From positions 64,001 to 128,000 of IMG/VR virus record IMGVR_UViG_3300037067_007264: a stretch of DNA of 64,000 nucleotides; one strand, given 5' to 3'. A model generated the notes under the pieces. That model searched no databases. It worked only from the letters and a program-made list of their open reading frames with translations, and was not told the DNA's origin. Below, piece by piece: positions 1 to 64,000 of the stretch. Origin of the DNA: a virus. Taxonomy: Duplodnaviria > Caudoviricetes. Both the position numbers and the translations under genes were made by a program. How positions within the stretch are numbered: the stretch's first letter is position 1; each line of letters begins with the position of its first letter.

Positions 1-19
1 CACAGTTCAATAGGCTTTC

Positions 20-25
20 GGTGTA
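20..25 (+). promoter_or_regulatory. class A motif GGTGTA, 9 nt before ATG 35
   Basis: one of about 22 copies 8-13 nt upstream of start codons. Confidence 0.7.
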
Positions 26-34
26 CTAGCTTGT

Positions 35-526
35 ATGCAAGATACGAAAGAGGAGCAAAGCATAGAAGAGTATTGGGGTTTGTTCAGGGATAGCCTGCCT
101 GGAGCAGAGTCCTCAGTAGAGGCAATCTATCGTATTTTGGAGATTCTGTGTCGGCAGGTTGACGCCTTCTCAGGTTGTGATGAACGAAAAGGGAGGTATC
201 CGCAGCTAGTTACCTCCCGTACTCGGAACCTACCTAGTTGGAAGCTCACCTTGACCTACTGGAATCACACTCAGGATGAGGCCGTGATTCTAACCTCAAC
301 TGGTCAAGTGTACTCAACCGTAGTTGCAGACTTATTCAATCAGGTAACCTCAGCCCTGAAAAAAGAGACTGCAAAACGGATCGCATGGGTGGATGATACT
401 GAGAGGGAGTTGGCTGCCCTGAAGAAAAACCTTCATATCTCAGAGAAGTTCTGCAGTCTCCTCGGAACTTATGTCCCTGAACAACAGAGCCTACCCATTG
501 GGAGTATGGCTAAAGAGCTTACCTGA
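35..526 (+). CDS. hypothetical protein with N-terminal IEEYW tag
   Basis: EQSIEEYWGLFRD; class A motif upstream. Confidence 0.85.
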   Translation: MQDTKEEQSIEEYWGLFRDSLPGAESSVEAIYRILEILCRQVDAFSGCDERKGRYPQLVTSRTRNLPSWKLTLTYWNHTQDEAVILTSTGQVYSTVVADLFNQVTSALKKETAKRIAWVDDTERELAALKKNLHISEKFCSLLGTYVPEQQSLPIGSMAKELT

Positions 527-806
527 CGGCTTCGAAGAGGGTCAGTTCCCCTTCGGGGAACCCGATATGGCAGTCCTCTTCTGGGCTCCCCACGGGCTCG
601 TAGTCGTAATCTAGGTTGCCAAGCATCCAGAACCCTCCTTCAGCCCTCTGGCACCTTATCAGCGAGATGGGGCAGTTGAATCCAGGGTCGTCTGGGTTGT
701 AGAGGTGAAGATGGGCCCAAACGATGAGCCCATCTTTGAGGTCTTTCTCTTTTAGTAACCGTCCGCGCTTGTACCAAATCTTGCCAAGCTTCTCACGATT
801 TGACAT
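519..806 (-). CDS. hypothetical protein
   Basis: 95-aa ORF convergent with 35..526. Confidence 0.7.
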   Translation of the reverse strand: MSNREKLGKIWYKRGRLLKEKDLKDGLIVWAHLHLYNPDDPGFNCPISLIRCQRAEGGFWMLGNLDYDYEPVGSPEEDCHIGFPEGELTLFEAVR

Positions 807-846
807 ACTGACTACCCGGATAGCACCCTTTTAGTGTAAACTTTGG

Positions 847-875
847 TGAGGATTCGAAACCCCGAGCGTAATACT
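847..875 (+). promoter_or_regulatory. class B motif with no downstream ATG
   Basis: TGAG 847, CGTAATACT 867. Confidence 0.55.
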
Positions 876-1107
876 ACTCAATCTGAACTAGGACTTCGAG
901 AGGTAACTTCGCCTCCTTGAGAACCCAGATTGAACCTTCCGTACCGCCAACTTGTCTTTGGTCCTCAAACCAAAGACAAGTAGCTTGCTCTACTCCATTC
1001 TCAGCCACTATTTTGGAGACCACCATATCAGGACCCTCATCAGTATTGAGGTTAACTCTGTCCCCAACTTTTATGGGTACCTCTTCATCATTGTCTATGT
1101 TTGCCAT
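874..1107 (-). CDS. YodC/DUF2158-like small protein
   Basis: IKVGDRVNL..GPDMVV..ATCLWF pattern. Confidence 0.7.
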   Translation of the reverse strand: MANIDNDEEVPIKVGDRVNLNTDEGPDMVVSKIVAENGVEQATCLWFEDQRQVGGTEGSIWVLKEAKLPLEVLVQIE

Positions 1108-1118
1108 GGATTCCCATC

Positions 1119-1706
1119 CTATCTCTTGCCTGATGCTTGTTGAACAACTTGATCAAACGGGGGTAGTGCAGCGGGAGCCTCTCGAGGGGATAGGGAGGGG
1201 GCTGAATCGGAGTGTACTATTACCCCTACCTGAGCCTGTACCCCATCACTCTGGGCTGCTGGCTTCCTTACAACAGCATCTTCCCGTTGGACAGAGGAAA
1301 TCTCTGGAGTCCTCGAGAAGTACCCAGTTTCGGTACCCTTCTTTTTTCGTATCAAGGGTACCAACTGCGGGCCGGCTAAAGGAAGCGGAGTCTCTGGGGG
1401 GCTCGCCGTGCTTGCTATGCTTGCTATGCTTTGGGTTACTTCACCTTTTGTGACCCCAATATAGGCTCTGATGAATGCTTGTAGGTCGTTGTGGTTAGTC
1501 TCAGTATCCTTCGAAAGTTCGTTGAGCCTAGAGGATAAGACCTCGTATGTAGCTTTAGTGGCCGTCGTATCCGGTGGCTTGAACCAACTCGCTGCTGCAG
1601 TTAGAATGGCAGCGGTACCTAAAATGAAACCCCTAGCCGACAGAACCTGGGACAAGATCTTGAAAGCTTTGGATGTTGGGGGCTCAGAAGGATTTTCGTC
1701 GGCCAT
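1119..1706 (-). CDS. membrane-anchored hypothetical protein
   Basis: hydrophobic GFILGTAAILTAAASWF then coiled coil; GGTGTC variant motif upstream. Confidence 0.75.
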   Translation of the reverse strand: MADENPSEPPTSKAFKILSQVLSARGFILGTAAILTAAASWFKPPDTTATKATYEVLSSRLNELSKDTETNHNDLQAFIRAYIGVTKGEVTQSIASIASTASPPETPLPLAGPQLVPLIRKKKGTETGYFSRTPEISSVQREDAVVRKPAAQSDGVQAQVGVIVHSDSAPSLSPREAPAALPPFDQVVQQASGKR

Positions 1707-1741
1707 GATGTTTCATGACACCGGTAAACTGAGAAAAGTAT

Positions 1742-1770
1742 TGAGAAAAGGATCTCTTGCACGTAATACT
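1742..1770 (+). promoter_or_regulatory. class B motif
   Basis: TGAG 1742, CGTAATACT 1762, then AGGAG and ATG 1786. Confidence 0.7.
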
Positions 1771-1785
1771 GATTAGGAGTTCTAA

Positions 1786-2007
1786 ATGAGCAGTAGGCCA
1801 GGGAAATTTGAAGGAGAACCGGGTTATGTTCCGGAGTTCTGGGCTAGAGCAATGGAAGGCTTTGCGGACAATCATGAAGAAGGAGTACTCAGCTTCACTA
1901 TCACTGAAGAGGACGCTAGGAAGTACCCTGAGTTGGTTGTGGGTCACAAGTTGCTGTTGACCGAGTCCACTGACGGATTCGTATTCTCTAGGATCGTCAA
2001 ATGCTGA
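1786..2007 (+). CDS. hypothetical protein
   Basis: class B motif and SD upstream. Confidence 0.8.
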   Translation: MSSRPGKFEGEPGYVPEFWARAMEGFADNHEEGVLSFTITEEDARKYPELVVGHKLLLTESTDGFVFSRIVKC

Positions 2008-2210
2008 ATCTTAGGATAAGAACATTCAAGATATTCTTCCAACGCAGTGACAATACTAAGTTTTTTCGGGTTGTAAGGGAGATCTACTCCGAAAACGCTT
2101 GTCTCTTCGCCGAAAGGGTTGGTCTAGAAGAGGGGGCTATTCCACTATGGCCCTTCGTCGATATCAGTCCTTGGAGGCACAAAAGAGACAGAAGATCGAA
2201 AAATAGTTGA
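2001..2210 (+). CDS. hypothetical protein
   Basis: overlaps upstream stop. Confidence 0.55.
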   Translation: MLNLRIRTFKIFFQRSDNTKFFRVVREIYSENACLFAERVGLEEGAIPLWPFVDISPWRHKRDRRSKNS

Positions 2211-2260
2211 GCTTCATCTCTCTCATCCGTAATAGTGAGTGCAGTTACTAGGAACACCCA

Positions 2261-2509
2261 ATGCAATACGAGGATACAATCAAACCAGAGCCTCTAAACG
2301 AATGTGAATTTCGTTGTGGGTTTAGTATAGCTCGCATTGTATCCCCAAGTGTTTTCGACCGAATCCCCTCCAAGTCTAACTCACTCCGGATGGGTTTCAT
2401 TGCTTACCATTCGATCGCAACAGGAACCTTCTCCTCTGTTGAGGAGCTGGCCGCGGCCGACTTTGCCGAAAGTCTCAACCTAACCCCACCTACTACCAAG
2501 TCTGGATAA
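2261..2509 (+). CDS. hypothetical protein
   Basis: class B motif 2208/2228, AGGA SD. Confidence 0.7.
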   Translation: MQYEDTIKPEPLNECEFRCGFSIARIVSPSVFDRIPSKSNSLRMGFIAYHSIATGTFSSVEELAAADFAESLNLTPPTTKSG

Positions 2510-2511
2510 TC

Positions 2512-3045
2512 ATGTCTGACCCGAAGTTTGAAGTTGATGAACCTGTAAACGTAATTGGTGATGAGCAAGTGTTCCCAGGAACTGTGCTCGGTATCCAGTT
2601 CAACGTACCCGTCTGGTGGTACATTATCGGATTGGATGACCCGATTGAATCAGACTATGGACCTCAAAAAGGTCTGTTCGTTCCAGAATCCTGTTTGGAG
2701 GAGTGCCAAGAAGAGGATTCCGAACCCGTCATCATCGAGAGTGAGTGGTCAACAGTTGGGTCCTACGTTTACGTTTGCAATCAAGAGCAGGTAGACCAAG
2801 GACACCCCACGGCCATTGACGTCGAAGTACGACTTGTCCACGATGACGAGGGTAGGATCTACATTCAGACCGTTGATGAAATTGACGGAACCTCATTATG
2901 GGATGATATCCCATACTTTACCCAAAGTGATGCCCTCATTATGGCTAAAGAGGTAATCTCCGAGAGTCACGAAGCTGAACCAACGGAGAACGCGGCGGCC
3001 TACCTAGCACGTGTTATGGCTGAAGAGCAGGCTGAGTCCCACTGA
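2512..3045 (+). CDS. acidic protein, N-terminal SH3/KOW-like segment
   Basis: PKFEVDEPVNV..GTVLGI..WYII..VPESCLE. Confidence 0.75.
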   Translation: MSDPKFEVDEPVNVIGDEQVFPGTVLGIQFNVPVWWYIIGLDDPIESDYGPQKGLFVPESCLEECQEEDSEPVIIESEWSTVGSYVYVCNQEQVDQGHPTAIDVEVRLVHDDEGRIYIQTVDEIDGTSLWDDIPYFTQSDALIMAKEVISESHEAEPTENAAAYLARVMAEEQAESH

Positions 3046-3445
3046 CAGCTTCCCAGTCAATCCCGAACTCCTTACGTAACTCCTGAACTCGATGGGCTGG
3101 AAACTCCAGCCCTTGATGTGGGTAGAACTCATTGGCCTGACGATGAACCAGACACAAGAAGGTCTGCTTGGTGTAGACAAATCCAGCTAGAGCCATTTCT
3201 TCTTTAGTGGCCGAGCGGGAACCCATCCCATAGGGAACTGAACTGAAGAATAGGGCCATTGCGTACTGATCGTCCAGGTCGAGGAGGATTGCAATATGCT
3301 CTCCCCGTTCATCTTGGTGGATCACAACGTTTCCAACGAGAACCTCACCACATCCAGCGGGATCCAAATTGACAACTCGAGCTCTAAAGGGGATTGAACC
3401 CCCTCGCTTTCTATAAGCGGGTCTTCCTCGGGCCATGACAAACAC
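3014..3445 (-). CDS. hypothetical protein
   Basis: 143-aa ORF; start may be ATG 3436. Confidence 0.7.
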   Translation of the reverse strand: MFVMARGRPAYRKRGGSIPFRARVVNLDPAGCGEVLVGNVVIHQDERGEHIAILLDLDDQYAMALFFSSVPYGMGSRSATKEEMALAGFVYTKQTFLCLVHRQANEFYPHQGLEFPAHRVQELRKEFGIDWEAVSGTQPALQP

Positions 3446-3554
3446 CTTCTAAGTGATACACTTCTTACAAGTAACTTCAATAGAATTGATTCCGATTAGG
3501 TGTCCAGAAACTTTAGTGAGCTTCACGCAGGTGATTCGTAGTACTTGAGGAACC

Positions 3555-3905
3555 ATGCACGCATTGAAAATCAATAGAGATCACTGGATCGGACGACCCC
3601 CAGCTGAGGCTCAACGAGTTGAGCGGTGGACTGGGAAGCGGTGGATACCGGACGACGGACGACCAGGTCTGGCTTTCAGTGGGGTTATCTTTGACGGAAA
3701 CCCTAAATGCGAAATCCCGACCCCGATAGCTTGGACGTCAGGGTGCGAATGCCACCTGATATCTGCAAGCGGGTGCCCTTCAAGTATCGCCGCTCGGTAT
3801 ACGGCCAAGCGATTTGGCTGTAGCAACGGGGATAAAATGATTAGACTTCATCTCCGTTTAGTAGCAAAATCCCAGAAGGTGTCAAGGGGACTTCATGGAA
3901 AATAG
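3555..3905 (+). CDS. hypothetical protein
   Basis: class B motif 3517/3537, GAGG SD. Confidence 0.65.
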   Translation: MHALKINRDHWIGRPPAEAQRVERWTGKRWIPDDGRPGLAFSGVIFDGNPKCEIPTPIAWTSGCECHLISASGCPSSIAARYTAKRFGCSNGDKMIRLHLRLVAKSQKVSRGLHGK

Positions 3906-3950
3906 AACTAGGAACAATCCAGACAAGGATAATCCGTAGAGGGCTGACGC

Positions 3951-4664
3951 ATGATCATCTACTGTATCATTGCTGGTTTGGCCTTAGTTGGACTTGTTAT
4001 CGGACAGAACAAGCTTGACATCCGGAGGAGATCTGGGGCATTCATTCTAGACGATGGGGGTGAGCGGTGGGTTGTAGACTTCACCATCGGGATGATGTAC
4101 TATCGATACTTCTACAAGGTTCCACATCCGACTGATAGATACTTAGGTCTGGACTATGAGATTCGACTAACTCATCCACTAATATGGAGAGGATGCGGAG
4201 TTACAGTAGAGCCTCCAGAAACCCATCTTTGGGAGATGAGGCTCACGAAAGAATCCCACGACCTAGCTCATAGGGGTGCAGTTGATCGGCTCCTCAATCC
4301 ATCTGGGTTGTCTGAGAAGTCTCGTAACCGAGTTAGTAAAGAGATTCAAATTGACCTCCTCGAGCTCGGTCCAGAGCCCACTTGGAAACCAGTTCCACCT
4401 TGGTTGATTGGGGTCTTAGAGTCTCGCCACAAGGTGTTTCTTCGGTATCCTTTAGCTTACGAAGAAGGAATCTATCAAAACCACCCTGGTAGGGTAGAGG
4501 ACATCAAACGTTACCTCACCCGAGATGGGAGCCCCACATGTTCCAATGGCTCAAAAGGTGGTTCACAATCCAAGAGGTACCTAAAGATATACGGTACTGC
4601 GAGTTCGACTGCAGGAAGACGAGTTGCACCGAAGAGGAGAGACTCACGTGTTCTCGTCGGTTAA
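3951..4664 (+). CDS. protein with N-terminal TM/signal segment
   Basis: IIYCIIAGLALVGLVIG. Confidence 0.75.
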   Translation: MIIYCIIAGLALVGLVIGQNKLDIRRRSGAFILDDGGERWVVDFTIGMMYYRYFYKVPHPTDRYLGLDYEIRLTHPLIWRGCGVTVEPPETHLWEMRLTKESHDLAHRGAVDRLLNPSGLSEKSRNRVSKEIQIDLLELGPEPTWKPVPPWLIGVLESRHKVFLRYPLAYEEGIYQNHPGRVEDIKRYLTRDGSPTCSNGSKGGSQSKRYLKIYGTASSTAGRRVAPKRRDSRVLVG

Positions 4665-4723
4665 ACCTGGAAGAGCTGGAAGCTCAGAGTCAAAGGGGAT
4701 CCCCGGAAGATGAACACGGATAA
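4538..4723 (+). CDS. small Cys-rich protein
   Basis: CEFDCRKTSC..C; long overlap with previous ORF. Confidence 0.5.
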   Translation: MFQWLKRWFTIQEVPKDIRYCEFDCRKTSCTEEERLTCSRRLNLEELEAQSQRGSPEDEHG

Positions 4724-5009
4724 GGTAGCTCAAAGGATGACCACCACTTGTTTCCACGATGGGGCCGTCTATGTCGAATCGAATGGCCTCACCGTTTGGG
4801 TCAACGAACAAGGCAAGTGTGTTGCTAGGTTTGGCCAACACTTCAGGGAATTCCTCATGGATTCAACAACTCCCGAAGTGGTCAAACACGCAAACTCAAC
4901 CCCTACGTTGACCGACTGGAATGACTTCGTCACCGTTGTCGAGAGTTACTGCAAGGTCAAGATGGGTGCTGAACATCGCCCTCGGTACATCAGGGCTTGG
5001 TCCCCATGA
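4710..5009 (+). CDS. hypothetical protein
   Basis: coupled ORF. Confidence 0.75.
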   Translation: MNTDKVAQRMTTTCFHDGAVYVESNGLTVWVNEQGKCVARFGQHFREFLMDSTTPEVVKHANSTPTLTDWNDFVTVVESYCKVKMGAEHRPRYIRAWSP

Positions 5010-5245
5010 AGTGTCCTTATTGCCTTCAGGACCCCGATAAGCATTCCCCAGGATGTCCAAACCTGTGTACCCTAGATGATGCCCACTGGGCCATTTCAAT
5101 CTACCACCTAGGTCGTGATCGGAGTGTTATGGGACTCCCCTGTCCGGCCGATGCGTCACCCACCTACAAACTAGGATATCACTTTGGAGAGCTCCTAACC
5201 GGGAAGTCTCAAAATCTTAGTGAGGATCCTGGCCCTGGTACGTAA
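5006..5245 (+). CDS. small protein with CxxC..H..C motif
   Basis: ATGA coupling; MKCPYC..HSPGCP. Confidence 0.7.
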   Translation: MKCPYCLQDPDKHSPGCPNLCTLDDAHWAISIYHLGRDRSVMGLPCPADASPTYKLGYHFGELLTGKSQNLSEDPGPGT

Positions 5246-5249
5246 TACT
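5221..5249 (+). promoter_or_regulatory. class B motif, leaderless
   Basis: TGAG 5221, CGTAATACT 5241, ATG 5254. Confidence 0.75.
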
Positions 5250-5253
5250 AGGC

Positions 5254-5688
5254 ATGTACACAAGCCCACTTCATCAAGGTTACCTAGACGCCCTTTACGG
5301 GAAAGATCAAGACCCTGAGCAGACTTGTTCTGAATACGAAGAGGGTTACATTGTAGGCCTATGTGACAGGGATGAACTAGCCGCTGGCACGCAACCTCCG
5401 AAGTTCCTCGGCTGCTATCGGGAAGATGACTTACCCATTAAGAGAGGTCAGGAAGTGATCATCCCCAAGGGTACGATGGTCAAGGTTGTAGGGAAGCCAG
5501 CAAAGCCTGCTGGGAGGACTTACAAGATCACAGTAGCTCACGTGAATAGTGGGAACACCTTCTATGTTAAAGGGAGCGCTTTCCGGAAAGAATACATCCG
5601 TCCAACTTCACCTAAGGTTGTATGGCCTGGCACTGGTGGCTACTGGGCAGAAGCCGACCTGAACGACATACTCAAGGCCAACCCATGA
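5254..5688 (+). CDS. hypothetical protein
   Basis: ATG 13 nt after the C of CGTA. Confidence 0.8.
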   Translation: MYTSPLHQGYLDALYGKDQDPEQTCSEYEEGYIVGLCDRDELAAGTQPPKFLGCYREDDLPIKRGQEVIIPKGTMVKVVGKPAKPAGRTYKITVAHVNSGNTFYVKGSAFRKEYIRPTSPKVVWPGTGGYWAEADLNDILKANP

Positions 5689-5721
5689 CAGGGCCCGTTA
5701 TCTCCGGTGTAAGCCTAATGG

Positions 5722-6003
5722 ATGTCCATTGATCCATTCACCGGTGAATTCGAAAGTCGCCGAGAGGCAAAACTAACCATCTCAAGGGTCATTACGGACA
5801 GGGGGCCAGACGTTTGCGTGCATCTCTTATCAGCTGATGGTACTGAAGTTGCTGTACTCTCACTTTTGCATGCATCACACTTTGTATCACCTGGGGGTAC
5901 TCGAGAGGCCGTAGCAAGATGGTTGGGTGAGATGAACAACACCAAGCCACCAAAGATTCCGGTGGAACCTCCAACGAGATTTGAGCGCGAGGAAGTGATC
6001 TAG
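5722..6003 (+). CDS. hypothetical protein with C-terminal TRFER tag
   Basis: ends PPTRFEREEVI; GGTGTA 5706. Confidence 0.85.
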   Translation: MSIDPFTGEFESRREAKLTISRVITDRGPDVCVHLLSADGTEVAVLSLLHASHFVSPGGTREAVARWLGEMNNTKPPKIPVEPPTRFEREEVI

Positions 6004-6329
6004 ATCACCGGGTTTCGTTCAAAGCGGGTTGGAGCTATTACTTTCGGTTCTTCCACTGATGCACTCTCGTTGACAATAGGGTCACCCGTCCTGGGTGACC
6101 CATCTCTTTGATATTGAACATTATTGACTACTATGTAAGCTGCATCATCTGCCGCAGCTTCAACGGCGTCTTCGGTAGCAAGTTCACCTAGTACTCGTTC
6201 CTGTATTAGGGTCAAGTATACAGCCAGAGACCTCTGTGTGACGTCATAGACATCCTCAGGATCAAAACCCTCTTCCAGGAGGGTATCGACCATATCTTCG
6301 GCAATGGCTGAGATGTCTCGAGCGGGCAC
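6000..6329 (-). CDS. hypothetical protein with C-terminal TRFER tag
   Basis: ends APTRFERNPVI; AGTGTA variant upstream. Confidence 0.85.
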   Translation of the reverse strand: MPARDISAIAEDMVDTLLEEGFDPEDVYDVTQRSLAVYLTLIQERVLGELATEDAVEAAADDAAYIVVNNVQYQRDGSPRTGDPIVNESASVEEPKVIAPTRFERNPVI

Positions 6330-6338
6330 CGGGACAGG

Positions 6339-7196
6339 TTACACTAAGTTCCGTATCGGTTCAAGTCGTACCTTGAGCTTTTTTACGACCTTAGTCTGCA
6401 ATTGGCGTACCCTCTCGCGGGAGACCCCGAGTTGAGTACCTAGTTCCTTGAGGCTCACAACCTCTTCCGGATCCTTCATGAGACGATCCGTCACGATTCT
6501 AATCTCGCGTGGGGTTAGGGAGGACATAGCTTCTTTCACGGATTCTTGGTAGAGAGCTTGAAGCTCATGGTCCACCACATAATCATCCTGTCTCTGCAGG
6601 TCAGAGGACAGACTGTCTCCAATCTCCAAGTGGCTACCATCTTTGCTCCTATGGGAGTCCATCGACAAGGACAAGTCCCTCTTATCGGTAGCCTGCATGA
6701 ATTGTTGAACCTTCTTCAGAGGGAGATTCATGCTCTTTACTAATGCCTGTTCAACCTCACTTGGAGTCGTGTAAGTGTTCTGAGCTCGGACCTTCTCCTT
6801 ATGAAACTTGAAGAAGTCCTTTGATCGAAACTTCACTAAAGAGTTGGTCTCGTTTTGGTACTTGACCACATGTTTGAATAGGTAGGCTCGAATCCAATAC
6901 ACGGCAAATGTGACGAATCGGTTACCACTATCTGGATCGTAACGACTGTCAATAGCCATAAGGAGGCCAAGGTTACCCTCGCTGATCAGCTCCTCTATTG
7001 GAATTGGGTATCGCTTAAACTGAAGGGCAACCGCGGTCACATATCGTAGAGAAGCGTTAATGATCTTTGCTCGAGCTGCATAGTCTCCTTTGTCCCTCCA
7101 AGCCTTGTACAGACGAATCTCCTCTTCTCTTGAGAGTACAGGGATCGACTTCACATAGGTGATGTAGTCAGATATCGTCTTATCAATATGGAACAT
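6339..7196 (-). CDS. RNA polymerase sigma factor, RpoH/sigma32-like
   Basis: region 1.2 LSREEE; region 2 ELISEGNLGLLMAI..YDP..RFVTFAVYWIRA; region 4 LTPREIRIV..SLKELGTQLGVSRERVRQLQ. Confidence 0.95.
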   Translation of the reverse strand: MFHIDKTISDYITYVKSIPVLSREEEIRLYKAWRDKGDYAARAKIINASLRYVTAVALQFKRYPIPIEELISEGNLGLLMAIDSRYDPDSGNRFVTFAVYWIRAYLFKHVVKYQNETNSLVKFRSKDFFKFHKEKVRAQNTYTTPSEVEQALVKSMNLPLKKVQQFMQATDKRDLSLSMDSHRSKDGSHLEIGDSLSSDLQRQDDYVVDHELQALYQESVKEAMSSLTPREIRIVTDRLMKDPEEVVSLKELGTQLGVSRERVRQLQTKVVKKLKVRLEPIRNLV

Positions 7197-7249
7197 GGGT
7201 GGCTACTAACTATACCTCAATAGAAGATAAGAGGGGGACTATAAGCAGA

Positions 7250-7792
7250 CTATCGATTCCTTGTGTTGAACTCAAGGAGGTCCATCCTCGCTCTTAGTTC
7301 TTGATTATCGCTCTCGAGTCTCGCTATTCGACCCAGTAGTTCACTGAGGGTATAGGTCAGCCTCACATTATTTTCATACACGATACTCTGAAGTTGATTG
7401 AAATCATTGTTACCTGATATGTCAAGGTGGTGGATGGAATCCCAAGAACCCATACCCCCACTCGAGACAAGTAAGGGTCCACCACCAGATAGACCATTGC
7501 CGATGTTTTCTGGTGCAGGGCCGATCTGAACTCCAGTAGGTTCAACTTGAAGAGGCCTTAATGAAGAAGAATCGATGCGTATGGACCCACTATCATCCCC
7601 GTAGAATGTTGGATGTAACACCTCGGATGTAGGAGGACCAAGTATTCCAGATGGATAGTTCCTATGAGTCATCAAGTCCCATTCCTCTTCACGAAGTTTG
7701 GAAATCTTGAGAAGCTCATCCCGAAGACTGCTGATGGACGGCTTTGGTGCAGGCCTGATAGCCGCCCAGTACTCTTCTAAGTCGTCTTCCAT
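7250..7792 (-). CDS. N-terminal LEEYW-tag protein with C-terminal coiled coil
   Basis: MEDDLEEYWAAIRP; start reassigned by GGTGTA at 7805-7810. Confidence 0.8.
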   Translation of the reverse strand: MEDDLEEYWAAIRPAPKPSISSLRDELLKISKLREEEWDLMTHRNYPSGILGPPTSEVLHPTFYGDDSGSIRIDSSSLRPLQVEPTGVQIGPAPENIGNGLSGGGPLLVSSGGMGSWDSIHHLDISGNNDFNQLQSIVYENNVRLTYTLSELLGRIARLESDNQELRARMDLLEFNTRNR

Positions 7793-7804
7793 TGAGGTAT
7801 CGGT

Positions 7805-7848
7805 TACACCGAAGTTCAATGTCTTGCGTTTTTCAATGGTTCGGTGTA
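7805..7848. promoter_or_regulatory. divergent pair of class A motifs
   Basis: TACACC 7805-7810 and GGTGTA 7843-7848. Confidence 0.7.
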
Positions 7849-7859
7849 ACTGGTAGCCA

Positions 7860-8555
7860 GTGTTCAAGAAAGACGTTAGGGAGATTGATACCCTGGATGT
7901 TGACGAGAGTGGTCACCTGAAGACCGCACTCGAAGCCCTTCGATTACTAATCATTGAAAAGCTTGAGTCAGGTCAAAGAACTCGATTCGCTTCAGTGGCT
8001 AGCTTGTGTGATGTAGCTCAATCGCTAATGAGATCTGAAGCGAACCCACGAGTCCCAAAGAGTAGGAAAGTTGCCTATATGGAGGATTATGAGGGTGCTG
8101 AGGGTGAGTATACCCCAAACGTTGTTGGAGATGTCCAATTCATGGGTCAACCAGTAATGTACCCGGATCCTAGGTACCAAAAAAGGAACATGGGTATTCA
8201 GATGGATGCCCTTTCCCAAGTTAACATAGAGAATCAGCGGTCTCAATGGGCTGCAGCTGAAGCTCAAGAACTTCGAGACTTGCTATCTGTTCGTGAAGTT
8301 ATAGGGGCATCTAGTAATAAAGATCTACTCGATGCCAGAGTAGCTAAGTTATTCAAGAACATAGGAGAGAGAACTGAAAATGGTAACCTGGTACATTCCG
8401 AGCTTTCACGGGGATCTTCAACTGGAGGCTCTAAGTCCAACAGAGACATCCCTTCGAATGTACAGCCTGTCCAATGTGGAACTGAGGGTAATGGAATCCT
8501 TCAGGAAGAAGGCTCTGAGAGGCGGGATACTATTCAAGCCTTGGGCGACAGCTGA
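7860..8555 (+). CDS. hypothetical protein
   Basis: GTG 11 nt after GGTGTA; 176-nt overlap with next ORF. Confidence 0.75.
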   Translation: MFKKDVREIDTLDVDESGHLKTALEALRLLIIEKLESGQRTRFASVASLCDVAQSLMRSEANPRVPKSRKVAYMEDYEGAEGEYTPNVVGDVQFMGQPVMYPDPRYQKRNMGIQMDALSQVNIENQRSQWAAAEAQELRDLLSVREVIGASSNKDLLDARVAKLFKNIGERTENGNLVHSELSRGSSTGGSKSNRDIPSNVQPVQCGTEGNGILQEEGSERRDTIQALGDS

Positions 8556-9168
8556 TAGCTTCCCTCCCATTTCGGAGTCCATATGTAGGACGGACCAGGG
8601 AATGACAGTTCGACTCCAGGCCTCTATCACCAAGGTAGCCAAGCACATAACTTCCAGACTGAAGCCCAGTCGAAGTCAGATCTCGGTAGTGAAGCTATCC
8701 AATGGTAATCTTCAGGAGTATAGGATCGATCCAACTCCTTCTGTAGCGGTAGCCTATCGAAGACCCTCTGTGACAGAGTCCATTGAGGAGTACTGGGAGG
8801 CTATCAAGTTGCCGGCGCTTACCGTGGCAGCTACGACAGTTGCCGTACCGGATAGAGGTTGTCCCGTTCCTGAATTTGCCAAGGCTGAGATTCGAGCTAC
8901 AAGGGTTCTAGAGGCATTCTTGGACCCAGGACAGATGGAGGACTTCCGACGGACAAATCAATTCATTACCATTGGTCAGGATACCGGCCATCGATACCTA
9001 CTTACCTCACGGATGAAGGTGAATAAGGGAGCCTTGTTTGACCTGGATCTTGATCGGTCCATTTGTGTACATGATTGGGAGGTACCAGCAGCTGAAGAGC
9101 TTTTGGGTCTCCACTTGTTCCTATCACTCCCAGGTTGGGAGAGTTGGATGCTCGAACTACCGGAGTGA
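8380..9168 (+). CDS. hypothetical protein with internal IEEYW tag
   Basis: TESIEEYWEAIKLP in central linker. Confidence 0.8.
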   Translation: MVTWYIPSFHGDLQLEALSPTETSLRMYSLSNVELRVMESFRKKALRGGILFKPWATADSFPPISESICRTDQGMTVRLQASITKVAKHITSRLKPSRSQISVVKLSNGNLQEYRIDPTPSVAVAYRRPSVTESIEEYWEAIKLPALTVAATTVAVPDRGCPVPEFAKAEIRATRVLEAFLDPGQMEDFRRTNQFITIGQDTGHRYLLTSRMKVNKGALFDLDLDRSICVHDWEVPAAEELLGLHLFLSLPGWESWMLELPE

Positions 9169-9170
9169 TT

Positions 9171-9773
9171 ATGCTTCCAACATCAGTCACCATTGGGCTA
9201 CTTCTGTTAGTTACTTTTACTCTTGGCTACTTGATTGGCCATAAGAAGGGGTTGCGCGAAGGAATCAAACTTAGAGAGGCTTTCAATAAGCCCCCTCCGC
9301 CCCCACCAAAGGAGGATACAGCTACCGCTTCTTCGGTTCCCTCTCTTGAGGTATCAGACCCAGATCGAATATTCGTTGACAAGTATAGTGTTTACAGAGG
9401 GGGAGTGATCTTCCGAGGGGGTCTGGAAATAGCTATCATTGATGAATCATCCCCCTTTGAGTTTGATAAGCTTCATGGTGTGCAGGAACTAAGTAGTGAC
9501 TTTGAACACTGTCGTAGGTTGAGTCGGCTATGGTTCGAAAAGTTTGGGGTTGATGCTGGGGTAGCTCTCTGTAATAGAGCGTACTTTGTCTCAAAGTCCG
9601 GTTTATTCTGGAAAGGTGACTTCATTCTCGGCAGGTTGGGTTCTCAATTTGAATTCGAAAAACTTAGTGGAAGCCCTGAGTTTTATCTGAAACCAGGACC
9701 GGAAGACGTAGAGATCTGTGAGAAGTTGTCCCTAGCCTGGAAGGCAGAATTCTTACCACCAACTGCTGCTTAG
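9171..9773 (+). CDS. single-TM protein with two repeated subdomains
   Basis: TM IGLLLLVTFTLGYLIG; FEFDKL.G / FEFEKLSG repeat. Confidence 0.75.
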   Translation: MLPTSVTIGLLLLVTFTLGYLIGHKKGLREGIKLREAFNKPPPPPPKEDTATASSVPSLEVSDPDRIFVDKYSVYRGGVIFRGGLEIAIIDESSPFEFDKLHGVQELSSDFEHCRRLSRLWFEKFGVDAGVALCNRAYFVSKSGLFWKGDFILGRLGSQFEFEKLSGSPEFYLKPGPEDVEICEKLSLAWKAEFLPPTAA

Positions 9774-10192
9774 ATCACATCTTCTCTTTCGAACCTTGTC
9801 GGATGGGGCTCCTTGAACCACCACGCGGGATTTACACTCTTCTCTGGTTGATGCTCAACTAGAGCAGCAGCGATCTGGGTCTCCATATAGAACATCACCA
9901 CCTTGGACGGCCAAGCTGGCATTGGTTCAATAGCTCTGAGAATGTGCTCGTTACGAAGTCCAAAGTCAGTCAGTAACCTAGCCGTAGTGGGAACCACTTC
10001 AAGCCAGAATTGACTCTTACCCTCGACTTCACGACATAGAAACATGGTGTGCCATCTTCTACCGTCGTAGACATCATCTTGATGTTCTACCCAGACTCTT
10101 CTGTCCCAATCGAATAGATGCTTAGGCTTCAACGCCATGAGATCTCTTGATTGGAGCCTAGTGACTGGCATCCAGATGATATCAGATGACAT
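9770..10192 (-). CDS. hypothetical protein with C-terminal TRFER tag
   Basis: ends HPTRFEREDVI; GGTGTA 10202-10207 (minus). Confidence 0.85.
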   Translation of the reverse strand: MSSDIIWMPVTRLQSRDLMALKPKHLFDWDRRVWVEHQDDVYDGRRWHTMFLCREVEGKSQFWLEVVPTTARLLTDFGLRNEHILRAIEPMPAWPSKVVMFYMETQIAAALVEHQPEKSVNPAWWFKEPHPTRFEREDVI

Positions 10193-10235
10193 GGCTTCCA
10201 ATACACCGAGTCACGGGGTATACTAGCTTGAGCAG

Positions 10236-10547
10236 ATGCTAGAGTTCAAAGTAAATACTCCTGATTCTAAACTTTTGGAAGACCTAGTTGAGAGTGAGAA
10301 GCTCAGCGAAGAGGAGGGGGAGGCCTTTTCCCGAATGCTAAGCGACCTCAAGGCTAGGAAGTTTCAGAAGCTGACTCCACGTCAGCGTGACTGGGTCGAA
10401 GGGGTCCACAAGCGACTTGGGTTAGATCCAGGGGCAGAGAATCTGGTCAGTTCGGGTCAACTTAGGGTTACCGAGGAAGAGCGGGCTAGCCTCAAGGGGT
10501 TTCTTGGTACCCTGGGTCCAAAAAGACTAAGGCCACCAGGTCGATAA
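10236..10547 (+). CDS. hypothetical protein
   Basis: GGTATA variant upstream. Confidence 0.75.
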   Translation: MLEFKVNTPDSKLLEDLVESEKLSEEEGEAFSRMLSDLKARKFQKLTPRQRDWVEGVHKRLGLDPGAENLVSSGQLRVTEEERASLKGFLGTLGPKRLRPPGR

Positions 10548-10751
10548 TCTTTATTTCAGGGCTCTGTAATAACTCTTCTGAGGGTGGATCCTTATTTCAA
10601 TTTTTGCCATCAGATTGAAATAACGGAGGTTGGCCTGTTGTTCAACTGTGAGTAAACATGGGTATAATCGAACCCTTGTAGGTAAATGAGGGCTGCAAAC
10701 TATTTCGACAAAATAGTTGAGTTTTGCTGCTCCTATGCGTAGTACTGCATC

Positions 10752-11822
10752 ATGCAATCTTGTTATCTCGCGGGGCCAGGGACAGTCGACAGGGTTAACA
10801 TCCTACGGGAGGGTACTGATGGGGCAGAGATGAAAGTTGTTCCAGCAAATCCAGTAGTTGTAGAGCTGGTCAAAGAGCGCTATTGTTTCGTGGCCAGCAG
10901 AGACGTTCTATTTGAAGACCCTGAAGCTGCTGGTTTGGAAGCTGAACGGCTTCGAGTTGCAGATATGGAAGCCAGACGTAGACGACAGAAAGAGATTCAA
11001 CAGATGATCAACGCAATGGATAACCAAGGTACGGGTGGGGATACTCAGACACAGGCACCGAATCTCGTTCTGGTGGAAGCCCCTCAAGAGGAGGTAACTC
11101 TTGAAGTGGAAGAGCAAGAAGTCATAGACATAGAGCCGGAGCTTCCGAAATCTAGTCTTGACTTGAGTGAAGAGGACAACGGATCCAACCCCGCCAGTCC
11201 TGTGAACTTCTTGAAGAACATTCAACGGGTGATCGGGAATGAAACCCTATCATTGGAAGAGGTTCACTCAAGGTTGAAGGCTGCTAAGTTGATGCCAGCC
11301 GCTAATAACCCGATCCACTATATCAAGTTTGTCATGTCTCAGGATCGAATCTTATTTGAGCGCCCAACTCGAATGAGTGTTTGCTTGACAGCAGAGAGCC
11401 CTTACTTGGCAACCACTTGGAACCCGGCGAAGGTTTCTACTAAGAAGTCTTCCAAGTCAAAAATTGAAAGTCAAACGCAAACACTTCCACTTGGAACTGT
11501 CAAGAAGAAGCCGGTAAAGAAGCCAGTTGAGCAGAAACCGTTGAAGATCAACCCAGTCTTCTTGACTTGGTTAGGTAATCCGATCACTCAGACGGTTTCG
11601 GACAAAGCTAATTTTGATGGGGAGAAGATGCGGTTACTCGAGCAACAGAAGGGTAACTCCTGGACCTGCGAGATCTTCTTGGTTGATCTGAAGCTATCCT
11701 TCACTGGGGAATCCAAGATGCGGCACCATGCCCGACACAAGGCAGAGGTAGCTATGAAAGAATCCATCAACGAGCTCAACATTCTAGTTCATAACGCTAC
11801 TCATCTAGAAGAAGATGCCTAA
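10752..11822 (+). CDS. protein with central HARE-HTH-like winged helix
   Basis: IQRVIGNETLSLEEVHSRLKAAKLMP..NP; class B motif 10718/10738. Confidence 0.75.
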   Translation: MQSCYLAGPGTVDRVNILREGTDGAEMKVVPANPVVVELVKERYCFVASRDVLFEDPEAAGLEAERLRVADMEARRRRQKEIQQMINAMDNQGTGGDTQTQAPNLVLVEAPQEEVTLEVEEQEVIDIEPELPKSSLDLSEEDNGSNPASPVNFLKNIQRVIGNETLSLEEVHSRLKAAKLMPAANNPIHYIKFVMSQDRILFERPTRMSVCLTAESPYLATTWNPAKVSTKKSSKSKIESQTQTLPLGTVKKKPVKKPVEQKPLKINPVFLTWLGNPITQTVSDKANFDGEKMRLLEQQKGNSWTCEIFLVDLKLSFTGESKMRHHARHKAEVAMKESINELNILVHNATHLEEDA

Positions 11823-12411
11823 GTCCCGTTGGGTGGTCATCGGACCCACTCTTGTCAAGGTACTGAGCGGTAGAAAACGTAAGTTCGTTCAATGCCGTTG
11901 CAAGTGTGGGACTGTCCGATACGTTCAGGAAGTCTCCATCAACTCAAACCGCAGTAAATCCTGTGGTTGTATCTCAAGGGAGAAGAGCGCCAGTAGACCT
12001 GTACGTCATGGATACTCCAGGCGTAATCGGTCCCCAGAGTATAGAATATGGTCTTCGATGTTATCCAGGTGTCGGAATCAAAACGATGCCAACTGGCCTC
12101 GGTATGGTGGGGTTGGGATCACTGTCTGTGAGAGGTGGTACCAATTCGAGAACTTCATCAAAGACATGGGAAAAAGGCCCACCGATAAGCGACTGGGACG
12201 CAAGAATGTCACCAAGGGGTATACTAAGAAAAATACCCTCTGGGTGACAATGGAAGAGAGCGCAAATAACCGGCGCAAGTCCTGTTTGATTACCTTCAAA
12301 GGGGTTCGGATGACGGCAGCAAGGTGGGGGAGGAAGTTTGGCATTCCGTCAAGTACGATAACCAACAGGATACTCCGTGGAAAACAGGGTAAGAGAGCTT
12401 TATTTGGGTAG
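11815..12411 (+). CDS. HNH-family homing endonuclease-like protein
   Basis: CRCKCG, SCGC, EYRIWSSMLSRC, YGGVGITVCERWYQFENFIKDMG, ANNRR. Confidence 0.85.
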   Translation: MPKSRWVVIGPTLVKVLSGRKRKFVQCRCKCGTVRYVQEVSINSNRSKSCGCISREKSASRPVRHGYSRRNRSPEYRIWSSMLSRCRNQNDANWPRYGGVGITVCERWYQFENFIKDMGKRPTDKRLGRKNVTKGYTKKNTLWVTMEESANNRRKSCLITFKGVRMTAARWGRKFGIPSSTITNRILRGKQGKRALFG

Positions 12412-12441
12412 AGTCGCTATGCTGGTGTACTGACTTGGACG

Positions 12442-13266
12442 ATGCCAAAAAAAACCGTCCGAGCCTATCTCAGTGAGCGAGAGTATATGCAATTCAACAT
12501 CCTAGCAGCCAAAAGAGGTCTTAGCCGTACTCTATTGACACTAAGAGTAATCCAAGAGTACTTAGTGTCTCAAGCGCGAGTTGAGCGTTACATGGTAGAC
12601 CCCGTTGCGGTTCCTGTAGAAACTAAGACGATCAAGATCAATACTCGGCAGTATGCCAGGTTGAAGAAGCTTCAAGTTGATGTACCAGGGTGCTCATGTG
12701 AAGTTCTCGAAGTTGAAGACGTCAAGAACATAATGCTGACCTACCCACTGAGTCGCGAAGCTGACGTTCTGAAGTTCTTAGCTGACTGCCCCAAGGGCTC
12801 GAGAAAGGAGTCCAAGGTCTTTAAGAAAATGGACCCAACTGCAACTCCAGGACTGAAGGCTGCTAGGCGTAAGAAAGAGGAGAGTGAGGGAGCTACCATC
12901 CACTCTCGAATCATCATGGCAGCTGAGAAGATCCTGATGGGGAGTCCTTTGCCGTTCGAAGACTTGTACTCTCAACTCAAGGCTCTAAAAAGAATTCCCG
13001 GTGGGTTTAACCCAAAGCCAATCCTCAGGAGACTACTAAAGGAGAGCCAGTTGTTTGACCTGAGCTCCGATGACACCTACTCTATTAGAGTTGAGTGCCA
13101 AGAAGAGTCGACTCCAGAACCAGAGGACCCAACACCAAACCCGGCTTCAGAAGCGGTTATTGAAGCTCCTCCAATATCTGAAACCCGGATTGAGGTAACC
13201 CCGAGTAAACCTGAGGGTTCAATCCCAAAAGTTCCAGTCCACTTTCCAAGATGGTCAGGAAGTTGA
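12442..13266 (+). CDS. putative DNA-binding protein (RHH-like N-terminus, HARE-HTH-like domain)
   Basis: KTVRAYLSEREY..LAAKRGLSRT; AAEKILMGSPLPFEDLYSQLK; GGTGTA 12424. Confidence 0.7.
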   Translation: MPKKTVRAYLSEREYMQFNILAAKRGLSRTLLTLRVIQEYLVSQARVERYMVDPVAVPVETKTIKINTRQYARLKKLQVDVPGCSCEVLEVEDVKNIMLTYPLSREADVLKFLADCPKGSRKESKVFKKMDPTATPGLKAARRKKEESEGATIHSRIIMAAEKILMGSPLPFEDLYSQLKALKRIPGGFNPKPILRRLLKESQLFDLSSDDTYSIRVECQEESTPEPEDPTPNPASEAVIEAPPISETRIEVTPSKPEGSIPKVPVHFPRWSGS

Positions 13267-13307
13267 TAAACTTGACTCTTGCTAGGTAACATGCCTAAAA
13301 GGCAAAC

Positions 13308-13838
13308 ATGTCTAGCAGACTGAGAGCTCTTGAATCCGATATCACTACACTCAACGTTGATGTAATTGTCAATGCTGCCAACGAAGTTATGCTTGGAGGC
13401 GGCGGGGTAGACCACGCAATCCATGCTGTAGCAGGGCCAGGGCTTCTGGAAGCCTGTAAGAGGGTCGTTGAGGTAAGTCCTGGAGTCAGGTGCCCAACTG
13501 GGGAAGCTCGCATCACACCGGCCTTTAGCCTGCCTTGCAGGTATGTTATTCACACGGTTGGACCCATCTGGAAAGGTGGGTTCAACAAAGAGGCTGAGCT
13601 TCTCACTTCTTGCTACCGAGAGAGCTTGAAGCTCGCAGCTCAATTCGGAACCTCGGTTGCCTTTCCAAGCATCAGCGCCGGGGCCTATGGTTACCCAACG
13701 GATAAGGCTTGTGAGATAGCTGTACGAGAATGCAAAGCATTCCTGAAAACTGACAGAACTCTCAATGATGTGATTCTAGTTTCATACGAGTCACCGATGA
13801 TCTTCGATATCCTCACGAAGATGATCCAATACCTCTAG
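13308..13838 (+). CDS. macro domain ADP-ribose hydrolase (YmdB-like)
   Basis: DITTLNVDVIVNAAN..GGGGVDHAIH..AG; VIHTVGPIW; AFPSISAGAYGYP. Confidence 0.95.
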   Translation: MSSRLRALESDITTLNVDVIVNAANEVMLGGGGVDHAIHAVAGPGLLEACKRVVEVSPGVRCPTGEARITPAFSLPCRYVIHTVGPIWKGGFNKEAELLTSCYRESLKLAAQFGTSVAFPSISAGAYGYPTDKACEIAVRECKAFLKTDRTLNDVILVSYESPMIFDILTKMIQYL

Positions 13839-14260
13839 ATTACATCCTCACGCTCGAACCGAGTCGGTGGTAGGGGTGCATCAGGTTCCTTGTGTACACC
13901 TAAGGATTCGGCACGAAGTCTCTTCACAACTTCCTGATCGACAGTTATCCCATTTAGGACCATTGTCTCGAGAATCTCTTCCATAGTCTGAGGGTAATCT
14001 GCAATATTACCCTCAGAGCGAGGCCTAGCAAGAACTACTCTGGTAAAAGGGTTGTAAGCTGGTGATCTAAACTCTCCAATGCGATTCTGGAGGAAGACTT
14101 GAAGGTCCTGCATGAGAGAGGAGCAATTAGCATTGTTCCAAGGTCCAGGACCAAACTCACTACAAGGAAACCCCGTTACATGTACCAATTGACTTTGATC
14201 CTCGAGGCCGCCTGATTCAGAATCTGGAATTAGCCTAATCTGAACTTCGAGGTATGGCAT
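13835..14260 (-). CDS. hypothetical protein with C-terminal TRFER tag
   Basis: ends PPTRFEREDVI; start at ATG next to upstream stop. Confidence 0.8.
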   Translation of the reverse strand: MPYLEVQIRLIPDSESGGLEDQSQLVHVTGFPCSEFGPGPWNNANCSSLMQDLQVFLQNRIGEFRSPAYNPFTRVVLARPRSEGNIADYPQTMEEILETMVLNGITVDQEVVKRLRAESLGVHKEPDAPLPPTRFEREDVI

Positions 14261-14261
14261 A

Positions 14262-14753
14262 TCACAGTACCGGATCCCTCTCGAATCGAGTCGGGGGTAA
14301 GTTTTCTGATGGAGTATCTCCTTCCACACATTGTTGAAGGAAGTTACTGGCTTTCGCCACAGAAGCATCGACCCCAGCAAACCACTTTTTGCTATCTATC
14401 CCGTTCGATTTGAACTCATCCCTCATACTACTGATAGCTATAATGAGATCCCCAAGGTGGTTGACTAAACCAGAAATAATGGCGTCATCCTCTGGAAAAG
14501 ACCTCACTGATGACATTCCCAATTGAGATCGTAGCCATTGCTCGTACAGGAAACCTTGCTCGAGAGCCGCCTGACGGAAGTCTAATGAGCAAGCATAGTT
14601 CTGCCCCAGGGTTCGAGGGTTGGCGTAGTAAATAGCATCGAGAGCCTGATTTATGAGGTTGCCGCCAATGTCCACAGAGATATCTTCGGATACCCCAAAT
14701 TCCTTTAGGGTATCCTTCATGTGAACAAGTAGTGTGTCAATTGAGTGAGGCAT
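14262..14753 (-). CDS. hypothetical protein with C-terminal TRFER tag
   Basis: ends PPTRFERDPVL. Confidence 0.85.
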   Translation of the reverse strand: MPHSIDTLLVHMKDTLKEFGVSEDISVDIGGNLINQALDAIYYANPRTLGQNYACSLDFRQAALEQGFLYEQWLRSQLGMSSVRSFPEDDAIISGLVNHLGDLIIAISSMRDEFKSNGIDSKKWFAGVDASVAKASNFLQQCVEGDTPSENLPPTRFERDPVL

Positions 14754-15115
14754 TACAGAACCGGATTTCTTTCAAATCTAGTTGGTCGTGAGATACTATT
14801 CGGGAGAAAATTCATGGCAGCTTGTTCTACATGAGACCTTTCTATAATGTATTGAGCTAGATGTACATGGGCTTCTTCAACGGATTTTTCTAAGGAGGTT
14901 TCTTTTCCACTAGCTGTGAAGGAACACCCGTAAGTTCCGCAATACCACTCATAGGGTTTCGGATTGTCAATGTCAGCCAGATCCCTGAAGATAGACATGT
15001 TGTATCCTCCACGGGTCGTGTACCAATAGATCCCTGGTCGTGATGGTTCGTTGGGTCTTCGAGACACCCTGATCCCCAAGAGAATCAACTCAAGATCCTT
15101 TTCCTCAGTTGGCAT
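14753..15115 (-). CDS. hypothetical protein with C-terminal TRFER tag
   Basis: ends RPTRFERNPVL; GGTGTA 15126-15131 (minus). Confidence 0.85.
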   Translation of the reverse strand: MPTEEKDLELILLGIRVSRRPNEPSRPGIYWYTTRGGYNMSIFRDLADIDNPKPYEWYCGTYGCSFTASGKETSLEKSVEEAHVHLAQYIIERSHVEQAAMNFLPNSISRPTRFERNPVL

Positions 15116-15125
15116 AGGCTCCAGT

Positions 15126-15163
15126 TACACCAAAATAGCTTGTAAAGTCAACTCTTCGGTGTA
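15126..15163. promoter_or_regulatory. divergent class A motifs between TRFER and IESYW operons
   Basis: TACACC 15126-15131, GGTGTA 15158-15163. Confidence 0.7.
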
Positions 15164-15188
15164 CTATGCGACAGGCCAACCCTAAGCC

Positions 15189-15213
15189 GGCCAAGTGTAA
15201 GGCTTGGGTAAAG
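15189..15213 (+). repeat. 25-nt exact repeat of 27294..27318
   Basis: ggccaagtgtaaggcttgggtaaag at both sites. Confidence 0.85.
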
Positions 15214-15701
15214 TAGCTGACACCGACGATATCGAGTCATTCTGGGATGGGCTGAGGCCTCCACGGGATCCGAGTACATTCACCAATGTAGCTGTCGAGA
15301 GTGTCAACTTAGAAAACCCTGTCGATGAGGAATCAATTCCTTATGTGACTCGTTACACCGTTGATTATGGTGACAACTCTCCCCTTGAGATAGAGGAGTC
15401 TAGTGCCTCCTTCACCACTATTGCCGAGGGTAATATCATCACGGACCCACCCTACTCTTCTCACTTGAGTGGCACGGACAGATCAAACAGGAGTCTCTTT
15501 AGAGAGATCGTTTACGCAACGGAAAGACTCCGCCAGTTACTAGGGTCAGCTGGAATAACCTATAACTTCACCAGACTGATAGATGGAATTGATATTAGAG
15601 CTCAGGATCTTAGTATTGGACCTGAAGATCCACGTTTAGGTTACTACCGAGAGATGACTGTTCTCATGGCCAATTCTGAGGATACCAATGCCAGAAGATA
15701 A
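15204..15701 (+). CDS. hypothetical protein with N-terminal IESFW tag
   Basis: DTDDIESFWDGLRPP. Confidence 0.8.
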   Translation: MGKVADTDDIESFWDGLRPPRDPSTFTNVAVESVNLENPVDEESIPYVTRYTVDYGDNSPLEIEESSASFTTIAEGNIITDPPYSSHLSGTDRSNRSLFREIVYATERLRQLLGSAGITYNFTRLIDGIDIRAQDLSIGPEDPRLGYYREMTVLMANSEDTNARR

Positions 15702-17196
15702 TGAAGTTGAATCCTATTGGGACCATCGGGAAGGTATTCGGACTCCTCCGACTCAAGAGTCTCGAGACCAATGGAACCCTAGTGGGCAACAGATATTCAA
15801 CATCCTGACTCGAGTGTTTGCAGATCCTCCCGCCGAGTATATCAGCCAGACTGAGAACGCTAACCTGATCATCACCCATCTAACTCGACAGTACAGGACT
15901 ACAGGTAACTACCCTGACTATGAAACAGTGCGTAATACATTTGAGACGAGAATAGAACCTGGTTGTGTTCTACTCTTAGATCGCATTGTACATAGTAACT
16001 TGTATAGTCGTACCCTGACTAGTGGAGAGTTGTGGGAGTACATGAGGAGGATGTATTCAAGTACCCCTACTTCTCGCATCCCTGAGGTAGATAGACAGAT
16101 CAGTGACTATGTCCTTGAGTATTGCAGGGAACACCATGCCTACCCATCGATAGCTATCATGCGTGGGTACTTCATTTCGAGCATGAGAATTCAGGAACGA
16201 ATTCAGGACTTGATTGTTCGTGTAGGGGGCCTCGATGGTGATATCCCATCTCCAAGCCTACCCCAAGAAGTGACGGCGCTTCAAGAAGAGGGTGAGTCCC
16301 AGAGTCAAGTTATCCTGGATATGCGTAGATTGGCTCTGCTACTGAGCAACCTTCAAGAACTCATCGACAGAGTTGGGGACGATGACCACATTGATTCGAT
16401 CATCACCGAGGTGTTCACTTGGGTTGAAGCTCAAGGTACTGCCCACAACATGCGTACTAGTTGGTGGCAAGACACCCTTCACAACTTCGAGGTTACCTAC
16501 CATATTCGTCGAGGGAGTGTTCATCGACAAGGGACTCATGCTCACGACAGTACTGCTGCAGACCGTAGGATTCTAGCATACACTGAACAGTACATGGGGA
16601 TGGTTGGGCATCTACCGAGCCAGGACGAGACTCGAAGATACTTCACAAGCGAGAATGATGGTCATGCTATAACAAGGTTGTCAGAAATAAACAGGAACGA
16701 AGTACCCCAGCATGAGAGACGCATGGATGCTGGTACCATGTTCCTAGGCCATAACATAGCAGACCTAGAGTTACCGGAGAGACGTTCCGACGATGAGCGG
16801 GAGTATGACACTCGTATCAACCTCAGGCGGGTTGCCCTGCTGCTCAATGGGATCATTGAGACATCCGATAATATGTCAGAACCCCTCAACAGGCGGGTGC
16901 TCAGTAACTTACAGACATCTCTTGATGAGTTAGGGGGTAGAACTTTCAACCATTATGGGGATGAGGACTGGAGGAGGACAACCCTACATAACTTCCGAGT
17001 GGAGTTCCTACCCATGAGTGCTCCGGGCACGTTCCCTCGTCCAGAGGAACTTTATCCAACTGAGAGACATGCCTACCCACCACCTAGGGATCCAATGACG
17101 ACCAGACCTCAGACCAGACCTCAAGAAAGGGTTGCTGAGGACAATAGGGTAGATGGGCCTGCTGAAGATGACTCTGTATCGATAACCAATGACTGA
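15688..17196 (+). CDS. repeat-containing protein with N-terminal VESYW tag
   Basis: EDNEVESYWDH; internal repeats. Confidence 0.85.
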   Translation: MPEDNEVESYWDHREGIRTPPTQESRDQWNPSGQQIFNILTRVFADPPAEYISQTENANLIITHLTRQYRTTGNYPDYETVRNTFETRIEPGCVLLLDRIVHSNLYSRTLTSGELWEYMRRMYSSTPTSRIPEVDRQISDYVLEYCREHHAYPSIAIMRGYFISSMRIQERIQDLIVRVGGLDGDIPSPSLPQEVTALQEEGESQSQVILDMRRLALLLSNLQELIDRVGDDDHIDSIITEVFTWVEAQGTAHNMRTSWWQDTLHNFEVTYHIRRGSVHRQGTHAHDSTAADRRILAYTEQYMGMVGHLPSQDETRRYFTSENDGHAITRLSEINRNEVPQHERRMDAGTMFLGHNIADLELPERRSDDEREYDTRINLRRVALLLNGIIETSDNMSEPLNRRVLSNLQTSLDELGGRTFNHYGDEDWRRTTLHNFRVEFLPMSAPGTFPRPEELYPTERHAYPPPRDPMTTRPQTRPQERVAEDNRVDGPAEDDSVSITND

Positions 17197-17395
17197 ATCT
17201 GAAGACAGCATCGAGTCCTATTGGGAGGTAGTTCGTCCTCACTTGATAGAGAGAGCTCGTCAACGAAGGGCTGCTCTACTCAAGAATATTCTAGGGGAAC
17301 ATCCGATAAAAACCTACAAGATCATCAAGGAATGGAACACATGTGAGTCCATCAGAGAGTTAAATTTGTCAGATGGCTACTACAAGAAGTGGTGA
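17189..17395 (+). CDS. small protein with N-terminal IESYW tag
   Basis: EDSIESYWEVVRP. Confidence 0.8.
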   Translation: MTESEDSIESYWEVVRPHLIERARQRRAALLKNILGEHPIKTYKIIKEWNTCESIRELNLSDGYYKKW

Positions 17396-17436
17396 CATAG
17401 AATCATATTGGGAGGTAGTTCGTCCTCACTTGATAG
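17219..17436 (+). repeat. 31-nt direct repeat (17219..17249, 17406..17436) encoding YWEVVRPHLI
   Basis: tattgggaggtagttcgtcctcacttgatag twice. Confidence 0.9.
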
Positions 17437-17705
17437 TCGAAAGCTCCATCAACTCCATGGTATTGCTGAAGGCTTTGATGAGGGTTAGCCGAAGAGTTTT
17501 GGTGCCAACCTTTGCGGCTGACCTGAAGATCCGCGAGTATATCTCGACGGTATTCAACACCTTCGGGGTCGAGGTCAGGTTTGAAACGATCCGGGAGCAC
17601 TTCCGTGGGGTACTAACTGAGTATGACTTCGAAAAGCCATCTGAAAACTTGGAGGTGCTCAAACGTCTTGACGAGATCTCCCGCATGTGGCCGGATGTGC
17701 TTTGA
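17373..17705 (+). CDS. protein with N-terminal IESYW tag
   Basis: GDIESYWEVVRP. Confidence 0.8.
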   Translation: MATTRSGDIESYWEVVRPHLIVESSINSMVLLKALMRVSRRVLVPTFAADLKIREYISTVFNTFGVEVRFETIREHFRGVLTEYDFEKPSENLEVLKRLDEISRMWPDVL

Positions 17706-18055
17706 TGACTGATGACATCGAGTCCTACTGGGAAGGCCTACGCCCGCCGCGTAAACCAGGGAAGGATCCGCCCAAGGGCAGTGTCTGTGACCATATCGAT
17801 CCGACCAAGATCGAAGGTTACCACATTTCAGAAGATGCTCTGTACCTGCTCGAGGATCCAGTGGATGGGGCTACTGCCTCTGACTACCAGGGAGAGTCCT
17901 GCGTAGTGTTCAGACCCAGGTGGTACAAGCTGCACCGGTGGGTCTGGTGGCTGTTCATCACTGGAGGGTTACTCTCCTCATACGAGTGGACCTTTACAGT
18001 GATAGACCTGAAGGTACATAAAGCCTATCGCCGAAGGAGAGAGTGGCCTGGCTAG
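17705..18055 (+). CDS. protein with N-terminal IESYW tag
   Basis: TGATG coupling; MTDDIESYWEGLRPP. Confidence 0.8.
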   Translation: MTDDIESYWEGLRPPRKPGKDPPKGSVCDHIDPTKIEGYHISEDALYLLEDPVDGATASDYQGESCVVFRPRWYKLHRWVWWLFITGGLLSSYEWTFTVIDLKVHKAYRRRREWPG

Positions 18056-18187
18056 AGGTTTACTCCACGTATCTTGAGCCTCTCGGCTCTGAACTATTAG
18101 CCAAAATCAACATACCCTCTTGGAATCCTCTGCAATAGGCTACCGGGCCAGTTATACCTAGTTCGAGATTCGGTGTAACTACATTCT

Positions 18188-18637
18188 ATGCCAACAATCG
18201 AAGTCGGTGAGTTTGATAAGGTATTCGTGGTAAGGCGCACGGAAACTCAGTTACCAAAGGGTTTTCAACAGGTAGTTGAGGTATCTGAGGATGACTTGTT
18301 AGTTTTTGTTCAACAAGGACACCTGATGACTGATACCCCAATAGGTAAACCTGCTCGGGGTGCACCCAAGGCTCGAGTATTCATCGGGGGTGACCAGATT
18401 GGTGTCCTGAACAAGGTTCGAGTGGAAGCCGATAGTGATAACCCACTTCCAATAATGGAGTTCTCCATTATCAGCCCTTTGGTTGAAGGACTCACAGAGA
18501 GCACTAGAAATTCTGTTCAAAAGAGTCTCGACAATTTGAAGAAGTTGTTACCGTTGGCAACTATCCATGAGATGGGTTTCAAGGGCGTTGAGCTCGCCAC
18601 CCACGGAAGGGACTTGACCCTTGAGTCTGTACCCTGA
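18188..18637 (+). CDS. hypothetical protein
   Basis: GGTGTA 18172. Confidence 0.8.
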   Translation: MPTIEVGEFDKVFVVRRTETQLPKGFQQVVEVSEDDLLVFVQQGHLMTDTPIGKPARGAPKARVFIGGDQIGVLNKVRVEADSDNPLPIMEFSIISPLVEGLTESTRNSVQKSLDNLKKLLPLATIHEMGFKGVELATHGRDLTLESVP

Positions 18638-19103
18638 GGATAAGTCTGAGCCTTTCATCTCGGTGAGAGGTTTGGTCTACAAGGGCAAGGGAGAACTGCC
18701 TCCTGAGAAGGCTCTTGTTGTGATCGTATTTGGGAAGCCCAAGGTCTTGATGTATATCGGGCCTGGACTCGACTTCATTTATGAAGATGGTTACATGCAG
18801 AACCACTTCGAAGAAGATGTGGAGATTCATATCCCATCTGACGGTCTCTATATCTGGACTGGGCAGGTGGTGGAGCGTACCAGCTTCGCAGAAGACGAGG
18901 TAGAGTATTGGATTGAGGGGTCCTTCGAGCCAGCCTCAAGATCGCAGTGGGACAAGTATCTGGAAGGTACTCCACCTTGGGATACTAGCTTGTACTTAGT
19001 TGATTCACGCATTAGGGATCTACTTCTCGAGGAGTGCGAGGAGGATCACACTAAGGCCAAGCACTGGCCTCCAGATAGGTTCCACCGAGAAGAAGTGATC
19101 TGA
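18621..19103 (+). CDS. hypothetical protein with variant TRFER tag
   Basis: ends PPDRFHREEVI. Confidence 0.8.
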   Translation: MSLYPEDKSEPFISVRGLVYKGKGELPPEKALVVIVFGKPKVLMYIGPGLDFIYEDGYMQNHFEEDVEIHIPSDGLYIWTGQVVERTSFAEDEVEYWIEGSFEPASRSQWDKYLEGTPPWDTSLYLVDSRIRDLLLEECEEDHTKAKHWPPDRFHREEVI

Positions 19104-19125
19104 CACCTTCGGTGTAGTCTGTCTC

Positions 19126-19845
19126 ATGGCTGATGTTGATGTAGAATCTATGAGGGCTGCCTTCGAGGAACTCGACCGCATTCCGTTTAGTTTTAAGGGT
19201 AAGTGCACTCAGGCCCGACTCATGGACGAGAACGATCCTGATGGTGCTGTAGCGCTAACGGATGATAAGGGTGTCGCTTATGTGATGATGCCTCGAGAGG
19301 TCTACGAGGATATCCTCGAGTACAATAAGAATCGGGCTAAGGACACAGTAGAAGACAGTTTCACTCAGAATACTAAGATCAGGTCAGAAGATGACTATGA
19401 TCTGACAGTTCATCGAGCAACAAAGCAAGATGCTGAAGACATCCATGCTTTTGGGATTACTATCCCTGAGATCAAGGTCAGCTCTCAAGTAGAGTTCATG
19501 AGCAAGGAGGAGCTCGAAGTCACACTTGAGAATCCCTGGGCTGTTGTTTTCTTCGCATGTGATAAGAAAGGAACTATTCAAGGCTTCTGCTTGGGGCAGA
19601 CGGGTGACCCAGATCACTGTGACGACCCGACTCAAGCTTGCCTTGTATACCTTGCTGTGGCTGAGGAGTGGAGGGGATCAAGCCTAGCGGTCAAGTTGTA
19701 CCAGGATGTCGTGGGCGAGCTCAAGAAGCGAGGTGTGACCTACCTCTATGCTTGGGCATGCCCAACGAGTGGGGCAGCAAAGTTCTTTGCTAAACAAGGG
19801 TTAGTACCAGGAAGAACTTGTGTTTGGATGGATACTAAGCTCTAA
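19126..19845 (+). CDS. GNAT-family acetyltransferase with N-terminal extension
   Basis: VHRATKQDAEDI; LVYLAVAEEWRGSSLAVKL; AAKFFAKQG. Confidence 0.85.
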   Translation: MADVDVESMRAAFEELDRIPFSFKGKCTQARLMDENDPDGAVALTDDKGVAYVMMPREVYEDILEYNKNRAKDTVEDSFTQNTKIRSEDDYDLTVHRATKQDAEDIHAFGITIPEIKVSSQVEFMSKEELEVTLENPWAVVFFACDKKGTIQGFCLGQTGDPDHCDDPTQACLVYLAVAEEWRGSSLAVKLYQDVVGELKKRGVTYLYAWACPTSGAAKFFAKQGLVPGRTCVWMDTKL

Positions 19846-20180
19846 CCCTGATTCCAAAGTGTCGTAGCTGTTGCACAGTCCACGTCGGTACACAGGTAAG
19901 TAGCTACAGCCATCACGTCATGCACCCAGAACTTGCCTGGCTCGTTCTGGTGAAGATCTGTGACGTAGGGGCCTTCATCCTGACCGGTACCCTCCTCCAT
20001 AATTACCATTGCAATACGGGAGGTCTTACCACACTTCACACACTTGGTAGTCTCAGAGAACGGGCCCTGGTAACTGTTCTTGAGTCCCTTGGTTCCGTAG
20101 ACCACGGATACCATTGGGCTCTTGTTGGCATTGAGTATCCTTCGAACTACTCTTTGAGCCGGATCAGACGAAAGCTTCAT
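19842..20180 (-). CDS. CxxC protein with N-terminal RVVRR segment
   Basis: AQRVVRRILNA; CVKCG..CTDVDC. Confidence 0.7.
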   Translation of the reverse strand: MKLSSDPAQRVVRRILNANKSPMVSVVYGTKGLKNSYQGPFSETTKCVKCGKTSRIAMVIMEEGTGQDEGPYVTDLHQNEPGKFWVHDVMAVATYLCTDVDCATATTLWNQG

Positions 20181-20247
20181 AGAGAAGATTGGTCAAAAGA
20201 GGATTAGCTACAGGACTGTCAATTCAAGTTCAAGTCCTCTATTCGAG

Positions 20248-20499
20248 TCATATGCTGCAATTTTCCCAACCAAGACCGTCAATCAACTCTAGGGCTGCCT
20301 TTGCATCCCGAACTTGCTTCACCGTTGGAGTCTGTTCGCACCCGGCGGTCTCCGCCCAAGCATCCCTCCCAATGGCCATATCAGCAAAAGGTACGAGAGC
20401 ATCCCTAGCCGCCAACAGAGCACGCTCGGTAGTGCGAAGGGAGGTGATCCTTCTTGGATCTACTGGCTTTGGTTTTTTGGAGAACATGGGTTCTTCCAC
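20248..20499 (-). CDS. hypothetical protein
   Basis: in minus-strand operon. Confidence 0.65.
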   Translation of the reverse strand: MEEPMFSKKPKPVDPRRITSLRTTERALLAARDALVPFADMAIGRDAWAETAGCEQTPTVKQVRDAKAALELIDGLGWENCSI

Positions 20500-20687
20500 C
20501 CCTCCTGTTGCCGTATTTGCATGATCTGATTTATTGAAAGGTTGGTGCTATCCCACCCTTGTTCCTGGCAGTACTTCTGGACGAAAGCATGACGGCCTTC
20601 GATCGTAGCCTTCATATCGTCAGCATCAGCCTGAGTTCCGGTAGTGATTGCAACTCCAAGGTTTCCTGGTAGCTTCACAACTGGCAT
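20460..20687 (-). CDS. hypothetical protein
   Basis: in minus-strand operon. Confidence 0.7.
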   Translation of the reverse strand: MPVVKLPGNLGVAITTGTQADADDMKATIEGRHAFVQKYCQEQGWDSTNLSINQIMQIRQQEGWKNPCSPKNQSQ

Positions 20688-20689
20688 TT

Positions 20690-21031
20690 TTAGTTCCTCT
20701 TGTTGGTAAACGTCCCATCGTTTCCACTACCAAGGATCCCACCTCTGCTGAACTTTGCATTCCGAGGGGGTCCTTCAATATTCCCATTCTCGATGGAACC
20801 CTGAACAATGAGCTCAGCTGCCTCAATCATTGAGAGACCGGTGGCCCAAGGTGGGTTAGCATTGTCGACACACCACTCTTGAAGCTTGAACTGGTTTTCA
20901 TCACTCATGCGGCTAGCTTTGAAGTGAGGTACCCGCATGGGAAGCTTCTTACCTGTGAGGGACTCGAGAGCTTCCTTGAAATAATTGATAGGAGAGAGTC
21001 CCCTTCGCTTGCTAGTCTTTTTCTTCATCAT
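20690..21031 (-). CDS. hypothetical protein
   Basis: in minus-strand operon. Confidence 0.7.
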   Translation of the reverse strand: MMKKKTSKRRGLSPINYFKEALESLTGKKLPMRVPHFKASRMSDENQFKLQEWCVDNANPPWATGLSMIEAAELIVQGSIENGNIEGPPRNAKFSRGGILGSGNDGTFTNKRN

Positions 21032-21590
21032 CTGGCCCTTTGCCGGGGAACATCTGAAGAGCTATTCGGAGTTGCTCTTCAGTCAGATCTTGAAGGGTCA
21101 CTGCGAAGCGGGTCCCCTTACCAATCTTGTTGTAGCAGTTGATCCCACCCTTGTATCTTGGGAAGTCCTCGTGGAGTTTCTCGATGGCCTGAAAGCGAGC
21201 GGTCTCCTCTTCCTTGAGAGTCTCCCTTCGCTGAATGGCCCTCTTCACCCAATCCTGTTGTCGCTTGACTTCGACCATGAGCTCATCTTCCAAGTTTGGA
21301 AGATCTTCCTCAATGGTTGTTCCGCGATAGAGTATATCTCCATCTCGAGAAATTCGAATGGTTTCGAAGATGAACAGCAACTTCGATGGTTTGTCACCAG
21401 GTTCATTCTGCTCACGAATCTCGAGAGCCCTATACAACTCAGGGTCTTTCACCACGAGTATGTACCAGTACCAATTGATGGCTAGTTCCGATTCAGTGCC
21501 TAGTCCAGCGAGCTTGGCCTGGATCAAGAATAGGGCATCTTTCGCTCGAACAGCAACTTCTCTTGTTGAGTAGCCTTTTGGGGTATCCAT
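21012..21590 (-). CDS. hypothetical protein
   Basis: class B motif 21676/21656 upstream. Confidence 0.8.
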   Translation of the reverse strand: MDTPKGYSTREVAVRAKDALFLIQAKLAGLGTESELAINWYWYILVVKDPELYRALEIREQNEPGDKPSKLLFIFETIRISRDGDILYRGTTIEEDLPNLEDELMVEVKRQQDWVKRAIQRRETLKEEETARFQAIEKLHEDFPRYKGGINCYNKIGKGTRFAVTLQDLTEEQLRIALQMFPGKGPDDEEKD

Positions 21591-21716
21591 TAGTGAGTCC
21601 TTGGCATAGATCCATCCTATATCAGGTTTCTAACACTCTGCGCACCTGATATTACGAACGAACTCACTGATTCTCACTAGAATAATTCAGAAACTAATCA
21701 CCGGCCCTAGGTTCAA

Positions 21717-22376
21717 CTAATCTTCGAACTCGAGTCCAGCAACTTGATTGTCCTGAATATCTACTCTTATCGGCTTCTTGCAGAGGATCACATTCTTGGG
21801 AGCGACCCATACGGCAAAGGAATTGCGGAGGGTGGTTTCTAAGGCCCCAAGGCCTCCAAGAACCTCAGGAGGTAGGTCAATTCCTGGTAGCTCACTGAGG
21901 AAGCTGTACTGGGCAACCCAGGGGAGGTCAACCAAAGAGCTCCACGCACACTCGTAGATGGATTCGGCAAGGGGGGTTATCCTGCTGGACCACAGGGAGT
22001 CTAACAAGGTGTTGTTCAAGGATTTGGTAATTGAATTGAGCAGCCTGTCAGAGAGTGAAAGCCAATAGATAGGCGATAACTCTATGGAATCTCGTAGAGC
22101 GTGGGTAAAGATCTGTATCCGACCGAGGCTCTTGTAGAAGGCTCGGCACTTCTCTGGGTTGGAAAACCACTTGACCTCGTATCCGGTGATGTCACTGACG
22201 TGAATAGCCCCGTTGTTTGGTAAGTTATCAATCAGATCGTGGATAGCTTCAGTGGCAAAGTCCACGTTGGTCTCAGTAGAAGTGGCGAATCTGAAGAAGT
22301 CTTGCCTGAAAGTGGCCAAGCGGCTGGCTTGTTGAGAGGTCAAAGAGTCAAGCTTCTTGGTGAACTCGTAGTACAT
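21717..22376 (-). CDS. DUF6745-like protein
   Basis: LDSLTSQQASRLATFRQDF..VKWFSNP..NVILCKKP; GGTGTA 22388-22393 (minus). Confidence 0.65.
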   Translation of the reverse strand: MYYEFTKKLDSLTSQQASRLATFRQDFFRFATSTETNVDFATEAIHDLIDNLPNNGAIHVSDITGYEVKWFSNPEKCRAFYKSLGRIQIFTHALRDSIELSPIYWLSLSDRLLNSITKSLNNTLLDSLWSSRITPLAESIYECAWSSLVDLPWVAQYSFLSELPGIDLPPEVLGGLGALETTLRNSFAVWVAPKNVILCKKPIRVDIQDNQVAGLEFED

Positions 22377-22445
22377 TGGGAGCACCCTACACCGAGTGTG
22401 ACAGTTTTGTCACCAAAAGATTGACAATCTGGTGTACACTGCTTC

Positions 22446-22607
22446 ATGCCATTGACTGTCCGAAATCTTCTTGACCACCCAGAACGTAGGTCTGAACTAT
22501 ACCCTGAGCCGGATAATTGTGTTGAGTGTGGGCAACCGATCTCGGAGTTTGTCACTGGGCATGAGCCGATTGGCAAGAAACCCGCTCAAGAGCCAGAGGA
22601 AACGTGA
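22446..22607 (+). CDS. 53-aa CxxC protein not in the ORF track
   Basis: GGTGTA 22431; MPLTVRNLLDHP..NCVECGQP; GTGA coupling to 22604. Confidence 0.65.
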   Translation: MPLTVRNLLDHPERRSELYPEPDNCVECGQPISEFVTGHEPIGKKPAQEPEET

Positions 22608-23140
22608 TCTACCTCATCCCGCCGGTACCGACTCAAGAACCCAAGTGGCGTATTCGAGCTGAATCAACCAAGCTATCCAGTTCCTTTATCCTCCGTGATG
22701 AAGTAGCGAAGATTTTTTCTGATAATGGGGTTCCAGTCATCCCATTAGGTAAGCCCCCAAGTGGTGCCACCGAAGAAGCTTTGGTTGCTGCCATGGACGA
22801 GATAGACACTCGTCACATTAAACTGAGTAGACGGTTACTCAGCGAGCTGAGGTTCGAACTCCTAGGGGCTAGGTCTAGGATCCAATGGCCCCAAGTAATA
22901 ATAGACTGCCGCCGAGCAGCAGTAGATGTTGTAGAGGCTCAGAATCGATACGAAGAGTTGCATGAGAAGGTAATGGAGTACGCCATGGATCAGTTAGGTC
23001 TCAATGAGCTAACCTGTATCCTAGTTGAAGGCCTTCACGAGTGTATCAAGAGCCCAACCCGGCAGTGCTTGTACGATGATGAAGAGGATCCTAGCCACGA
23101 TGATTGCCTCGTGTGCGGAGAGCCTGAAGAGCGGAAATGA
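22604..23140 (+). CDS. protein with C-terminal Cys-rich segment
   Basis: HECIKSP..CLY..DDCLVCGEPEERK. Confidence 0.75.
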   Translation: MIYLIPPVPTQEPKWRIRAESTKLSSSFILRDEVAKIFSDNGVPVIPLGKPPSGATEEALVAAMDEIDTRHIKLSRRLLSELRFELLGARSRIQWPQVIIDCRRAAVDVVEAQNRYEELHEKVMEYAMDQLGLNELTCILVEGLHECIKSPTRQCLYDDEEDPSHDDCLVCGEPEERK

Positions 23141-23614
23141 TTAGAAGGCCCCTAGATCCTCAAGTGATGTGAGTTGGGCTAGGATCTTGTTCTTGTATCT
23201 CGGGTCGTAGGTGACTTCCATGGCTCCAGAAGTCCAAGGAGGAAGCTCAAAGGTATCCGCTTCCTCTATTGAATCAAACTCGCACTCGAGGGTAACTAGT
23301 CCATCCAAGGTATCGAGATAAGTGTCTATTTCAAGAGACTTATTTTGGTACCCGACGGTCATCCTAAGTTTTCTTAGTGAGTGAGTAACCTGGGGCCAGA
23401 GTGAATCAAAGACCCAAGAGGGTATCTGCGAGTTCCACTCAGGTCTCTCGATGTCCCCATCACCCTTCACAGTCATCATGAAGGTATTGTCCTGCCTGCG
23501 TAGCCTGAGCTCTGGGTCCCCTGTTAGGAGGTATCCTTGCTCAATCAATGAGGAATGACCGTGAAGTTCTCCCGGAACAAACCTCAATCTCCACTTACGT
23601 TCGATTTCTGACAT
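23141..23614 (-). CDS. CYTH-domain (triphosphate tunnel) protein
   Basis: EIERKW, IEQGYL, LRLR, TVKG, LEIDTY, LECEF, EVT.DPRYKN. Confidence 0.92.
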   Translation of the reverse strand: MSEIERKWRLRFVPGELHGHSSLIEQGYLLTGDPELRLRRQDNTFMMTVKGDGDIERPEWNSQIPSWVFDSLWPQVTHSLRKLRMTVGYQNKSLEIDTYLDTLDGLVTLECEFDSIEEADTFELPPWTSGAMEVTYDPRYKNKILAQLTSLEDLGAF

Positions 23615-23949
23615 CCCGATCTTAGTACACCGGAATGGTAGAACTCAGTCGCATTGAAGACTGATTGGTCTTCTACTTCAGGGATTGGATCATAAATAGT
23701 ATGATCCCCAGCGGACTCATACTTCTCCTCGAGCTCAGCCATGCTCATGACGATTGCAGGACCTCGAGGAACCTGAATAAGCCGGACCTTGGTTGTTTCA
23801 GCCGATCCATACATCTTGAGGCATTGAACCCAAAGTCTCGGGTAAGGTTCTCGCTCGGCTCCCTTAAGCTTCAGAAAGATCCCATGTCTGAACCAAGTAG
23901 GTGGGAAGTAGCGTGTTGAAGTGTCGACTCTCAGGTCTACTCGGATCAT
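23584..23949 (-). CDS. hypothetical protein
   Basis: 121-aa ORF in operon. Confidence 0.65.
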   Translation of the reverse strand: MIRVDLRVDTSTRYFPPTWFRHGIFLKLKGAEREPYPRLWVQCLKMYGSAETTKVRLIQVPRGPAIVMSMAELEEKYESAGDHTIYDPIPEVEDQSVFNATEFYHSGVLRSGCQKSNVSGD

Positions 23950-23988
23950 GCTCTGATCCCTATCCTCTTTTGAGCTCTTCGTCTACCC

Positions 23989-24246
23989 TCAAACTGGGAC
24001 CCGTGGGGTTATCTCACTACCAACGAAGACTTCTCGGTCTAGGAGTCGAGGTTCTTCAGACACACCCAACCCATTGGCCAACTCCTGTTCGATGGTGTTC
24101 TGATCCTCTTCGGACAAGGCTCGCCAATGAGAATCCAATCGTTCGACAAACTTGGACTCCTCTTCTTGTGAGAGGCTTCCTCCCGCTTCTGCGCGAGCCA
24201 GGTGCAACTCAATCATTTCTCGACGGTAGTTTTCCAAGTGGGACAC
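23989..24246 (-). CDS. hypothetical protein
   Basis: GTG 12 nt after GGTGTA 24259-24264 (minus). Confidence 0.7.
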   Translation of the reverse strand: MSHLENYRREMIELHLARAEAGGSLSQEEESKFVERLDSHWRALSEEDQNTIEQELANGLGVSEEPRLLDREVFVGSEITPRVPV

Positions 24247-24265
24247 TTCAGTCCTTACTACACCC

Positions 24266-24349
24266 CAAAAGGTGAAACCCACCAGGGAACTACTACTGGT
24301 GGGTTTCTCTTGCAGTCGTTTGTTTCAATCACCCAAAAAGAAAGCTTGA
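24266..24349 (-). ncRNA. candidate small RNA
   Basis: TTGACT-17-TAACTA (24384..24356); 12-bp hairpin 24274-24307 followed by CCTTTT. Confidence 0.45.
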
Positions 24350-24400
24350 GACTAATAGTTACATGGTAAGCCCTAGGGAGTCAATCCTTCAACTTGATAA

Positions 24401-24429
24401 TTGACACGATTTGGAGGATGATGTAGGAT
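24401..24429 (+). promoter_or_regulatory. sigma70-type promoter
   Basis: TTGACA-17-TAGGAT. Confidence 0.75.
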
Positions 24430-24435
24430 ATAGTT

Positions 24436-24537
24436 CTGTGTGGTGATGTCCTAGCATTTCACCACACATCTTGTGGACTGAGCTGAGCAGGTTAGACGGC
24501 CCTGGGTTTGAGCATAGCCCGGGGCCGTTCCCTTTTG
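24436..24537 (+). ncRNA. candidate small RNA (CGGCC-stem family)
   Basis: hairpin 24437-24468; stem 24495-24529 then CCCTTTT; no convincing ORF. Confidence 0.6.
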
Positions 24538-24559
24538 TCTTATGTGGTGTACTTAGAAG

Positions 24560-24757
24560 ATGGAGGCTCTTATGAGCATTATCTTTTCTTCTGAATGCAA
24601 AGCTAGTTTTGAACCTGAACCTGAGTTGGGGGAGCCAAGACGAAAAGCACGAAGGAAAGGGAGGCCTCGAAAGGGAGAAGACAAAGATCTTAAGTCTTCA
24701 ATTCGTTCGACTGCAGGAAGACTCGATGAGTTTGATGACGAGGATGAAGGCTACTAA
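24560..24757 (+). CDS. small basic/acidic protein with AT-hook-like RKGRPRK
   Basis: GGTGTA 24546. Confidence 0.65.
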   Translation: MEALMSIIFSSECKASFEPEPELGEPRRKARRKGRPRKGEDKDLKSSIRSTAGRLDEFDDEDEGY

Positions 24758-24773
24758 GTTCTCCTGAGGGTCA

Positions 24774-24801
24774 TGAAGAGTGTTCTTATGAACACTCTTC
24801 A
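24774..24801. other. perfect 12-bp hairpin with TTAT loop
   Basis: tgaagagtgttc-ttat-gaacactcttca, 6 nt before ATG 24808. Confidence 0.7.
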
Positions 24802-24807
24802 AGTACC

Positions 24808-25482
24808 ATGACTGAATTCAGAATCTACTACCCCACGGGTCTGATAGCTCAAATAGACTACTCACCCTCTCCGTTTCACTTCAACCTAATTCAGCCCTTG
24901 AGTAACCCTGGATTATTGGTCAACGGAGATCCAGGAGCCTACCCTCTTCAGAACCAGGCCCTTGATAAAGGTACCATTGAAGCTCTCATCACTCTTGGGG
25001 CTCCCGGATCCAATCGTTCAGTGGTCTTCTTGGTTGATCAATGGCCGAGTCCTACAAAGTACGTTGGTATTGCCTTGGACGATCTCAACCGTCCCTTAGC
25101 CTACTTATCAGTTGATGGTATAGGAACCATCCTTGGAGAAGGTCTTCCAAGTGGAGCTGCTAATGCCCAGGGAAGTCAACTCAAAGTTCGACTTTCGTAC
25201 GACCTGAGTAGTCCTATATTCATGGGTGCAACTGCAGTACTACAAATTGGGGATATGGAACAAGAGCTTTGGGCGGTAGAGCCTGGGGTTGCCCCGGGTC
25301 TATTCCAACCCCAGTTCTTGGTGATTGGTTACCAAGTCCTTTCAAACTACTTGACCTTCAATGGTACCATCACCTGGGCGCAAACTTGTGATAAGGTAGA
25401 CATAATTCCAGAGACTCCTGCAGAGCAAGAGGAGACTTCCACAGTTGGAATGCTTGATCAGCCCCTAGACTTCCCGATGTAA
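24808..25482 (+). CDS. beta-rich protein, possibly virion-associated
   Basis: 224-aa ORF; LamG-like look is inference only. Confidence 0.75.
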   Translation: MTEFRIYYPTGLIAQIDYSPSPFHFNLIQPLSNPGLLVNGDPGAYPLQNQALDKGTIEALITLGAPGSNRSVVFLVDQWPSPTKYVGIALDDLNRPLAYLSVDGIGTILGEGLPSGAANAQGSQLKVRLSYDLSSPIFMGATAVLQIGDMEQELWAVEPGVAPGLFQPQFLVIGYQVLSNYLTFNGTITWAQTCDKVDIIPETPAEQEETSTVGMLDQPLDFPM

Positions 25483-25501
25483 TCTTGGTGTACTTCTTCT
25501 A

Positions 25502-25783
25502 GTGCTCACCTTCGTTGTTCATTGCAAACGGTCAGCATACGATGTCTATATCGGTCGACCAGGGCCTTGGGGTAATCCATTCTCCCATCAGGAAGGCACT
25601 TTGGCCAAGTTCAAGGTAGCCGATCGGGACGAAGCAATCGACCGGTACGAGGCCTGGGTCAGATCCCAGCCCGAGTTTGTCCAACGAATCAAACGAGAAC
25701 TTAAAAGCAAGATTCTCGGGTGTTTCTGCATTCCGAACAGATGCCACGGGGAAGTTCTTGCGAGAATTGCTAACGAAGGCTAA
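25502..25783 (+). CDS. DUF4326-family protein
   Basis: VVHCK..YDVYIGRPGPWGNPF..LGCFC.P..CHGEVL. Confidence 0.9.
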   Translation: MLTFVVHCKRSAYDVYIGRPGPWGNPFSHQEGTLAKFKVADRDEAIDRYEAWVRSQPEFVQRIKRELKSKILGCFCIPNRCHGEVLARIANEG

Positions 25784-25792
25784 AGTCTCGGG

Positions 25793-26020
25793 GTGGATAT
25801 AAATGAAAACCTCAAGAAGCAACGTGAGCTTACCGCTAAACTTCTAGCTGAGCCTCTCGAAGGTGAGCCTCTCGAGTTGCTTGAGCTTGGTATTGAACTG
25901 GCTAGGTTAGTGACAACAGCAGATCAACACCTATCCGATGATGGAGACTACCCTGAAGCTTGGCTTAGTAAACCTAAACCACCAGCCCCCGATCCTTGGT
26001 GTGGGGGATCGGAGACGTAA
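25793..26020 (+). CDS. hypothetical protein
   Basis: MDINENLK..DQHLSDDGDYPEAW. Confidence 0.75.
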   Translation: MDINENLKKQRELTAKLLAEPLEGEPLELLELGIELARLVTTADQHLSDDGDYPEAWLSKPKPPAPDPWCGGSET

Positions 26021-26042
26021 TGAAAGAGACGAGTGACTGCTA

Positions 26043-26297
26043 ATGGAAGACAAAGAAGTAGAGATCTCATTAGATAGAAAAACTGAGATCATCTTTAGGA
26101 TGATGCAGAAGTGGGCACCTCGCTCGAGTGAAACGCTGGCCCAGGTGTTCCCAAATTGTGATTGGCCTGAGTCGATCCATAATTGCAACCTACAAGAGTT
26201 CCTAACCACGGTCTTCAATGATAACCCGAAGGCGATCACTGAGAGAGGCATACCTTCAGCCGAAGCCTATGTGGGGGAGGTTAGGAAACTTTTCTAG
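26043..26297 (+). CDS. hypothetical protein
   Basis: ORF in operon. Confidence 0.7.
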   Translation: MEDKEVEISLDRKTEIIFRMMQKWAPRSSETLAQVFPNCDWPESIHNCNLQEFLTTVFNDNPKAITERGIPSAEAYVGEVRKLF

Positions 26298-26700
26298 GGA
26301 ATACCCTAGGAGAACCTTAGGCTGGCTATTGACATTCCTCATAAATTATGGTGCTATACGAGATTAGTAACCACTCGGATAGCTATGGGCGCTAGGTCAA
26401 AGAACACTTATAGTGTTAGGGCAACAGTTCAGGGTCAGTTTCGAGATCGGCAGATTGGGGTCCTTGGCGGGAAACCCTAAACGAAGCTGTCTTATCTTTT
26501 GTAGAGAAGTTGAAGAAACAAGGACAGGCAGATCGAATCCTGAAGTATCCAATGGTAGCTCGCAGGGCAACTATTGAGGATCAAATAGGGCATAACCTAC
26601 CAATAGATGGTAACGGGGTTATTTACCGGCGCGATCTAAGTTTACAAGCTGGAATCTCATCCTTGCTCATAGCCCAAGGGTTGAACCTACCGGAGAATCA

Positions 26701-27381
26701 ATGAAGCACGTTCAGAAGATGCCTAAGTGGACATTCTGCGGGAAGCCCGTATCAAATATGGGTTCTGTCGTAGGTGTTGGAGAGGTAAGTCTGGAAGATC
26801 CAGACCTCTGTAAACTCTGTAAGAAGGGCATAATATCACTAGAGACTCCTAAGTCCACTAACCCCAACTTGAAGCATGTCCCTCGGACAGCTAATCGATC
26901 CTTCTGTGGTAAGCTCCTCACAAGGGTAAAGAATCCTGTGAGTAAAGAAGAGGTCAATATGGAAGATCCAGACCTTTGTGGAACCTGTCGTCGAGGCGTA
27001 GGGGCTCCGAGCTTCTTCAAGATCTTACTTGTCTGGAGGCCTGAGAGACACGAGGAGGGGCTCTCTCGAGTCATTGAGGCACCTCGAGGGGTCAACCTAT
27101 TCGCCAATGGTGTGGAGGTGGCCAGCATCATTGCCTATCGGGTACCAAGATCAGAATCAATTGAAGGACCTGAAAGCCCTCGATATGAAGGTTGGGTATG
27201 GAGTGCAGGAACTGAACCCTCTGAAAAGTTACCCTTCAAACTCCCCAGGGTCAACACTTGCAACCATCCAGTGGCAGACCTAGAGGTGGCCAAGGCCAAG
27301 TGTAAGGCTTGGGTAAAGAGGAAGCTCGAAGAAGCTCGAGAATCCTCCTCAGTTCAAAACTCTACCGTTGATGATGTCTAG
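26701..27381 (+). CDS. two H/C zinc-finger-like repeats plus domain shared with 28206 and 40274
   Basis: KHV..FCGK..EDPDLCxxC twice. Confidence 0.8.
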   Translation: MKHVQKMPKWTFCGKPVSNMGSVVGVGEVSLEDPDLCKLCKKGIISLETPKSTNPNLKHVPRTANRSFCGKLLTRVKNPVSKEEVNMEDPDLCGTCRRGVGAPSFFKILLVWRPERHEEGLSRVIEAPRGVNLFANGVEVASIIAYRVPRSESIEGPESPRYEGWVWSAGTEPSEKLPFKLPRVNTCNHPVADLEVAKAKCKAWVKRKLEEARESSSVQNSTVDDV

Positions 27382-27382
27382 C

Positions 27383-27610
27383 TTACGGGTTAGACACAGT
27401 GGGGTCAGGTTCCTCTCCGTGGCCCTCACACTTACGGCAGGCTGGTTGTTGAGGGTCCCACTCATGCGATGGGTATGGGTTGACGTAATCAGGGTCTTCT
27501 GGGTGAGGCTCTATTCCAGATCCACCACAGTGTTCGCAGTCACCAACCATGCTCAGATCCTCCCATCTTAAATAAGCGAGGTGAGGTGGGGGGTCATGAC
27601 TTCCCCCCAC
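27383..27610 (-). CDS. small DnaJ-type CxxCxGxG protein
   Basis: CEHCGGSG..CRKCEGHG. Confidence 0.65.
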   Translation of the reverse strand: MGGSHDPPPHLAYLRWEDLSMVGDCEHCGGSGIEPHPEDPDYVNPYPSHEWDPQQPACRKCEGHGEEPDPTVSNP

Positions 27611-27839
27611 CCTTACCGAACCGCCAATAAGCGGCCACCTCTACGGATTTCCAGACCGGTTCTTACCAACACCTGAACTGCCACGGGTACCTGCAGTCAA
27701 GAGCCATCGGTACTGAACTGAGACACACGGACCATCCAGCTTCCGAGTAAGCGGGTGCAGGACTGAGGGCATCTCATGACCACGACACTACCAGACGAAA
27801 ACAGACCCTGTCAAGACAGATTTGGTGTACCCTAGGCTA

Positions 27840-28172
27840 ATGACCCCTAGGACGATTGACCTTGTTGGCGGACCGGACAAATTCCAAGAAGAATTGGAAG
27901 ATCTGATCCGATTGTCAATGCCCCTTGAGAGGCGGTACCCGCTGGTACTTCAGTTCTTAGGGGACCCTTGGGATTATGAAGTCTACGTTTGGGAAGAACC
28001 CCTATGGAATGGTACCCCCAGAGGAGACATCATTCATTGTTGCTGGACCAAATGTAGGTTAGAAGTGGCCCATCGCAAGGATACTCCTCAAGATCAGGTA
28101 TACAATGGGGAGCTGGTCAAGACCTACGGGGAGCCAGCCCAGCTCAGGGTTACGTTATTCACGGAAACTTGA
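27840..28172 (+). CDS. hypothetical protein
   Basis: ATG 10 nt after GGTGTA 27824. Confidence 0.75.
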   Translation: MTPRTIDLVGGPDKFQEELEDLIRLSMPLERRYPLVLQFLGDPWDYEVYVWEEPLWNGTPRGDIIHCCWTKCRLEVAHRKDTPQDQVYNGELVKTYGEPAQLRVTLFTET

Positions 28173-28205
28173 TGAGACCTTAGTCTCTCACACGTAGTAC
28201 TGACC

Positions 28206-28517
28206 ATGGCAAAGAAGAAGTATCGCCTTACTTGGAGTAGAGAGCCAAATGAACAGGGTTTGGCCAGCGTCAGTCAAGGACCTCGAGGTGCTGTCCTCAA
28301 GGTCAATGGTGTTCGAGTTGGTCATGTATATGCTAACAGCATAGGTTTCCACGACTACAAGGGTTGGTATTGGGTAGCTCGTCACGGGGGCGCCGATGGT
28401 GACCCAACCATCCCTGAGATCCCCCTCAAGAACACCTGCAATACTCCAACCAAAGAGCTTGAAGACGCCAAGAAGGCGTGCGAAGCCTATGTTCGAGGGG
28501 TCTTAGATAAGGCCTGA
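28206..28517 (+). CDS. hypothetical protein, paralog of 26701 C-terminal domain
   Basis: class B 28173/28193; PRG..NGV.V..GW.W.A..NTCN..AK..C.A. Confidence 0.8.
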   Translation: MAKKKYRLTWSREPNEQGLASVSQGPRGAVLKVNGVRVGHVYANSIGFHDYKGWYWVARHGGADGDPTIPEIPLKNTCNTPTKELEDAKKACEAYVRGVLDKA

Positions 28518-28723
28518 CAGGATCCTCCAAAGGCATTGTCCTCCAAGAGACTATGGAAGCCTATCGAGTGATAGGCTTCCGAACAAGCCTCATAGTTGAT
28601 CCACTTCACATAGAGGTGGTTGCATTTGATACAAGTAACGGCCCCTGGACGTCCTGTCCACCGAAAGTTGCAAGAAACACACTGGTAGTGGGCGTCACGG
28701 AAGTCCACCTGCTTGTTCGGCAT
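28487..28723 (-). CDS. small zinc-ribbon protein
   Basis: CVSC..CIKC. Confidence 0.65.
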   Translation of the reverse strand: MPNKQVDFRDAHYQCVSCNFRWTGRPGAVTCIKCNHLYVKWINYEACSEAYHSIGFHSLLEDNAFGGSCQALSKTPRT

Positions 28724-28746
28724 AACTACCCGTTCTCACAAGCAGT

Positions 28747-29001
28747 TCAATCGTTCCAGGGGTGGCCGTTGGTGACCTCTTCGAGGAGCTTCGTGTAGTA
28801 AGCAATCTGAGCCTCAAGTCCTTGAATGGAGCACCCCTTGTGATGCTTGTCACCGTCTATCGAGATCTGCACGTTGGTCTTCCCGCACTCCCTACACTTC
28901 GGGTAGAACCTTCTATGAGTGAAGGCATCATCCAACCGACACTGCATCTTGCCGATTCTCTGTCGGAGGCGGTACTTGACGGGAGTGTGATTGGCCTTCA
29001 T
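28747..29001 (-). CDS. small CxxC..H..C protein
   Basis: class B variant 29034/29014. Confidence 0.75.
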   Translation of the reverse strand: MKANHTPVKYRLRQRIGKMQCRLDDAFTHRRFYPKCRECGKTNVQISIDGDKHHKGCSIQGLEAQIAYYTKLLEEVTNGHPWND

Positions 29002-29009
29002 GCACAGTA

Positions 29010-29237
29010 CTACGTTTGAGCGGGTGGGATCTCTTCAGTATCCGGGAGTTTTATTTGAAGGTCCTTGTCCGGATGGTAGAGGGAGTAGTCTACTCCAGTG
29101 GCTATCTTAATACTCCCGTTCGGTTGAGGGGTGACCTCCGAGACTCTTTCCCATCCAAAGTAAGTGCAGATACTGATACCTACCATGTCACCTACCTTGA
29201 TGTCCTTAGCCTTTACGTCGAGGGTCTTGTCGTTCAT
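29010..29237 (-). CDS. small beta-barrel-like protein
   Basis: VKAKDIKVGDMV; AAGGA SD. Confidence 0.7.
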   Translation of the reverse strand: MNDKTLDVKAKDIKVGDMVGISICTYFGWERVSEVTPQPNGSIKIATGVDYSLYHPDKDLQIKLPDTEEIPPAQT

Positions 29238-29249
29238 TGCGGTTCCTTT

Positions 29250-29392
29250 GAAGTCATAGATCTAGCTGAGGTAACTAGCCGGTAGATTCGAACTACCTAC
29301 GACTAGCCAGTCGTATTCCAGATTCGAACTGGTTGGGTGATCAAGCCCTATCCCCTATGGAAACCAGTTACCTCAGCTAGATCTATGACTTC
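29250..29392 (-). ncRNA. tRNA-like structured RNA with two T-arms
   Basis: perfect 27-bp inverted repeat enclosing five hairpins, two with TTCGAAT loops. Confidence 0.7.
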
Positions 29393-29508
29393 TTGTTAGT
29401 CTCTTTCAGGCCTTCCTTTACCTCAGCCTTGTTGTTCTGGCGGCGAGCCTTCTTGGAGCCAACCTTGGCCTCCTCGCGGGTAAACCAACGGGAGGTGGTG
29501 CCCTTCAT
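29383..29508 (-). CDS. 41-aa basic peptide not in the ORF track
   Basis: MKGTTSRWFTREEAKVGSKKARRQ..; starts 1 nt after upstream stop. Confidence 0.55.
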   Translation of the reverse strand: MKGTTSRWFTREEAKVGSKKARRQNNKAEVKEGLKETNKKS

Positions 29509-29509
29509 C

Positions 29510-30043
29510 TCAGTCTTTACTTTTGCGCGTAGTGCCACGTTTTTGGGCTTTCTTCTCGAACAACTTTGGAAAGTTCTGCTGAATTAGGTTAGCATCCCGT
29601 TCGAGATCTTCAAGGTTAGCAGAACTCCTCAGGAACGGGATGATCCCAGTATTGTCACTACTGAGGAAGTCGAACACGAAACACCCTGAGAACTCCCCGT
29701 TGTGTTGATCTCGATGTAGTCGAAGGACTGGGATTTCGTGAAGCTTTCCCTTAGAAGCTACAATCGAGAGGGTCCGTCCATCTTTTGAGATGAGAGGTTT
29801 GACCCCACGTGTGACAAGCTCACCTACAAGCTTCCCAAGGTAGACTCGAATCTTGTCTTCCATGCTAGCCACCTTGGATTCAGAGTCCAAAGCCCTTTGA
29901 ATAGCTTCCTCCAAAGATGCCTTGATTCGTTGCTTGTTGGCATCGTACTGAGAGACACCGCACTTGGAGGAGATGAAGGTTTGCATGAACCCGAAGTCCA
30001 TGAGAATTTGAGATGCCTTGGAGGCTACTTGTTTTGAGTTCAT
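29510..30043 (-). CDS. hypothetical protein
   Basis: class B 30079/30059. Confidence 0.8.
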   Translation of the reverse strand: MNSKQVASKASQILMDFGFMQTFISSKCGVSQYDANKQRIKASLEEAIQRALDSESKVASMEDKIRVYLGKLVGELVTRGVKPLISKDGRTLSIVASKGKLHEIPVLRLHRDQHNGEFSGCFVFDFLSSDNTGIIPFLRSSANLEDLERDANLIQQNFPKLFEKKAQKRGTTRKSKD

Positions 30044-30093
30044 TCTGTTTAGTACTACGTTTGAGGGGTTAGGATCTCACAACTTTTTTCAAG

Positions 30094-30300
30094 TTACCCC
30101 TCTTCGGGGGTTTCATAGGTATCCTCGAGTGCACTATCAATAGCTCGCTCCGCTTTCAGACAGGCTTCTTCGGTAGCCTCAAGTTCTTCTTCGGTCACTT
30201 GACCTAAACAAGCCAACTGGAGGGCTCGAGTTCTCTCCCGTCTCCTCTCATCCCATGCGTTACGGGCTAGGACCAATTGATGATAGGCCTCTTGATTCAT
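30094..30300 (-). CDS. small helical protein
   Basis: class B 30333/30313, leaderless. Confidence 0.75.
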   Translation of the reverse strand: MNQEAYHQLVLARNAWDERRRERTRALQLACLGQVTEEELEATEEACLKAERAIDSALEDTYETPEEG

Positions 30301-30392
30301 ACCCTATACTACGGATGAGTTCGATGAATCTCACCACATTTCAACAGGCCGACTTTACTTGTGGTAAGAATCTGGTGTAATACCACAGTCTC

Positions 30393-30941
30393 ATGATCAT
30401 TACGCGTAAAGAGGGTCACGAATACTGGGCTACGCCTGACCCTTGGGATCCGGCTCTGTACTCTGACTATGTCATTGTCAGAAACTCGACGTCCTCATTG
30501 TTCCTGGTCGACGGTGGACGTGAACTAGGACCCTCGAATCAATGTGAGGAGTGGCAGTTTACCCTACTTGGGATTACTGGGAGTGAGGTAGAGCCAGAGG
30601 TTGGAGAGCGGTTTGGTTTCACGGTTGTCCAAGAGCGAGTCTATCCCGTCTGTTGCGAGTACGGTCAGAATCTTTACTGGAGATGGCCCTCCCCGAGCAC
30701 CAGGCGGTGTTCAGGAGTTCCAGAGCCCGGATGGTACACTGGCATAGCCTGTACTTCCTACAGTGTCTGGCAGCCAACCAACGGCATCTGTCCAGGTTGT
30801 GGGGAGCCTCTTCCAGAACCTGGGATTGGGGAGCAAGTCCGAGGGCGTCAGCATCTCATCGGTCTCCTGAAGGGACACCTTCAACTGATTCCAAGGTCAA
30901 GCTACCCAACTCGATTTGATCGAATACTCAAACAACCTTAG
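30393..30941 (+). CDS. Cys-containing protein with C-terminal TRFDR tag
   Basis: ends YPTRFDRILKQP; GGTGTA 30374. Confidence 0.8.
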   Translation: MIITRKEGHEYWATPDPWDPALYSDYVIVRNSTSSLFLVDGGRELGPSNQCEEWQFTLLGITGSEVEPEVGERFGFTVVQERVYPVCCEYGQNLYWRWPSPSTRRCSGVPEPGWYTGIACTSYSVWQPTNGICPGCGEPLPEPGIGEQVRGRQHLIGLLKGHLQLIPRSSYPTRFDRILKQP

Positions 30942-30949
30942 GTACTTAG

Positions 30950-31225
30950 ATGAGAATCCCCATTCATATTGTTGGAATTAATGAGACCAAAAATATGGAA
31001 GTGACCCATACCATTGGGCATGGGGGTGCTGGCCAAGTAGTCTATCATGGATCTCGTTACTGCCTTGACTTAGAGCTTCCTGACGGAACGGTCATCACAA
31101 TCGATGTAGGCCACCAGACTCTAAATCAAATGTGCCAAATCTCAGAAGAATTCCTACTAAGGGAGAAGGCCAAGTTCAATCAACCCCCGCCGACTAGGTT
31201 CGAGCGTATTTTGATTGGTGACTAA
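30950..31225 (+). CDS. protein with C-terminal TRFER tag
   Basis: ends PPTRFERILIGD. Confidence 0.8.
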   Translation: MRIPIHIVGINETKNMEVTHTIGHGGAGQVVYHGSRYCLDLELPDGTVITIDVGHQTLNQMCQISEEFLLREKAKFNQPPPTRFERILIGD

Positions 31226-31267
31226 CCCCTGGGATACCATTGAATTCAATATGTATGCCATTTATGT

Positions 31268-31975
31268 ATGGCATCCCACAGAAAACTGAAGTTTCTCAAG
31301 TTTCGAGTTGAGGTTCGTAGCCCTGATGCGTACTATTGTATTGAAAGAGGAACCAGTATGTCAAACGGGGGCAATCTTTTATCGATTCCGAGTGACCGTG
31401 GAGTAGGGAGAGTGGTTTTGAATACCAACGTAACGGTTGGTAACTTTGTGATCCACGTTCAGACGGAAGAAGTAAAGCCAAAGAAGCTGATTGTTACCTA
31501 CGTTTTATACGAGGGTCAGGTCATTGACCGAGTAGAGCGTGGGTACACTGCTCACGAGGACAAGCCAAACCTTAGAGAGCTTATCTCAAAGGTGGCGGAG
31601 GCTCAGCACAGTAAGAAGATTAGGGAGGTCCCGGGTATTTGGGAAGGGTTCAGCAAGAACCTAAAGATATCGATCAAGCCTCCCAAGAGAACCACCTTGA
31701 GACCTGTTCCGATGCCAGTAGCCCCGAAGCTGGATGCAGCCAAGGCTTTGGAGTTGTTCGAGCTAGGGCTAACCCTGTACAAGGAAGATCCTCTGAAAGC
31801 TCAGGAGGCGTGGGAAGAAGCTGCTCACCTCGACCCCGACAATAAAGTCTACCGGGTCAACCTGAAGAAGCTGAGAGACCTGGCCCATGGGGTGTTGATC
31901 AACGACAAGAAGTCCGGTTGCTTCTCAGCATGCTTCAAGCCATCAACGACTCTCAGGTTGGTCAAGGCTGGGTAA
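31268..31975 (+). CDS. TPR-like repeat protein
   Basis: ALELFELGLTLY..AQEAWEEAAHLDPDN; N-domain NTNV..HVQTE..EAQH. Confidence 0.75.
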   Translation: MASHRKLKFLKFRVEVRSPDAYYCIERGTSMSNGGNLLSIPSDRGVGRVVLNTNVTVGNFVIHVQTEEVKPKKLIVTYVLYEGQVIDRVERGYTAHEDKPNLRELISKVAEAQHSKKIREVPGIWEGFSKNLKISIKPPKRTTLRPVPMPVAPKLDAAKALELFELGLTLYKEDPLKAQEAWEEAAHLDPDNKVYRVNLKKLRDLAHGVLINDKKSGCFSACFKPSTTLRLVKAG

Positions 31976-31977
31976 CC

Positions 31978-32247
31978 TCACCTAACGGACCCAAATTTTC
32001 GCTTCCAAGTAACGAGGGTTCCAACGTGAACCCCTAAGAATTCCGATAGCTTATTTAGGTCTGAACCGTAGGCCGCTATGTACTGGGCTACGTCCTTTTT
32101 GAGCCACTCAGGGTAATTGGGGGCACAATCACGGCACTGACTCTGTAGGGTAAAAGCGTCGGGGATTGAGGTCTCCTCTTCGTCATCCTCGTCCTCAAGA
32201 TCCTCGTCCTCTTCGTCAAGATCGTCATCATCATCCAAGTCAGCCAT
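31978..32247 (-). CDS. acidic N-terminus plus HTH protein
   Basis: LNKLSEFLGVHVGTLVTWKRKF; GGTGTA 32260-32265 (minus). Confidence 0.75.
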   Translation of the reverse strand: MADLDDDDDLDEEDEDLEDEDDEEETSIPDAFTLQSQCRDCAPNYPEWLKKDVAQYIAAYGSDLNKLSEFLGVHVGTLVTWKRKFGSVR

Positions 32248-32335
32248 GTTTCATTGGGTTACACCGACTAGGGAGCCAACCCATATATTTTGAAGAAAAA
32301 GTTGAGATCTGAAACCCTCACGCGTATTAAATAGC

Positions 32336-33280
32336 ATGGCTAACGAGATCACATTTAAGAAGCTACGGGACGGAAGCTGGGGCATTGCAGGGAAAAACCT
32401 GACAGTCGGGCAAACGGTTACTGTACAGAAGAGATCTGGTGAGACTAGTAGAGTGACCGTTAGTACTATTGTGTGGAAGGGCTCTGATGGCTCTTGCTAC
32501 GCTTCAATAGTAACAACCGGTGCTCCTAGCTCGGACACATCAAGTCAGACTACCTCCACCAAAACAACTCGCCGATCGTCTTCAGGTGTCAGCCGTCGGC
32601 GAAGTCGACGAGAGCCGAAGCATGAAGGTGTCAAGGAAGGCAAGTACTGCTCTTCTCGTGAAGGTGATGAGGGTGACACTGTTGGTCGGGTCTGCTACCT
32701 CAAGAGTCAAGGCAAGCGTATTCCAGTGGTAGTTGTGGGCTGGGAAACCGATTACTGCAAAGAAGATGGGCTTTCATTCGGACTGCCGATGGATGAAGGG
32801 TACTACACTCGGGTGTGTTACCGGGATGCCAATGAGCAAGAAGCCAAGGATCTGGAAGCAGAAGAAGGATCTAAGAAGACAGCCAAGGACAATGCGGCCC
32901 TCGTCGCCAAGCAGGCTCTTGAAGCAGCCATGAACACGGCACGTGTTCCTCTGGAGGGTCTTACCAAGAGTGATAGCCTCCTAGCACCAAAAGGTACTCG
33001 AACGCCTGTTGGTTCTTACAAGAACGGATTCGGGAACAGTGTATCAATCACCAAGATTGAACTCGAGAGTGGGTTGGTTGTTTACCACGAGATGATCTCG
33101 ATATACGATGATCAACGGGATTACATCTGGGGAACGGTGGAGGATTTGAGTGTTCTGTACGAACAGAGGCTTGCTGAGAATCCAGTGACCGTCGAAGAAG
33201 CTCGAGCATACTTAGACAAGTACTATGGATGCTACGGATCAAGTCTTTACCAATACGTTGTAGACAAGGAGCAAGGATAG
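32336..33280 (+). CDS. hypothetical protein
   Basis: class B 32303/32323, leaderless. Confidence 0.85.
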   Translation: MANEITFKKLRDGSWGIAGKNLTVGQTVTVQKRSGETSRVTVSTIVWKGSDGSCYASIVTTGAPSSDTSSQTTSTKTTRRSSSGVSRRRSRREPKHEGVKEGKYCSSREGDEGDTVGRVCYLKSQGKRIPVVVVGWETDYCKEDGLSFGLPMDEGYYTRVCYRDANEQEAKDLEAEEGSKKTAKDNAALVAKQALEAAMNTARVPLEGLTKSDSLLAPKGTRTPVGSYKNGFGNSVSITKIELESGLVVYHEMISIYDDQRDYIWGTVEDLSVLYEQRLAENPVTVEEARAYLDKYYGCYGSSLYQYVVDKEQG

Positions 33281-33288
33281 GAACCATC

Positions 33289-33663
33289 ATGAGAGAACCA
33301 AGAGTTCGCTATATTGGAGTAGGAAATCCAGGAGTCCCCTATGGACGAACTGGAGTTGTAACAGAGGGTATGGCCCCAGGGATTGTCACGGTTAAGTGGG
33401 ATCCCTGTCCTACCTGCGAACACCCAGTGAACATGTCGAGTACCGCCCTAGTCAACTTGGAAGAAGTATCTTTGATCCCTCGATGCAAGCGTCCGACTCG
33501 GCCCGGGATGTACCTAATCAAACGCAAGAATTCTTCAAAACAAGAACTTGCCAGCGTCGAGCAAGATTCAAGTACCCTCTGTGTCAGTTATAGCAGTAGT
33601 AAGGGGCCAGTTGATGAGATGGCTGCTGAGACCCTCTGGTGGGGCCCCTTAGACTGCCAGTAG
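33289..33663 (+). CDS. hypothetical protein
   Basis: AGGA SD; operon. Confidence 0.7.
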   Translation: MREPRVRYIGVGNPGVPYGRTGVVTEGMAPGIVTVKWDPCPTCEHPVNMSSTALVNLEEVSLIPRCKRPTRPGMYLIKRKNSSKQELASVEQDSSTLCVSYSSSKGPVDEMAAETLWWGPLDCQ

Positions 33664-33678
33664 AAAGTAGGCTAGCTC

Positions 33679-34023
33679 ATGTTCAAAAGCATCAAAACAT
33701 CCAAAGTGACTCAAGCCGCGATAACCTGCACGGATCTCCTCAGAAGTCTATTCAACGAGGAGATTTTCTGTGGTGACTCAGCAGTACAGACCATGGTTCG
33801 CAGTCAGCTTGAGGCCTACGATAACGCCGAGGATGATCCCAATGAGTTGAATGAAGACGACTACATAGCCAAACGGAATCGAGTTGATCAGAGGATCCGC
33901 CTCATCATCCACGAAAGCTTTGGGGTTGAAGCTTCGGGATCTACAATCGATGAGGCTCTTGACTGTCTCGAAGATCAATGCCAACAGGCCAAGATCAGAC
34001 TTCGGAAAGCAGGAACCTCATGA
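33679..34023 (+). CDS. hypothetical protein
   Basis: operon. Confidence 0.75.
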   Translation: MFKSIKTSKVTQAAITCTDLLRSLFNEEIFCGDSAVQTMVRSQLEAYDNAEDDPNELNEDDYIAKRNRVDQRIRLIIHESFGVEASGSTIDEALDCLEDQCQQAKIRLRKAGTS

Positions 34024-34238
34024 AGTTTCTCTCCCTTTGGACATGGCTGATCATCCTATCGGTCTGGAAGTATCTACCCCCGACTCATCCTTGGAAGCAA
34101 CGTAAGCAGTGCTTTACCCTCCGTGAATGGTACGAAGGGTGCACTCAGGTTAGTCACATGTTCGACCTGTGCTTCTGGGCATTCGCCGTTACATCCCCGA
34201 TGATCCTCAAGATTCTCATCAACAATCTATTTACTTGA
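34020..34238 (+). CDS. small membrane protein
   Basis: ATGA coupling; two hydrophobic segments. Confidence 0.65.
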   Translation: MKFLSLWTWLIILSVWKYLPPTHPWKQRKQCFTLREWYEGCTQVSHMFDLCFWAFAVTSPMILKILINNLFT

Positions 34239-34249
34239 ACCGAGTATCT

Positions 34250-34849
34250 ATGTCGAATCCAATGCCCTCTACTCCACTCTTTATTAAGTATTCAGGCCCT
34301 CATACTCGCGAGCGGGCGTGGTCGTACACTGATAATGCAGTCACCCAATTGAAAGAGGAAGGTTATCCTGTCCAATATCTGTCTGTGTCGATAGATCCGG
34401 CCGTTTCCTACATAGTTGACCCACGTTCTAACCTACCCAGGATGTGCTTCACGATCATTGAGACCGAACTTGGAATACTCACAGTCAGGTTTGGAGCTAT
34501 TTGGTTAGAGTCAGTAGTCAACTATCGAGACCCTGATGAGTTTGTGACGGACTCAAAAGAACACGTTCGCAAGACCGTAAATCGAATCGTAAGTGAGGTC
34601 AAAGAACGGTACCAGGCCGAGCTTGATTACCTAGCGAAGGAGGAGGAGACCAAGCATCGCCGCGATGCCATGGCAACCACCCTCTTAGCACTTGGGGAGG
34701 AGTTCCCTGAGTACAAGACCCTCTTGAGTGTGGGTACCAAAGGCACTCTCATCTTCAACTTCGAGTCCGAGACCGAAGATGCCCCCGAAATCAGAGCTAT
34801 CTTGGAGGCCCTCAGTTCGGCCCAAGTTGATCTTTCCCCGTGCGAATAA
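34250..34849 (+). CDS. hypothetical protein; C-terminus loosely like 21012..21590
   Basis: LGEEFPEYK..KGT vs LHEDFPRYK..KGT. Confidence 0.75.
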   Translation: MSNPMPSTPLFIKYSGPHTRERAWSYTDNAVTQLKEEGYPVQYLSVSIDPAVSYIVDPRSNLPRMCFTIIETELGILTVRFGAIWLESVVNYRDPDEFVTDSKEHVRKTVNRIVSEVKERYQAELDYLAKEEETKHRRDAMATTLLALGEEFPEYKTLLSVGTKGTLIFNFESETEDAPEIRAILEALSSAQVDLSPCE

Positions 34850-34886
34850 CCCCTGAGATCCGGACCTTTCACACGTAGTACTGATC

Positions 34887-35408
34887 ATGGCAACCTATCG
34901 AGACACTCTAGTCCAAGCCCTCATAGAGTGGCCAAGCTTATACCTGAATGAAGACGACGTCTTAGACCAGATGTTCTTCACGGTTGGGGGTGGGTATGAG
35001 TGGAAAAACGGCCAATTGGTTGATGTTGACCTGGAGTATCCACCAAGTCCCGGACTCGAGAAGAGACGGGCAGACCCTTGGAAAACCCGTCTTGAGAATA
35101 GAGAGTACCGAGAGTCATGCTCGAAGTACACGGGTTATGGATGTGTCTACTTCCAGATGAGATCTGGTCACATTGGAAGAAGAATGAACACTATGTTCGG
35201 GAACTGCAGTACCCTCTGCAACCTCCCGGGTAACATAAAACCTGACTGGCTCGCAGCCGCCAAGCGAGCCATTAGGTATGCCAAGTCGAACCGAATGAAG
35301 ACTACCATTGTCCAGTGGGCGTGGTTAACGTCAGTGGTTGCTCGGATCAAGGAGATAGAGTACATCCAAAAACCGGTGAAGAAGTCTCGCAGAAAGAAGG
35401 CCGCCTAA
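34887..35408 (+). CDS. hypothetical protein
   Basis: class B 34854/34874, leaderless. Confidence 0.85.
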   Translation: MATYRDTLVQALIEWPSLYLNEDDVLDQMFFTVGGGYEWKNGQLVDVDLEYPPSPGLEKRRADPWKTRLENREYRESCSKYTGYGCVYFQMRSGHIGRRMNTMFGNCSTLCNLPGNIKPDWLAAAKRAIRYAKSNRMKTTIVQWAWLTSVVARIKEIEYIQKPVKKSRRKKAA

Positions 35409-35704
35409 TGCTATTTGTGACCCAACCCTACGATCAGGAGGGGACCTGGTGCCTGGTGAACAACACCGAGAAGGCTCGGGTGTCAGAGCAGGTTGCTGTG
35501 GCCCTCTTTCACATGGGGGTTCCGATCCTGAATGACTTTCCCCATCTCAACCAGTTAGGCACTTCGTGGCCAGACGTGGACTTCTCCAAGATGACAGATT
35601 TCAGCAAGCGGAGTCAGCAGACACTCAGCCAGGATGCTCTCAGGATTGCAATAAAAGGTCTCTACATCTCGGGCAAAGCTGATAGGATACTGAGTAACCC
35701 ATGA
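35408..35704 (+). CDS. hypothetical protein
   Basis: TAATG coupling. Confidence 0.7.
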   Translation: MLFVTQPYDQEGTWCLVNNTEKARVSEQVAVALFHMGVPILNDFPHLNQLGTSWPDVDFSKMTDFSKRSQQTLSQDALRIAIKGLYISGKADRILSNP

Positions 35705-35952
35705 GCGAACGACAAGCAGAGATCAACAGTGAGATTCTATACTTCATTGCAACAGGTGAGGACACTGTTCGATCAGACATTGAGAGGACCTTCGATAACT
35801 ACACAGGTGAGGAGCTCGAGGTTGCCCTCACTGGTCTGGCCATGAATGGGTGCATTGATTGCCAGAATGGATTGTTACTGGTAACTTCCAAAGGACGGAC
35901 TCGCGTTGAGGAATACAAGAAGTCACTACCGAAAACGGTAAGGAAGTTCTAA
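35701..35952 (+). CDS. small winged-helix-like protein
   Basis: EILYFI..LEVALTGLAMNGCI..VTSKGR. Confidence 0.7.
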   Translation: MSERQAEINSEILYFIATGEDTVRSDIERTFDNYTGEELEVALTGLAMNGCIDCQNGLLLVTSKGRTRVEEYKKSLPKTVRKF

Positions 35953-35955
35953 CCT

Positions 35956-36168
35956 ATGATAGAGTTCAGGTATCTCAATCATGAGTACACTAACCCCAAG
36001 CCCCCTCGAAGCCTCAGGTGGGCATGTCCCTACTGCCGGAAGATGGGGTGGTGGGAGCCATCAGTTCATACGGGCCCCAAGCCCCTCTACGACCACAACA
36101 AGCTCGACGGAACCCGTTGTCATAAGGCAGTCGCCGCCGGTAAGCGGGAAGCTCAAAAGAACCAGTGA
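35956..36168 (+). CDS. small CxxC..H..C protein
   Basis: ACPYC..DH..RC. Confidence 0.65.
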   Translation: MIEFRYLNHEYTNPKPPRSLRWACPYCRKMGWWEPSVHTGPKPLYDHNKLDGTRCHKAVAAGKREAQKNQ

Positions 36169-36206
36169 AGGGTTCAAGGCCCAACTAAAGTTGGGCCTCA
36201 ACTCAA

Positions 36207-36614
36207 CTATCCGATCCCGAATTCCTTTCGGATCAGTGTTGGAGCATTACTTAGCATCTCACTAGCTCGGATGGTTCCGAGTCTGAGCACAAGTTGGAGG
36301 AAGTCTCGTTCTGGGGTAGGACTATCGAAGGCACTGAACTTGATAGTGGTCTTCGGAGCATCTTTCCAGGTGGTAAGTCTCAGTGGGGTAGGAGGTAAAA
36401 GTTGAGGGGCACTACCGGAAGCCGCCTTCTTCTTGTCTGTAGACCGCATATTGTAGATGAACTCGGGTGTTATCTTGACGCCCCTTGTTCTTGCAAAAGC
36501 AATGATGACCTTCACAGGTAAGTGATAAGTCTTTCGGACAAGTTCTGTTTTGAAACCCATGTCCCCAGGTCTACGGGTGAGGTGGATCTTAACCTCGATC
36601 TTCTTCGTTGTCAT
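36207..36614 (-). CDS. basic putative DNA-binding protein (paralog of 36652)
   Basis: FIYNMRS..LVLRLGTIRASEML. Confidence 0.75.
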   Translation of the reverse strand: MTTKKIEVKIHLTRRPGDMGFKTELVRKTYHLPVKVIIAFARTRGVKITPEFIYNMRSTDKKKAASGSAPQLLPPTPLRLTTWKDAPKTTIKFSAFDSPTPERDFLQLVLRLGTIRASEMLSNAPTLIRKEFGIG

Positions 36615-36651
36615 AGGGTGTCCTTAGTTGTAGGCATCAACCAATCTAGGG

Positions 36652-37053
36652 TCAGAGCCCTAGATTTTGAGTGAAAGTGGCCTCTGTTCGATCGATCAAT
36701 TCTCGAGCTTTGATAGTACCCAACTGGAGAATGAGTCTGGCCATAGCCTTTTCAGAGTGGGCATGATCACTATTCTTAGTGACTACTGCAGGCTTGGTTT
36801 CAACCTTGATGACCGCGGTAGGAGCTTCCTTGACAATAGCCGTGCTGGAGACCTTCTTCGAGGTCTTCCTCCTCATCTTTTTCTGGTCAACAGAACGGAT
36901 GTTGTAAACCAGGTTGCTCTTCAGATCAACGTTATGAGCCTTCGCATAAGCAACAAGCTCTTCAACTGAAGCATCAGGATTCTCTCGAATCAATGCTGAC
37001 ATGTACCCTCTAACTTCTGGACCAATGGATACTTGAATCTTAGTTTTCGGCAT
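36652..37053 (-). CDS. basic putative DNA-binding protein (paralog of 36207)
   Basis: LVYNIRS..LILQLGTIKARELI. Confidence 0.8.
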   Translation of the reverse strand: MPKTKIQVSIGPEVRGYMSALIRENPDASVEELVAYAKAHNVDLKSNLVYNIRSVDQKKMRRKTSKKVSSTAIVKEAPTAVIKVETKPAVVTKNSDHAHSEKAMARLILQLGTIKARELIDRTEATFTQNLGL

Positions 37054-37282
37054 TTGGTTATCTTCTCACTTAACTGATACTCAAACCATTGAGTATTACT
37101 GGTGATTCAATCAGAGTAACCATTAGAAGTCAATGAAAACTTAGATTATCGGCCACTAATCCGTTCTAAGCGGGTTAGTACTTCTCCGATGGGTACAAAA
37201 AGTCCTTCCGACCAACTAAGAAGTGGTATAGTGTCATTGTTTCTATGGTGAAAGTAACTGAATATTTGGGAAGTATTCCTGC

Positions 37283-37546
37283 TTGACTCGAATTGACGAC
37301 AACTCAGGCATCTACAAGGTGGCACCTGGCGAGAAGTTAGTTCTACGGTGTTACAAGTGCCAGGTGTCAATAGATGTTGTGAATGATCCAACAATAGAAC
37401 ACCCAGCACTCTTGGAGTTCGCTGCTACTCATCAACCTCACGGTCAGCTATTTGTTGGTACCAATGATGAGAACGGGAAGTTTCAAGCAATAGAAGGTCC
37501 AGGAGAGTTCCTAGACTTAGAGCGTGAAGATGGCCCCTCAAGTTGA
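37283..37546 (+). CDS. small CxxC..HxxH protein
   Basis: RCYKC..FAATHQPH. Confidence 0.7.
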   Translation: MTRIDDNSGIYKVAPGEKLVLRCYKCQVSIDVVNDPTIEHPALLEFAATHQPHGQLFVGTNDENGKFQAIEGPGEFLDLEREDGPSS

Positions 37547-38024
37547 CGATAGTATTGAATCCGATTGGACAATAGCAAGACCTAATCGACGCTCGGCAGA
37601 GGAGATTGCCAAGGTCGAGCAGGATGGGAGAGGTTTCGCTTGGGTTGGGATTATCTTCAGGAGAAAAGCCATAGGATCTCGTATCATGCTTCCGATCCCT
37701 GCTCCGATGCGAGTTATCATTCAAGAAACTGAGAGGGAGCAAGAGATCCAAGTCTTCCAGCTCAACTATGTACCTCATGAGACCCATGAAGTTGATGCTT
37801 TGCATCTGTATCTATCAGAAGTTGGAAATGAGCCGGTAGCTAGACTCATTCTCAACCGAAGGACAGTCAGTCCACACGAGCCCCTCTCCTTGGGATTTCG
37901 CATCACTGGGTTTGGTTACCTCAATGCATGCTGGCTCACTAAGACTTCAGATCCAATCCCAACCCTAGTACATGACAGGGACAATGAGGAACGAGAGAGC
38001 CCTGATATGGGTGGTCCTATATGA
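37524..38024 (+). CDS. protein with variant N-terminal IESDW tag
   Basis: DDSIESDWTIARP. Confidence 0.8.
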   Translation: MKMAPQVDDSIESDWTIARPNRRSAEEIAKVEQDGRGFAWVGIIFRRKAIGSRIMLPIPAPMRVIIQETEREQEIQVFQLNYVPHETHEVDALHLYLSEVGNEPVARLILNRRTVSPHEPLSLGFRITGFGYLNACWLTKTSDPIPTLVHDRDNEERESPDMGGPI

Positions 38025-38063
38025 TCAAGAACTTCTACTAAACTTGAGGTGTACTAAAGGGCA

Positions 38064-38285
38064 ATGATTTTCAACAACAAGACAGTAATTGATGAGCGGG
38101 CCAATCGGATTGTAGCAGCTCTCAAGAAGTTACCACAAGACTCCGTAGTATATACAACCATTAGTGGGTTGAGCTTGACTCCAGCAGAGGTGTCCATAGA
38201 GATAGAGGGCCGCACCTCTATCGGGTGTGCCATCCTTGATCACGCTAACCTAGAGTTGTTTTACAAAAGTGTATTCGAGAGGTAG
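38064..38285 (+). CDS. hypothetical protein
   Basis: GGTGTA 38048. Confidence 0.75.
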   Translation: MIFNNKTVIDERANRIVAALKKLPQDSVVYTTISGLSLTPAEVSIEIEGRTSIGCAILDHANLELFYKSVFER

Positions 38286-38290
38286 AGACT

Positions 38291-38479
38291 ATGCCGGATG
38301 AGAGAACATGGACTCATATTGGTGGGGACATGGAAGCCAGTTACGATGGTAAGCAATACGTTGACATTCGTCTTCGAGGGCGTGATGGTGAGCAACCGAA
38401 GCCTATCTGCTTTATGAGTAAGGGCACTCTCGAGAATGCACTTACCTTGTTCAACCCACTTCCAATCAAAGAACCATGA
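38291..38479 (+). CDS. hypothetical protein
   Basis: operon. Confidence 0.65.
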   Translation: MPDERTWTHIGGDMEASYDGKQYVDIRLRGRDGEQPKPICFMSKGTLENALTLFNPLPIKEP

Positions 38480-38817
38480 GTAATACCATCACCTTCGCAG
38501 CCTACGAGACCATTGGTTTCTCGATCCCCAATCGGAACTATGGTGGGCACGATCCTGAGACAGCTCATAGGCTCGTACGTGAGGGCAAGGGTCGGTGGGC
38601 CTTGTGCCAGGGATCAGTCCTTTCCTTCGTCCCCAATGACTACGAGCTCAAGATGTGGGAGAGCTTCCTCCAAGAAACCCCTACTGGTTTCGAAGTGACT
38701 GAGTCAGAGTATGGGTTGTCCAAAAACAGGACCGAACCCACTAGTCAGGAAGGGGACCCCGTACTATCTGCCCCCGATGTTCCGGAAGTTTCTTCTTTGG
38801 GTAGTATTCCGAAGTGA
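38476..38817 (+). CDS. hypothetical protein
   Basis: ATGA coupling. Confidence 0.7.
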   Translation: MSNTITFAAYETIGFSIPNRNYGGHDPETAHRLVREGKGRWALCQGSVLSFVPNDYELKMWESFLQETPTGFEVTESEYGLSKNRTEPTSQEGDPVLSAPDVPEVSSLGSIPK

Positions 38818-39070
38818 GTACAAGTATCTGGTAAAGTGCATCAAAACCGATCCTAGGCTCGCAACCTCCCATCAAGTGGACCTAATCGTCCGGAAAGATG
38901 GTCGAGAGTTGAGATTTGAAGCTGATTGGATCAAGGTATTGGGCAGGATGTACCCTCCAAAGGAACCTCTAGACGATGCTCATCTGCCCCCGCCGGTGGT
39001 TCTTTCTAGGACTGTCAGTGAGGGTATTGACCTTCGAAGAGTTCAAATTCAGGGTCGTCCCCGGCGGTGA
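38711..39070 (+). CDS. hypothetical protein
   Basis: operon; true start probably downstream. Confidence 0.6.
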   Translation: MGCPKTGPNPLVRKGTPYYLPPMFRKFLLWVVFRSEYKYLVKCIKTDPRLATSHQVDLIVRKDGRELRFEADWIKVLGRMYPPKEPLDDAHLPPPVVLSRTVSEGIDLRRVQIQGRPRR

Positions 39071-39377
39071 GAACCTTTGCTTCTAGCGGGTCAAACAAGG
39101 ATTCAAACTCGGCACAAGATACAAACTTGTAGTCAATCACTTGATACTTCACAAGTAATCGAACCCAACCACCAGTTGTTCGACATTGGGACAGATCAAT
39201 ACTGCCCTCAACTACGTCTGATCTAGTTTTCAGGTAAGCAAGAAAGTTACTCCTAGCCCGATCTCTTACCTCGAAAGCCGCCTCTTCACTGTCAAAGTAG
39301 GCAGATTGGGTGCAACCATCGTTTGTTTCAGGTATCGTTACCCTGACCTCCCACCTAGGTATACTTAGGGTCGCCAT
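39015..39377 (-). CDS. hypothetical protein
   Basis: ATG 10 nt after GGTGTA 39388-39393 (minus). Confidence 0.75.
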   Translation of the reverse strand: MATLSIPRWEVRVTIPETNDGCTQSAYFDSEEAAFEVRDRARSNFLAYLKTRSDVVEGSIDLSQCRTTGGWVRLLVKYQVIDYKFVSCAEFESLFDPLEAKVLTAGDDPEFELFEGQYPH

Positions 39378-39387
39378 AGGCCTAGAG

Positions 39388-39405
39388 TACACCAGTTTTG
39401 GTGTA
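39388..39405. promoter_or_regulatory. back-to-back class A motifs
   Basis: TACACC-agtttt-GGTGTA, each 10 nt from a divergent ATG. Confidence 0.75.
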
Positions 39406-39415
39406 CTGGTAAGTT

Positions 39416-39673
39416 ATGTTTATCCACATCACCGTTCTTGAGGCCGATCTCGAAGCATATAAATCTGACCCCCCAACACCAAGTGGGCTTCCCCATCGGT
39501 TCTGTGCCTGTTACAATCCGTTTTGGCTACCAGAAGTATTTGGTAAGAGATACATCATGAAGGCCTTTGGAGATAGTAGAGAAGAGGCTATTGAATCCTT
39601 GAAGAGTGAGATCACAAAGGTTATGAAGCATGAGAGACTTCTCGCTATTCGTGATGTAGAACTCGAGATATGA
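39416..39673 (+). CDS. hypothetical protein (HicB-like look)
   Basis: AFGDSREEAIESLKSEI. Confidence 0.75.
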   Translation: MFIHITVLEADLEAYKSDPPTPSGLPHRFCACYNPFWLPEVFGKRYIMKAFGDSREEAIESLKSEITKVMKHERLLAIRDVELEI

Positions 39674-39867
39674 TGATCTATCTCAGACGTCTTCTTATCT
39701 GGTTTGCTCTTGGACCTCGTGCTTACCGCGAGATGGTTAGGGACATGAAGTCCAGTGTTGGTGATCGAGGGTTCGTAGAGGTCAAGACTATTCGAGGTCA
39801 TCGAGTTCTGGTTAGTAATTGGAAGAGGACCCTCTATGAGATCGTCAGTGGAAGGGAATTCATCTGA
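39670..39867 (+). CDS. hypothetical protein
   Basis: ATGA coupling. Confidence 0.65.
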   Translation: MMIYLRRLLIWFALGPRAYREMVRDMKSSVGDRGFVEVKTIRGHRVLVSNWKRTLYEIVSGREFI

Positions 39868-40277
39868 TGCCCCCAGTTCCTGGTTGGCTCGTAGAAGGCC
39901 TAAGGGTTGTTGAGAAGGTATCTGGTCAACTTTTCGAGGTCACAAAAGTTACTCGTAACCGAGTATCGATGATCTGTCAGGACCTGAAAAGAACTAGAGA
40001 GTTCCGCTTGGACTTACTCCATGAGTACTGCTTTGCCTGCAACTACTTTGAGTGTGATGATTGTAGGAAGAATCAGGGCCCTTGTGGCGACTGTAGTCTT
40101 AGAAAAATACACTTTGATAAAGGCCCAAGGCATGACAATCGAAGGGTATGTGAGCTTCCTAAGTTCTGCAGAAGGAGGTTCCTTGGGGGTTGGGTCCCGT
40201 TGGGCCCCCCTGAAGAGGCTAAAGAATCAGAACGCCCTTTACCTCCGACCCGATTTGAGAGAGAATGGGTGATATGA
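39867..40277 (+). CDS. Cys-rich protein with C-terminal TRFER tag
   Basis: ends PPTRFEREWVI. Confidence 0.8.
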   Translation: MPPVPGWLVEGLRVVEKVSGQLFEVTKVTRNRVSMICQDLKRTREFRLDLLHEYCFACNYFECDDCRKNQGPCGDCSLRKIHFDKGPRHDNRRVCELPKFCRRRFLGGWVPLGPPEEAKESERPLPPTRFEREWVI

Positions 40278-40528
40278 TGGAACCAACTCTTGAGTGGATT
40301 CCAGCTCCAGTCAATTCAGAGAAGCTCCTCCTTGATGGGGTCGAGGTTGCTCGAGTTAACTGGTCCTACCCAAGTAAGATCCTGTGGGTTGCTCGACATC
40401 ATCGCCCCTTCCCGCTTCAGTACTCCATTCCAGATAAAGTCTCAGAATTCTATGATGACCTTGATGTTGCGAAGACTGAATGTCAAGCTTACATCATGGA
40501 TCACTGCAGAAAGTTAGTACCATGTTGA
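40274..40528 (+). CDS. hypothetical protein, related to 28206
   Basis: DGVEVARV..WVARH..DLDVAKTECQAY. Confidence 0.75.
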   Translation: MMEPTLEWIPAPVNSEKLLLDGVEVARVNWSYPSKILWVARHHRPFPLQYSIPDKVSEFYDDLDVAKTECQAYIMDHCRKLVPC

Positions 40529-40854
40529 GATCAAAAACTGGAATGATTAGGGTCAATGGTCCTGGTGAAGTACCTGAAGGCCATCACTACGCGGTTCTGA
40601 TCTATTCGAGGGATAGTATCTATGTACCCGGGGACCAACGTTCTAGAGAAGCACCTGGACATGGTTACCCTGAGCATACAGAGAACTTCGATACATTCGA
40701 GCATTGGATTACCACCGACCGTGAAGTTCTCTATGCCTTCCTTGGGGAGCTCGAAGAGGAGAGGTCTCGCCCTTACGCAAAGAAGCATCCTTACGTTTTC
40801 TTCGAAGTGGTGAAGAAGGGACAGCTTCAACTCAGGCCTGAGATTGCCCTATGA
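40522..40854 (+). CDS. hypothetical protein
   Basis: coupled; IYVPGDQRSREAPGHGYPEH. Confidence 0.75.
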   Translation: MLRSKTGMIRVNGPGEVPEGHHYAVLIYSRDSIYVPGDQRSREAPGHGYPEHTENFDTFEHWITTDREVLYAFLGELEEERSRPYAKKHPYVFFEVVKKGQLQLRPEIAL

Positions 40855-41396
40855 CCCCTCAGAAGGATAAGGCTTGGACGGACCTCACCTGGCAAGAGAT
40901 TGTCATCTATTACACAGAACATGCAAAGAGGGGAGAGAAGCAAGCTGTTCGAGAATCATTGAGGTACTCGAGTGCTGAGGCAGTCTTCCTAGCTTGGGCG
41001 ATCAGCCGCGGGTTTCCAATCCTGGTCACTCGTCTCAAGGATGCCCCTGCTATCAAAACCCCCGAAGAGATTCGTCTGGTCACTCGCATGGGCGGGTACG
41101 TTCCAGTACTCGGTGCAGGGGATGGAGTACCTCTCTCACCACTCGAGATGGCTTCCCATGACGGTCAATTTCAAATGTTCCAAGACCTCGAGCACCGCCC
41201 TGATGCGAACTATCACTTGGCTATGATCCAAGCTTGTGAGAATGGTTGCACCGATCTCGTCAAGTATATGCTCGGGAAGAAGCCCCCTGTGATTAGTGTC
41301 ACGGACCACGATTATGTATCGATACTGGACCCAGGGAATAGATGGAACCACATGGAAGTTTTAGTACTTCTCCAAGCCGCAGGAGCAGGCCGGTGA
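40851..41396 (+). CDS. ankyrin-repeat-like protein
   Basis: SPLEMASHDGQ, AMIQACENGCTDLVKYML, NHMEVLVLLQAAGA. Confidence 0.65.
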   Translation: MTPQKDKAWTDLTWQEIVIYYTEHAKRGEKQAVRESLRYSSAEAVFLAWAISRGFPILVTRLKDAPAIKTPEEIRLVTRMGGYVPVLGAGDGVPLSPLEMASHDGQFQMFQDLEHRPDANYHLAMIQACENGCTDLVKYMLGKKPPVISVTDHDYVSILDPGNRWNHMEVLVLLQAAGAGR

Positions 41397-41614
41397 AGTT
41401 GGACAAGATTAGTGACTTGATTGCTCACCTTACCAAGATTCGAAGTAGGCATGGTGATCTTGATATCCTTGTTGAGAACCATCCGGACACTGACTTCCGA
41501 CCTATCGTGAGTGTCAAGCGTCGGATAGCGGACGGGGCTACCGAGGACAAGATTGGGATGAAGGAAGGAACCCCTTACTTCCTCATCATCGCTTCGGGAG
41601 GGTCTGATGGCTAG
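41393..41614 (+). CDS. hypothetical protein
   Basis: GTGA coupling; KISDLIAHL..HGDLDI. Confidence 0.7.
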   Translation: MKLDKISDLIAHLTKIRSRHGDLDILVENHPDTDFRPIVSVKRRIADGATEDKIGMKEGTPYFLIIASGGSDG

Positions 41615-41901
41615 TGACCGTTTCGTGAACTGGAAGAAGGGTAAGAAACCATCGAAGTTCGAAATCGAAACGGTGATCCGTCAATTCTTCTAATCAAGAA
41701 CCAGACAGAAATCCAATGAAATGCTTATCCAGATTTTCTTCCCGTGGGCCGCGTCACTCATCCTAACTACGACAATTGGTTTGGTCCTAGAGCCAGATGA
41801 CTCAGAGTACTCACCGAACATCATGGAGCAACCTGAACTGGAAGAAGGGGATGGTTGCTGATTTTTGGTGAGATTAGGTTACCCTGTGCGTAATATTGAA
41901 C

Positions 41902-42183
41902 ATGGCACACTCAGTCCGGAAAGGCCCTCTCGTTCACTCTACTGGCCCCAATGATCATGAAGCCTTAGGCCGAGAACGATTCTGGGACATGTCCGAGCAA
42001 CAACGGGAAGATAACCTGGCCGCTATGGTAGCCCTGGCCAATTCAGGTGTTCTTCAAGCACCTGATAAGGAGTTCGCCCGTGGTTGGCTATCGGAGCACG
42101 AACGGTTCAAGCAAACACGAAAAACCGTGTCAATGATGGCTGTAAGTAGTACAGTGCCCCCAAAGAACCCCAGGATTCACTGA
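41902..42183 (+). CDS. hypothetical protein
   Basis: class B 41869/41889, leaderless. Confidence 0.75.
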   Translation: MAHSVRKGPLVHSTGPNDHEALGRERFWDMSEQQREDNLAAMVALANSGVLQAPDKEFARGWLSEHERFKQTRKTVSMMAVSSTVPPKNPRIH

Positions 42184-42184
42184 T

Positions 42185-42397
42185 ATGGCAATTGACCTAC
42201 CCTCAACAGCTGAATTAGACCGTTGCACCAAAGCTTGCACTGCCTTCAACTCATATGAAGAGCTCAAGGAAAAGTGTACTCGCCAGCAGGACCCTTATAT
42301 CCCTTCGCTGTCAGACAGGAAACCTGAAGCCGTGGTGGTCGGGAAGGCCCTTGAGGCCTCTGGGTGTCGAGTGTATTGGATGAGAAAAAGAAGCTAG
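42185..42397 (+). CDS. hypothetical protein
   Basis: operon. Confidence 0.7.
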   Translation: MAIDLPSTAELDRCTKACTAFNSYEELKEKCTRQQDPYIPSLSDRKPEAVVVGKALEASGCRVYWMRKRS

Positions 42398-42628
42398 GTG
42401 AGAGACGTGGCATACAGCACACCAGCTATGGCTCAGCAAGCCCAAGCAAAGGCCATGGCCACCGCTCAAAGACTAGTCAACCAAGGGTTCGCCCCTAAGA
42501 TTGAGATCAGCCAAGGCGGAGCCTACCAGGTGAAGAGTGCGGACAGTGTGAACCTGACCCTCACAATCTGGGAACCTGAAGTTGGGCGGTTGCAAACAAC
42601 TTGGACAATTCCGAGATCGGAGACCTGA
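42398..42628 (+). CDS. hypothetical protein
   Basis: operon. Confidence 0.65.
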   Translation: MRDVAYSTPAMAQQAQAKAMATAQRLVNQGFAPKIEISQGGAYQVKSADSVNLTLTIWEPEVGRLQTTWTIPRSET

Positions 42629-42885
42629 TGGCAGAGACTAAACACCCACTTCAACTACTCCTAGAGTCTGATGGACTCGAGTGTCAATCCTACTCTGGCC
42701 GTAGCATGTACAATCAAACCTGCTTGGCCGTAGTGGCCCCGCTAGGTGAGTTGATGGCCGCAGTGGCCAGTACGACAGACTTCAACTCAGAGGAGGTCTG
42801 TGAGGCTGTCAGATGTATCAGACATGATGCCTTGGGTCTCGACACCATCTACTACTTCCCTGAAGTTTCTTTCGTGGAGAATTGA
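42628..42885 (+). CDS. hypothetical protein
   Basis: TGATG coupling; SYSGRSMY..CLAV..DALGLDTIYYFP. Confidence 0.75.
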   Translation: MAETKHPLQLLLESDGLECQSYSGRSMYNQTCLAVVAPLGELMAAVASTTDFNSEEVCEAVRCIRHDALGLDTIYYFPEVSFVEN

Positions 42886-43184
42886 AGATGCTACACAACC
42901 ATGATGCAGGGATTGTGAGGGCTGCTGAAGCTGCCGTTGATGATTGGGAACGTGGTCTAAAAGCCCATGAGAACGGTGATGTTCTTGCCGTACGCAACAT
43001 CCAACGGGTTCAGGAATCCGTGAATGTCAAGCGGGCAGCCTTGAAAAATGAGCCCTTACTTGCCGGTCTCATCAGGCTAATCGACTCTTACCAAGAGCAG
43101 GAGGAGATCTCAGACGAAGAAGGGGCTAGATACAGGCGCTTCCTACTCGACCTCTTCCAAGAAGCGCAGAAAGGTAGATCATGA
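42882..43184 (+). CDS. hypothetical protein
   Basis: coupled. Confidence 0.7.
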   Translation: MKMLHNHDAGIVRAAEAAVDDWERGLKAHENGDVLAVRNIQRVQESVNVKRAALKNEPLLAGLIRLIDSYQEQEEISDEEGARYRRFLLDLFQEAQKGRS

Positions 43185-43654
43185 ACATATCAGACCTAAG
43201 CATGAGTGGAATCGGATCCGGAGACATCAAGCTTGATGAGAACATAGCTTGCCGGGTATGTTTGGCGAGTGAGATCAAGTTGTGTGATATCACGGATCTC
43301 CCAAAGAGTTTTAGTACGAAGACTGAATCCAAACCTGTGTACTTGGTGTTCACAGTGGTCTACATACCAACCCTCGAGTTGTACTTTGCCAAGTGGGACT
43401 TACGAGGAGATTATGATCCCCCTGAGCAACATCGAACTATTGTGAAGCCGTGGAGTGGCGGGTTATGGGTTACTGTACAGGCAACTGAACATCTGAAGGA
43501 GGCCATCAAGCTTTCGATAGCCAGGGTTGTATCCGGCGAGTACCACATCAATACGAAGGGGAAGCCTATTGATCCTGATGCAAGTCTCCTTCAGGACTTC
43601 AAGGATGCTGGGTGGGTAGAAAACCAATCTGAAAAGAACACCTCAGGCCAATAA
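43181..43654 (+). CDS. hypothetical protein
   Basis: ATGA coupling. Confidence 0.75.
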   Translation: MNISDLSMSGIGSGDIKLDENIACRVCLASEIKLCDITDLPKSFSTKTESKPVYLVFTVVYIPTLELYFAKWDLRGDYDPPEQHRTIVKPWSGGLWVTVQATEHLKEAIKLSIARVVSGEYHINTKGKPIDPDASLLQDFKDAGWVENQSEKNTSGQ

Positions 43655-43657
43655 AGC

Positions 43658-43686
43658 TTGACACTAAATTCCACCTGGAGTACCAT
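43658..43686 (+). promoter_or_regulatory. sigma70-type promoter
   Basis: TTGACA-17-TACCAT. Confidence 0.75.
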
Positions 43687-43691
43687 AACAA

Positions 43692-43778
43692 ACGACAGTA
43701 GACATGGTGTAGGTTAGTTGTTTAGGCATAGGTTGAGCGGCCTCCAGATTATTCTTTCTCTGGAGGTCGTTCCCTTTT
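43692..43778 (+). ncRNA. candidate small RNA (CGGCC-stem family)
   Basis: 14-bp stem 43735-43772 then CCTTTT. Confidence 0.6.
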
Positions 43779-43784
43779 GTGGCC

Positions 43785-43813
43785 TTGACTAGCGGATCAC
43801 TAAGAGTTATGCT
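43785..43813 (+). promoter_or_regulatory. sigma70-type promoter
   Basis: TTGACT-17-TATGCT. Confidence 0.7.
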
Positions 43814-43819
43814 TTGGAT

Positions 43820-44005
43820 TCGTCAGTCTTTCTAGCTCCCTCACCAGTAGGTCTGAAGTACGCGTGTTCTCATGAGCCTTCCGGGGACTTGTAAGTCTCA
43901 GTCACGGGGAAGGCCACCCTGAGAATACGGAGGAACCGTTACTGGATTCTCTGTAGATAGGTAAATGAAAGGCCTCCCGAGTGTGCACCTCGAGGAGGCC
44001 TTCCG
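43820..44005 (+). ncRNA. candidate rod-shaped structured RNA
   Basis: nested stems 43844/43945, 43863/43929, 43876/43914, 43884/43899. Confidence 0.55.
43962..44002 (-). terminator. intrinsic terminator, possibly bidirectional
   Basis: aaggcctcc..ggaggcctt hairpin; TTTCATTT on minus strand. Confidence 0.65.
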
Positions 44006-44335
44006 TTATTTGGACTTGGCCTTCTCTTCCAGATACTGACGAGGGTCATCCTCACCTGTCTCTGGATCCGACCACTCTTCCCATCCTGGAGTACCGTTAC
44101 CATCAGTATCCAATGACCATTGCTGGACACCTCCGGCATTACTGTAGTCCGGCTTGATTCGGTTCTCGTACTGAAAGAGATCGTACTGGGCGAGGATATC
44201 CATTACCCGTACTCCCATTTCGAGTGAGTCTACCGGTACAGTGAATGGTTTACCAGGTACCTGAGGTATCCACCATACCTGGAGGTCGCCTACTTTATGA
44301 TTCGGAACCTGTCGGGGCTGTTTTTTAGTTTTCAT
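44006..44335 (-). CDS. P22 gp17-like (superinfection-exclusion-related family) protein
   Basis: LQVWWIPQVPGKPF.V.V.S..YDLFQYENRIKPDYSNAGG; class B 44368/44348. Confidence 0.8.
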   Translation of the reverse strand: MKTKKQPRQVPNHKVGDLQVWWIPQVPGKPFTVPVDSLEMGVRVMDILAQYDLFQYENRIKPDYSNAGGVQQWSLDTDGNGTPGWEEWSDPETGEDDPRQYLEEKAKSK

Positions 44336-44419
44336 GCCCAATACTACGTTTCAAGAAGGGCAACCTCAACAAGAAAGATTTGAGCTTGCCCTTCTTGAAG
44401 ATTCCTTGTAGTTAGAAGA

Positions 44420-44508
44420 CACACCTTGTTAGGGAGGGCTCCCAGAGCAAGGTTGAACGGCCTCTAAGTCAGGGGTAAAATCCACGAACTTGGGGGCCGT
44501 TCTCTTTT
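44420..44508 (+). ncRNA. candidate small RNA (CGGCC-stem family)
   Basis: 15-bp stem 44455-44502 then TCTTTT. Confidence 0.55.
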
Positions 44509-44535
44509 AAGAGTGACCTCTACATCTACTTGAGG

Positions 44536-44680
44536 TAATGTAGGCCATCGTTCATTTCGTTGGTGAGCGATCTTTGCCAAAAGGATGAGCGGCCGGTCCT
44601 GGGTTTCTGCGGTTCTCGTCATTCCTATCCCCACTCCTGAAGTTGACTGTAATCTAGGGCCGGCCGTTTCGTTACATTGG
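44536..44680 (+). ncRNA. candidate structured RNA (CGGCC-stem family)
   Basis: 19-bp stem 44587-44605/44651-44669 with G-U pairs; extra hairpin atcgttcatt/ggtgagcgat. Confidence 0.5.
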
Positions 44681-44740
44681 AATAGTGGAACCCTAGGGGC
44701 AGGGTGAGCCACCCTCACTCGGAGCTGACCAGTAATTTCC

Positions 44741-44875
44741 GGCACCTGCCGGCACACACTGGCACATTGATTTTTAAGGCCCCTAACGGAATAGGTTGTC
44801 CCGTAAAATAAGCCAAAGGATTACCCACAGGCCCATCTCATGACACCCCATGACACCCCACGGCACCCCATAACA
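44741..44875. repeat. 10-nt-period iteron-like repeats
   Basis: GGCAC at 44741/44751/44761; tgacacccca x2 plus cggcacccca at 44841-44870. Confidence 0.75.
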
Positions 44876-44893
44876 GGGCTTGAAATGTCGCAC

Positions 44894-44930
44894 AAAAAGT
44901 GACAGCTTATCCCCAAAGCTGTCACTTTTT
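44894..44930. terminator. perfect 15-bp inverted repeat (terminator or cruciform)
   Basis: aaaaagtgacagctt / aagctgtcacttttt. Confidence 0.65.
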
Positions 44931-44996
44931 ACTTTGGGGCTTCATTTGTTGTAACTAATTTGCTGAGATCTGAACTACTTGCACGTAGTATTGATC

Positions 44997-45599
44997 ATGG
45001 ATGAGCTAGAACTTGATAACCTTCCCGTAGCCTCAGATGAGCTGGCTGCGAGCCTCAAAACTCTAGTAGTCGATGGATCCGATAAGATCCGGGACTACTC
45101 GACTTATGTTACCCTTCGGAAGTTTGACATCGAGTGCACGATTACCGCGGAGTGGACCTTCAACTTTGGTGATAAGGGTCGCTACTTCAATGATTCCCAA
45201 GGTAATGAGTTCATCCAGTCTACCTTGAGGGTCACCATCAGCCACCAGAGTCAGGCCTCTGATGACCTCGACCTAACTATAAGCAGGGTCAAGTTCATTC
45301 TTGCCTGCTGTGAGGCGGCAAATAAACTCAAGGCTGCCAACGAGGGTAAGAGGGTCTATCAGGTGTGGGAGACCGTTGAGGATAAGGCGAGGAAACTTCA
45401 CGAGAAGAACAAGAAAGACCTCCTGACCTCTATTCGGTCTCACCTCAACGGAATGCGAGTCAAGAACAGTCGAACCTTTTGTGATGAAAGCTTCTCGGAC
45501 GTGCTCGTACAAGGTGACTACGACATAGAGATCCTGGCCAAGAAGTACCATGTCAATGTAAGCTTCTCCAAGATAGTCACTGTTACAAGGACAGCATAG
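44997..45599 (+). CDS. hypothetical protein
   Basis: class B 44964/44984, leaderless. Confidence 0.85.
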   Translation: MDELELDNLPVASDELAASLKTLVVDGSDKIRDYSTYVTLRKFDIECTITAEWTFNFGDKGRYFNDSQGNEFIQSTLRVTISHQSQASDDLDLTISRVKFILACCEAANKLKAANEGKRVYQVWETVEDKARKLHEKNKKDLLTSIRSHLNGMRVKNSRTFCDESFSDVLVQGDYDIEILAKKYHVNVSFSKIVTVTRTA

Positions 45600-45644
45600 T
45601 CAAGTATTTTGGTGAGATCCAACTACCTGCTTCGTAATACTGAC

Positions 45645-45965
45645 ATGGATTCGCTAACTCAGATCATCATTAGGGCTCGTAGCATCAGTTCTGATGCTTG
45701 GGACTTGAATGTAGAGGCTACTCCACATGGAGATCAGGAGCCTGTCATTGAAGCTCGACGGCAATGTCTGGCCGCATATGATGATGCTCTTCAGGCTACC
45801 TCACTACGAGAAGCTCACCTCTATCTTCAGATTGCTAGGGATCTTGAGGAACAATGGAGCACTGCTTCCGAGGCCGAGACGGCCCTCGACAATCCGATGT
45901 TTGACCCTCAACCATTATCTTCCAGAAGTCGAATGGCCCAAGCTCTCGAGGTAGACTTCCTATGA
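45645..45965 (+). CDS. hypothetical protein
   Basis: class B 45613/45633. Confidence 0.8.
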   Translation: MDSLTQIIIRARSISSDAWDLNVEATPHGDQEPVIEARRQCLAAYDDALQATSLREAHLYLQIARDLEEQWSTASEAETALDNPMFDPQPLSSRSRMAQALEVDFL

Positions 45966-46345
45966 CACTGAACCCAACTACAACTCACGGAGAACAGCCC
46001 TTCACCGGCAACCAGAAGGTTATCCTGGAGAAGCGGACCCCCGGGAAACGTTTCGAGCAGGGCTCGATTCAAAGACTTGGTAAGATCATGTCAAAACCCA
46101 CAACCAAAGAACCTGAAGTCTTTGAGCTCAATCGAGAGTACTTCATAGCCTGGACCGAAGGAATCCTCCTCGACTTCAAAAGAGGTAAGGGCATTGTTCT
46201 TGATGGATCCGAGTTTGCCAAACGATGTGAGGCAGCTGAAAAGGCTATGGAAGGTGGTGCAACCATCTTCCTAACTGATGCTCACGGAAAGAGAATTACC
46301 AAGATGTTCGATGCCGGTGACGGCTACACGGAAGAGGAGTTGTAG
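45962..46345 (+). CDS. hypothetical protein
   Basis: ATGA coupling. Confidence 0.7.
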   Translation: MTLNPTTTHGEQPFTGNQKVILEKRTPGKRFEQGSIQRLGKIMSKPTTKEPEVFELNREYFIAWTEGILLDFKRGKGIVLDGSEFAKRCEAAEKAMEGGATIFLTDAHGKRITKMFDAGDGYTEEEL

Positions 46346-46352
46346 AAAACCA

Positions 46353-46685
46353 ATGACTGTCAAACTCATCAAGCATACAAGTGAATGTGACCACGAGGAT
46401 GATCCTAGTCTTCCCTTCAAGCTCTACATGACGCTAAAGCCACCGGAGTTCATGGAGTTTACATGGTTCAGCCTCTATGGCGGATCAGAGGAGATCATTG
46501 CACGAGGAGATACTCTTGAGGAAGTGACCGCCTGGATGGAGAAGAATGACCTCAAGGAGCACACCAGACTAATCCGATATTCGATACTCGATGGGGACGG
46601 AAAAGTGGTTGATTCTTGGGATCGGCATGCCAAGCCCGAGGCTAAAACTGAGATTAATCTCGAGGGTGTTGTAGAGGGGTCATGA
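46353..46685 (+). CDS. hypothetical protein
   Basis: operon. Confidence 0.75.
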   Translation: MTVKLIKHTSECDHEDDPSLPFKLYMTLKPPEFMEFTWFSLYGGSEEIIARGDTLEEVTAWMEKNDLKEHTRLIRYSILDGDGKVVDSWDRHAKPEAKTEINLEGVVEGS

Positions 46686-46990
46686 AAGATCTCTTTGCTC
46701 GCGTCTATGACGTCCTAGAGAGGCTCGCGGAAGCTCCTCGGGGTAGACGTGAGGACTTCATAGAGTACCTCACTCGAGTGGCGGAGACCGACCGCAAATG
46801 GAACTCAGTTGAGTTCAGGTTCATGGGGTCACTCGGTGAAGGTGGAAAGTTTTGGTTTGATCCAGAGTGGTTTTTCGTCAACTGTTACCCAGAGGATCGA
46901 AACAGAGATCGCATTGAAACCATCAATCAAACAAATGAGGCTCTTGTTCCTCTCTTTGAAGAATACCAGCGGAAGTGTCTGAAATCATGA
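46682..46990 (+). CDS. hypothetical protein
   Basis: ATGA coupling; EFRFMGSLGEGGKFW..CYPED. Confidence 0.8.
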   Translation: MKDLFARVYDVLERLAEAPRGRREDFIEYLTRVAETDRKWNSVEFRFMGSLGEGGKFWFDPEWFFVNCYPEDRNRDRIETINQTNEALVPLFEEYQRKCLKS

Positions 46991-47292
46991 ACAACTATCT
47001 TGGGTTCACTCTTGATAACAAGTACTTCGTCTCGAAGGTCCCCCAACCTGATGAGGAGCAGTACACCATGGTCGGCCCGTTCCAAACCTCCTTCAGAGCC
47101 CGGCTGTGGGTTGTCGAGCGAATGAACCAAGGGGATCGATTGGTGGAAAGTTGGGGTCGTGGAGGTATCTTCAAGAAGCACGGTGACCGCCTCATCCCGA
47201 TTCTGGGGGTCGAAAATGTCACTCTTGACCCCGAGAAGCACAAGCACTTCCGATGGCACACCGTCGACGATTATGTTGGGGAAGGATCCTAA
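46987..47292 (+). CDS. hypothetical protein
   Basis: ATGA coupling. Confidence 0.75.
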   Translation: MNNYLGFTLDNKYFVSKVPQPDEEQYTMVGPFQTSFRARLWVVERMNQGDRLVESWGRGGIFKKHGDRLIPILGVENVTLDPEKHKHFRWHTVDDYVGEGS

Positions 47293-47293
47293 G

Positions 47294-47545
47294 ATGACTC
47301 ATCTGACAACTTCCCTCTCTGCTTGGAAGAAGTATCGATCGGGTCTTGCCCTGGCTAGGGCTGATCAGGAATCGGTTACCAAGGCCGAACAGCATCTTGA
47401 CCGGAAGGAGGGGAACAAGATCATCCTGACCAAGCGTGGCCAGCCCTTTGCCTACGTGGTCTCCTACGGTGAGGGGTATGAGTTCGATCGAATCCCTTTA
47501 GTGGTGAGATCCAAGCCCCTCAACCGTAGTACTGAGCATGACTGA
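47294..47545 (+). CDS. Phd/YefM-like small protein (tentative)
   Basis: KIILTKRGQPFAYVVSY. Confidence 0.6.
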   Translation: MTHLTTSLSAWKKYRSGLALARADQESVTKAEQHLDRKEGNKIILTKRGQPFAYVVSYGEGYEFDRIPLVVRSKPLNRSTEHD

Positions 47546-47966
47546 CCGAGCCCACCTTGCCATCTCGAACGTGTATACGGATAAGGATCTTGAAGCCCTC
47601 ACTCCCGAACAGAAGACTCAGTGGAAGGGCTACACCTACAAGATGACCTACGAAACATGGGACGAGGAAGCCCTCGAATGTGGTGATACCGATGACAAGG
47701 GCTGGAAGGAAGAAGGCTCCGAAGCCTACGAGACTCTGGATGAGCTGCTCCGAATCGTAGCTTCTGACGCCAACTGGTCAGGGTGGTCTAGTACCAACCC
47801 AGGCCCCCGTGATTGGATCAACTCCTACGGCGAAGAAGAACCTAATGGTGAACGCACCAACAATTCACTCTGGATCGAACATGCCGACGGTCTCCCTATC
47901 ACTTTGGCCGAACAGGTCCACATCTCGAACCACCTCAAGATTCACCACCCGGAGTCAAGGATCTAA
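47538..47966 (+). CDS. hypothetical protein
   Basis: class B 47505/47525; TYETWDEEALECGDTDDKGW. Confidence 0.85.
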   Translation: MTDRAHLAISNVYTDKDLEALTPEQKTQWKGYTYKMTYETWDEEALECGDTDDKGWKEEGSEAYETLDELLRIVASDANWSGWSSTNPGPRDWINSYGEEEPNGERTNNSLWIEHADGLPITLAEQVHISNHLKIHHPESRI

Positions 47967-47967
47967 T

Positions 47968-48372
47968 ATGACCAACTTTGCCCAGGCTCACTTGAAGAAG
48001 TATTCAGTTGACACGCTGGATCCTAGAACCTTGAGGATTCTCATTAAGGGTGCTGACAAGGGCCTAGCTTGGGCCAATTACCTAGTAGCTATCGTGCCCT
48101 CGGATGACTCTCTTATGAGTGAACTTCAGGCCGAGGTCACTGAGCTGACTGAGGCTAAGGCACTAATGTCTCAAGAGCTCGAGAAGAAACTTCAAGCCTG
48201 TCAGGAAGCTTGGGGTAAGGTCATTGATGAGGAGAGGGCAGTTCGTTTTGTGACCCGTGGTGGAAGTACTACCGAAGATGAGTACCCTACTCCGGAGTCG
48301 GCCCGAGAAGCCATTGCAGAATTGAGCCAGAACTACACCTTCACATGTGTTGAATTAGTAAAAAAGGGGTGA
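47968..48372 (+). CDS. hypothetical coiled-coil protein
   Basis: operon. Confidence 0.75.
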   Translation: MTNFAQAHLKKYSVDTLDPRTLRILIKGADKGLAWANYLVAIVPSDDSLMSELQAEVTELTEAKALMSQELEKKLQACQEAWGKVIDEERAVRFVTRGGSTTEDEYPTPESAREAIAELSQNYTFTCVELVKKG

Positions 48373-48398
48373 GATCTCACCCCCTCACACGTAATACT
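48370..48398 (+). promoter_or_regulatory. class B motif, consensus copy
   Basis: TGAGATC 48370, CGTAATACT 48390, ATG 48403. Confidence 0.75.
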
Positions 48399-48402
48399 GA
48401 GC

Positions 48403-48711
48403 ATGACCACCTCGACCAACCCCACGATTACCACTGGTTGCATCGTCTACGTCCGCAAGGGTTGCAATTCGTGGCCCAACATCTCGAAGGGTACCACCCT
48501 CCAGGTATTGGAGATCACTCCGATGGGGTCTGACCACAGTCATCAGGTTCGGGTACTTTTCAAGTCCCTGAATGGTAGCCGACGGGGTTCAACGTTCGCT
48601 ATGTACGCCCGTCACATCAATCGCCTGTCGGACCCCTTCACCCGTCTCAACCAGGGTGACCCAACCACGAACATCGAAATCGAGTTCCTAACAGCTCCGG
48701 TTACCCAATAG
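48403..48711 (+). CDS. hypothetical protein
   Basis: leaderless class B. Confidence 0.8.
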   Translation: MTTSTNPTITTGCIVYVRKGCNSWPNISKGTTLQVLEITPMGSDHSHQVRVLFKSLNGSRRGSTFAMYARHINRLSDPFTRLNQGDPTTNIEIEFLTAPVTQ

Positions 48712-48718
48712 GACCCCC

Positions 48719-49105
48719 ATGTCTGAAGTGTTCAAGTGTCGAGTTATCAAGCCGAGTGCTACCCCTTGGGTTGAAGTACAAGCTGATACTATCGAGGATG
48801 CTGCTAGTAAGTTCTACTCAAAACTACCTACCAGTCAGTCAGCGGTGAAGTGGCGGCTCGAGGATGGTTCCTATGCTCACTTCGTTCTGTACGAGGTTGA
48901 GAATGCTGAGTCTTTGGATCAATTCATAGGCCGTTGGTTCACAAAAGGAATCACGCGCAAAGGTGGGTTCAAGTCAGGTCCTCAAACCCTCAAACAGCTT
49001 GCCGAGATCTTGGGTTGGACAAAAGACCCCAATGATCTGCTTACCAAGTGGGAAGGTGAGGAAGAGGAGTGGTATGATTCTTCTGGTAAGGCGGTGTCAG
49101 CGTGA
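48719..49105 (+). CDS. hypothetical protein
   Basis: operon. Confidence 0.75.
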   Translation: MSEVFKCRVIKPSATPWVEVQADTIEDAASKFYSKLPTSQSAVKWRLEDGSYAHFVLYEVENAESLDQFIGRWFTKGITRKGGFKSGPQTLKQLAEILGWTKDPNDLLTKWEGEEEEWYDSSGKAVSA

Positions 49106-49770
49106 ACCTCCGCCAGCTACGACTCGAGGAGGCCTCCTTCTCTCACTTCGTCGGTAAGTCAGAGGTTGCTGTTGCAGCTTACTGGAATGGCGAGAAGGGG
49201 TTTGAAAACCGGTACACCAGTAGTGAGGAGGCCTTCGCGAGTGAGGAAGCCTTCACCTCCAGTGAGCTCTACCAAGAGCTGAAGACCAAAGCATTCCAAG
49301 ACCTCCAAAGGACTCTGGAACATCGATTCAAGGTAGTGGCCCCACTCATCCGAGGGACGGAGGGGGTCAACCAGGCGATCGAAAACCTGAATGAGCTCCC
49401 TAGTCTATGGAGCTCCGCAAGACACCTGCTGACGTGCCTCAAGCGATGTAAGAACGGGTCAAAGATGTGGGAGGTCTACGACAGAAGACACATAGACATC
49501 TCCAACCGAGCATCGGAGATGTCCTCTCAGATTCGGATAACTCTGATGGAGATCAAGCGCACCCTGGATAAGAACAACAGTGAGCCGACACCGGAACCTG
49601 AGCTGAAGTCCCGGTGGAAGGATATGGATCGAGTCTGGGAACTCGTCGACATCACCATCATGGCTGAAGAGCCCTACTACCACTTGAAGCTGGTATCAGG
49701 CTGGTATTCGATGCCAACGCGGGTTGTCGATAGTATGTGGTTTCGGGGTAAGAAAGTTGAGACCCAATGA
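49102..49770 (+). CDS. hypothetical protein
   Basis: GTGA coupling. Confidence 0.75.
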   Translation: MNLRQLRLEEASFSHFVGKSEVAVAAYWNGEKGFENRYTSSEEAFASEEAFTSSELYQELKTKAFQDLQRTLEHRFKVVAPLIRGTEGVNQAIENLNELPSLWSSARHLLTCLKRCKNGSKMWEVYDRRHIDISNRASEMSSQIRITLMEIKRTLDKNNSEPTPEPELKSRWKDMDRVWELVDITIMAEEPYYHLKLVSGWYSMPTRVVDSMWFRGKKVETQ

Positions 49771-50096
49771 ATACTTGTAGTACCGATGTTGAGAATTGTC
49801 TTCCAGGACATAATTGGATATGCTTCTCGTTTGAAGTGAAGGGCTATGACTCTCGTCCAATCAAGAACCCTCCCCTCGGCCCTTGGTGGGAAGACGGACA
49901 TGGATTGGGTTTCGTTTCAGTAATGGCCTACATTCCATTAGGTAGCTCCACTCCCGAAGAAACTGAGGCTGTGCTTAAGGACTATTGGCCGAAAGCGACC
50001 GTGATCGACAGTAAGGTGCAAGATGGTATCAGGTTTACCAGCCTTTACCCATGCCCTAAGTGGTGGAAAGGTGACGGTTCGTTGAGTTCCTGCTGA
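49767..50096 (+). CDS. hypothetical protein
   Basis: ATGA coupling; DSRPI..PPLGPWWEDG..LKDYWP..PKWW. Confidence 0.75.
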   Translation: MNTCSTDVENCLPGHNWICFSFEVKGYDSRPIKNPPLGPWWEDGHGLGFVSVMAYIPLGSSTPEETEAVLKDYWPKATVIDSKVQDGIRFTSLYPCPKWWKGDGSLSSC

Positions 50097-50274
50097 GTTT
50101 GAAAATTATTCTTTGAGAAGATGTTGAGATCCAAGACCGTCATCCGTATTACTAAGCATGACGGGCTGGAAAGACAGCTGGGAATCGAGGCTCTCCCTTG
50201 ATGGAATGACCGGTACCGAAGCGGTCACAAACACCTACCTAGCTTAATGAGCTTACTGTCCGGATGGAGTTACT

Positions 50275-50688
50275 ATGAACCAAGTTGAATATGAAGCACT
50301 TCCTGATGTAGCTCCTCCAGAGAATGCAGAACGACTACTTCAGACAGCTCGTTTTGAGCGTGACCGAGAGACCTCCTCCTACAAGTCCTTCTCTGGAACT
50401 GATGTGGCCGAAGCTCCTATCCACGGTATGTTGGCCGACACCTACGCCTGTATAGCTCTGGGTAAAGACATTGAAGCCACTCTAACCCTCTTCGAAGCCA
50501 AGTGGCGTGTCTACGCAAAGGAACAACAGGCACGAGTGGCTGCTGCTCCTAAACTCAAGCATGGACCTTCATCCGGTGCCTCAGTCATTCACCACAGATG
50601 GGTGAGTGAAGAGTTGTGGGAGACCCACGCTCGCCACGTCAGAGCTATGCTACAAATGACACCTAACACTGAAACAAAACCATCATGA
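50275..50688 (+). CDS. hypothetical protein
   Basis: GGAG SD. Confidence 0.8.
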   Translation: MNQVEYEALPDVAPPENAERLLQTARFERDRETSSYKSFSGTDVAEAPIHGMLADTYACIALGKDIEATLTLFEAKWRVYAKEQQARVAAAPKLKHGPSSGASVIHHRWVSEELWETHARHVRAMLQMTPNTETKPS

Positions 50689-50924
50689 TTAGATTCCGAT
50701 CTAGGTTTAGCATGTTCGTCATCTTAGGTATTGCTGCCCTTGTGGTACTAGTAATCACAGAGCTTACTTTACTTAACCAGGGAGCACTAGCCAAAAACAA
50801 ACTCGAGTGTGGGCACGCTTGTTGGCCTTATGTCGTAGTAGCCAGTGTTGATCCCTCGTGTTCCTGCGCTAACGGATCCTTACTTTGGAGAAAGGACATC
50901 CGCTCAAAACGGGTGGCTAATTGA
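50685..50924 (+). CDS. small membrane protein with Cys-rich tail
   Basis: TM segment; CGHAC..CSC. Confidence 0.7.
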   Translation: MIRFRSRFSMFVILGIAALVVLVITELTLLNQGALAKNKLECGHACWPYVVVASVDPSCSCANGSLLWRKDIRSKRVAN

Positions 50925-50927
50925 ACC

Positions 50928-51308
50928 ATGGCAATGACTATCGACTACACCCTACCGCTGTTTGACTTAGTTCAGAACTACTTCCTGAATGTGACCATCA
51001 TAGCGGCTAGGGAATGTTTCGAACCCCTACTGAACGACTACAAGCTCGAATCGAGCTCACAGTCCAATGATACCTTAGTCACAATTTCAGGAACGTATAC
51101 TGAAGAACCCCTTCACATAACACTGAGCATAAAGCAGAGTAATAAGCGCAACTACTACTGTGTTGGGGTGGTAGCCACCTGGGACAATAAACCCAACCAT
51201 GCCCCGTTCGACATGACCTTTCAGTGTTCCATAGTAGACCACCCAATCAAGTACTTCGATAAAATTCGAACCACCCTTGTTAAAGCACTCCTGACCAAGG
51301 AAACCTAA
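50928..51308 (+). CDS. hypothetical protein
   Basis: operon. Confidence 0.75.
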   Translation: MAMTIDYTLPLFDLVQNYFLNVTIIAARECFEPLLNDYKLESSSQSNDTLVTISGTYTEEPLHITLSIKQSNKRNYYCVGVVATWDNKPNHAPFDMTFQCSIVDHPIKYFDKIRTTLVKALLTKET

Positions 51309-51760
51309 TGCCTCTATCCGACTGGAAAGTAGGGATGCCAGCCATCTACACGGACACTTACACCAACGATCCCAAAGGGAGAGTGATACGGACAACTATC
51401 ACCAAGATTGGTCGATTGTATGTGACCATCAACGGTGGCAAGCAATTTGACGTAACCAACACACCGGGTGTGGAACACAATGCTTACTCCACGTCAGCCC
51501 TTCTCTACACTATCGAACAGTACGAGGAAGAAGCCTATCGGGAAGAGGTTCGCAAAGCTATCCTTGATCAGTTTGATTGGAGGGGTCGCTGCCGAGCCGA
51601 ACTAAACATCACCATCCGGATAGGGGATGTACTCGGTATCGAGAAGCCCAAGCATCTTCAGAAGTTGATCCCGACCATTGAAGAGCTTCGTACCTCTGTG
51701 GAGCAACTCGGTAGAGACATGGAACTCGATCGGAAACGGGACAGAGAAGGTAGAGTATGA
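51308..51760 (+). CDS. phage beta-barrel-type protein
   Basis: WKVG..TITKIGRLYVTI..FD. Confidence 0.75.
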   Translation: MPLSDWKVGMPAIYTDTYTNDPKGRVIRTTITKIGRLYVTINGGKQFDVTNTPGVEHNAYSTSALLYTIEQYEEEAYREEVRKAILDQFDWRGRCRAELNITIRIGDVLGIEKPKHLQKLIPTIEELRTSVEQLGRDMELDRKRDREGRV

Positions 51761-52725
51761 TGATCAATGTCCAACCCGAAGCGGGGGACCAACTGGAGAT
51801 TGAACAACCTGTGGTAGCAGACATGAGCGGTATGTCTGCTGAGAAGGTATGGAGCTTCCTGGAGGACTCTGGCTTCATCTACCCGCAGAAGCGTCAGATG
51901 GTTGACCAAGACTCTGCAAAGGCAACCCTAGCCAAGCTGATGCACAAGAACAACGTGTTCAAGGGCTTGGTAGTAACTCGTGGGTCATCAATCTATGCAC
52001 ACCTATCCGCCGTGCGAGTCTATGACAAGGTTTGGATGGTCCAACACATGGCTAGTCGACCTTACCGAAAGGAGAAGGTCTCTCATGCACTGATGCTGAA
52101 CCTAGCCATGCTAGAGTACTTCGAGCAGAGTTCTGATATCGAATGGATACGGGCAACCTATAGGCATGAGAACAAACGTGTGTCTCGTCTGTATGAAGCT
52201 CTTGCAGCTCAGGTGTCACGCCCAGGGTTGTCAATAACTCAGTACTATAACTGCATGCGGCTATCAGGTCACACCTTCGAGGTTCCAGTCTCCGCCTACC
52301 TTGAAGTGAAGGCCTTACCCAACGATGGTCTATCTGGGTTTGAGTGCTTCAGAGGTCTACCCAGGGATTACGAGGAAGCTGGTCTTGAACGTCGTCAGGA
52401 GTTTCTTGGGGTTTACCACTTAGGTATATTGGTTGGGTACTCAGTGTTGGAGGTTTCATCTCCTGGTCTAAATCTGAGTGAACTCACCAATGCATTTCGA
52501 GTGTTCATGTTCATAGAGGATCCTGAGGCACTATCCTACTTGATTCAAGTGTCAACCAACTACTACAAGTCACTTGGTAGACATCACGTGATAGCCCTTG
52601 TTGAAGATGATCTAGCCTCAAGTTTCGAAACACTGGGTTTCGAACGATTCAAACGGTACACCTTCTGGACATGGCATCAGTCTCTCTGCAGACAATTCTA
52701 TGACTTCATAAGGAATTGGCATTGA
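51757..52725 (+). CDS. tandem GNAT-like fold protein (tentative)
   Basis: IYAHLSAVRVY..WMVQHMA; SSPGLNLSELTN; FETLGF. Confidence 0.7.
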   Translation: MMINVQPEAGDQLEIEQPVVADMSGMSAEKVWSFLEDSGFIYPQKRQMVDQDSAKATLAKLMHKNNVFKGLVVTRGSSIYAHLSAVRVYDKVWMVQHMASRPYRKEKVSHALMLNLAMLEYFEQSSDIEWIRATYRHENKRVSRLYEALAAQVSRPGLSITQYYNCMRLSGHTFEVPVSAYLEVKALPNDGLSGFECFRGLPRDYEEAGLERRQEFLGVYHLGILVGYSVLEVSSPGLNLSELTNAFRVFMFIEDPEALSYLIQVSTNYYKSLGRHHVIALVEDDLASSFETLGFERFKRYTFWTWHQSLCRQFYDFIRNWH

Positions 52726-52798
52726 TCAAGTTTACCATCATTCGGCTGACCCTTATTATGAAGAGTGGGGCCACAGAAATGGTGTATGATACCTGAGT

Positions 52799-53461
52799 AT
52801 GGCCGAACCAGAAGCATTCGTCTTCCCGCACCCAGCAGAACTCACCTCAGGGGAACCAAACCTCCTAGTACCACCAGAAATGGTTCTTATCCTGTATAAC
52901 AGGCAAGGGGTGCGAGGGGAAAGCAGCACTTACGTCAACGGTTTGGTTCGTACTTGGTTTTCTTTTGAAGCTAAAAGCCGGGGATGGGCCTCTACTACTT
53001 GGTTGGGAACTAGCGACTGTGAGTACCCTGGACCTGGATGTTGGCTCAGTATTCTAACTAAGCCTGAGTTGCCCCCAAGCCCAGAGGAACGTAGGAACTG
53101 TACCGTTACGTCGACCCAACCTCCAGAGCACCCGAGTGTAGAATTCATATCCGAACACTTGACCTCGGGAATCGAACCACCCTACCAGACTGAGTACAAA
53201 CGAGATCTGAGTCACGGTGATGCGCAAGCAGAGCTCAACGCTCAAGAGGATGACCACACCTTTGCATTCCTTGGGTACGATGAGATGATCACCAACTTGA
53301 CCCACCTCGTTGAGATCCTTGGGTGGAAGTTGGAGCCCCTTGGTGAAAAGGAGGCTCATGTCCTATCGAACAGAGCTGGTCACAAGATACTGCTCGTTCA
53401 ACGCTTCAACCACCCCCTGTTACTCGAGAAGGTCAAAGACTCGGTGAAGCCAGATGCCTGA
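52799..53461 (+). CDS. hypothetical protein
   Basis: GGTGTA 52781. Confidence 0.75.
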   Translation: MAEPEAFVFPHPAELTSGEPNLLVPPEMVLILYNRQGVRGESSTYVNGLVRTWFSFEAKSRGWASTTWLGTSDCEYPGPGCWLSILTKPELPPSPEERRNCTVTSTQPPEHPSVEFISEHLTSGIEPPYQTEYKRDLSHGDAQAELNAQEDDHTFAFLGYDEMITNLTHLVEILGWKLEPLGEKEAHVLSNRAGHKILLVQRFNHPLLLEKVKDSVKPDA

Positions 53462-53780
53462 AGACCCACCGAAGAAGCAGTTTATTGTCAGAACCAAGCG
53501 CTGCCAGAAGCTGGTGGTGGACCCCGTGACAATTCAGGTTCACGGTAAGTTGTTTTGCACTGCCAGCTTGGATGGGTTGGCTTCAAAAGAACTCGATGAG
53601 TTCATGACGGTCTTTGAGAAGCTTGTTGGGATACCCTGTATTGTCACCAACTACCCCATGGACATCAAGCTGTTGGAGATCATTGAAGCACCTGATACAC
53701 CAGAAGAACCTGAGCCTCGAACTCGCTTTGAACGAATCAATGAAGACGAGTCATCGACTGACAGGGAAGACGACGCGTAA
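53454..53780 (+). CDS. protein with near-C-terminal TRFER tag
   Basis: EPRTRFERINEDE. Confidence 0.8.
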   Translation: MPEDPPKKQFIVRTKRCQKLVVDPVTIQVHGKLFCTASLDGLASKELDEFMTVFEKLVGIPCIVTNYPMDIKLLEIIEAPDTPEEPEPRTRFERINEDESSTDREDDA

Positions 53781-53904
53781 CAAGCCTGAGTTGCCCACAA
53801 AAGAATCAGAGTCTACTGAATAGGCTACAAGTTTAGGGTAAACCAAGTTAGTTCTTGAGTTGAGCTACCTAGTGTCAACTTTCTATCTGTAACTCATAAC
53901 TTGG

Positions 53905-55425
53905 GTGACAACAGAGCGTTTCAGTAACCAGGCTTCAACCACACTGTCTACCCTTGTAGGTGCTGGGGACCTCACCCTTTCAGTTCAGGGTACGGCTCAT
54001 TTTCCGACTCAGCCTGAGTTCCGGATCCGAATCGGACAAGAACTCATGTTGGTTACTGGAGTCTCTGGAGTTACTTGGACAGTAACTCGAGGGATTGAGG
54101 GAACCTCAGCTTTACCCCATGCGGCCGGGACGGCCGTAGTGGCCGTCCTCACTGCCGGTGCCCTTGATGAACTTCGAGCCGAGATCGAAGCTGAGGACAG
54201 AACAGCCTCTGGGATTCGAACAGCTTCAACTGTAGTGGCCGTCTCATCAGCAACGGCTCCTTTGGTGGGTCAGGTACTTACTGCCACGAGCGGGACTGCT
54301 GCTGATTGGGAGACTCTTATAGGGGACACGATAACGGCTCCTAGGATTCCACTCAATGGGTCGACAACCTCGAATGTTGACCTTACGACCAACAACTGGA
54401 CCTCCGTGATGCCGGTGACTTTCAACAATATAGGGTTGGAACTATCATCGGTCTACATTACTACTGTCACCTTCACATGTACTATCTGGAAAACAAGTTC
54501 TCTGTCCGTGTGTGGTAAGTTCCGTTTGGTAGCAGACTTGACAATACGGACTAACCAATTAGGGCAAGTCCTATGCTCATTTCCTGCTAGTGCCCAAGGT
54601 AATAGTGCACCATTGTTAGAGACTCCTCTAGAAGGGGCTGAGTTAGATCTGATTCAATCCACCAATGGGGTTACGCTGCGAGCAATACGTCCAGCTGGCG
54701 TTGCTTGCACGGTTAGTGCTGAGTGGGCTACAAACTCATTTGATCGATTAGGGGTTGCTCCAGACTATCCTCAAGTAGGGGAGTGGGGGACTGGAGATAT
54801 CTGGATTGCCGATGATGCAGTATTGTCTGGATCGAATGTGACTTCGATAGCAGGTCGAGAGTCTGGGTTGGTGATGACACCCTCGGGTGGGACCTTTACA
54901 TCTGAGGTTGATCCTCTTACGGGTACACGTGTATTGGTGGGTGATACTTCTGCTGTTCTTACAGCGACTAACCCTACACTATTGGCTGGGTTTGATGGTG
55001 TTAGGACTCCTAACATCGTCTTTGTTCAGTTTACCTCTCGTCATACTAGGGTTAGCAACTGGATAATAGAGGTTACTGATTCCAGTACCAACTCGCGAGT
55101 GATACAGATCAATTGGTCATTCGGGGACTTCTATGGGGTCTACCGAGTTTCACAGCCCAGTTACATCGTGGATTCCTTCACGAATCCAGTTGACACTAGA
55201 GTTACAGTAGTGGCTTGTTTGCACACGGACGGCAAGTTGTACATTGTCAGCCCAGCTGGCACATCACCTGGGTTAGCGGATACTACAACTCCAGGCCTAA
55301 CTGGAATTGATCGGGTGAAAGTAGGTAATAGCGGGGACAAACTGAGGCGATGGGGTCTTCGATTATCGGATAACCCGCTAGCTGACTCAATTGACATTTA
55401 TCAAGAACTGGTGTTGATGCCATGA
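53905..55425 (+). CDS. putative tail fibre/virion structural protein
   Basis: N-terminal ASTTL..FP..RIRIGQELMLVT..TVTRG.EGT.A..H.AG module; T/S/G-rich. Confidence 0.75.
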   Translation: MTTERFSNQASTTLSTLVGAGDLTLSVQGTAHFPTQPEFRIRIGQELMLVTGVSGVTWTVTRGIEGTSALPHAAGTAVVAVLTAGALDELRAEIEAEDRTASGIRTASTVVAVSSATAPLVGQVLTATSGTAADWETLIGDTITAPRIPLNGSTTSNVDLTTNNWTSVMPVTFNNIGLELSSVYITTVTFTCTIWKTSSLSVCGKFRLVADLTIRTNQLGQVLCSFPASAQGNSAPLLETPLEGAELDLIQSTNGVTLRAIRPAGVACTVSAEWATNSFDRLGVAPDYPQVGEWGTGDIWIADDAVLSGSNVTSIAGRESGLVMTPSGGTFTSEVDPLTGTRVLVGDTSAVLTATNPTLLAGFDGVRTPNIVFVQFTSRHTRVSNWIIEVTDSSTNSRVIQINWSFGDFYGVYRVSQPSYIVDSFTNPVDTRVTVVACLHTDGKLYIVSPAGTSPGLADTTTPGLTGIDRVKVGNSGDKLRRWGLRLSDNPLADSIDIYQELVLMP

Positions 55426-57581
55426 TCCCAGGCTACGATCCGTTATCAGTTCAAGAGCTACAACTACCTTGGCCTGGAGTAGTTCCATACCCTGTCATTC
55501 CAGAGCCTGGATATCCTGATCAGATCGATGATAGTGTTCGAAAGGTTCTTACCGCTGAGGACATACGTGCAAGGCGAAGAATGGCTGTCAGCTATTTAGC
55601 GCAGATGCCTAAAGGGGTGCCGGCAATCCATCGTGGTGTAGCTAGTCCGTTGGCAACCTGCCCAAATCTACTTCGATGCGATGGGTTATCAAGTCGAGTA
55701 GGTATGGTTACTAAAGCTGGGCTCGCTATCTCTGTGTCCTTGTATGCGGTGCACTACATCCCTGACGCGAATAGACGGAATCGTTGTGTGTTGTTCTGTG
55801 AGGGTCATGGGTGGACCAATGATGATGATGAGTCATCATTCCCACTAAACAATGGCACTGGCATATGGCGGACTGTCACATCACTGATAGCCGATGGCTT
55901 CGATGTGATTTCTTATTACATGCCTGGATACTGGACAGATCCAGTGACTGGAGTTCAGAATCAGGGTGCTATTGAGCCGGACTGGGTTGACCCACCTATT
56001 CCGCGTAACACGGGTCCGGCATCACATGACTGGCTGTTTGATAACCACGATCCACAGCTGGCTACCGGTAGTACATGGCGTGCATTCTTGACAATGCCAA
56101 TTTTGTGTCTCAACTACGCTGAGACATTAGGCTTCGATGATTTGAATGCCGTTGGTTTATCGGGTGGTGGGTGGACTACCACCTTGATTTCCGCCATCGA
56201 TACCAGGATTAGTAGGAGTTATGCAGTTGCAGGATCTACCCCGCTGTATGCATGGCCACACCCGGCTAATGGTGATCAAGAGCAAAGGTCAGCTAAGTTT
56301 TTCTCATATTGTGGTTACTTAGATCTCTACTTCATGGCCACAAGTGATGGGAGACATGCTGAGCAAATCTGGAATCGTAATGAAGGAGTGGTTGCTGGTC
56401 AGCCTCTATTCGATACTATCCCAAGCAATTGGCCTCGTAGTGGCGGAAAAGTCTACGATGAGTATGTAGAGGACTTCTCTAGTGAAATCAGTACCGCTGC
56501 AGCCAGCGTTACAGGCGGTACATTCGTAGTGCGTGTAGATCCGACCGCTCCTAATCATAATGTGCCTTGGACAGCTGTGCGACACATAATTAGTGATTTG
56601 AAGGGGGAATCAAAAACGTTCAAGGCTCTGGTAGCCTGTCTTGGTTCAAACGCAGTGACCCCTCTCACTTGGGCAAACGGTACATGGACTGCTGGATCTC
56701 CAGTGGCGGTTGGTGCTGGACCTCGTGGGGTAGTCATTAGTTACGATGGGTATAGGGCTTTGGTTACGAACTATGGGGCTAGCCCGGCTACTGTGAGCCC
56801 TCTCACGTGGTCAAATGGATTGTGGTCAGTTGGTACGGCTATCACCGTCAATACTGGTCCATGGGGGGCAGCAATGCCACCATCTGGGCTGTTCGCTCTT
56901 ATCCCAAATTATGCAACGAACACAGTGACTCCGTTATCTTGGGCTAACGGTACATGGACAGCAGGTACTCCAATTGCAGTTGGTACTGGGCCATCCATTG
57001 TGTCTGCAGTAGCAACTGATCTCACTGGATGGACGCGGGCACTTGTAGCCAGTATTGGTACGGGTGTGAATGCTGTAACGCCCGTGTCCTATAATAATGG
57101 TGTATGGTCAGCAGGGTCTCCGGTTGCGGTTGGTACTCAACCGTGGGGTGTAGCAATCAGCTCAGATGCAAAGCGTGCCTTGGTATGTAATTATGGGTCT
57201 AATAATGTGACCCCACTGTCTTGGAATGGGACTGTTTGGGTAGCTGGATCTGTAATAGCTGTTGGTACCCAACCGCGTGGTTGTGCTATGGCCCCAAATG
57301 GGCTGAGGGCGTTGGTGGCTAACTATGGTTCAGCATCAGTGACCCCATTCTCTTGGGCGAATGGAACTTGGACAGCAGGTACTCCAATTGCAGTCGGTGT
57401 AAATCCCATCGGGGTTGCCATTAGCTCAGATGGACTTCTAGCATTAGTCACCAACTATGCTGCAGGTTCCGGCACGACAGTAACCCCTCTTACTTGGGCT
57501 AACGGTGTGTGGACTGCTGGGGCTCCTATCACAGTTGGCACTGGTCCATTCAGTGTCTCAATTGCTCAGGCTTCTGGGTGA
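55422..57581 (+). CDS. alpha/beta-hydrolase fused to 7-blade YVTN-like beta-propeller
   Basis: EGHG, GLSGGG; seven repeats of about 45 aa from 56625. Confidence 0.85.
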   Translation: MIPGYDPLSVQELQLPWPGVVPYPVIPEPGYPDQIDDSVRKVLTAEDIRARRRMAVSYLAQMPKGVPAIHRGVASPLATCPNLLRCDGLSSRVGMVTKAGLAISVSLYAVHYIPDANRRNRCVLFCEGHGWTNDDDESSFPLNNGTGIWRTVTSLIADGFDVISYYMPGYWTDPVTGVQNQGAIEPDWVDPPIPRNTGPASHDWLFDNHDPQLATGSTWRAFLTMPILCLNYAETLGFDDLNAVGLSGGGWTTTLISAIDTRISRSYAVAGSTPLYAWPHPANGDQEQRSAKFFSYCGYLDLYFMATSDGRHAEQIWNRNEGVVAGQPLFDTIPSNWPRSGGKVYDEYVEDFSSEISTAAASVTGGTFVVRVDPTAPNHNVPWTAVRHIISDLKGESKTFKALVACLGSNAVTPLTWANGTWTAGSPVAVGAGPRGVVISYDGYRALVTNYGASPATVSPLTWSNGLWSVGTAITVNTGPWGAAMPPSGLFALIPNYATNTVTPLSWANGTWTAGTPIAVGTGPSIVSAVATDLTGWTRALVASIGTGVNAVTPVSYNNGVWSAGSPVAVGTQPWGVAISSDAKRALVCNYGSNNVTPLSWNGTVWVAGSVIAVGTQPRGCAMAPNGLRALVANYGSASVTPFSWANGTWTAGTPIAVGVNPIGVAISSDGLLALVTNYAAGSGTTVTPLTWANGVWTAGAPITVGTGPFSVSIAQASG

Positions 57582-57600
57582 GTATAAGAAAAGAGACGAG

Positions 57601-57879
57601 TCACCGACTAACGGGGAAGACCACACGTAGGTAGTTCTTCATTCCGGGCTGAGTCACCTTAGTGCCAGGGAAAGCCTCTTGAAAGGCCTCTGAGTAAGGC
57701 CCAAGGTCATCCTTCACGTCAGTCCCGATATCGACTACATTGGCCCGGTTTTGAATAACCTTCGCGTGGAAGGGGACATTCTTCTTTAGCCAAGTATTGA
57801 TGGCTCGAACATCGATCCCCCACATGTTGGAGGCCGACATGCGTTCCACAACTCGAGCAATGATATGCAGGTCATCCAT
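57601..57879 (-). CDS. protein with N-terminal IIARVVER segment
   Basis: MDDLHIIARVVERMSAS. Confidence 0.75.
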   Translation of the reverse strand: MDDLHIIARVVERMSASNMWGIDVRAINTWLKKNVPFHAKVIQNRANVVDIGTDVKDDLGPYSEAFQEAFPGTKVTQPGMKNYLRVVFPVSR

Positions 57880-57885
57880 AGAACC

Positions 57886-58533
57886 TCAGTGGTAGCGGTA
57901 GCTGACCTTCAGATCACTCCAAACCTCACGCAACTCGCGGATATCCATCTTCATAACCTTGGATAGGTTGTCCTTCAAGTAAGCATAGAAGATGGCTGCA
58001 CTCTGCTTGTTGTTTGACCAGTAGCCGGTGTCCTGGGCAAAGCCGGGCTTATTAGGATCACCTTCGACCCTACCAAACCAAAATCGATGTAGGACATTGA
58101 ACTCGACGGGGCTCGCTGTTATCTCGTCACCTGCTAGGGTCTTGAACTTGATCTCAGAACCTGCTGGAGCAACTTCAATGGCCTTGATATTCTGCTCGTG
58201 AGTGACTACTGAGTGATCGGGTTCGGTCTCCTTGGCATCGGCCGCAACCTTCTTGACATCAGCCCAAGTGTCACACTTGGCCAATTGGGCTATCATGGTC
58301 TCGAACCATTTCTCAGTGTCACCCTTGTAGTAGTTGTCGTTCAGGACGATTGTAATCTCCGGCACTGACTTTCCGCGCTTACCGGCTAGGGTCAGATCTC
58401 GGATTTGCAAGTGATTTGAACTTCGATATACGTGGAAGGTATTATCCTTGCCAGTGTAGAACCCCCTTCCGACTGGCACTCCAGCTGCTTGTACCCTCCT
58501 GGCCACTCGGCTGATGATTATCAGATCGTTCAT
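57886..58533 (-). CDS. protein with N-terminal IISRVARR segment
   Basis: MNDLIIISRVARRVQAA. Confidence 0.8.
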   Translation of the reverse strand: MNDLIIISRVARRVQAAGVPVGRGFYTGKDNTFHVYRSSNHLQIRDLTLAGKRGKSVPEITIVLNDNYYKGDTEKWFETMIAQLAKCDTWADVKKVAADAKETEPDHSVVTHEQNIKAIEVAPAGSEIKFKTLAGDEITASPVEFNVLHRFWFGRVEGDPNKPGFAQDTGYWSNNKQSAAIFYAYLKDNLSKVMKMDIRELREVWSDLKVSYRYH

Positions 58534-58612
58534 ACTCAGTGTACTTTGATAGAAGGTTTAGGTATATGGTGTACCTAAACTTAACCCACATTTACGTGGA
58601 TGACCAGACCCA

Positions 58613-59170
58613 ATGCCCCCTGAACCCGATGATATAGAAGAGTACTGGGGTGTAGCCCGCCCCGAGCGGTTGGTTACACCCCAGTCAGTACCCTCTGAGT
58701 CAATGACTGTTGAGGAGGTTCTAAAGACCATCAAGAAGTTCAACAAGGAAGTTCTTTGCATGGGCCTTGCCGTTATGGTGAACCATGGAGATGTAAGCTC
58801 ACCTACAATTGTTGCTGAATCTGCCAAAGAGCTTGAACGCTTGACGAAGAATACCTTGGTTCAATTGACCCTACTAGCTGGGGTTCCTGTAAGTATACTA
58901 AAACAGTGCAATGACTCGAGGACAAATGTCAGATCTAGGAACCTCGATGACCCGAGAGCTTCCAACAACCTCTTCATGCCTGACAGGACTGAGGAGCCTC
59001 AGAGTATGCGCATCCTCCCTCAGGGGCAAGTAAGGTCAGCAATGGGTCGTATCCTACAACCTCAATCCCGTTGTTCTAATTGTGGAGTACTTACTAACTC
59101 AAATCAACGGTTGTGTGACCCGTGTAGGGTTCACCGAGCTCAGGCCAGAAGGCGCAGGTCAGGTTACTAA
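58613..59170 (+). CDS. N-terminal IEEYW-tag protein with C-terminal zinc ribbon
   Basis: PDDIEEYWGVARP; CSNC..CDPC; GGTGTA 58568. Confidence 0.8.
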   Translation: MPPEPDDIEEYWGVARPERLVTPQSVPSESMTVEEVLKTIKKFNKEVLCMGLAVMVNHGDVSSPTIVAESAKELERLTKNTLVQLTLLAGVPVSILKQCNDSRTNVRSRNLDDPRASNNLFMPDRTEEPQSMRILPQGQVRSAMGRILQPQSRCSNCGVLTNSNQRLCDPCRVHRAQARRRRSGY

Positions 59171-59171
59171 G

Positions 59172-59387
59172 ATGACCAAGTGTAGTCAATGTTCAAGCGG
59201 ACGAATACGACTCACCGGGGTTCAAGGTGAGTTGAACGGTCGAGACCAGAATCGAATGGGAAAGCACCTGCTCCCTTATAAATTACAGTATAAGTGCATA
59301 AGTTGTGGGCACCTCGGGTGGACTCGTGACCCAAGGTTGGTCCCTGACCAGAGTTCTAAAGTTGCTATTGCTGGTACCCCAGATTAA
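59172..59387 (+). CDS. small zinc-ribbon protein
   Basis: CSQC..CISCGH. Confidence 0.7.
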   Translation: MTKCSQCSSGRIRLTGVQGELNGRDQNRMGKHLLPYKLQYKCISCGHLGWTRDPRLVPDQSSKVAIAGTPD

Positions 59388-59402
59388 TGCAATTGTACCT
59401 GG

Positions 59403-59852
59403 ATGATCCTAGAAACTAGAACCAAGGCTACTGTAGAAGAGGGTATTAAGCTTCGAGAGGAGCTCGAGGGGAGGTTGTTTGTTTCTTACACCCCCGGAAA
59501 CGGCACCGTCTACCACCTATTACTCACCAAACTCAACGGTTTTTGTGAGTTAGTCACCGATCTAATTGGGATCGGACCCAAGTGTTGGCTGGTGACTCTG
59601 CTGAATCAGGAGCCCCGCCCATCGGCCCTTATTTCGGACAATGGCCAACTATTGCATTGGAGCTATGTGGGAGAGAAGCTGAATCTAAGGACACCCGACG
59701 CCGTAGTCGTGGCCGAGTTGATCGGGCACCTCACCGGGAGGCCCTACATCACTGGTGAAGAGGTGATGAGTGATATTGAGGAGGAGATGGTGTCCTCTGA
59801 GGTATTACCTAAATTGAGTGAAGATGATGAGGTTGCAGAGGTTGTCCCGTAA
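59403..59852 (+). CDS. hypothetical protein
   Basis: YTPGNGTVY..WSYVGEKL. Confidence 0.75.
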   Translation: MILETRTKATVEEGIKLREELEGRLFVSYTPGNGTVYHLLLTKLNGFCELVTDLIGIGPKCWLVTLLNQEPRPSALISDNGQLLHWSYVGEKLNLRTPDAVVVAELIGHLTGRPYITGEEVMSDIEEEMVSSEVLPKLSEDDEVAEVVP

Positions 59853-59860
59853 TACTGAGC

Positions 59861-60112
59861 ATGACCCAGACAAGCAAAATTAATCCTGCCCAAGCTAGAG
59901 CCGAAGTTCACGCCGATGTAGCCAGCCAGCTTCTATTGGAAGCCTCGCAGGCCAAAGGGTTCCGTCGTCAAGTCTTGGTTGCAAGGGCTAAGATCCACTT
60001 ATCCGCTCTACAGGACTGGATAACCCCAGAGGCCCCTCCAGAGGCTCATGTAGCCCTTCGAGAATTGAACAGTGTTTTGGCCCAGTTCGAGATGGAAGCC
60101 AAGCCTAACTGA
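59861..60112 (+). CDS. small helical protein
   Basis: class B 59828/59848, leaderless. Confidence 0.8.
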   Translation: MTQTSKINPAQARAEVHADVASQLLLEASQAKGFRRQVLVARAKIHLSALQDWITPEAPPEAHVALRELNSVLAQFEMEAKPN

Positions 60113-60142
60113 TCCGATTGGGTTTCGGTGTATTGGGCCTCA

Positions 60143-60484
60143 ATGCCTATCCATAACCCGAATACCAGTCTTCCAAACCTCCTTGAGCAGCTGAACCTTC
60201 CGCACGGCTTCGACGAACTCATCTTCGTCAATGGCAAGCCCTACGCGGGTGAGATAGCCATGAACTGCTACAAGGGCTGTGGATGGGAGTCAGGAAGAAC
60301 GGCCTCAGTCATCCTCAGCCCGCCCGTGGACCCCACCTCAGAAGTCATCCTCATCGATCTGAGGTACATGCGGCTACGCCGGTGTCAGCTCCTAGTCCCG
60401 AGAGATCGTATCGATGCCGCACTAGCTCAGAAGCACAATAGGCAGGAGTGGGAAGCCATTGATCTACCGGAAGACAGACGGTAA
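60143..60484 (+). CDS. hypothetical protein
   Basis: ATG 10 nt after GGTGTA 60127. Confidence 0.75.
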   Translation: MPIHNPNTSLPNLLEQLNLPHGFDELIFVNGKPYAGEIAMNCYKGCGWESGRTASVILSPPVDPTSEVILIDLRYMRLRRCQLLVPRDRIDAALAQKHNRQEWEAIDLPEDRR

Positions 60485-60690
60485 TGAGGACTTCTAGCAA
60501 GATCATAGGGCTGATCAATCTGGCCTACGGGGGTGGGGATCATTGCAACAAGCATGTTTTGTGGGAACTAGAAGAAGATGGGCTAGCAACGAAAGATTGT
60601 CGGCCAGATCAGAAGCTGACTGATAAGGGGGTGACCGTTCTCTCTGAGTTGCTCAACACCTATGATGAGCAAGTGGAACCAAAGCAATGA
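60484..60690 (+). CDS. small winged-helix-like protein
   Basis: LWELEEDGL..LTDKG. Confidence 0.65.
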   Translation: MRTSSKIIGLINLAYGGGDHCNKHVLWELEEDGLATKDCRPDQKLTDKGVTVLSELLNTYDEQVEPKQ

Positions 60691-61139
60691 TCCAACGAAA
60701 CCAGTGCAAGAACCGTCAGCTCTATCGGATCCGCTCGCGCAACCTAATCTTTGGGGTATTCCACGAGGAGAATGGTGGGTTCTTTGGACTCAGGAAAAAG
60801 TTCAATTACACCTATGTCTTCGAGGAGTATCACTGGGGTAACGGCCCACCGTACGGTACGGTGAAGCCCATTGAAGAGATGCCGGAGACCCTGCCGGAGA
60901 GCATTGCTCTGGCGGCAGACCTGGGGTCAATATGCTCTGAGTGCAAAGTACCTTGTGCCTACATCAAGTTTCCAGATGGGGAGCGGGAGAAGACCTATGA
61001 GGACGGACATAAGATGATGATCTCCGGAGAGTGGGAGCACCTCGAGTCTACAGATTGTCCCCAGGTGTCACCCATGAGTAAGAGCAACTCGGCCCTCGAG
61101 CGATGGCTGAAGCGGATGGAAGAGAAATACAAGTCATGA
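60687..61139 (+). CDS. hypothetical protein
   Basis: ATGA coupling. Confidence 0.75.
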   Translation: MIQRNQCKNRQLYRIRSRNLIFGVFHEENGGFFGLRKKFNYTYVFEEYHWGNGPPYGTVKPIEEMPETLPESIALAADLGSICSECKVPCAYIKFPDGEREKTYEDGHKMMISGEWEHLESTDCPQVSPMSKSNSALERWLKRMEEKYKS

Positions 61140-61441
61140 ACCCCAAGCAGGTTGCATGCATTCGGGCCTGCATTCAGGCCGAAGACCCGGTAGGGCTATT
61201 TCAATTGCAGAAGGCCTTTGACGAGTTGATAGCCGAGGCGGAACGGTATAGAGTACGGCCGATCGCTGAGTTGAAGGGGACCAAACCCGACCGAAATGTC
61301 TTCGTCTGGTCTCCCTACTCAGGCAGATCAATCCAACTATTCAGTGGTAATGTCCTTTGGAATGAAGCCAATGCCACCCACTTTTGTGAAGTACCTAACC
61401 CCTCTCAACAAGAACTTGGTTATGATAAGTTGAAGATATGA
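61136..61441 (+). CDS. hypothetical protein
   Basis: ATGA coupling. Confidence 0.7.
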   Translation: MNPKQVACIRACIQAEDPVGLFQLQKAFDELIAEAERYRVRPIAELKGTKPDRNVFVWSPYSGRSIQLFSGNVLWNEANATHFCEVPNPSQQELGYDKLKI

Positions 61442-61647
61442 CTGATCGACACTCAGGTTACCTTGTAACCCTAGATAAGGACATTCGTTCAGACGATGCA
61501 GAGAGTACTTTGAATGCTCTTCGGATGGTTCGAGGTGTTATCTCGGTTGAGCCCGTTATCTCTAACATCGAAGTGCATATCGCCGAGGATAGGGCCAAGA
61601 GAGAGCTGTTGAGTAAGATCTACGAGTTTCTGGTGACTCTCAAATGA
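61438..61647 (+). CDS. small ferredoxin/ACT-like fold protein
   Basis: LVTLDKDIRSDDA..ALRMVRGVISVEP. Confidence 0.7.
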   Translation: MTDRHSGYLVTLDKDIRSDDAESTLNALRMVRGVISVEPVISNIEVHIAEDRAKRELLSKIYEFLVTLK

Positions 61648-62081
61648 AGCCATCCAAGATCCACATCCGAGTTGTCCACGCTGAGCTAGAAAGAGCTGAC
61701 GAGGATAGTGCTTATCGGTCTGTATGCCCTGTATGTAAGACCGGGCTACTGCTGATTCACAGGGACAAGGAGACCTTCAAACTAGTCAGATCCGATATCT
61801 GCATTCAGTGCGGGCAAGGGTTCTACTACACGGACAATATGATCAACGGGGAAGAGTTCACTGAGAAGGTTCCTTACCCTCTCTTTGAGATCGTAGGGCC
61901 TCCCTGTCCGGCGCCTGGGTGCAAGGGAGTCTTGACTCCAACCATGTCACTGAAGACCAGGGTGTGGTTTAGCAAGTGTCACGTCTGCAATGGAGAGTTC
62001 AGTAGAGCTCCACTTGGTAGTAAGAGAAAGTGGATCCGTCATCGAAACCTCGATGTCATTAAGGGCGGGAAGGACGATTGA
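61644..62081 (+). CDS. double zinc-ribbon protein
   Basis: CPVC, CIQC, CPAPGC, CHVC. Confidence 0.75.
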   Translation: MKPSKIHIRVVHAELERADEDSAYRSVCPVCKTGLLLIHRDKETFKLVRSDICIQCGQGFYYTDNMINGEEFTEKVPYPLFEIVGPPCPAPGCKGVLTPTMSLKTRVWFSKCHVCNGEFSRAPLGSKRKWIRHRNLDVIKGGKDD

Positions 62082-62612
62082 TTGCCCCCGAACCTTCGAT
62101 TTTGGATGCTCAGTGATCTATCACCAAGCCCTGAGGGGGCTACTTTCACCCGCGAGTCCCCGGAACATGAGGTATTATGGATCAACCGTAACTTGACGGT
62201 GTCCACGACTCACGAGATGGGTGTTAACCACCGTGTTCGGCTACCTCGTTTGACCTTTGAGGGTGGGAGGTTCTTGATACTCGAACAAGTCCAACGTCTG
62301 ATGGCTAACCTAGCCACGTTTTCGAACAACCCAGGAGCTCAGGACGGCACCCTCTATGGGGTGCAACATGCCCTGCCTACCTATGTTGAGCACCCGACAA
62401 CCGGGCAAGTTATCCTGACTTGGATTCTCTCACTGGGCTACTCGCTTATGAACCTCACCCCTCAATTCAACGGTTCAGAAATGACCCTTCCCGTAGGGGC
62501 TCTGATGGGCTACTTGAGACACCTGATTGACAACATGCCGGCAAATAGGTTGTCTGAGCCCTACAACGGGCCACGACCCACCCGCTTCGAACGGATACTC
62601 GAGGAAGATTGA
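62082..62612 (+). CDS. protein with C-terminal TRFER tag
   Basis: ends RPTRFERILEED. Confidence 0.8.
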   Translation: MPPNLRFWMLSDLSPSPEGATFTRESPEHEVLWINRNLTVSTTHEMGVNHRVRLPRLTFEGGRFLILEQVQRLMANLATFSNNPGAQDGTLYGVQHALPTYVEHPTTGQVILTWILSLGYSLMNLTPQFNGSEMTLPVGALMGYLRHLIDNMPANRLSEPYNGPRPTRFERILEED

Positions 62613-62671
62613 GTATTCTGAGCAATGGGCTTGCTTGACCTGACTGATGAGAGTATTCTGTAATCTCCTAA

Positions 62672-63448
62672 ATGCTAATAAAAACCACATCAGCTTGTTC
62701 CGGTGGTTGTTCCCATTGCATGGAGGATGCAACTCCATCTGGTGAGCACATGGACATGGACACGTTCATGCGAGCACTCGACTTTACTGAGAGGGCAGAG
62801 TGTGAGGTTATCAAGGCTGGGATGCCGGTGATGCTAATGCTCTCAGGAGGAGAGTGTACAGACAACCCTCTCATCGTTGAGATGGCCTCCCAGGTAGTCA
62901 AGAGAGGATGGATCCTCTCTATTCTAACTCACGGTCTTTGGCTTGATAACAAGGAACTCAGAGATGAACTTCTTCGAGATGATTGGAAGAATGTTCTCAT
63001 TCAAGTTACCAATGATGATCGGTACTACCCTCGCAAGCCTCCAAAGTTAGAGCATCCGAGGGTGGTTTATGTGAATAAGCTCCTTGTTTTATCGACCCTT
63101 GGTCGAGCTGCAAAACCCACGTTTGATCCTAAGGGGTTAACTCCTCGATCGGCTCCAAGCAGCTTCAACTTCAGATCTCTCACTCGTTCGTACAAGTCCA
63201 TGCCTATGGCAATCAAACTCTTGAGGGCTCGAGGTTGTATTGGGCTGGCTGGGTTCTGTACCCCCTCGGTGACTCATGAGGGTGTGGTTGTTGCTGGTGA
63301 AAGCCGATTCTGCTACCCAATAGGAACCGTCGACAGTTCGAATGAGGAATTGACAGCAGCTGTTCTCTCAATGGGATCCTGCAACCGATGCGGACAAGAA
63401 TCTAACTTGGATTCAAGGCACAAGCAAGCGATAGGGGTTCCAGAGTGA
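62672..63448 (+). CDS. radical SAM protein
   Basis: CSGGCSHC, SGGECT, LTHG; C-terminal C..C..CNRC. Confidence 0.9.
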   Translation: MLIKTTSACSGGCSHCMEDATPSGEHMDMDTFMRALDFTERAECEVIKAGMPVMLMLSGGECTDNPLIVEMASQVVKRGWILSILTHGLWLDNKELRDELLRDDWKNVLIQVTNDDRYYPRKPPKLEHPRVVYVNKLLVLSTLGRAAKPTFDPKGLTPRSAPSSFNFRSLTRSYKSMPMAIKLLRARGCIGLAGFCTPSVTHEGVVVAGESRFCYPIGTVDSSNEELTAAVLSMGSCNRCGQESNLDSRHKQAIGVPE

Positions 63449-63819
63449 CCTCTGACAATGACATCGAATCCTATTGGATGGATGTCCGTCCTGTTCGCTT
63501 ACCGCAGGCAGAGCCAGAGGTACCGGAATCACCTAAAGAACCATGGCACCCCTACCCATTCAACTCACTTCGTATCCTTCTGAATGCAGCTGGGAGTCAT
63601 GGTTGTAACTGCCGCAGGGGTTTCACCAGTTTAGAGGGAGATCTAGGATTCAGGTGTGCATGTGGGATGGTATTCCGAATCGGAATAGCTAATGCAAGAA
63701 GAACCGCAGGGGGCTTACTTAGTTACATGCATACTACTGAGTCCAGAACGAGAACCGCGCTGAGACTCACCTATGACCCTAGACAGATTCTAATTGAACT
63801 CGAGAACTTGAGAGAGTGA
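63445..63819 (+). CDS. N-terminal IESYW-tag protein with CxC..CxC
   Basis: DNDIESYWMDVRP. Confidence 0.8.
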   Translation: MTSDNDIESYWMDVRPVRLPQAEPEVPESPKEPWHPYPFNSLRILLNAAGSHGCNCRRGFTSLEGDLGFRCACGMVFRIGIANARRTAGGLLSYMHTTESRTRTALRLTYDPRQILIELENLRE

Positions 63820-63820
63820 T

Positions 63821-64000
63821 ATGCTCAAAGTAAACATACTTGCTGGGTTAGTCTGTGCTGTGCTTCTTGGTGGGGTAGCACTCTATCTGAGCTACAGGTC
63901 AAACAATCCAACACCGAATAATATCGTCTTTATGAAGTACCCTGGGGCCAACCTCTGCTTTGCTACTGTGGGTTGGAGCACTAGTATGCAGACGATGGCC
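63821..64000 (+). CDS. partial membrane protein (runs off window)
   Basis: MLKVNILAGLVCAVLLGGVALYL. Confidence 0.65.
   Translation, partial: MLKVNILAGLVCAVLLGGVALYLSYRSNNPTPNNIVFMKYPGANLCFATVGWSTSMQTMA

Follow-up and report, generated by a model that had tools for sequence, protein, structure and literature searches.

A shared N-terminal peptide tag on unrelated soluble proteins of huge phages

Introduction

Short terminal peptides that address otherwise unrelated proteins to a common destination have been described in several systems. One is the capsid-targeting sequence (CTS) of the internal proteins of phage T4 (IPI, IPII, IPIII, and Alt), where a short conserved N-terminal peptide is the only thing shared by a diverse, fast-evolving set of small accessory or anti-defence proteins of a large phage (PMC3012670). 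The T4 sequence is rich in acidic and aromatic residues. In peroxisomes, two short signals, PTS1 at the extreme C terminus and PTS2 near the N terminus, are used on separate sets of otherwise unrelated, mainly soluble proteins, and the C-terminal signal is much the commoner. Cargo-loading peptides of encapsulins and encapsulation peptides of bacterial microcompartments, often amphipathic helices on flexible linkers, dock diverse cargo onto the inside of a protein shell, and encapsulin shells share the HK97 fold with phage capsids. Finally, acidic-aromatic docking motifs, such as F-x3-W-x2-L of the p53 TAD on MDM2 or the LIR-type acidic-W-x-x-[LIV] on Atg8, recruit partners in eukaryotes.

Here, we analyzed a stretch of 64,000 nucleotides (referred to as the window), positions 64,001 to 128,000 of the IMG/VR record IMGVR_UViG_3300037067_007264 (Duplodnaviria; Caudoviricetes), in which an earlier note made from the sequence alone had listed 11 proteins sharing a peptide, ten of them near the N terminus. 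The note interpreted it as an acidic amphipathic helix of about 12 residues acting as a second docking signal with its own receptor. We found no paper describing this tag.

Results and discussion

Occurrence and consensus of the tag

The contig (145 kb, G000) is a 28%-complete piece of a huge phage. The observation was confirmed, since all 11 copies are present, with the first hydrophobic codon of the motif at window positions 62, 7780(-), 8782, 15231, 15706, 17210, 17397, 17717, 37554, 58634, and 63463. Ten lie 3 to 10 residues after an in-frame start codon. Two further copies lie outside the window, at positions 21171 and 21764 of the genome. The tagged open reading frames (ORFs) of the window, with database orthologues (P numbers) where found, are as follows.

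35..526 (+), tagged ORF of 163 aa; tag at 56-91, the IEEYW variant in which the R-P step is lost; tag HMM E=1.3e-7; orthologues P0043, P0045, P0047, and P0048 keep the tag
7250..7792 (-), tagged ORF of 180 aa from the ATG at 7792; tag at 7751-7786; C-terminal coiled-coil-like body; directly upstream of the RpoH-like sigma gene (6339-7196, -); orthologues P0021, P0027, P0029, P0031, and P0038
8380..9168 (+), ORF of 262 aa with the only internal copy (residue 135); tag at 8776-8811; also internal in all five orthologues, P0010, P0018, P0020, P0032, and P0034
15204..15701 (+), tagged ORF of 165 aa (TTG start); tag at 15225-15260; first gene of a run of five tagged genes; orthologue in the complete relative G001 (see below) 68% identical
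15688..17196 (+), tagged ORF of 502 aa, the largest; tag at 15700-15747, the VESYWDHR variant with three extra residues before R-x-P-P; relatives at 41-46% identity keep M-P-x-E-x-[DE]-[IV]-E-S-Y-W
17189..17395 (+), tagged ORF of 68 aa; tag at 17204-17239; orthologue P0017
17373..17705 (+), tagged ORF of 110 aa; tag at 17391-17426 (alignment A7)
17705..18055 (+), tagged ORF of 116 aa; tag at 17711-17746; in orthologues the tag is invariant while the linker after it carries substitutions and a 10-residue insertion (alignment A5)
37530..38024 (+), tagged ORF of 164 aa (ATG at 37530, or GTG at 37524); tag at 37548-37583, the IESDW variant; orthologues P0011 and P0028
58613..59170 (+), tagged ORF of 185 aa with a C-terminal zinc-ribbon-like end; tag at 58628-58663; orthologues P0023 and P0046
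63445..63819 (+), tagged ORF of 124 aa (GTG start overlapping the stop of the radical-SAM gene 62672-63448); tag at 63457-63492; orthologue P0008

To exclude chance, we searched the 145-kb genome with the strict pattern [IVL]E[ES][YFD]W..[IVLFA][RK], which occurred 12 times, against a mean of 0.03 in 30 Markov-1 random genomes and 0.003 in 300 residue-shuffled proteomes. A profile (HMM) of the tag found 13 copies in G000, about 24 in a complete 512-kb relative (G001), and 8 and 12 in two further relatives (G002 and G003, respectively) whose shared 502-aa protein is only 38% identical. Overall, the 502-aa family keeps the tag at 38-46% identity.

From 55 nonredundant tags, the consensus is [DE]-[DSE]-[ILV]-E-[SED]-[YF]-W-[ED]-x-[IVL]-R-P-x-R-x-P, in which Trp is invariant. 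Of the 55 tags, 51 lie within 10 residues of a start codon. With 16 residues (under 20), a few fixed positions, and recurrence on otherwise unrelated proteins, the tag is like a short linear motif in these respects. It does not fit a Sec/Tat or lipoprotein signal peptide, as it is acidic and has no hydrophobic stretch.

Selection on the peptide and modularity

Synonymous codons vary, as the earlier note had claimed. Arg at +8 is written with five codons from both codon families (CGA, CGT, CGC, AGG, and AGA), and Ile with ATA, ATC, and ATT. Among the paralogous tags, nucleotide identity is 0.55, with the third codon position the least conserved (0.40, against 0.62 at positions 1+2). In eight orthologous tag pairs between G000 and G001, 29 codon differences are synonymous and 18 are not, the latter mostly at the variable positions. 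Selection thus acts on the peptide and not on the DNA, and these data contradict a nucleic acid element (promoter, ribosome-binding, or recombination site) that merely happens to be translated, for which the only argument is the location at the 5' ends of genes. A companion idea of the earlier note, a tag-specific promoter class, is not borne out either: GGTGTA sits 15 to 17 nt before about 13% of start codons genome-wide and is not specific to tagged genes.

The bodies are unrelated by BLASTP apart from orthologues and two weak paralogue pairs, and tagged proteins from all sources fall into 24 families. In the more divergent families, the tag is among the best-conserved 12-residue windows (rank 7/101, 8/154, 10/131, 11/68, and 14/144). 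However, orthologues within the clade are close (52-87% mean column identity), and in three of eight families the tag is no better conserved than the body. The layout is tag, then linker, then body, the 20 residues after the tag being enriched in Pro (2.3x), Glu (1.75x), and Arg (1.5x). Carriers are 64 to 565 aa long, and none of 53 tagged proteins has a membrane-like segment, against 152 of 1,656 proteins overall.

Tagged genes cluster with each other (five in a row at 15204-18055; 4 to 5 adjacent pairs observed against 0.6 expected, P <= 0.002), so that part of the spread may be local duplication and not grafting. Together with the two weak paralogue pairs, this could suggest that all tagged genes descend from one ancestor by tandem duplication, the bodies having diverged beyond recognition while the N terminus stayed for a generic reason such as expression, solubility, or folding, with no shared partner. 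We consider this unlikely, given the 24 body families with very different lengths and compositions, the precise 16-residue pattern with an invariant Trp kept at 38% body identity, and the family that carries it internally after a 130-residue domain.

Genomic location and relation to the C-terminal tag

All tagged genes lie in the small-ORF accessory half of G001 (10-290 kb and 502-508 kb), and none in the half holding baseplate, tail-fibre, helicase, and exonuclease genes. The same phages carry a far commoner C-terminal tag, PTRFER, but the two were never found on the same protein: 0 of 53 N-tagged proteins carry PTRFER, against 6 expected (P about 0.002), with 150 C-tagged proteins in the comparison. 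This statistic counts orthologues from four related genomes as if independent, and per family it is weaker. Such strict exclusivity is not expected from a generic expression aid.

The arrangement resembles PTS2 and PTS1 in its logic only. There is no sequence relation, no compartment is known in these phages, no Pex5/Pex7-like receptor was sought or found, and 13% of the C-tagged proteins look like membrane proteins. A speculative reading, which we regard as unlikely although it would be of great interest if true, is that these half-megabase phages run a two-signal protein-sorting system, in which the N-terminal label (about 24 proteins per genome) and the mutually exclusive C-terminal label (55 or more per genome) would together address a tenth or more of the proteome to one phage-specific compartment, capsid interior, or machine.

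Predicted conformation of the tag

The hydrophobic positions 0, +3, +4, and +7 fit one face of a helix, and the hydrophobic moment peaks at 110 to 120 degrees (0.58). Amphipathicity is only moderate, however (0.45 at 100 degrees, against 0.34 +/- 0.16 for shuffled tags), and a second peak at 160 degrees (0.50) leaves an extended W-x-x-[ILV] binding mode open. Two AlphaFold2 models draw a short helix followed by coil, both with pLDDT of about 50, and the helix is not proven. Values of about 30 to 50 over these models, even with the Pro/Glu/Arg-rich composition and the 10-residue indel next to an invariant tag, do not settle whether the tag lies in a flexible, nonglobular segment. The physicochemical pattern (acidic run, hydrophobic residue at 0, Trp at +4, aliphatic residue at +7, then Pro) is the one seen in the p53 and LIR-type motifs. 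Those are eukaryotic systems, no SWIB/MDM2 domain was found in G000 or G001, and the comparison describes how the tag may bind and is not a claim of membership.

A different possibility is a cis-acting nascent peptide that slows or arrests translation at the R-P(-P) step while still in the ribosomal exit tunnel, which would place about 25 genes under one translational switch. An invariant Trp is followed four residues later by Arg-Pro, with a second Pro in 11 of 55 tags, somewhat like the SecM, TnaC, and RAPP-type arrest motifs, the motif sits 15 to 20 codons from the start, and the clade conserves a peptide deformylase and a peptidyl-tRNA hydrolase. The resemblance to known arrest motifs was not tested, and stalling was not measured here. 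We consider this very unlikely, since conservation follows an i, i+3, i+4, i+7 pattern with free polar positions between, as for a one-sided protein contact, the Trp-to-Pro spacing is much shorter than in arrest peptides, and several copies lack the Pro (R-L, R-I, and R-D).

A putative docking label

The interpretation in the earlier note was partly supported: the tag is a modular, translated peptide under purifying selection, grafted onto unrelated bodies and forming a set separate from the C-terminal tag, but a receptor of its own was not shown. Our preferred reading, to which we give about even chances, is a modular docking label with a core of about 10 residues (acidic-acidic-[ILV]-E-x-[YF]-W-x-x-[IVL]-R). 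It would present one hydrophobic face flanked by an invariant-class Glu and an Arg, capped by Pro (R-P-x-R-x-P) and held away from the folded body by a flexible linker. A clade of roughly 0.5-Mb phages puts this label on about two dozen unrelated, soluble, mostly small accessory proteins per genome, and we infer that one shared partner binds it noncovalently and so recruits or sorts these proteins as a group, with the more numerous PTRFER label working in parallel. The analysis itself demonstrates the motif, its position and modularity, the selection on the peptide, its linker, its restriction to soluble accessory proteins, and its exclusivity with the C-terminal tag, whereas that it binds anything, and what, is pure inference. 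Co-folding against phage and host hubs had been suggested in advance as a check, and one such job, with the AAA+ N-domain, the J-protein C-domain, and the sigma factor against a tagged protein, gave no answer. Neither partner nor destination was identified. If one partner does read the label, a single peptide defines a functional class among the hundreds of unannotatable ORFs of half-megabase phages and gives a handle for pull-downs, localization, and cargo loading. Together with PTRFER, it would show that huge phages sort a large share of their own proteins by address tags, an organization at which so far only the T4 CTS hints. The tag can also serve as a sequence marker for this clade in metagenomes.

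As to where the label leads, loading into the virion, as with the T4 CTS, is a tentative possibility, and a phage-built assembly or a host hub is equally tentative, while the rest of the reading leaves the destination undetermined. Like the CTS, the tag is a conserved N-terminal peptide on diverse small accessory proteins, but there is no sequence likeness, there are about 24 carriers per genome instead of a handful, and a second, C-terminal tag system runs alongside. No tagged gene lies near the structural genes, one family carries the tag internally, and no conserved cleavage site follows it. Pfam found no T4-type prohead protease or Gp23 capsid protein (PF03420 and PF07068) in the complete G001; the control genomes gave no match either, so this evidence is weak and processing of the T4 type is neither supported nor ruled out. 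Virion content is unknown, the phage being uncultivated and without a proteome. Regarding encapsulins and microcompartments, there is no sequence likeness, no shell partner was identified, and the number and diversity of carriers are far larger here.

Gene neighborhood and alternative roles

The accessory half that holds the tags also encodes genes that could suggest a handling or turnover signal, read by the proteostasis machinery (a phage AAA+ unfoldase, phage J-domain proteins with host DnaK, or a host protease), which would let a whole class of accessory proteins be unfolded, held, or degraded on cue. In one variant, a protease would cut just before the invariant Trp or the Tyr/Phe, exposing a destabilizing N-terminal residue. 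These genes are the RpoH-like (heat-shock type) sigma factor directly downstream of one tagged gene, a pair of J-domain proteins with an HPD motif (one of them 70% identical between G001 and G003), and a Cdc48/p97-like AAA+ ATPase embedded in a cluster of C-tagged genes. A papain-family protease is conserved there too. A disordered linker after the signal is what unfoldases need in order to engage a substrate. However, nothing links these genes to the N-terminal tag in particular, the acidic residue straight after the Trp (36 of 55 tags) would, by N-degron rules, weaken ClpS-type recognition, which was not tested, and timed mass degradation of phage early proteins is not a known phage strategy, so we hold this role to be unlikely.

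We also consider it unlikely that the tag is the recognition element, and perhaps the modification site (invariant Glu, Trp, and Arg), for a phage protein-modifying enzyme, as leader peptides are for RiPP maturases. No enzyme-tag pairing was shown, only 1 of 13 tagged genes in G000 adjoins the radical-SAM gene, and the carriers are folded proteins and not short precursors. In favor of this view, the accessory half conserves the radical-SAM enzyme whose gene overlaps the start of the tagged gene 63445-63819, and the same order holds in G001. Also conserved there are two R2K ATP-grasp ligases, a ThiF/E1-like enzyme, an ADP-ribosylglycohydrolase, and a macro-domain protein. The macro-domain gene is syntenic with the five-gene tag array in G000, G001, and G003, and a Macro gene also lies a few genes upstream of the gene of P0051 on its ENA contig.

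Recurrence of the N-terminal tag and selection on the peptide

To count the copies of the tag, we scanned the whole contig in six frames for [IVL]-E-[ESDQ]-[YFWD]-W, which gave 15 hits, of which 13 carry the full motif. Eleven are in the window, exactly where the earlier note had placed them, so that its observation is confirmed, and two more lie at genome positions 21171 and 21764. Twelve of the 13 begin 3 to 10 residues after an in-frame ATG, GTG, or TTG, while the copy in ORF 8380-9168 is found at residue 135. A possible fourteenth, weaker copy (I-D-S-Y-W-E-S-I-K-P) lies just beyond the window, at genome position 130214 (+), 23 residues into a 163-aa ORF. A strict pattern occurs 12 times, against 0.03 in Markov-1 random genomes and 0.003 in residue-shuffled proteomes.

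Codon usage shows that the peptide, and not the DNA, is conserved. Arg at +8 is written CGA, CGT, CGC, AGG, and AGA, and Ile is written ATA, ATC, and ATT. Third-position identity among the paralogous tags is 0.40, against 0.62 for positions 1+2, and in eight orthologous tag pairs there are 29 synonymous and 18 nonsynonymous codon differences. A DNA or RNA element is contradicted by these data and was considered very unlikely. They also answer a condition that the earlier note had itself set for its refutation, i.e., that the true starts might lie downstream of the motif: the motif is translated, and the true starts cannot lie downstream of it.

The phage genome and its relatives

The window corresponds to bases 64001 to 128000 of a viral contig of 145,487 bp (here, G000) that CheckV rates as 28% complete. 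The contig has no nucleotide match among deposited phages (blastn against INPHARED), and most of its ORFs have no family. A degenerate DNA pattern for the tag hit one IMG/VR record four times. This record, G001, is a complete phage genome of 512,571 bp with direct terminal repeats, which was retrieved whole. One half (about 290 to 480 kb) runs almost entirely on one strand and holds baseplate, tail-fiber, helicase, and exonuclease genes, while the other, accessory half is packed with small ORFs on both strands. A scan of the genomes of 185,579 species for the DNA pattern of the tag gave eight hits, of which seven are chance, being out of context.

DNA of this clade is present in landfill, groundwater, drinking-water, and wood-decay metagenomes; no RNA data set was listed among the sequencing runs, so that nothing can be said about expression. 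Two small contigs of the clade carrying both the N-terminal tag and the C-terminal tag described below (locus L075 and the contig of protein P0040) were binned into “Candidatus Omnitrophota” MAGs, at most a weak hint at the host.

Distribution and consensus of the tag

An HMM of the tag found 13 strong copies in G000 and about 24 in G001, where all of them lie in the accessory half (18 to 235 kb) or at 508 kb, beside the terminal repeat. A profile search of 5.8 billion proteins returned 48 tagged proteins, all hypothetical, from contigs of 510 to 512 kb, 199 kb, 169 kb, and smaller. The 502-aa tagged protein has relatives at 41 to 46% identity that keep M-P-x-E-x-[DE]-[IV]-E-S-Y-W; DNA of the more distant relatives P0050 and P0051 was not retrieved. 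Its relatives in IMG/VR led to two more divergent genome pieces, G002 (71 kb) and G003 (229 kb, 45% complete), with 8 and 12 HMM hits, respectively.

From 55 nonredundant tags, the consensus is [DE]-[DSE]-[ILV]-E-[SED]-[YF]-W-[ED]-x-[IVL]-R-P-x-R-x-P. Trp and Glu/Asp at +1 are both present in 55 of 55, Arg/Lys at +8 in 51 of 55, and Pro at +9 in 43 of 55, and 51 of 55 tags lie within 10 residues of the nearest start codon. The tags of G003 drift toward [VL]-E-[ED]-[YF]-W, against I-E-S-Y-W in G000 and G001. A cis-acting nascent peptide is another explanation that we entertained for the tag, although we regard it as improbable.

Features of the tagged proteins

With the tag removed, BLASTP links only orthologs and two weak paralog pairs, and all the tagged proteins together form 24 families, with lengths of 64 to 565 aa (median of 169 aa). 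Pfam, PHROGs, and NCBIfam gave nothing significant for any tagged body. An ESM-Atlas feature search found nothing for the 502-aa protein, while for the 305-aa tagged protein (genome 21752-22669, positions 606 to 1520 of locus L001) it gave only a BrxC/BrxD-type P-loop ATPase lead (0.93), with a weak match to the NCBIfam BrxD model (E = 0.003). This protein has no obvious Walker A motif and may be a decoy of a BREX defense component.

The 20 residues after the tag are enriched in Pro (2.3x), Glu (1.75x), and Arg (1.5x) and poor in aromatic residues. None of 53 carriers has a membrane-like segment, against 152 of 1,656 proteins overall. In the 116-aa family, the tag is invariant while the next dozen residues vary and take a 10-residue insertion. 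In the five more divergent families, the tag ranks among the best-conserved 12-residue windows, but in three closely related families it is no better conserved than the body. That the tag could be a mere inherited remnant was considered doubtful.

The hydrophobic positions 0, +3, +4, and +7 fit one face of a helix, and the hydrophobic moment peaks at 110 to 120 degrees (0.58), with a second peak at 160 degrees (0.50). AlphaFold2 models of the 202-aa and 502-aa tagged families draw a short helix followed by coil, but at a pLDDT of about 30 to 50, so that the helix is likely but not shown. The overall pLDDT of these models (48 and 50, respectively) was too poor for fold searches, and none was run. 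The layout of the carriers is tag, then linker, then body.

A second tag at the C terminus

The same phages end many other proteins in P-T-R-F-E-R, followed by either x-x-V-[IV]-stop or I-L plus an acidic run. There are about 38 such proteins in G000 (in the window, e.g., 5971, 6032(-), 9802(-), 13867(-), 14294(-), 14785(-), 30909, 31190, 40245, 53721, and 62577), 55 in G001, and 54 in G003. No protein has both tags (0 of 53, with 6 expected; P about 0.002), although orthologs are not independent and the real support is weaker. Twenty of 150 C-tagged proteins (13%) look like membrane proteins, which makes virion loading unlikely for the C-terminal tag and shows that the two labels mark different kinds of protein.

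N-tagged genes cluster with N-tagged genes and C-tagged with C-tagged. Adjacency between N- and C-tagged genes was marginal in G001 (7 observed, 3.5 expected, P = 0.04) and absent in G000, and for this reason binding of one tag to the other was dropped as a leading idea. A retro-sequence relation between the two tags was also discarded, since by inspection the spacings do not match.

Candidate readers of the tag

To search for what might read the tag, we looked for untagged proteins conserved across G000 to G003. Those with coordinates in G000 are as follows.

Conserved untagged genes of G000 considered as possible partners
Window 6339-7196 (-): sigma factor most like RpoH (heat-shock sigma-32; NCBIfam E = 1.6e-52, below the equivalog cutoff), with an N-tagged gene upstream and a C-tagged gene downstream.
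Window 13308-13838 (+): macro-domain protein (Pfam E = 5e-42), 67 to 86% identical across G000 to G003, syntenic with the five-gene tag array and next to the C-tag/N-tag gene arrays in G000, G001, and G003; a Macro gene also lies a few genes upstream of the P0051 homolog on its ENA contig.
Window 62672-63448 (+): short radical-SAM protein (weak matches to rSAM/SPASM maturase families), 71 to 85% conserved across the clade, whose stop overlaps the GTG start of the N-tagged gene 63445-63819; the same order holds in G001.
Genome 28442-29662 (-), outside the window (locus L025): Cdc48/p97-like single-ring AAA+ ATPase with a unique 190-residue N-domain and a long poly-Asp tail, embedded among C-tagged genes and a candidate reader of the C-terminal tag.

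The accessory half of G001 (loci L042 to L054 and L066 to L067) also holds, among its conserved untagged genes, those for two J-domain proteins, two R2K ATP-grasp ligases, a ThiF/E1-like enzyme, an ADP-ribosylglycohydrolase, a papain-family protease, peptide deformylase, a peptidyl-tRNA hydrolase (PTH2), and a Ro60-type vWA protein, a marked protein-modification and proteostasis toolkit. A handling or turnover signal for the proteostasis genes is an unlikely alternative, and a leader for a modifying enzyme is slightly more doubtful. None of these genes is tied to the N-terminal tag by more than proximity. A single co-folding job tested the N-domain of the Cdc48-like AAA+ (residues 1 to 195), the C-terminal part of the J-domain protein (95 to 438), and the RpoH-like sigma factor against the 110-aa tagged protein family; it returned no answer (score of 0.00) and counts neither for nor against binding.

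No SWIB/MDM2 domain and no tubulin turned up in the relatives, and a BLAST-level search for internal repeats, which might mark a scaffold protein, found none in G001 proteins of 300 aa or more. Capture of the conserved Glu by a vWA/MIDAS domain was also considered. Two vWA proteins carry internal tag-like pentapeptides, but one is not conserved in its ortholog, and the idea is an untested lead.

Interpretation and comparison with known systems

The data fit a modular docking label, that is, a short recognition helix or strand on a flexible linker, read by one partner. We consider this reading about as likely as not. Within it, roughly equal weight is given to virion loading, as for the T4 capsid-targeting sequence (PMC3012670), and to recruitment to some phage-built or host hub. 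The recurrence of the motif and the selection on the peptide are shown by the sequences, whereas the partner is inferred. The proposal in the earlier note of an acidic amphipathic helix acting as a docking signal with its own receptor is supported only in part.

The closest known case is the T4 capsid-targeting sequence, and the nearest analogy in logic is the PTS1/PTS2 pair of peroxisomal signals, although we do not claim that the tag belongs to either. We found no paper describing this motif, and a broad comparative paper on jumbo phages contained no occurrence of the phrase “N-terminal motif” in a text search, so that we saw no such tag described there. Such a tag is undescribed in print as far as we could search.

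Other shared sequence features

The hexamer GGTGTA lies at a fixed 15 to 17 nt before the start codon of about 13% of the genes in G000 and G001, in both halves of the genome (z = 12 to 18); in the window, examples are found upstream of the starts at 35, 5722, 12442, 14753(-), 18188, 19126, 38064, and 52799. It is not specific to tagged genes, and a tag-specific promoter class was rejected. The fixed spacing suggests instead a translation-initiation or leaderless-promoter signal.

Two paralogs of roughly 100 aa, conserved across the clade (window 10236-10547 (+) and genome 28142-28441 (-)), both end in L-R-P-P-G-R-stop, which echoes the L-R-P-P-R step of the N-terminal tag, and one of them lies just downstream of the AAA+ gene. 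Outside the window, at genome 11520-12828 (+), two adjacent genes both open with M-G-G-G-[SF]-W-x-x-D-F-Y, possibly a third shared terminal motif. One is a small protein with two C-terminal tags, and the other is a vWA-like protein, without a Pfam match, that has a D-x-[ST]-G-S MIDAS-like motif.

Follow-up and report, generated by a model that had tools for sequence, protein, structure and literature searches.

A very probable class of leaderless promoters in a clade of ~0.5 Mb phages

Described promoter systems and the class B motif

Transcripts that begin at the start codon have been described for the Thermus phages YS40 and Lalka27a. Most of their transcripts reportedly begin with the first base (A or G) of the start codon, at a distance of six bases past the -10 element, and each temporal class has a distinct -10 motif (bioRxiv 10.64898/2026.04.20.719267). 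The stretch analysed here, a 64,000-nt window of a 145,487-bp phage contig, carries many copies of a bipartite motif, class B (TGAG-N16-CGTARTACT). With the A of the ATG numbered +1, it opens with a stretch rich in A/T from about -43 to -36, whose A-rich portion lies at -43 to -39, and a G at -35. Next come the upstream box, TGAGAT(C), from -33 to -27, CTCA as a facultative element from -19 to -16, and the downstream box, CGTARTACT, from -13 to -5, followed by a pyrimidine-purine step at -1/+1. As in the Thermus phages, the sixth base past the -10 sequence, here TARTAC, is the predicted start, the A of the ATG. However, the promoters of Lalka27a, which encodes no sigma factor, keep TANNNT, which the -10 box of class B does not fit. 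Moreover, class B adds a strict -35 box and occurs in ~0.5 Mb phages with several sigma genes, and its starts are predicted from sequence alone. The predicted leaderless arrangement is of a known kind, found here in an unstudied phage group.

A second parallel is offered by the PeSLs of T4-type phages, which are described as a conserved promoter motif repeated in ORFan-rich plastic regions and as exchange points between otherwise unrelated sequences (PMC4122927; see also PMC2839356). Class B behaves likewise in that the homology of relatives often begins at the motif, and we infer from nine orthologous pairs that it may serve as an exchange point. In contrast, PeSLs are composite terminator/promoter elements, whereas class B shows no evident consistent stem-loop in its primary sequence. 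PeSL promoters are read by the host sigma-70. Phage sigma factors such as SPO1 gp28 and gp33/34 and T4 gp55 bring the host's core polymerase to classes of promoters that are peculiar to the phage. To our knowledge, these promoters have no tie to leaderless starts, and compared with the SPO1 and T4 cascades, the pairing of sigma and promoter proposed here is a candidate derived from sequence.

The initial annotation had likened the motif to promoters of alternative or ECF sigma factors. This holds for the CGTA core of the -10 box and the short fixed spacer, both shared with the Bacillus subtilis sigma-W promoters (TGAAAC ... CGTA), but not for the -35 box, which lacks the AAC; the accessible text on ECF promoters gives spacer optima of 14-17 bp and a selectivity modulated by the spacer sequence (PMC5758882). 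The class B box TGAGAT agrees with TGAAAC in four of six letters, and its -10 box, unlike that of ECF promoters, extends over 9 nt. The sigma-W spacer is N16 (TGAAAC-N16-CGTA), which places the T of the box 22 nt from the C of CGTA, compared to 20 nt in class B. Like ECF sigmas, the candidate sigma S2 (see below) contains only domains 2 and 4, but its sequence is nearer to FliA, and the phage has neither an adjacent sigma/anti-sigma pair nor a sign of autoregulation.

Class B also matches the geometry of the sigma-28 (FliA) open complex, for which the part of the study available to us gives a -10 element of (-15)GCCGATAA(-8) and a -35 element of (-36)TCTAAAG(-30) (PMC12784957). In class B, TGnTGAG stands at -36 to -30 and CG at -13/-12, both systems have a long -10 element, and the sigmas S1 and S2 of the clade are FliA-like. 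On the other hand, the letters differ (TCTAAAG/GCCGATAA vs. TGnTGAG/CGTARTACT, as far as that source goes), sigma-28 targets flagellar genes whereas class B targets phage ORFans, and the predicted class B starts are leaderless, unlike those of sigma-28 promoters.

Class B sites and their gene starts

The window contains 12 copies of the exact form TGAG-N16-CGTARTACT (mean of 100 shuffles, 0.00) and 21 copies of the relaxed form TGAG-N16-CGTAnTA, versus 0.06 expected. CGTARTACT by itself was found 13 times (0.34 expected), and all 13 copies are preceded exactly 20 nt upstream by TGAG, or by AGAG at 29034. Among spacings from N12 to N20, only N16 was present (21 sites in the window, 26 in the contig), which confirms the invariant distance between the two boxes claimed initially. 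The motif was indeed recovered at all 21 positions listed before, but the proposed consensus CGTA(A/G)TACT is exact at only 13 of them, and the other eight deviate within the last five bases. A matrix built from these 21 sites was used to scan the whole contig, where 27 sites scored 24 bits or more and none between 12 and 24 bits. Twenty-two of them lie inside the window, including one that the earlier list had missed, 31309(+), whose 29-mer is identical in a related contig of record G009; those outside are located at contig positions 24878(-), 56140(+), 63790(-), 128968(+) and 136728(+). The sites in the window are listed below, with distances counted from the C of CGTA to the ATG.

847..875, plus strand: class B site; no ATG within 60 nt
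1742..1788, plus strand: class B site; ATG 1786 at 24 nt; AGGAG in the short leader
2208..2263, plus strand: class B site with -10 box CGTAATAGT; ATG 2261 at 33 nt; AGGAA in the leader
3517..3557, plus strand: class B site; ATG 3555 at 18 nt; GAGGAA in the leader
5221..5256, plus strand: class B site; ATG 5254 at 13 nt; 144-aa ORF; orthologous site in G001
10718..10754, plus strand: class B site; ATG 10752 at 14 nt; 356-aa ORF; orthologous site in G001
21648..21676, minus strand: weakest class B site of the earlier list (25.5 bits); no convincing ORF behind it
28173..28208, plus strand: class B site; ATG 28206 at 13 nt; 103-aa ORF
28999..29034, minus strand: class B site with AGAG box; ATG 29001 at 13 nt; 84-aa ORF; orthologous site in G001
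30041..30079, minus strand: class B site; ATG 30043 at 16 nt (predicted 3-nt leader); 177-aa ORF
30298..30333, minus strand: class B site; ATG 30300 at 13 nt; 68-aa ORF
31309..31360, plus strand: class B site added by the matrix (24.0 bits); ATG 31358 at 29 nt; GAGGAA in the leader
32303..32338, plus strand: class B site with -10 box CGTATTAAA; ATG 32336 at 13 nt; 314-aa ORF; orthologous site in G001
34854..34889, plus strand: class B site; ATG 34887 at 13 nt; 173-aa ORF; homology to G001 from TGAG onward
41869..41904, plus strand: class B site; ATG 41902 at 13 nt; 93-aa ORF
44333..44368, minus strand: class B site; ATG 44335 at 13 nt; 109-aa ORF with PF17420 (superinfection exclusion gp17)
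44964..44999, plus strand: class B site; ATG 44997 at 13 nt; 200-aa ORF
45613..45647, plus strand: class B site; ATG 45645 at 12 nt; 106-aa ORF
47505..47540, plus strand: class B site; ATG 47538 at 13 nt; 142-aa ORF
48370..48405, plus strand: class B site with the top score (49.5 bits); ATG 48403 at 13 nt; 102-aa ORF
50125..50160, plus strand: class B site with -10 box CGTATTACT; ATG 50158 at 13 nt; 29-aa ORF only
59828..59863, plus strand: class B site; ATG 59861 at 13 nt; 83-aa ORF

As initially stated, 15 sites of the window have an ATG at a distance of 12-14 nt, which is exactly 13 nt in 13 cases. The same applies to 17 of the 27 sites of the contig, and 15 of these 17 ATGs start ORFs of at least 40 aa, most of which have no in-frame start further upstream. 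The long-gap sites 1742, 2208, 3517 and 31309 are separated from their ATGs by 18-33 nt and carry a Shine-Dalgarno-like sequence in between. Because site 847 has no ATG within reach, its target is read as leadered or non-coding. We further assembled a non-redundant clade set of 85 sites, drawn from G000, from parts of G001 and from other relatives, in which 59 have the ATG at 12-14 nt. In this set, a Shine-Dalgarno-like 4-mer stands at the right distance in 10 of the 16 sites at least 17 nt from the ATG, compared to a background of 15% in random 12-mers. Leaderless and leadered class B sites separate cleanly. At the predicted -1/+1 position, 64 of the 82 sites with long enough flanks show a pyrimidine-purine step, which is CA in 45 cases. 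The sole RNA run containing the stretch consists of low-depth contigs, which cannot show 5' ends.

Position, orientation, conservation and the split between leaderless and Shine-Dalgarno-bearing sites thus support the initial promoter reading, and we regard it as highly likely that class B is a promoter whose transcripts begin no more than 2 nt away from the ATG. The boxes would be bound by a bacterial-type core RNA polymerase with an alternative sigma factor, and transcription would begin at the A of the ATG or at most 1-2 bases off, so that the mRNA would have neither a leader nor a Shine-Dalgarno sequence and would be translated by the leaderless route. The cargo would be small ORFan cassettes, one of them coding for a superinfection-exclusion homolog, and promoter and gene would travel jointly between genomes. 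The proposal of a dedicated leaderless regulon stands with regard to the leaderless reading, but leaderless starts are not peculiar to class B, because a second motif (YGGTGTA-N9-10-ATG), which is spread over the whole genome and commoner there than class B, also precedes ATGs closely, by 9-10 nt. Nor is the regulon a host stress regulon; the sites rather form a promoter class of a phage clade ahead of ORFan cassettes.

Conservation in related phages

The 145-kb contig is a fragment of a ~0.5 Mb phage and is collinear with G001, a complete 512-kb relative. Class B sites number 21, 25, 6, 2 and 2 in the phage records G000, G001, G002, G003 and G004, respectively, and the reversed motif used as a control is absent from each of these. 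In nine orthologous pairs of G000 and G001, both boxes are preserved in 8-9 pairs, while positions -27 to -20 are preserved in just 4-7 and the upstream flank in 1-8, mostly 3-6. Within the searched records, the motif is phage-specific. We found no phage RNA polymerase family in G000, G001 or G003 and no enrichment of canonical sigma-70 promoters (18 vs. 19.0 expected). Class B is very probably a real promoter class in this clade of ~0.5 Mb phages.

Candidate sigma factors and alternative readings

If class B is a promoter, its most likely reader is one of the phage's own FliA-like sigmas, S1 or S2, at about even odds for a phage sigma of this type. S2 is a 188-aa two-domain sigma (domains 2 and 4 only), which is FliA-like by NCBIfam and by its closest solved structure. 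Both G001 and G009 (70% identity) encode it, and G000 contains its last 80 aa (68% identity), with the C-terminus at the left end of the contig. S1 is a paralog of S2 with an N-terminal extension (39% identity over 145 aa, region 2 nearly identical). Class-B-like sites occur at all eight loci with an S1 ortholog and in none of eight high-GC contigs with weaker sigma matches, a co-occurrence that is confounded because all carriers of S1/S2 and the motif are related phages. The full explanation, a leaderless promoter class read by an S1/S2-type sigma, is offered tentatively, as one that falls just short of probable. The window itself contains one further sigma gene:

6339..7196, minus strand: RpoH-like gene of the sigma-70 family, 285 aa, with regions 2, 3 and 4; sole full-length sigma gene in the window

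Class B stands directly ahead of none of the three sigma genes: upstream of S1 lies a conserved box of its own, which includes a GGGGTA -10-like element, S2 is preceded by a class A site, and the RpoH-like gene by a class A-headed ORF. Autoregulation is frequent among alternative sigmas, and we saw no sign of it via class B for the candidates.

The same leaderless promoters might instead be read by a primary or alternative sigma of the host and fire early, before phage proteins are made, which we consider unlikely, yet the foremost of the alternatives. The small ORFans and the superinfection-exclusion homolog are typical cargo of early or accessory regions, 12 of the 25 sites of G001 cluster 19-88 kb from one terminal repeat, class B heads no phage sigma gene directly, and the A-rich stretch at -43 to -39 lies at what we take to be the position of a proximal UP element. 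Contigs of two bacterial MAGs also carry class-B-like leaderless sites, which lie ahead of a resolvase and an integrase, and a host sigma could therefore read the motif. However, the -10 box violates the A(-11)/T(-7) rule for primary sigmas in every register in which transcription would begin at the ATG, and enrichment of the motif was seen neither in the two MAGs (1 vs. 1 and 3 vs. 2 in the control) nor in 61 bacterial genomes of one MAG's family (3 vs. 10), a candidate host family that may not be the host's, which makes this enrichment test weak.

It is improbable that a phage activator or repressor binds the upstream box, with a sigma reading the -10 box only. An activator would be MotA-like as in T4, with the TGAGATC box centred at -30, presumably a MotA-box-like position, and a dimer would bind TGAG-N10-CTCA, an inverted repeat with its centre at -24.5. 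Upstream conservation extends over a long block (-37 to -26, about 12 bp), TGAG (-33 to -30) and CTCA (-19 to -16) are reverse complements, the C, T, C and A of the latter occur in 66, 72, 56 and 55 of the 85 sites, and spacer positions -19 to -14 are preserved in 8-9 of the nine pairs, even where they do not read CTCA. Yet the symmetry spans only 4 bp, many good sites lack CTCA (e.g., 5221, 10718 and 59828), no candidate regulator was identified, and the strict N16 spacing is as expected if one sigma contacts both boxes through two DNA-binding domains.

An element that acts at cassette boundaries or at the RNA level and is not a promoter, e.g., a recombination site at the 5' edge of mobile cassettes or a translation signal in longer transcripts, is very improbable. 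The homology of G000 and G001 starts at TGAG in several of the nine pairs, and the cassette at 50125 has its ortholog at a non-syntenic place in G001, as a boundary element would suggest. However, conserved promoters are themselves recombination points in T4-type phages, as the available part of PMC4122927 describes. The two boxes keep constant positions relative to the ATG, at -35/-10 distances, a pyrimidine-purine step marks the predicted start, Shine-Dalgarno sequences replace the leaderless layout at longer gaps, and the window has no Rfam matches.

The RpoH-like sigma, although no other full-length sigma is encoded in the window and its gene lies amid class B sites, is probably not the reader, an assignment that is largely refuted and retains hardly any probability: it has no match in G001-G005 at E <= 0.001, its syntenic place in G001 holds unrelated sequence with an unrelated 239-aa ORF, and G001, a complete genome, keeps its 25 class B sites.

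The class B motif and its genomic setting

The window corresponds to positions 64001-128000 within one 145,487-bp contig (G000; 48.9% G+C), which is classed as a virus record of 28% completeness. It is densely filled with small ORFs, and its PHROG and Pfam matches are phage-like. A comparison of the window with Rfam gave no family match. G000 runs collinear, in reversed orientation, with positions 255,819 to ~140,000 of the related phage genome G001 at 71-82% nucleotide identity. G001 measures 512,571 bp, has direct terminal repeats and is estimated to be complete, so the contig with the motif described here is part of a phage genome of about half a megabase. A megablast search with 8 kb against the phage collection returned no near-identical record. 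Phages of this size are known almost solely from metagenomes.

The initial annotation had listed 21 sites of a two-box motif, TGAG-N16-CGTA(A/G)TACT (class B, named here by the position of TGAG), with an invariant distance between the boxes. All 21 were recovered in the window, and the distance is indeed fixed: N16 was the sole spacing found among N12-N20, occurring 21 times in the window and 26 times contig-wide. The exact pattern TGAG-N16-CGTARTACT occurs 12 times in the window (mean 0.00 in 100 shuffles) and the relaxed pattern TGAG-N16-CGTAnTA 21 times (0.06 expected). Even CGTARTACT by itself is present 13 times against 0.34 expected, and every copy is preceded by TGAG, or once by AGAG, exactly 20 nt upstream. 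When the contig was scanned with a position matrix derived from these 21 sites, 27 sites scored 24 bits or more and none between 12 and 24 bits, so that class B is sharply bounded. The 22 matrix sites inside the window include one that had been missed before, at 31309 on the plus strand. The 27 sites span contig positions 24,878-136,728, with 26 of them between 56 and 137 kb.

The anatomy of the motif was derived from a matrix of 85 sites, counting the A of the ATG as +1. It shows two conserved boxes near -35 and -10 at fixed spacing, as is typical of promoters of the sigma-70 family, and additional conserved letters around them.

Anatomy of class B sites (85-site matrix)
-43 to -36: A/T-rich stretch, with A at -40 in 56 of 85 sites
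-35: G, in 64 of 85
-33 to -30: TGAG, fixed by the search pattern
-29, -28 and -27: A, T and C, in 73, 69 and 60 of 85, respectively
-26 to -20: variable
-19 to -16: C, T, C and A, in 66, 72, 56 and 55 of 85, respectively
-13 to -5: CGTARTACT, with R being A in 49 and G in 30 sites
-4 to -1: GAGC-like

The CTCA at -19 to -16 is the reverse complement of the TGAG box, and the centre of the pair falls at -24.5. The upstream box in its form TGAGATC embeds a GATC (-30 to -27). At the best-scoring site, 48370, an 18-nt perfect palindrome (48366-48383) lies over the -35 box and is preceded by an A-run, which makes it terminator-like if read on the minus strand; an obvious palindrome across the -35 box is seen at this site only.

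We compared class B with described promoter systems. The initial annotation had likened it to promoters of alternative/ECF sigma factors on account of the bipartite boxes with a CGTA core. As to ECF promoters, the likeness stands for the CGT core of the -10 element, with the qualification that CGTA belonged to the search pattern, and fails for the -35 element, where the box TGAGAT(C) lacks the AAC motif. According to the cited part of PMC5758882, ECF promoters carry this AAC motif and have spacers in the range of 14-17 bp; class B resembles the sigma-W type described there (TGAAAC, CGTA) except for the missing AAC. For sigma-28 (FliA), the cited part of PMC12784957 reports an open complex with (-36)TCTAAAG(-30) and (-15)GCCGATAA(-8). 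Class B matches this promoter in geometry only, with TGnTGAG at -36 to -30 and CG at -13/-12, whereas its letters, TGnTGAG and CGTARTACT, differ from the consensus TCTAAAG and GCCGATAA (PMC12784957, same part). No register of CGTARTACT was found which provides the A(-11) and T(-7) of a primary-sigma element and keeps the ATG as the start. Leaderless phage promoters are already known: the cited part of a study on Thermus phages (bioRxiv 10.64898/2026.04.20.719267) describes leaderless transcripts with class-specific -10 motifs, starting six bases past the -10 element and, in most cases, on the start codon's A or G. A limited literature search on leaderless transcription, huge phages and phage sigma factors retrieved no description of the class B motif or of the clade. 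From this comparison, class B emerges as a new consensus, carried by very large phages of an unstudied clade.

Start codons behind class B and class A sites

Class B sites lie upstream of genes in sense orientation, with the ATG on the same strand, as would be the case for bipartite promoters. The first ATG follows 12-14 nt after the C of CGTA at 17 of the 27 contig sites, and at exactly 13 nt in 15 cases; the earlier count of 15 window sites with an ATG at 12-14 nt was borne out. Of these 17 ATGs, 15 open ORFs of at least 40 aa, mostly with no in-frame start farther upstream. At four other sites (1742, 2208, 3517 and 31309), the gap is 18-33 nt and contains AGGAG, AGGAA or GAGGAA at Shine-Dalgarno distance.

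The same split recurred in a pooled set of 82 non-redundant sites with adequate flanks, taken from G000, parts of G001 and other relatives. Here, the ATG stands at 12-14 nt in 56 of 82 sites and leaves no space for a Shine-Dalgarno sequence, which is the AUG start expected of leaderless mRNAs. Among the 16 sites with the ATG at least 17 nt away, 10 contain a Shine-Dalgarno-like 4-mer, compared to 15% of random 12-mers. A pyrimidine-purine step occurs 12/13 nt after the C in 64 of the 82 sites, 45 of which have CA. Transcription starting about 13 nt after the C predicts just this alternative: either the ATG occupies a constant position, or a leader provides a ribosome binding site. The split appears to be the best available evidence for leaderless mRNAs. 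Given the constant distance of 13 nt and the pyrimidine-purine step of the sequences, the transcript's 5' end would coincide with the start codon. We consider it very probable that class B is a promoter with a leaderless start.

RNA data were searched for matching transcripts. Run X1 contained 0.23 of the sampled words, and four other runs contained next to none. For window positions 41001-61000, X1 gave 16 contigs at a depth too low to show 5' ends, and run X2 gave none. One X1 contig shared no more than the 38 nt of site 47505 and differed in its flanks, representing the promoter of a relative.

A second leaderless-type motif, YGGTGTA-N9-10-ATG (class A), has no -35 box and is common over the whole contig, including the structural genes. 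It often occurs in divergent back-to-back pairs and also heads a major-head-like ORF outside the window.

Examples of class A sites in the window
7810, minus strand
10207, minus strand
12424, plus strand
15131, minus strand
18172, plus strand
19111, plus strand
39393, minus strand, and 39400, plus strand

With the CRISPR array excluded, 48 of 89 GGTGTA copies have an ATG 8-13 nt downstream. The strict N10 form was found 16 times in G000 and 27 times in G001, compared to 0 and 4 matches of the control, and it was not enriched in the bacterial MAG G006 (18 vs. 18). Among 251 starts from a crude gene call, 50 belonged to class A, 18 to class B and 70 were Shine-Dalgarno-like, leaving 113 with none of these. 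The abundance of class A indicates that leaderless starts are a habit of the whole phage, class B being the subclass equipped with a -35 box. With its sharp boundary and a start predicted at the start codon, class B may serve to map transcription units throughout the clade, as class A may for the rest of the genome. Leaderless promoters also point to a host in which leaderless translation works well.

Polymerase and candidate sigma factors

Searches for large-subunit RNA polymerases (PF00562 and PF00623) gave no match in G000, G001 and the phage record G003, compared to matches in 14 of 14 control genomes, with the qualification that very divergent polymerases of the phiKZ kind could escape them. 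The single-subunit family PF00940 matched nowhere, the control genomes included, which makes this search uninformative. Canonical sigma-70 promoters were not enriched in the 20 kb analyzed (18 vs. 19.0 expected). Since neither a large-subunit match nor a sigma-70 enrichment was obtained, the phage most likely transcribes with the core enzyme of its host.

Phage sigma cascades are textbook knowledge, and G001 carries three other sigma-like genes besides lacking the RpoH-like gene of the window treated below. Two FliA-like candidates, S1 and S2, come into question as readers of class B. S2 has 188 aa with domains 2 and 4 only, its nearest models are FliA/WhiG, and its best relative of solved structure is FliA (E 3.5e-15). 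The S2 ortholog of G000 is cut by the left end of the contig, its last 80 aa being 68% identical, and a 70% identical copy is present in a related phage binned in MAG G009. Over 145 aa, S1 shares 39% identity with its paralog S2, region 2 being nearly identical in both, and it has a helix-turn-helix-like N-terminal extension; S1 orthologs begin with (M/V)ANFADPK. All eight loci with S1 orthologs, in G001, the phage records G002 and G004 and five metagenome contigs, also hold class-B-like sites. The five metagenome contigs contain 19 such sites, 12 with the ATG at 12-14 nt and six with N17 instead of N16; eight high-GC contigs whose sigma hits were weaker contain none. A phage-encoded reader of class B of the S1/S2 type would fit this association, which may only reflect common descent, since the carriers are all related phages. 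A comparison of sigma factors with -35 boxes, comprising too few independent lineages, revealed only the TGAG core in common, with the following letters differing between lineages.

As evidence against a phage sigma as the reader, class B directly heads none of the sigma genes. The S1 orthologs (L034 at G001:77,0xx, L088, L089, L091-L093 and L084) have a conserved upstream box of their own, which precedes a GGGGTA located 7-17 nt ahead of the start, and a class B site of G001 lies ~445 nt upstream of the probable S1 start. As to the arrangement expected of an ECF sigma, which has two domains, is usually autoregulated and adjacent to its cognate promoter, and is paired with an anti-sigma, the two-domain S2 is FliA-like, and its operon is located downstream of a class A site and not adjacent to class B sites. 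Provided that class B is a promoter, we give even chances to its being read by a phage FliA-like sigma.

The main alternative, that class B sites are early promoters read by a host sigma, is in our view clearly the less probable of the two. It would suit the ORFan cargo behind the sites, the A-rich stretch at the place of an UP element and the clustering of 12 of the 25 class B sites of G001 at 19-88 kb from a terminal repeat. We regard activator-assisted transcription from class B as unlikely. It is highly improbable that class B is not a promoter.

Hardly credible is a reading of class B by the sigma factor encoded in the window itself.

6339-7196, minus strand: RpoH-like sigma of 285 aa with regions 2, 3 and 4, nearest to RpoH models at scores below their cut-offs

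No match to this protein was obtained at E <= 0.001 in the phage records G001-G005, and at the syntenic place, G001 carries ~1.4 kb of unrelated sequence that includes a 239-aa ORF, likewise unrelated. Because G001 is complete and keeps 25 class B sites without it, the RpoH-like sigma is dispensable for class B. It is an accessory gene of the G000 genome, absent from the syntenic place in G001, and lies 53 nt behind an ORF headed by class A. Its 5' region (7197-7230) has a 12-nt stretch in common with the region upstream of S1 in G001. Together with promoter templates, S1, S2 and the RpoH-like sigma represent defined reagents for testing a phage sigma cascade in vitro.

Conservation, cargo and copies in bacterial contigs

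An exact scan of IMG/VR for TGAGATC-N13-CGTARTACT returned 24 loci. Eleven sites belong to G001, four to a contig of 98 kb and two to one of 228 kb, with others elsewhere, and the ATG distance is mostly unchanged. With TGAG-N16-CGTAnTAYT, we found 21, 25, 6, 2 and 2 sites in G000 to G004, respectively, and none in any of them with the reversed control.

For nine sites of G000, the coding sequence downstream identified an orthologous site in G001. The boxes agree fully in 8-9 of the nine pairs, compared to only 4-7 for positions -27 to -20 and 1-8, mostly 3-6, for the upstream flank. In several of the nine pairs (e.g., 34854, 29034 and 50125, inspected by eye), similarity starts at TGAG; in others (e.g., 10718 and 32303), the upstream flank is conserved as well. 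The G001 counterpart of the 50125 cassette resides at a non-syntenic place, which together with the similarity starting at TGAG suggests that promoter and gene may move as a unit. Such joint movement would account for the shuffling of ORFan cassettes in these genomes and would resemble the PeSLs of T4-type phages, where, according to the cited part of PMC4122927, ORFan cassettes are exchanged at early promoters that are conserved. In PeSLs, a terminator stem-loop is also joined to the promoter; among class B sites, the only obvious palindrome over a -35 box is that of 48370.

The cargo itself is almost entirely without family assignment. PHROG gave no match for 20 of the 21 proteins behind class B sites, and Pfam none for 18 of the 19 class B-driven proteins scanned, nor for two further proteins. 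The sole exception is the following gene.

44006-44335, minus strand: 109-aa protein matching PF17420 / phrog_1510, superinfection exclusion gp17 (E 2.9e-25)

The class B pattern was also searched in genome_contigs, which yielded 11 matches in nine loci. Six of these come from a MAG labelled Omnitrophota (G009), where they lie on small contigs representing pieces of a related phage; the binning of these pieces is therefore no evidence of the host. Three are chance-looking singletons followed by ORFs of 1-28 aa. The remaining two look real: CTCA is in place, position -35 is a G, and the distance to the ATG is 13 nt. Both are on contigs of MAGs labelled delta proteobacteria.

L060 (G006:C14): class-B-like leaderless site whose ATG opens a 206-aa resolvase
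L063 (G007:C40): class-B-like leaderless site whose ATG opens a 339-aa tyrosine integrase

The resolvase is neighboured by a PLD-type nuclease gene and the integrase by type I restriction-modification genes. Conceivably, class B is a portable module of a phage-sigma promoter and a leaderless ORF, read only by the minimal FliA-like sigma of the megaphage, and its copies on bacterial chromosomes act as infection sensors. An arriving phage sigma would then turn on a recombinase, which would rearrange a defence locus. We consider this long shot very doubtful. Class B is not enriched in G006 (1 vs. 1 control) or G007 (3 vs. 2 control), and 61 genomes of the family of G006 gave three matches vs. 10 for the control. 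G007 additionally contains two identical class-B-like 29-mers (C31:101900 and C55:59944), each followed by only a 4-aa ORF, which may be part of a repeated element.

Further observations concern parts of G000 outside the window. The product of C1:12,850-14,256 is an adenylosuccinate-synthase homolog labelled PurZ-like by PHROGs, which hinted at a genome with a modified base (2-aminoadenine). This idea was rejected, as NCBIfam scored the protein as adenylosuccinate synthase-like, fitting PurA better than PurZ with all models below cut-offs and the PurZ model far below. A 432-aa TnpB-type protein is encoded at C1:58,899-60,197; the nearest Atlas cluster members are mostly labelled Cyanobacteriota, a weak lead to the host. 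C1:137,800-141,300 holds a CRISPR array of ~45 repeats with a 36-37 nt unit and a period of ~72, and no match to the repeat was found in genome_contigs. An abundant 36-nt repeat considered as promoter class A turned out to be this array and was dropped. Two ORFs of 220 and 584 aa (C1:141,493-143,919) adjoin the array, the larger of which shows weak TnpB/Cas12f-like matches (NCBIfam TnpB subfamily, E 1e-9; Cas12f1 in the PDB, E 3.3e-5).

Follow-up and report, generated by a model that had tools for sequence, protein, structure and literature searches.

In phage T4, the capsid-targeting sequence MKTYQEFIAE is reportedly carried by IPI-III and by Alt, and the T4 internal proteins are basic. Encapsulin cargo peptides have the consensus G-S-L-x-I-G-S-L-K-G. 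ClpX is reported to recognize unrelated substrates by short peptides at either terminus, and also to read linker-borne tether peptides, for example that of SspB. Here we analyse a ten-residue peptide that, together with a flexible linker, is found on about one in eight of the proteins of an uncultured huge phage. The first-pass annotation had regarded the motif as not previously described; in agreement, a literature search gave no relevant paper.

Tagged open reading frames and their genome setting

The window (the whole stretch of 64,000 nucleotides that was analysed) is part of the 145-kb contig G000, about 28% of a ~500-kb uncultured huge phage, of which the 512-kb G004 is a complete relative. 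A six-frame scan of the window found a (P)TRF[ED]R-type tail at the end of all 12 open reading frames (ORFs) for which a shared C-terminal tag had been claimed, eight of type 1 and four of type 2, in line with the two proposed subtypes. The type 1 ORFs include 5722-6003 (+, 93 aa; tag PPTRFEREEVI at 5971-6000) and 6000-6329 (-, 109 aa; APTRFERNPVI, 6032-6003), neither of which belongs to a Pfam family, and 9770-10201 (-, 143 aa; HPTRFEREDVI, 9802-9773), which keeps its tag in the G004 and G002 orthologues. Three more are 13835-14380 (-, up to 181 aa, the true start probably being later; PPTRFEREDVI, 13867-13838), 14262-14753 (-, 163 aa; PPTRFERDPVL, 14294-14265) and 14753-15115 (-, 120 aa; RPTRFERNPVL, 14785-14756), the last with a G004 orthologue at 175298-175660. 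The remaining two are 39867-40277 (+, 136 aa; PPTRFEREWVI, 40245-40274) and a variant at 18621-19103 (+, 160 aa; PPDRFHREEVI, 19071-19100). Type 2 tails end 30393-30941 (+, 182 aa; YPTRFDRILKQP, 30906-30938), 30950-31225 (+, 91 aa; PPTRFERILIGD, 31190-31222), 53454-53780 (+, 108 aa; PRTRFERINEDE... from 53718, with a 14-residue acidic tail) and 62082-62612 (+, 176 aa; RPTRFERILEED, 62577-62609), the last being a paralogue of G000 132898-133395. Two extra matches in the window (22098, - and 50917, -) are in short ORFs that overlap longer ones and are apparently due to chance.

A sister tag is found at the N-terminus of seven plus-strand ORFs: 35-526 (SIEEYW...), 15204-15701 (DDIESFWDGLRPPR), 17189-17395 (DSIESYWEVVRP), 17373-17705 (GDIESYWEVVRP), 17687-18055 (DDIESYWEGLRPPR), 58613-59170 (DDIEEYWGVARPER) and 63445-63819 (NDIESYWMDVRPVR). 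The ORF at 8380-9168 (+), which is either a fusion or of uncertain start, has an N-tag-like motif, SIEEYWEAIKLP, at residue 134, and its G004 orthologue has such a motif in the same arrangement.

Comparison with shuffled proteins excluded chance as the source of the tag, since the called ORFs of G000 contain 31 TRF[ED]R matches compared to a mean of 0.035 (maximum 1) in 200 residue shuffles, and G004 contains 50 compared to a shuffled expectation of 0.165. The C-terminal enrichment named as a test by the first-pass annotation was present genome-wide: 28 of the 31 matches in G000 and 46 of the 50 in G004 were near the C-terminus, with ~90% of the matches in the two records no more than 30 aa from the stop. 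DNA pattern counts in five related records were 61, 44, 12, 5 and 7, against 0-1 for the reversed-pattern control, and the N-tag was found in those records too (17, 7, 6). In total, six related records yielded 70 type 1 tails, 89 type 2 tails and 32 N-terminal sister tags; thus 159 of 191 tags are C-terminal, the N-terminal ones being the sister tag only, and the two always co-occur in genomes at a ratio of roughly 5:1. Tags are borne by 9-15% of all genes, and the tag is shared across the whole phage clade. Its carriers are restricted to the accessory half of the genome: all but one of the 59 tagged genes of G004 lie within 0-290 kb, and none of the 59 is in the head or replication modules.

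The tagged proteins are acidic, most have no TM-like hydrophobic stretch, and nearly all are ORFans, only a handful of 165 matching any family in a Pfam scan (one of them with a weak Tad2-like match). All-against-all blastp of the bodies showed that the carriers do not form a single family. The 32 bodies of G000 include just three clear paralogue pairs, and a few more small paralogue groups were found in G004; the earlier claim of unrelated bodies therefore stands for most carriers but not for these pairs and groups. A single paralogous family with a shared C-terminal domain was rejected, since similarity did not extend beyond the tag apart from the three pairs.

Residue pattern, peptide-level selection and portability

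The type 1 consensus is P-T-R-F-E-R-x-x-V-I-stop, with P exactly 10 residues before the stop and a tail end of x-x-V-[IL]; V followed by I, V or L forms the last two residues in 58 of 61 tags, giving a non-polar extreme C-terminus. Type 2 has the consensus P-T-R-F-E-R-I-L followed by an acidic tail of variable length, up to 45 aa (TRF[ED]RI[LN] plus tail in the window copies), and its extreme C-terminus is not non-polar; I-L-E follows the core in 16 of 86 type 2 tags. The N-terminal sister tag has the consensus D-D-I-E-S-Y-W-x-x-h-R-P, and shares with the C-tag the spacing of hydrophobic positions, with opposite charges at the flanking positions. Position tables contained neither Q-L-x-L-F nor D-D-D-I-P-F, and a sliding-clamp motif (Q-L-[SD]-L-F) and an SSB acidic tip were rejected on these grounds. 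One protein has a tandem pair of tags, and a few proteins in these phages start with N-R-F-D-R-I-L.

Several comparisons revealed selection on the peptide. Codons vary freely within the tag (four Thr codons, six Arg codons, TTT 39 and TTC 39), which places conservation at the peptide level, as had been proposed. The tag is also conserved far more than its carriers: body identity between orthologues was 67% for G000 and G004 and 52% for G002 and G004, compared to 97% and 89%, respectively, for the tag core. In one protein, EPRTRFERV..DAD was invariant in nine orthologues 65-83% identical to the query. Even G003, which has no protein more than 75% identical to its G004 counterpart and only one tagged orthologue in common, has 44 tags with the same consensus despite this divergence.

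The tag is also portable, as the first-pass annotation had anticipated for a module that follows a linker on otherwise unrelated accessory proteins; the linker preceding it is variable. The same body is found with a C-tag or with an N-tag, and both tagged and untagged paralogues exist. For example, the body of the ORF at 18621-19103 is 34% identical over 105 aa to the N-tagged G000 130145-130636. Homologues outside the clade without the tag, another check that had been suggested, were found for DUF7448: among the best 120 homologues, nine have the N-tag and a P/E-rich linker (157-169 aa), whereas in the others listed the domain starts directly and the untagged median length is 127 aa. Because one domain bears either tag, and because 9 of 120 DUF7448 homologues have an N-tag plus linker, we conclude that the tags are add-ons. 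The N-tag, D-D-I-E-S-Y-W-E, appears to be an alternative form of the C-terminal label.

A probable docking helix and its candidate readers

These results make it very likely that the peptide is a portable, clade-specific address, a docking helix, and we infer with similar confidence that one common receptor reads it. The tag would probably form one short helix, with T (or S, D, N) as the N-cap, E or D three residues later completing a capping box, and a hydrophobic contact made by F together with I/L or V/I; the variable linker would hang this helix on fast-evolving accessory proteins. The N-tag shows this pattern as well: N-cap, x, hydrophobic, E, x, hydrophobic, hydrophobic, acidic.

As for the destination, we tentatively suggest that the label sorts its carriers into the assembling phage head for ejection with the DNA, in the manner of T4 capsid targeting or of an encapsulin cargo peptide and possibly assisted by a phage AAA+ chaperone. 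Giant phages pack dozens of head proteins, SPN3US having more than 50 gene products (PMC10052503), and Iyer et al. 2021 (PMC7824862) propose that BCS1-type AAA+ proteins of jumbo phages bring folded proteins into the head. Hints towards the head come from three or four tagged proteins in which parts of the phage's major head protein (phrog_2522; G004 403571-404440) recur, and from one with an Ig-like segment that resembles head-decoration and virion proteins. In addition, an AAA+ gene lies inside the densest tag cluster in G000 (28442-29662), G002, G004 and G006. Pfam gives only an AAA domain for its product, whose model ranked Bcs1 first in Foldseek (E 1.5e-13, 360 columns, TM 0.38-0.41) and YjoB first in VIA-align (Z 15.2, rmsd 3.2, 212 aligned, model residues 110-372); proteasomal Rpt chains tied with YjoB in VIA-align, covering the AAA domain only.

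Several observations argue against head cargo. No protein of the head module has a C-tag or an obvious complementary repeat, and one (G004 408389-409138) begins with the N-tag-like LIDYW. The tags are mostly C-terminal with no evident protease site, whereas the T4 signal is N-terminal and cut off; the carriers are acidic, in contrast to the T4 internal proteins; and a head that took up more than 60 different cargo proteins would be very heavily loaded. The G003 version of the AAA+ candidate is divergent at the N-terminus, has no acidic tail and lies in a different gene neighbourhood, yet the tag is unchanged. Neither the tag nor any other over-represented terminal peptide is present in the closest other huge phage, whose terminase is 46% identical; therefore head loading in the lineage does not generally need a tag. 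Finally, tags in a bacterial metagenome-assembled genome (MAG), described below, fit a host-encoded receptor at least as well.

Somewhat less probable is a role of the tag in recognition by, or tethering to, an AAA+ unfoldase, the candidates being a phage ClpX with host ClpP, the host ClpX or the clustered Bcs1/YjoB-like protein. Early or accessory proteins with a tag would then be removed or remodelled at set times, or would act as adaptors that bring bound host proteins to the unfoldase. A phage-encoded ClpX is available: that of G004 combines an N-terminal zinc-finger domain with a GYVG pore loop and a ClpP-docking loop of the IGF type (MGF), its gene being interrupted by an intein, and a search for ClpP in the phage found none. 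The fixed distance of the type 1 tag from a free hydrophobic C-terminus is consistent with such a signal, as is the presence of tags on accessory genes only, given that the untagged structural and replication proteins need to be stable; were the reader a conserved ClpX of host or phage, an unchanged tag across divergent phages and host islands would also be explained. However, the long acidic tails of type 2 would make poor ClpX degrons, some tag copies are internal or duplicated, the clpX gene is not adjacent to most tagged genes, and the clustered protein showed no aromatic pore loop in the alignment and diverges at its N-terminus in G003.

It is also rather unlikely that the tag docks mobile-element proteins on a host hub, such as the transcription, translation, chaperone or envelope machinery, in which case any element in the host lineage could adopt it. 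This explanation draws on one deltaproteobacterial MAG, in which three places, two of them beside tRNA genes, have small ORFs with the identical consensus; VapE, an integrase and a Mu-type transposase lie nearby, and the bodies are unrelated to the phage carriers; no head genes were found in the stretches fetched around these places. A constant tag in phages whose proteins diverge and whose carrier set turns over is also consistent with a host hub, as is the absence of the tag from the sister huge phage, which presumably has another host. On the other hand, the MAG has eight PTRFER sites compared to three in the control, six of the eight within those three places and no excess elsewhere, and the tag was found in none of 30 relatives of the MAG, so the host's own proteins seem not to use the motif. 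Moreover, the putative link between the MAG and the phages consists in the tag itself.

We consider it improbable that the C- and N-tags are complementary partner helices that, in the manner of docking domains, join their carriers in mixed complexes. In such a pair R1 and R4 of one tag would oppose D1 and E/S4 of its partner, and the hydrophobic faces would match. Both tags always occur in the same genomes, and C-tagged and N-tagged gene runs lie back to back at 13835-18055; but either tag is found on homologous bodies, pointing to equivalent rather than partner tags, and the three MAG stretches have C-tags only. It is most improbable that the motif is a site of covalent change, be it phosphorylation of Thr by a Ser/Thr kinase of the phage, modification of Arg, or cleavage after R-x-x-R. 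In favour of such a site, a kinase-like protein is encoded on the G000 contig, the positions T, R, F and R hardly vary, and R-x-x-R is present in both tags. Against it, the only substitutes for T are S, D and N, the helix N-cap set and not the expected phospho-acceptor pattern, no FHA reader was found in six phage records, and no modifying enzyme tracks the tag.

Returning to the docking helix with the head as its destination, we speculate, with considerable doubt, that the clade runs its own sorting code, in which interchangeable helices (C-terminal TRFER, N-terminal IESYW) would mark 9-15% of the proteome for one virus-built destination, most plausibly the prohead with a dedicated AAA+ loader, the same mark appearing on proteins of small host-integrated elements; the carriers would then form a rapidly exchangeable arsenal injected with the DNA.

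Comparison with described terminal peptides

If one receptor reads the label, a ten-residue peptide organizes more than 60 otherwise uncharacterized proteins of a 500-kb phage, and the identity of the reader would give about a tenth of the genome a common fate, whether the proteins are packed and injected, destroyed at a set time or docked on a machine of the host. The label offers a handle for sorting huge-phage 'dark matter' genes into functional classes and could serve as a portable tag for protein loading or targeting. The MAG copies provide a lead to the host and suggest that traffic or competition links the phage with smaller elements in the same host.

A 469-kb phage, G007 (e1-370441), may likewise have a shared terminal peptide, MNRYDIALGKKPPP, on many unrelated proteins, and its N-R-Y-D-I-A-L resembles T-R-F-E-R-I-L. 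That tag is N-terminal and far less frequent (5 sites), in contrast to the mostly C-terminal tag of the clade, and G007 showed neither a TRF[ED]R excess nor an orthologue of the N-domain of the clustered AAA+ protein.

Like ClpX signals and the SspB tether, the tag is a short N- or C-terminal peptide on unrelated proteins, the tether likewise being carried on a long linker. The ssrA tag is bipartite and has 11 residues, and the type 1 tag has the same length and a hydrophobic free C-terminus, but there is no likeness to LAA or LRVVK and type 2 ends acidic. With T4 capsid targeting the tag shares a terminal peptide of ~10 residues that is portable among unrelated accessory proteins of a large myovirus-type phage, and a loose pattern match, T-x-x-E-x-hydrophobic-hydrophobic-E. 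The T4 signal, however, is N-terminal only, few proteins carry it, and the prohead protease cuts it off at L/I-x-E, whereas the present tag is mostly C-terminal, far more widespread and has no evident cleavage site; a head-maturation protease is encoded at G004 406716-408386. Encapsulin and microcompartment peptides differ from the tag in sequence, the encapsulin consensus included, but the overall design is the same: a short C- or N-terminal peptide on a flexible linker, attached to otherwise unrelated cargo. The encapsulin cargo peptide is read by the inside of an HK97-fold shell; the putative shell here would be a DNA-filled virus head.

A C-terminal peptide label and its test against chance

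All 12 C-terminal tails claimed for the window in the first-pass annotation were present at their ORFs. Eight were of type 1, P-T-R-F-E-R-x-x-V-[IL]-stop, in which the P stands exactly 10 residues ahead of the stop, and four were of type 2, in which T-R-F-[ED]-R-I-[LN] leads into a short tail that is mostly acidic. The anticipated genome-wide C-terminal enrichment over shuffled proteins was also found. Among called ORFs of G000, the parent contig of the window, TRF[ED]R occurred 31 times (28 within 30 residues of the stop) compared to 0.035 in residue shuffles; in G004, a complete relative, it occurred 50 times (46 near the stop) compared to 0.165. In a blind count of terminal 4-mers in G004, RFER appeared 43 times.

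The label extended to other records. Pattern sites for TRF[ED]R in five related records numbered 61, 44, 12, 5 and 7, with 0-1 in the reversed control. At the gene level, six records together held 70 type-1 tags, 89 type-2 tags and 32 copies of an N-terminal sister tag, D-D-I-E-S-Y-W-x-x-h-R-P (N-tag); in the four larger records, 9-15% of called genes were tagged. The strict DNA pattern PTRFER[ED][ED]VI-stop, for which we calculated a chance expectation of about 0.01 matches in IMG/VR, had 27 matches there, spread over seven contigs that came from a few samples. This pattern was also matched by short contigs in a small number of metagenome samples, and the type-2 DNA pattern matched the seven contigs and a few more. 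R, F and R were invariant in all 61 distinct type-1 tails, and the T position was substituted only by S, D or N. In G004, all but one of the tagged genes lay within 0-290 kb, the half of small accessory genes, and the head, tail and replication half contained none. In sum, the observation holds, lies far outside what chance would give and reaches further than first noted.

As the first-pass annotation had observed, codon use in the tag is free, with synonymous codons all in use at every position. A conserved DNA or RNA element at gene ends was therefore rejected. An origin by read-through or from tmRNA was dropped because tagged genes showed no stop-codon bias and the phage tmRNA tag is unrelated. 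The claim that the tagged proteins (carriers) are unrelated held for most tag-stripped bodies and failed for three clear paralogue pairs among the 32 of G000.

Conservation and shape of the tag

Comparison of orthologues revealed different rates of change along the same proteins. Between G000 and G004, the bodies and the 20 residues preceding the tag were each 67% identical, compared to 97% for the tag core; between G002, another related phage, and G004, the values for body, preceding residues and core were 52%, 49% and 89%. A further relative, G003, was at most 75% identical to G004 in any protein and shared only one tagged orthologue with it. Its 44 tags had an identical consensus, and in one run of 15 genes, 11 were tagged.

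Labels and bodies were also found in other combinations. The body of the C-tagged window ORF 18621-19103 was 34% identical to an N-tagged protein and also resembled an untagged protein of 294 aa, and untagged paralogues exist for other tagged proteins. An N-tagged DUF7448 protein of G004 had 508 homologues; among the best 120, nine had the N-tag and a Pro/Glu-rich linker (157-169 aa), all among the 12 closest, and the others listed started straight at the domain, with a median length of 127 aa for untagged proteins. The idea that homologues elsewhere lack the tag was borne out by the untagged DUF7448 copy of the nearest other huge phage. By these sequence comparisons, the label stays constant while the cargo set turns over, and the tag is an add-on with selection of its own. 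We also noted a protein of 191 aa in which an internal PTRFER[LI]L precedes N-E-I-W-E-D-Y-R-P, an arrangement kept between genomes (G000 27563-28138, minus strand, two genes downstream of an AAA+ gene at 28442-29662; G004 227143-227718).

Under helix-capping rules, a capping box consists of S, T, D or N, with E or D three residues later; in the tag, this pattern is preceded by P. In type 2, helix positions 2, 5 and 6 would be taken by F, I and L; in the N-tag D-D-I-E-S-Y-W-E they would be taken by I, Y and W, and position 3 by E. Type 1 would keep the first helix turn and finish in a fixed, free hydrophobic C-terminus. Because the hydrophobic residues share helix positions, we infer that the C-tag and N-tag may be two versions of one amphipathic helix that differ in their flanking charges (R and R in the C-tag, D and S/E in the N-tag). 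The only carrier structure predicted, that of a Tad2-like protein, is of low confidence (pLDDT 52, tail below 50), and the low values in the tail would be compatible with flexibility.

Genome context, carriers and candidate readers

G000 is a single virus contig of 145,487 bp, about 28% of a genome by CheckV, and its bases 64001-128000 form the window. Products in the window include a sigma factor, a tail-fibre-like protein, a radical-SAM protein and an acetyltransferase; outside it G000 encodes NAMPT, a Ser/Thr kinase, a ParB-like protein, a CCA-adding enzyme and a PurZ-like adenylosuccinate synthetase (12850-14256; phrog_1211, E 2e-74), the last of which hints at 2-aminoadenine DNA. G004 (IMG/VR 3300028654_000001; 512,571 bp, complete, with terminal repeats) holds orthologues of many G000 tagged genes. 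Near-identical DNA came from groundwater, landfill, wood-decay and drinking-water metagenomes (five studies). At 457-480 kb and 498.6 kb, G004 has a tmRNA (predicted tag VADLPRDSLGSG), a block of 41 tRNA genes and, apart from that block, a tRNA with a CUA anticodon (amber suppressor-type). Family searches of the phage records found no FHA match and no tubulin/PhuZ, and therefore nucleus-forming biology of the phiKZ type is not indicated.

Other short repeated elements were seen in these genomes. The motif GGTGTA occurs window-wide (e.g. 15126-15163) and throughout G004, starting 10-19 nt before a start codon in 53 of 112 occurrences, at 15-17 nt in most listed cases, and with equal frequency in the accessory and core halves of G004. 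As it precedes start codons in both halves, it is uninformative on timing and was rejected as a promoter common to the tagged genes; its behaviour resembles that of a ribosome-binding element. Six G004 proteins (235-992 aa; 13138, 19699, 61132, 68911, 164453 and 510316) all begin with M-T-T-E-R-F-x-N-Q-A-S-T, which probably marks an anchor domain that they have in common, and the tail-fibre-like window ORF 53905-55425 may belong with them. A third N-terminal peptide, L-R-V-A-A-R-[YF], is found on six G004 proteins (gene starts 22318, 274706, 276364, 414860, 418512 and 460734), two of which flank the large terminase and two of which adjoin ClpX.

Function could not be read from the carriers, as a Pfam scan of 165 tagged proteins left all but a handful without a match; the few included a weak Tad2-like match, a RecA/UvsX-like fragment, DUF7448, an HNH repeat and sigma-70 region 3. 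As a group the carriers are acidic, with a median pI of about 5.5 (about 4.8 for the N-tagged ones), and a TM-like hydrophobic stretch is missing from most of them. We consider it highly probable that this portable peptide serves for docking or as an address and that a common partner reads it.

For its purpose, addressing of head cargo ranks first, as a tentative reading. Several carriers contain shuffled pieces of the phage's own major head protein (phrog_2522, 289 aa; 35-56% identity over 45-92 residues in PHROGs; G000 31838-32863 and 33978-34733, G004 220848-221597 and 222714-223754), another contains a piece of the phage's own UvsX-like recombinase (G004 288766-289425), and one has an Ig-like segment resembling head-decoration proteins; carriers with such pieces could be decoys or assembly modulators. 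The head module of G004 was located and comprises the major head protein (403571-404440), a protease (406716-408386), the portal and the terminase; the C-tag is absent from it. BCS1 proteins of jumbo phages have been proposed to load folded proteins into heads (Iyer et al. 2021, PMC7824862).

The AAA+ gene at G000 28442-29662, a candidate reader, lies within the densest tag cluster of G000, G002, G004 and G006, a further related record; its model ranks Bcs1 and YjoB first, with a weak match beyond the AAA domain, and homologues of its N-domain number only 11, several of which sit on contigs of 170-512 kb. Counting against it as reader, neither its N-terminus nor its acidic tail is conserved in G003, though the tag is. 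Co-folding of residues 1-365 (alignment A2) with type-1 tails (A3) gave 0.00 and 0.05, which is neutral on binding. ClpX of G004 (277071-279446) looks complete, with a zinc finger, GYVG and an IGF-type loop, and is interrupted by an intein in its P-loop; no ClpP was found in the phage records. A 981-aa AAA+ protein (G004 291481-294426) is also intein-interrupted, and a 698-aa protein, nuclease-like by eye, has an apparent intein (433254-435350). As readings of the tag, recognition by ClpX or another AAA+ machine ranks second and is unlikely, and docking on a host hub ranks third and is improbable.

Occurrence outside the phage clade

Among 185,579 species genomes, the strict pattern matched only one, a deltaproteobacterial metagenome-assembled genome (MAG) of about 8 Mb, in which the same tail ends six small ORFs with unrelated bodies in three places. 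Two of these places adjoin tRNA genes, and VapE, a phage-type integrase and a Mu-type transposase are nearby. The phage and the MAG tag stretches have in common, at 40-42% identity, a protein of 267 aa whose structural neighbours are faint and sigma-like (MAG L057:461-1270 and L058:7473-8387; G004 483440-484243); on MAG contig C27, two copies bracket tagged genes. The MAG stretches also had a local match to a phage protein of 133 aa, and those on contig C16 had two further weak matches. This MAG is the best lead to the phage host.

The closest other records were LR745208.1, from an uncultured phage of 485 kb whose terminase is 46% identical, and Tunturi_5, a Tunturiibacter phage in culture (29%). 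Because the motif is absent from both of these phages and from thirty relatives of the MAG, and shows no excess in the rest of the MAG, the label is an invention of a single narrow clade, together with elements in a single bacterial genome. A blind terminal 4-mer count in LR745208.1 gave nothing like the RFER of G004. The 10-residue motif is too short for a profile search; 40-aa tails searched against 1.84 billion proteins gave nine matches at E <= 0.001, eight of which end in the tag and resemble carriers known from the clade. Another huge phage carries the tag MNRYDIAL; a link to it was set aside, since that phage has no TRFER excess and no orthologue of the AAA+ protein, and the likeness is a lead only.

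A literature search on TRFER in phage and on C-terminal motifs in huge phages returned no relevant description, and we found none of this motif. Devices of this type have precedents in T4 targeting sequences, encapsulin cargo peptides and degrons.
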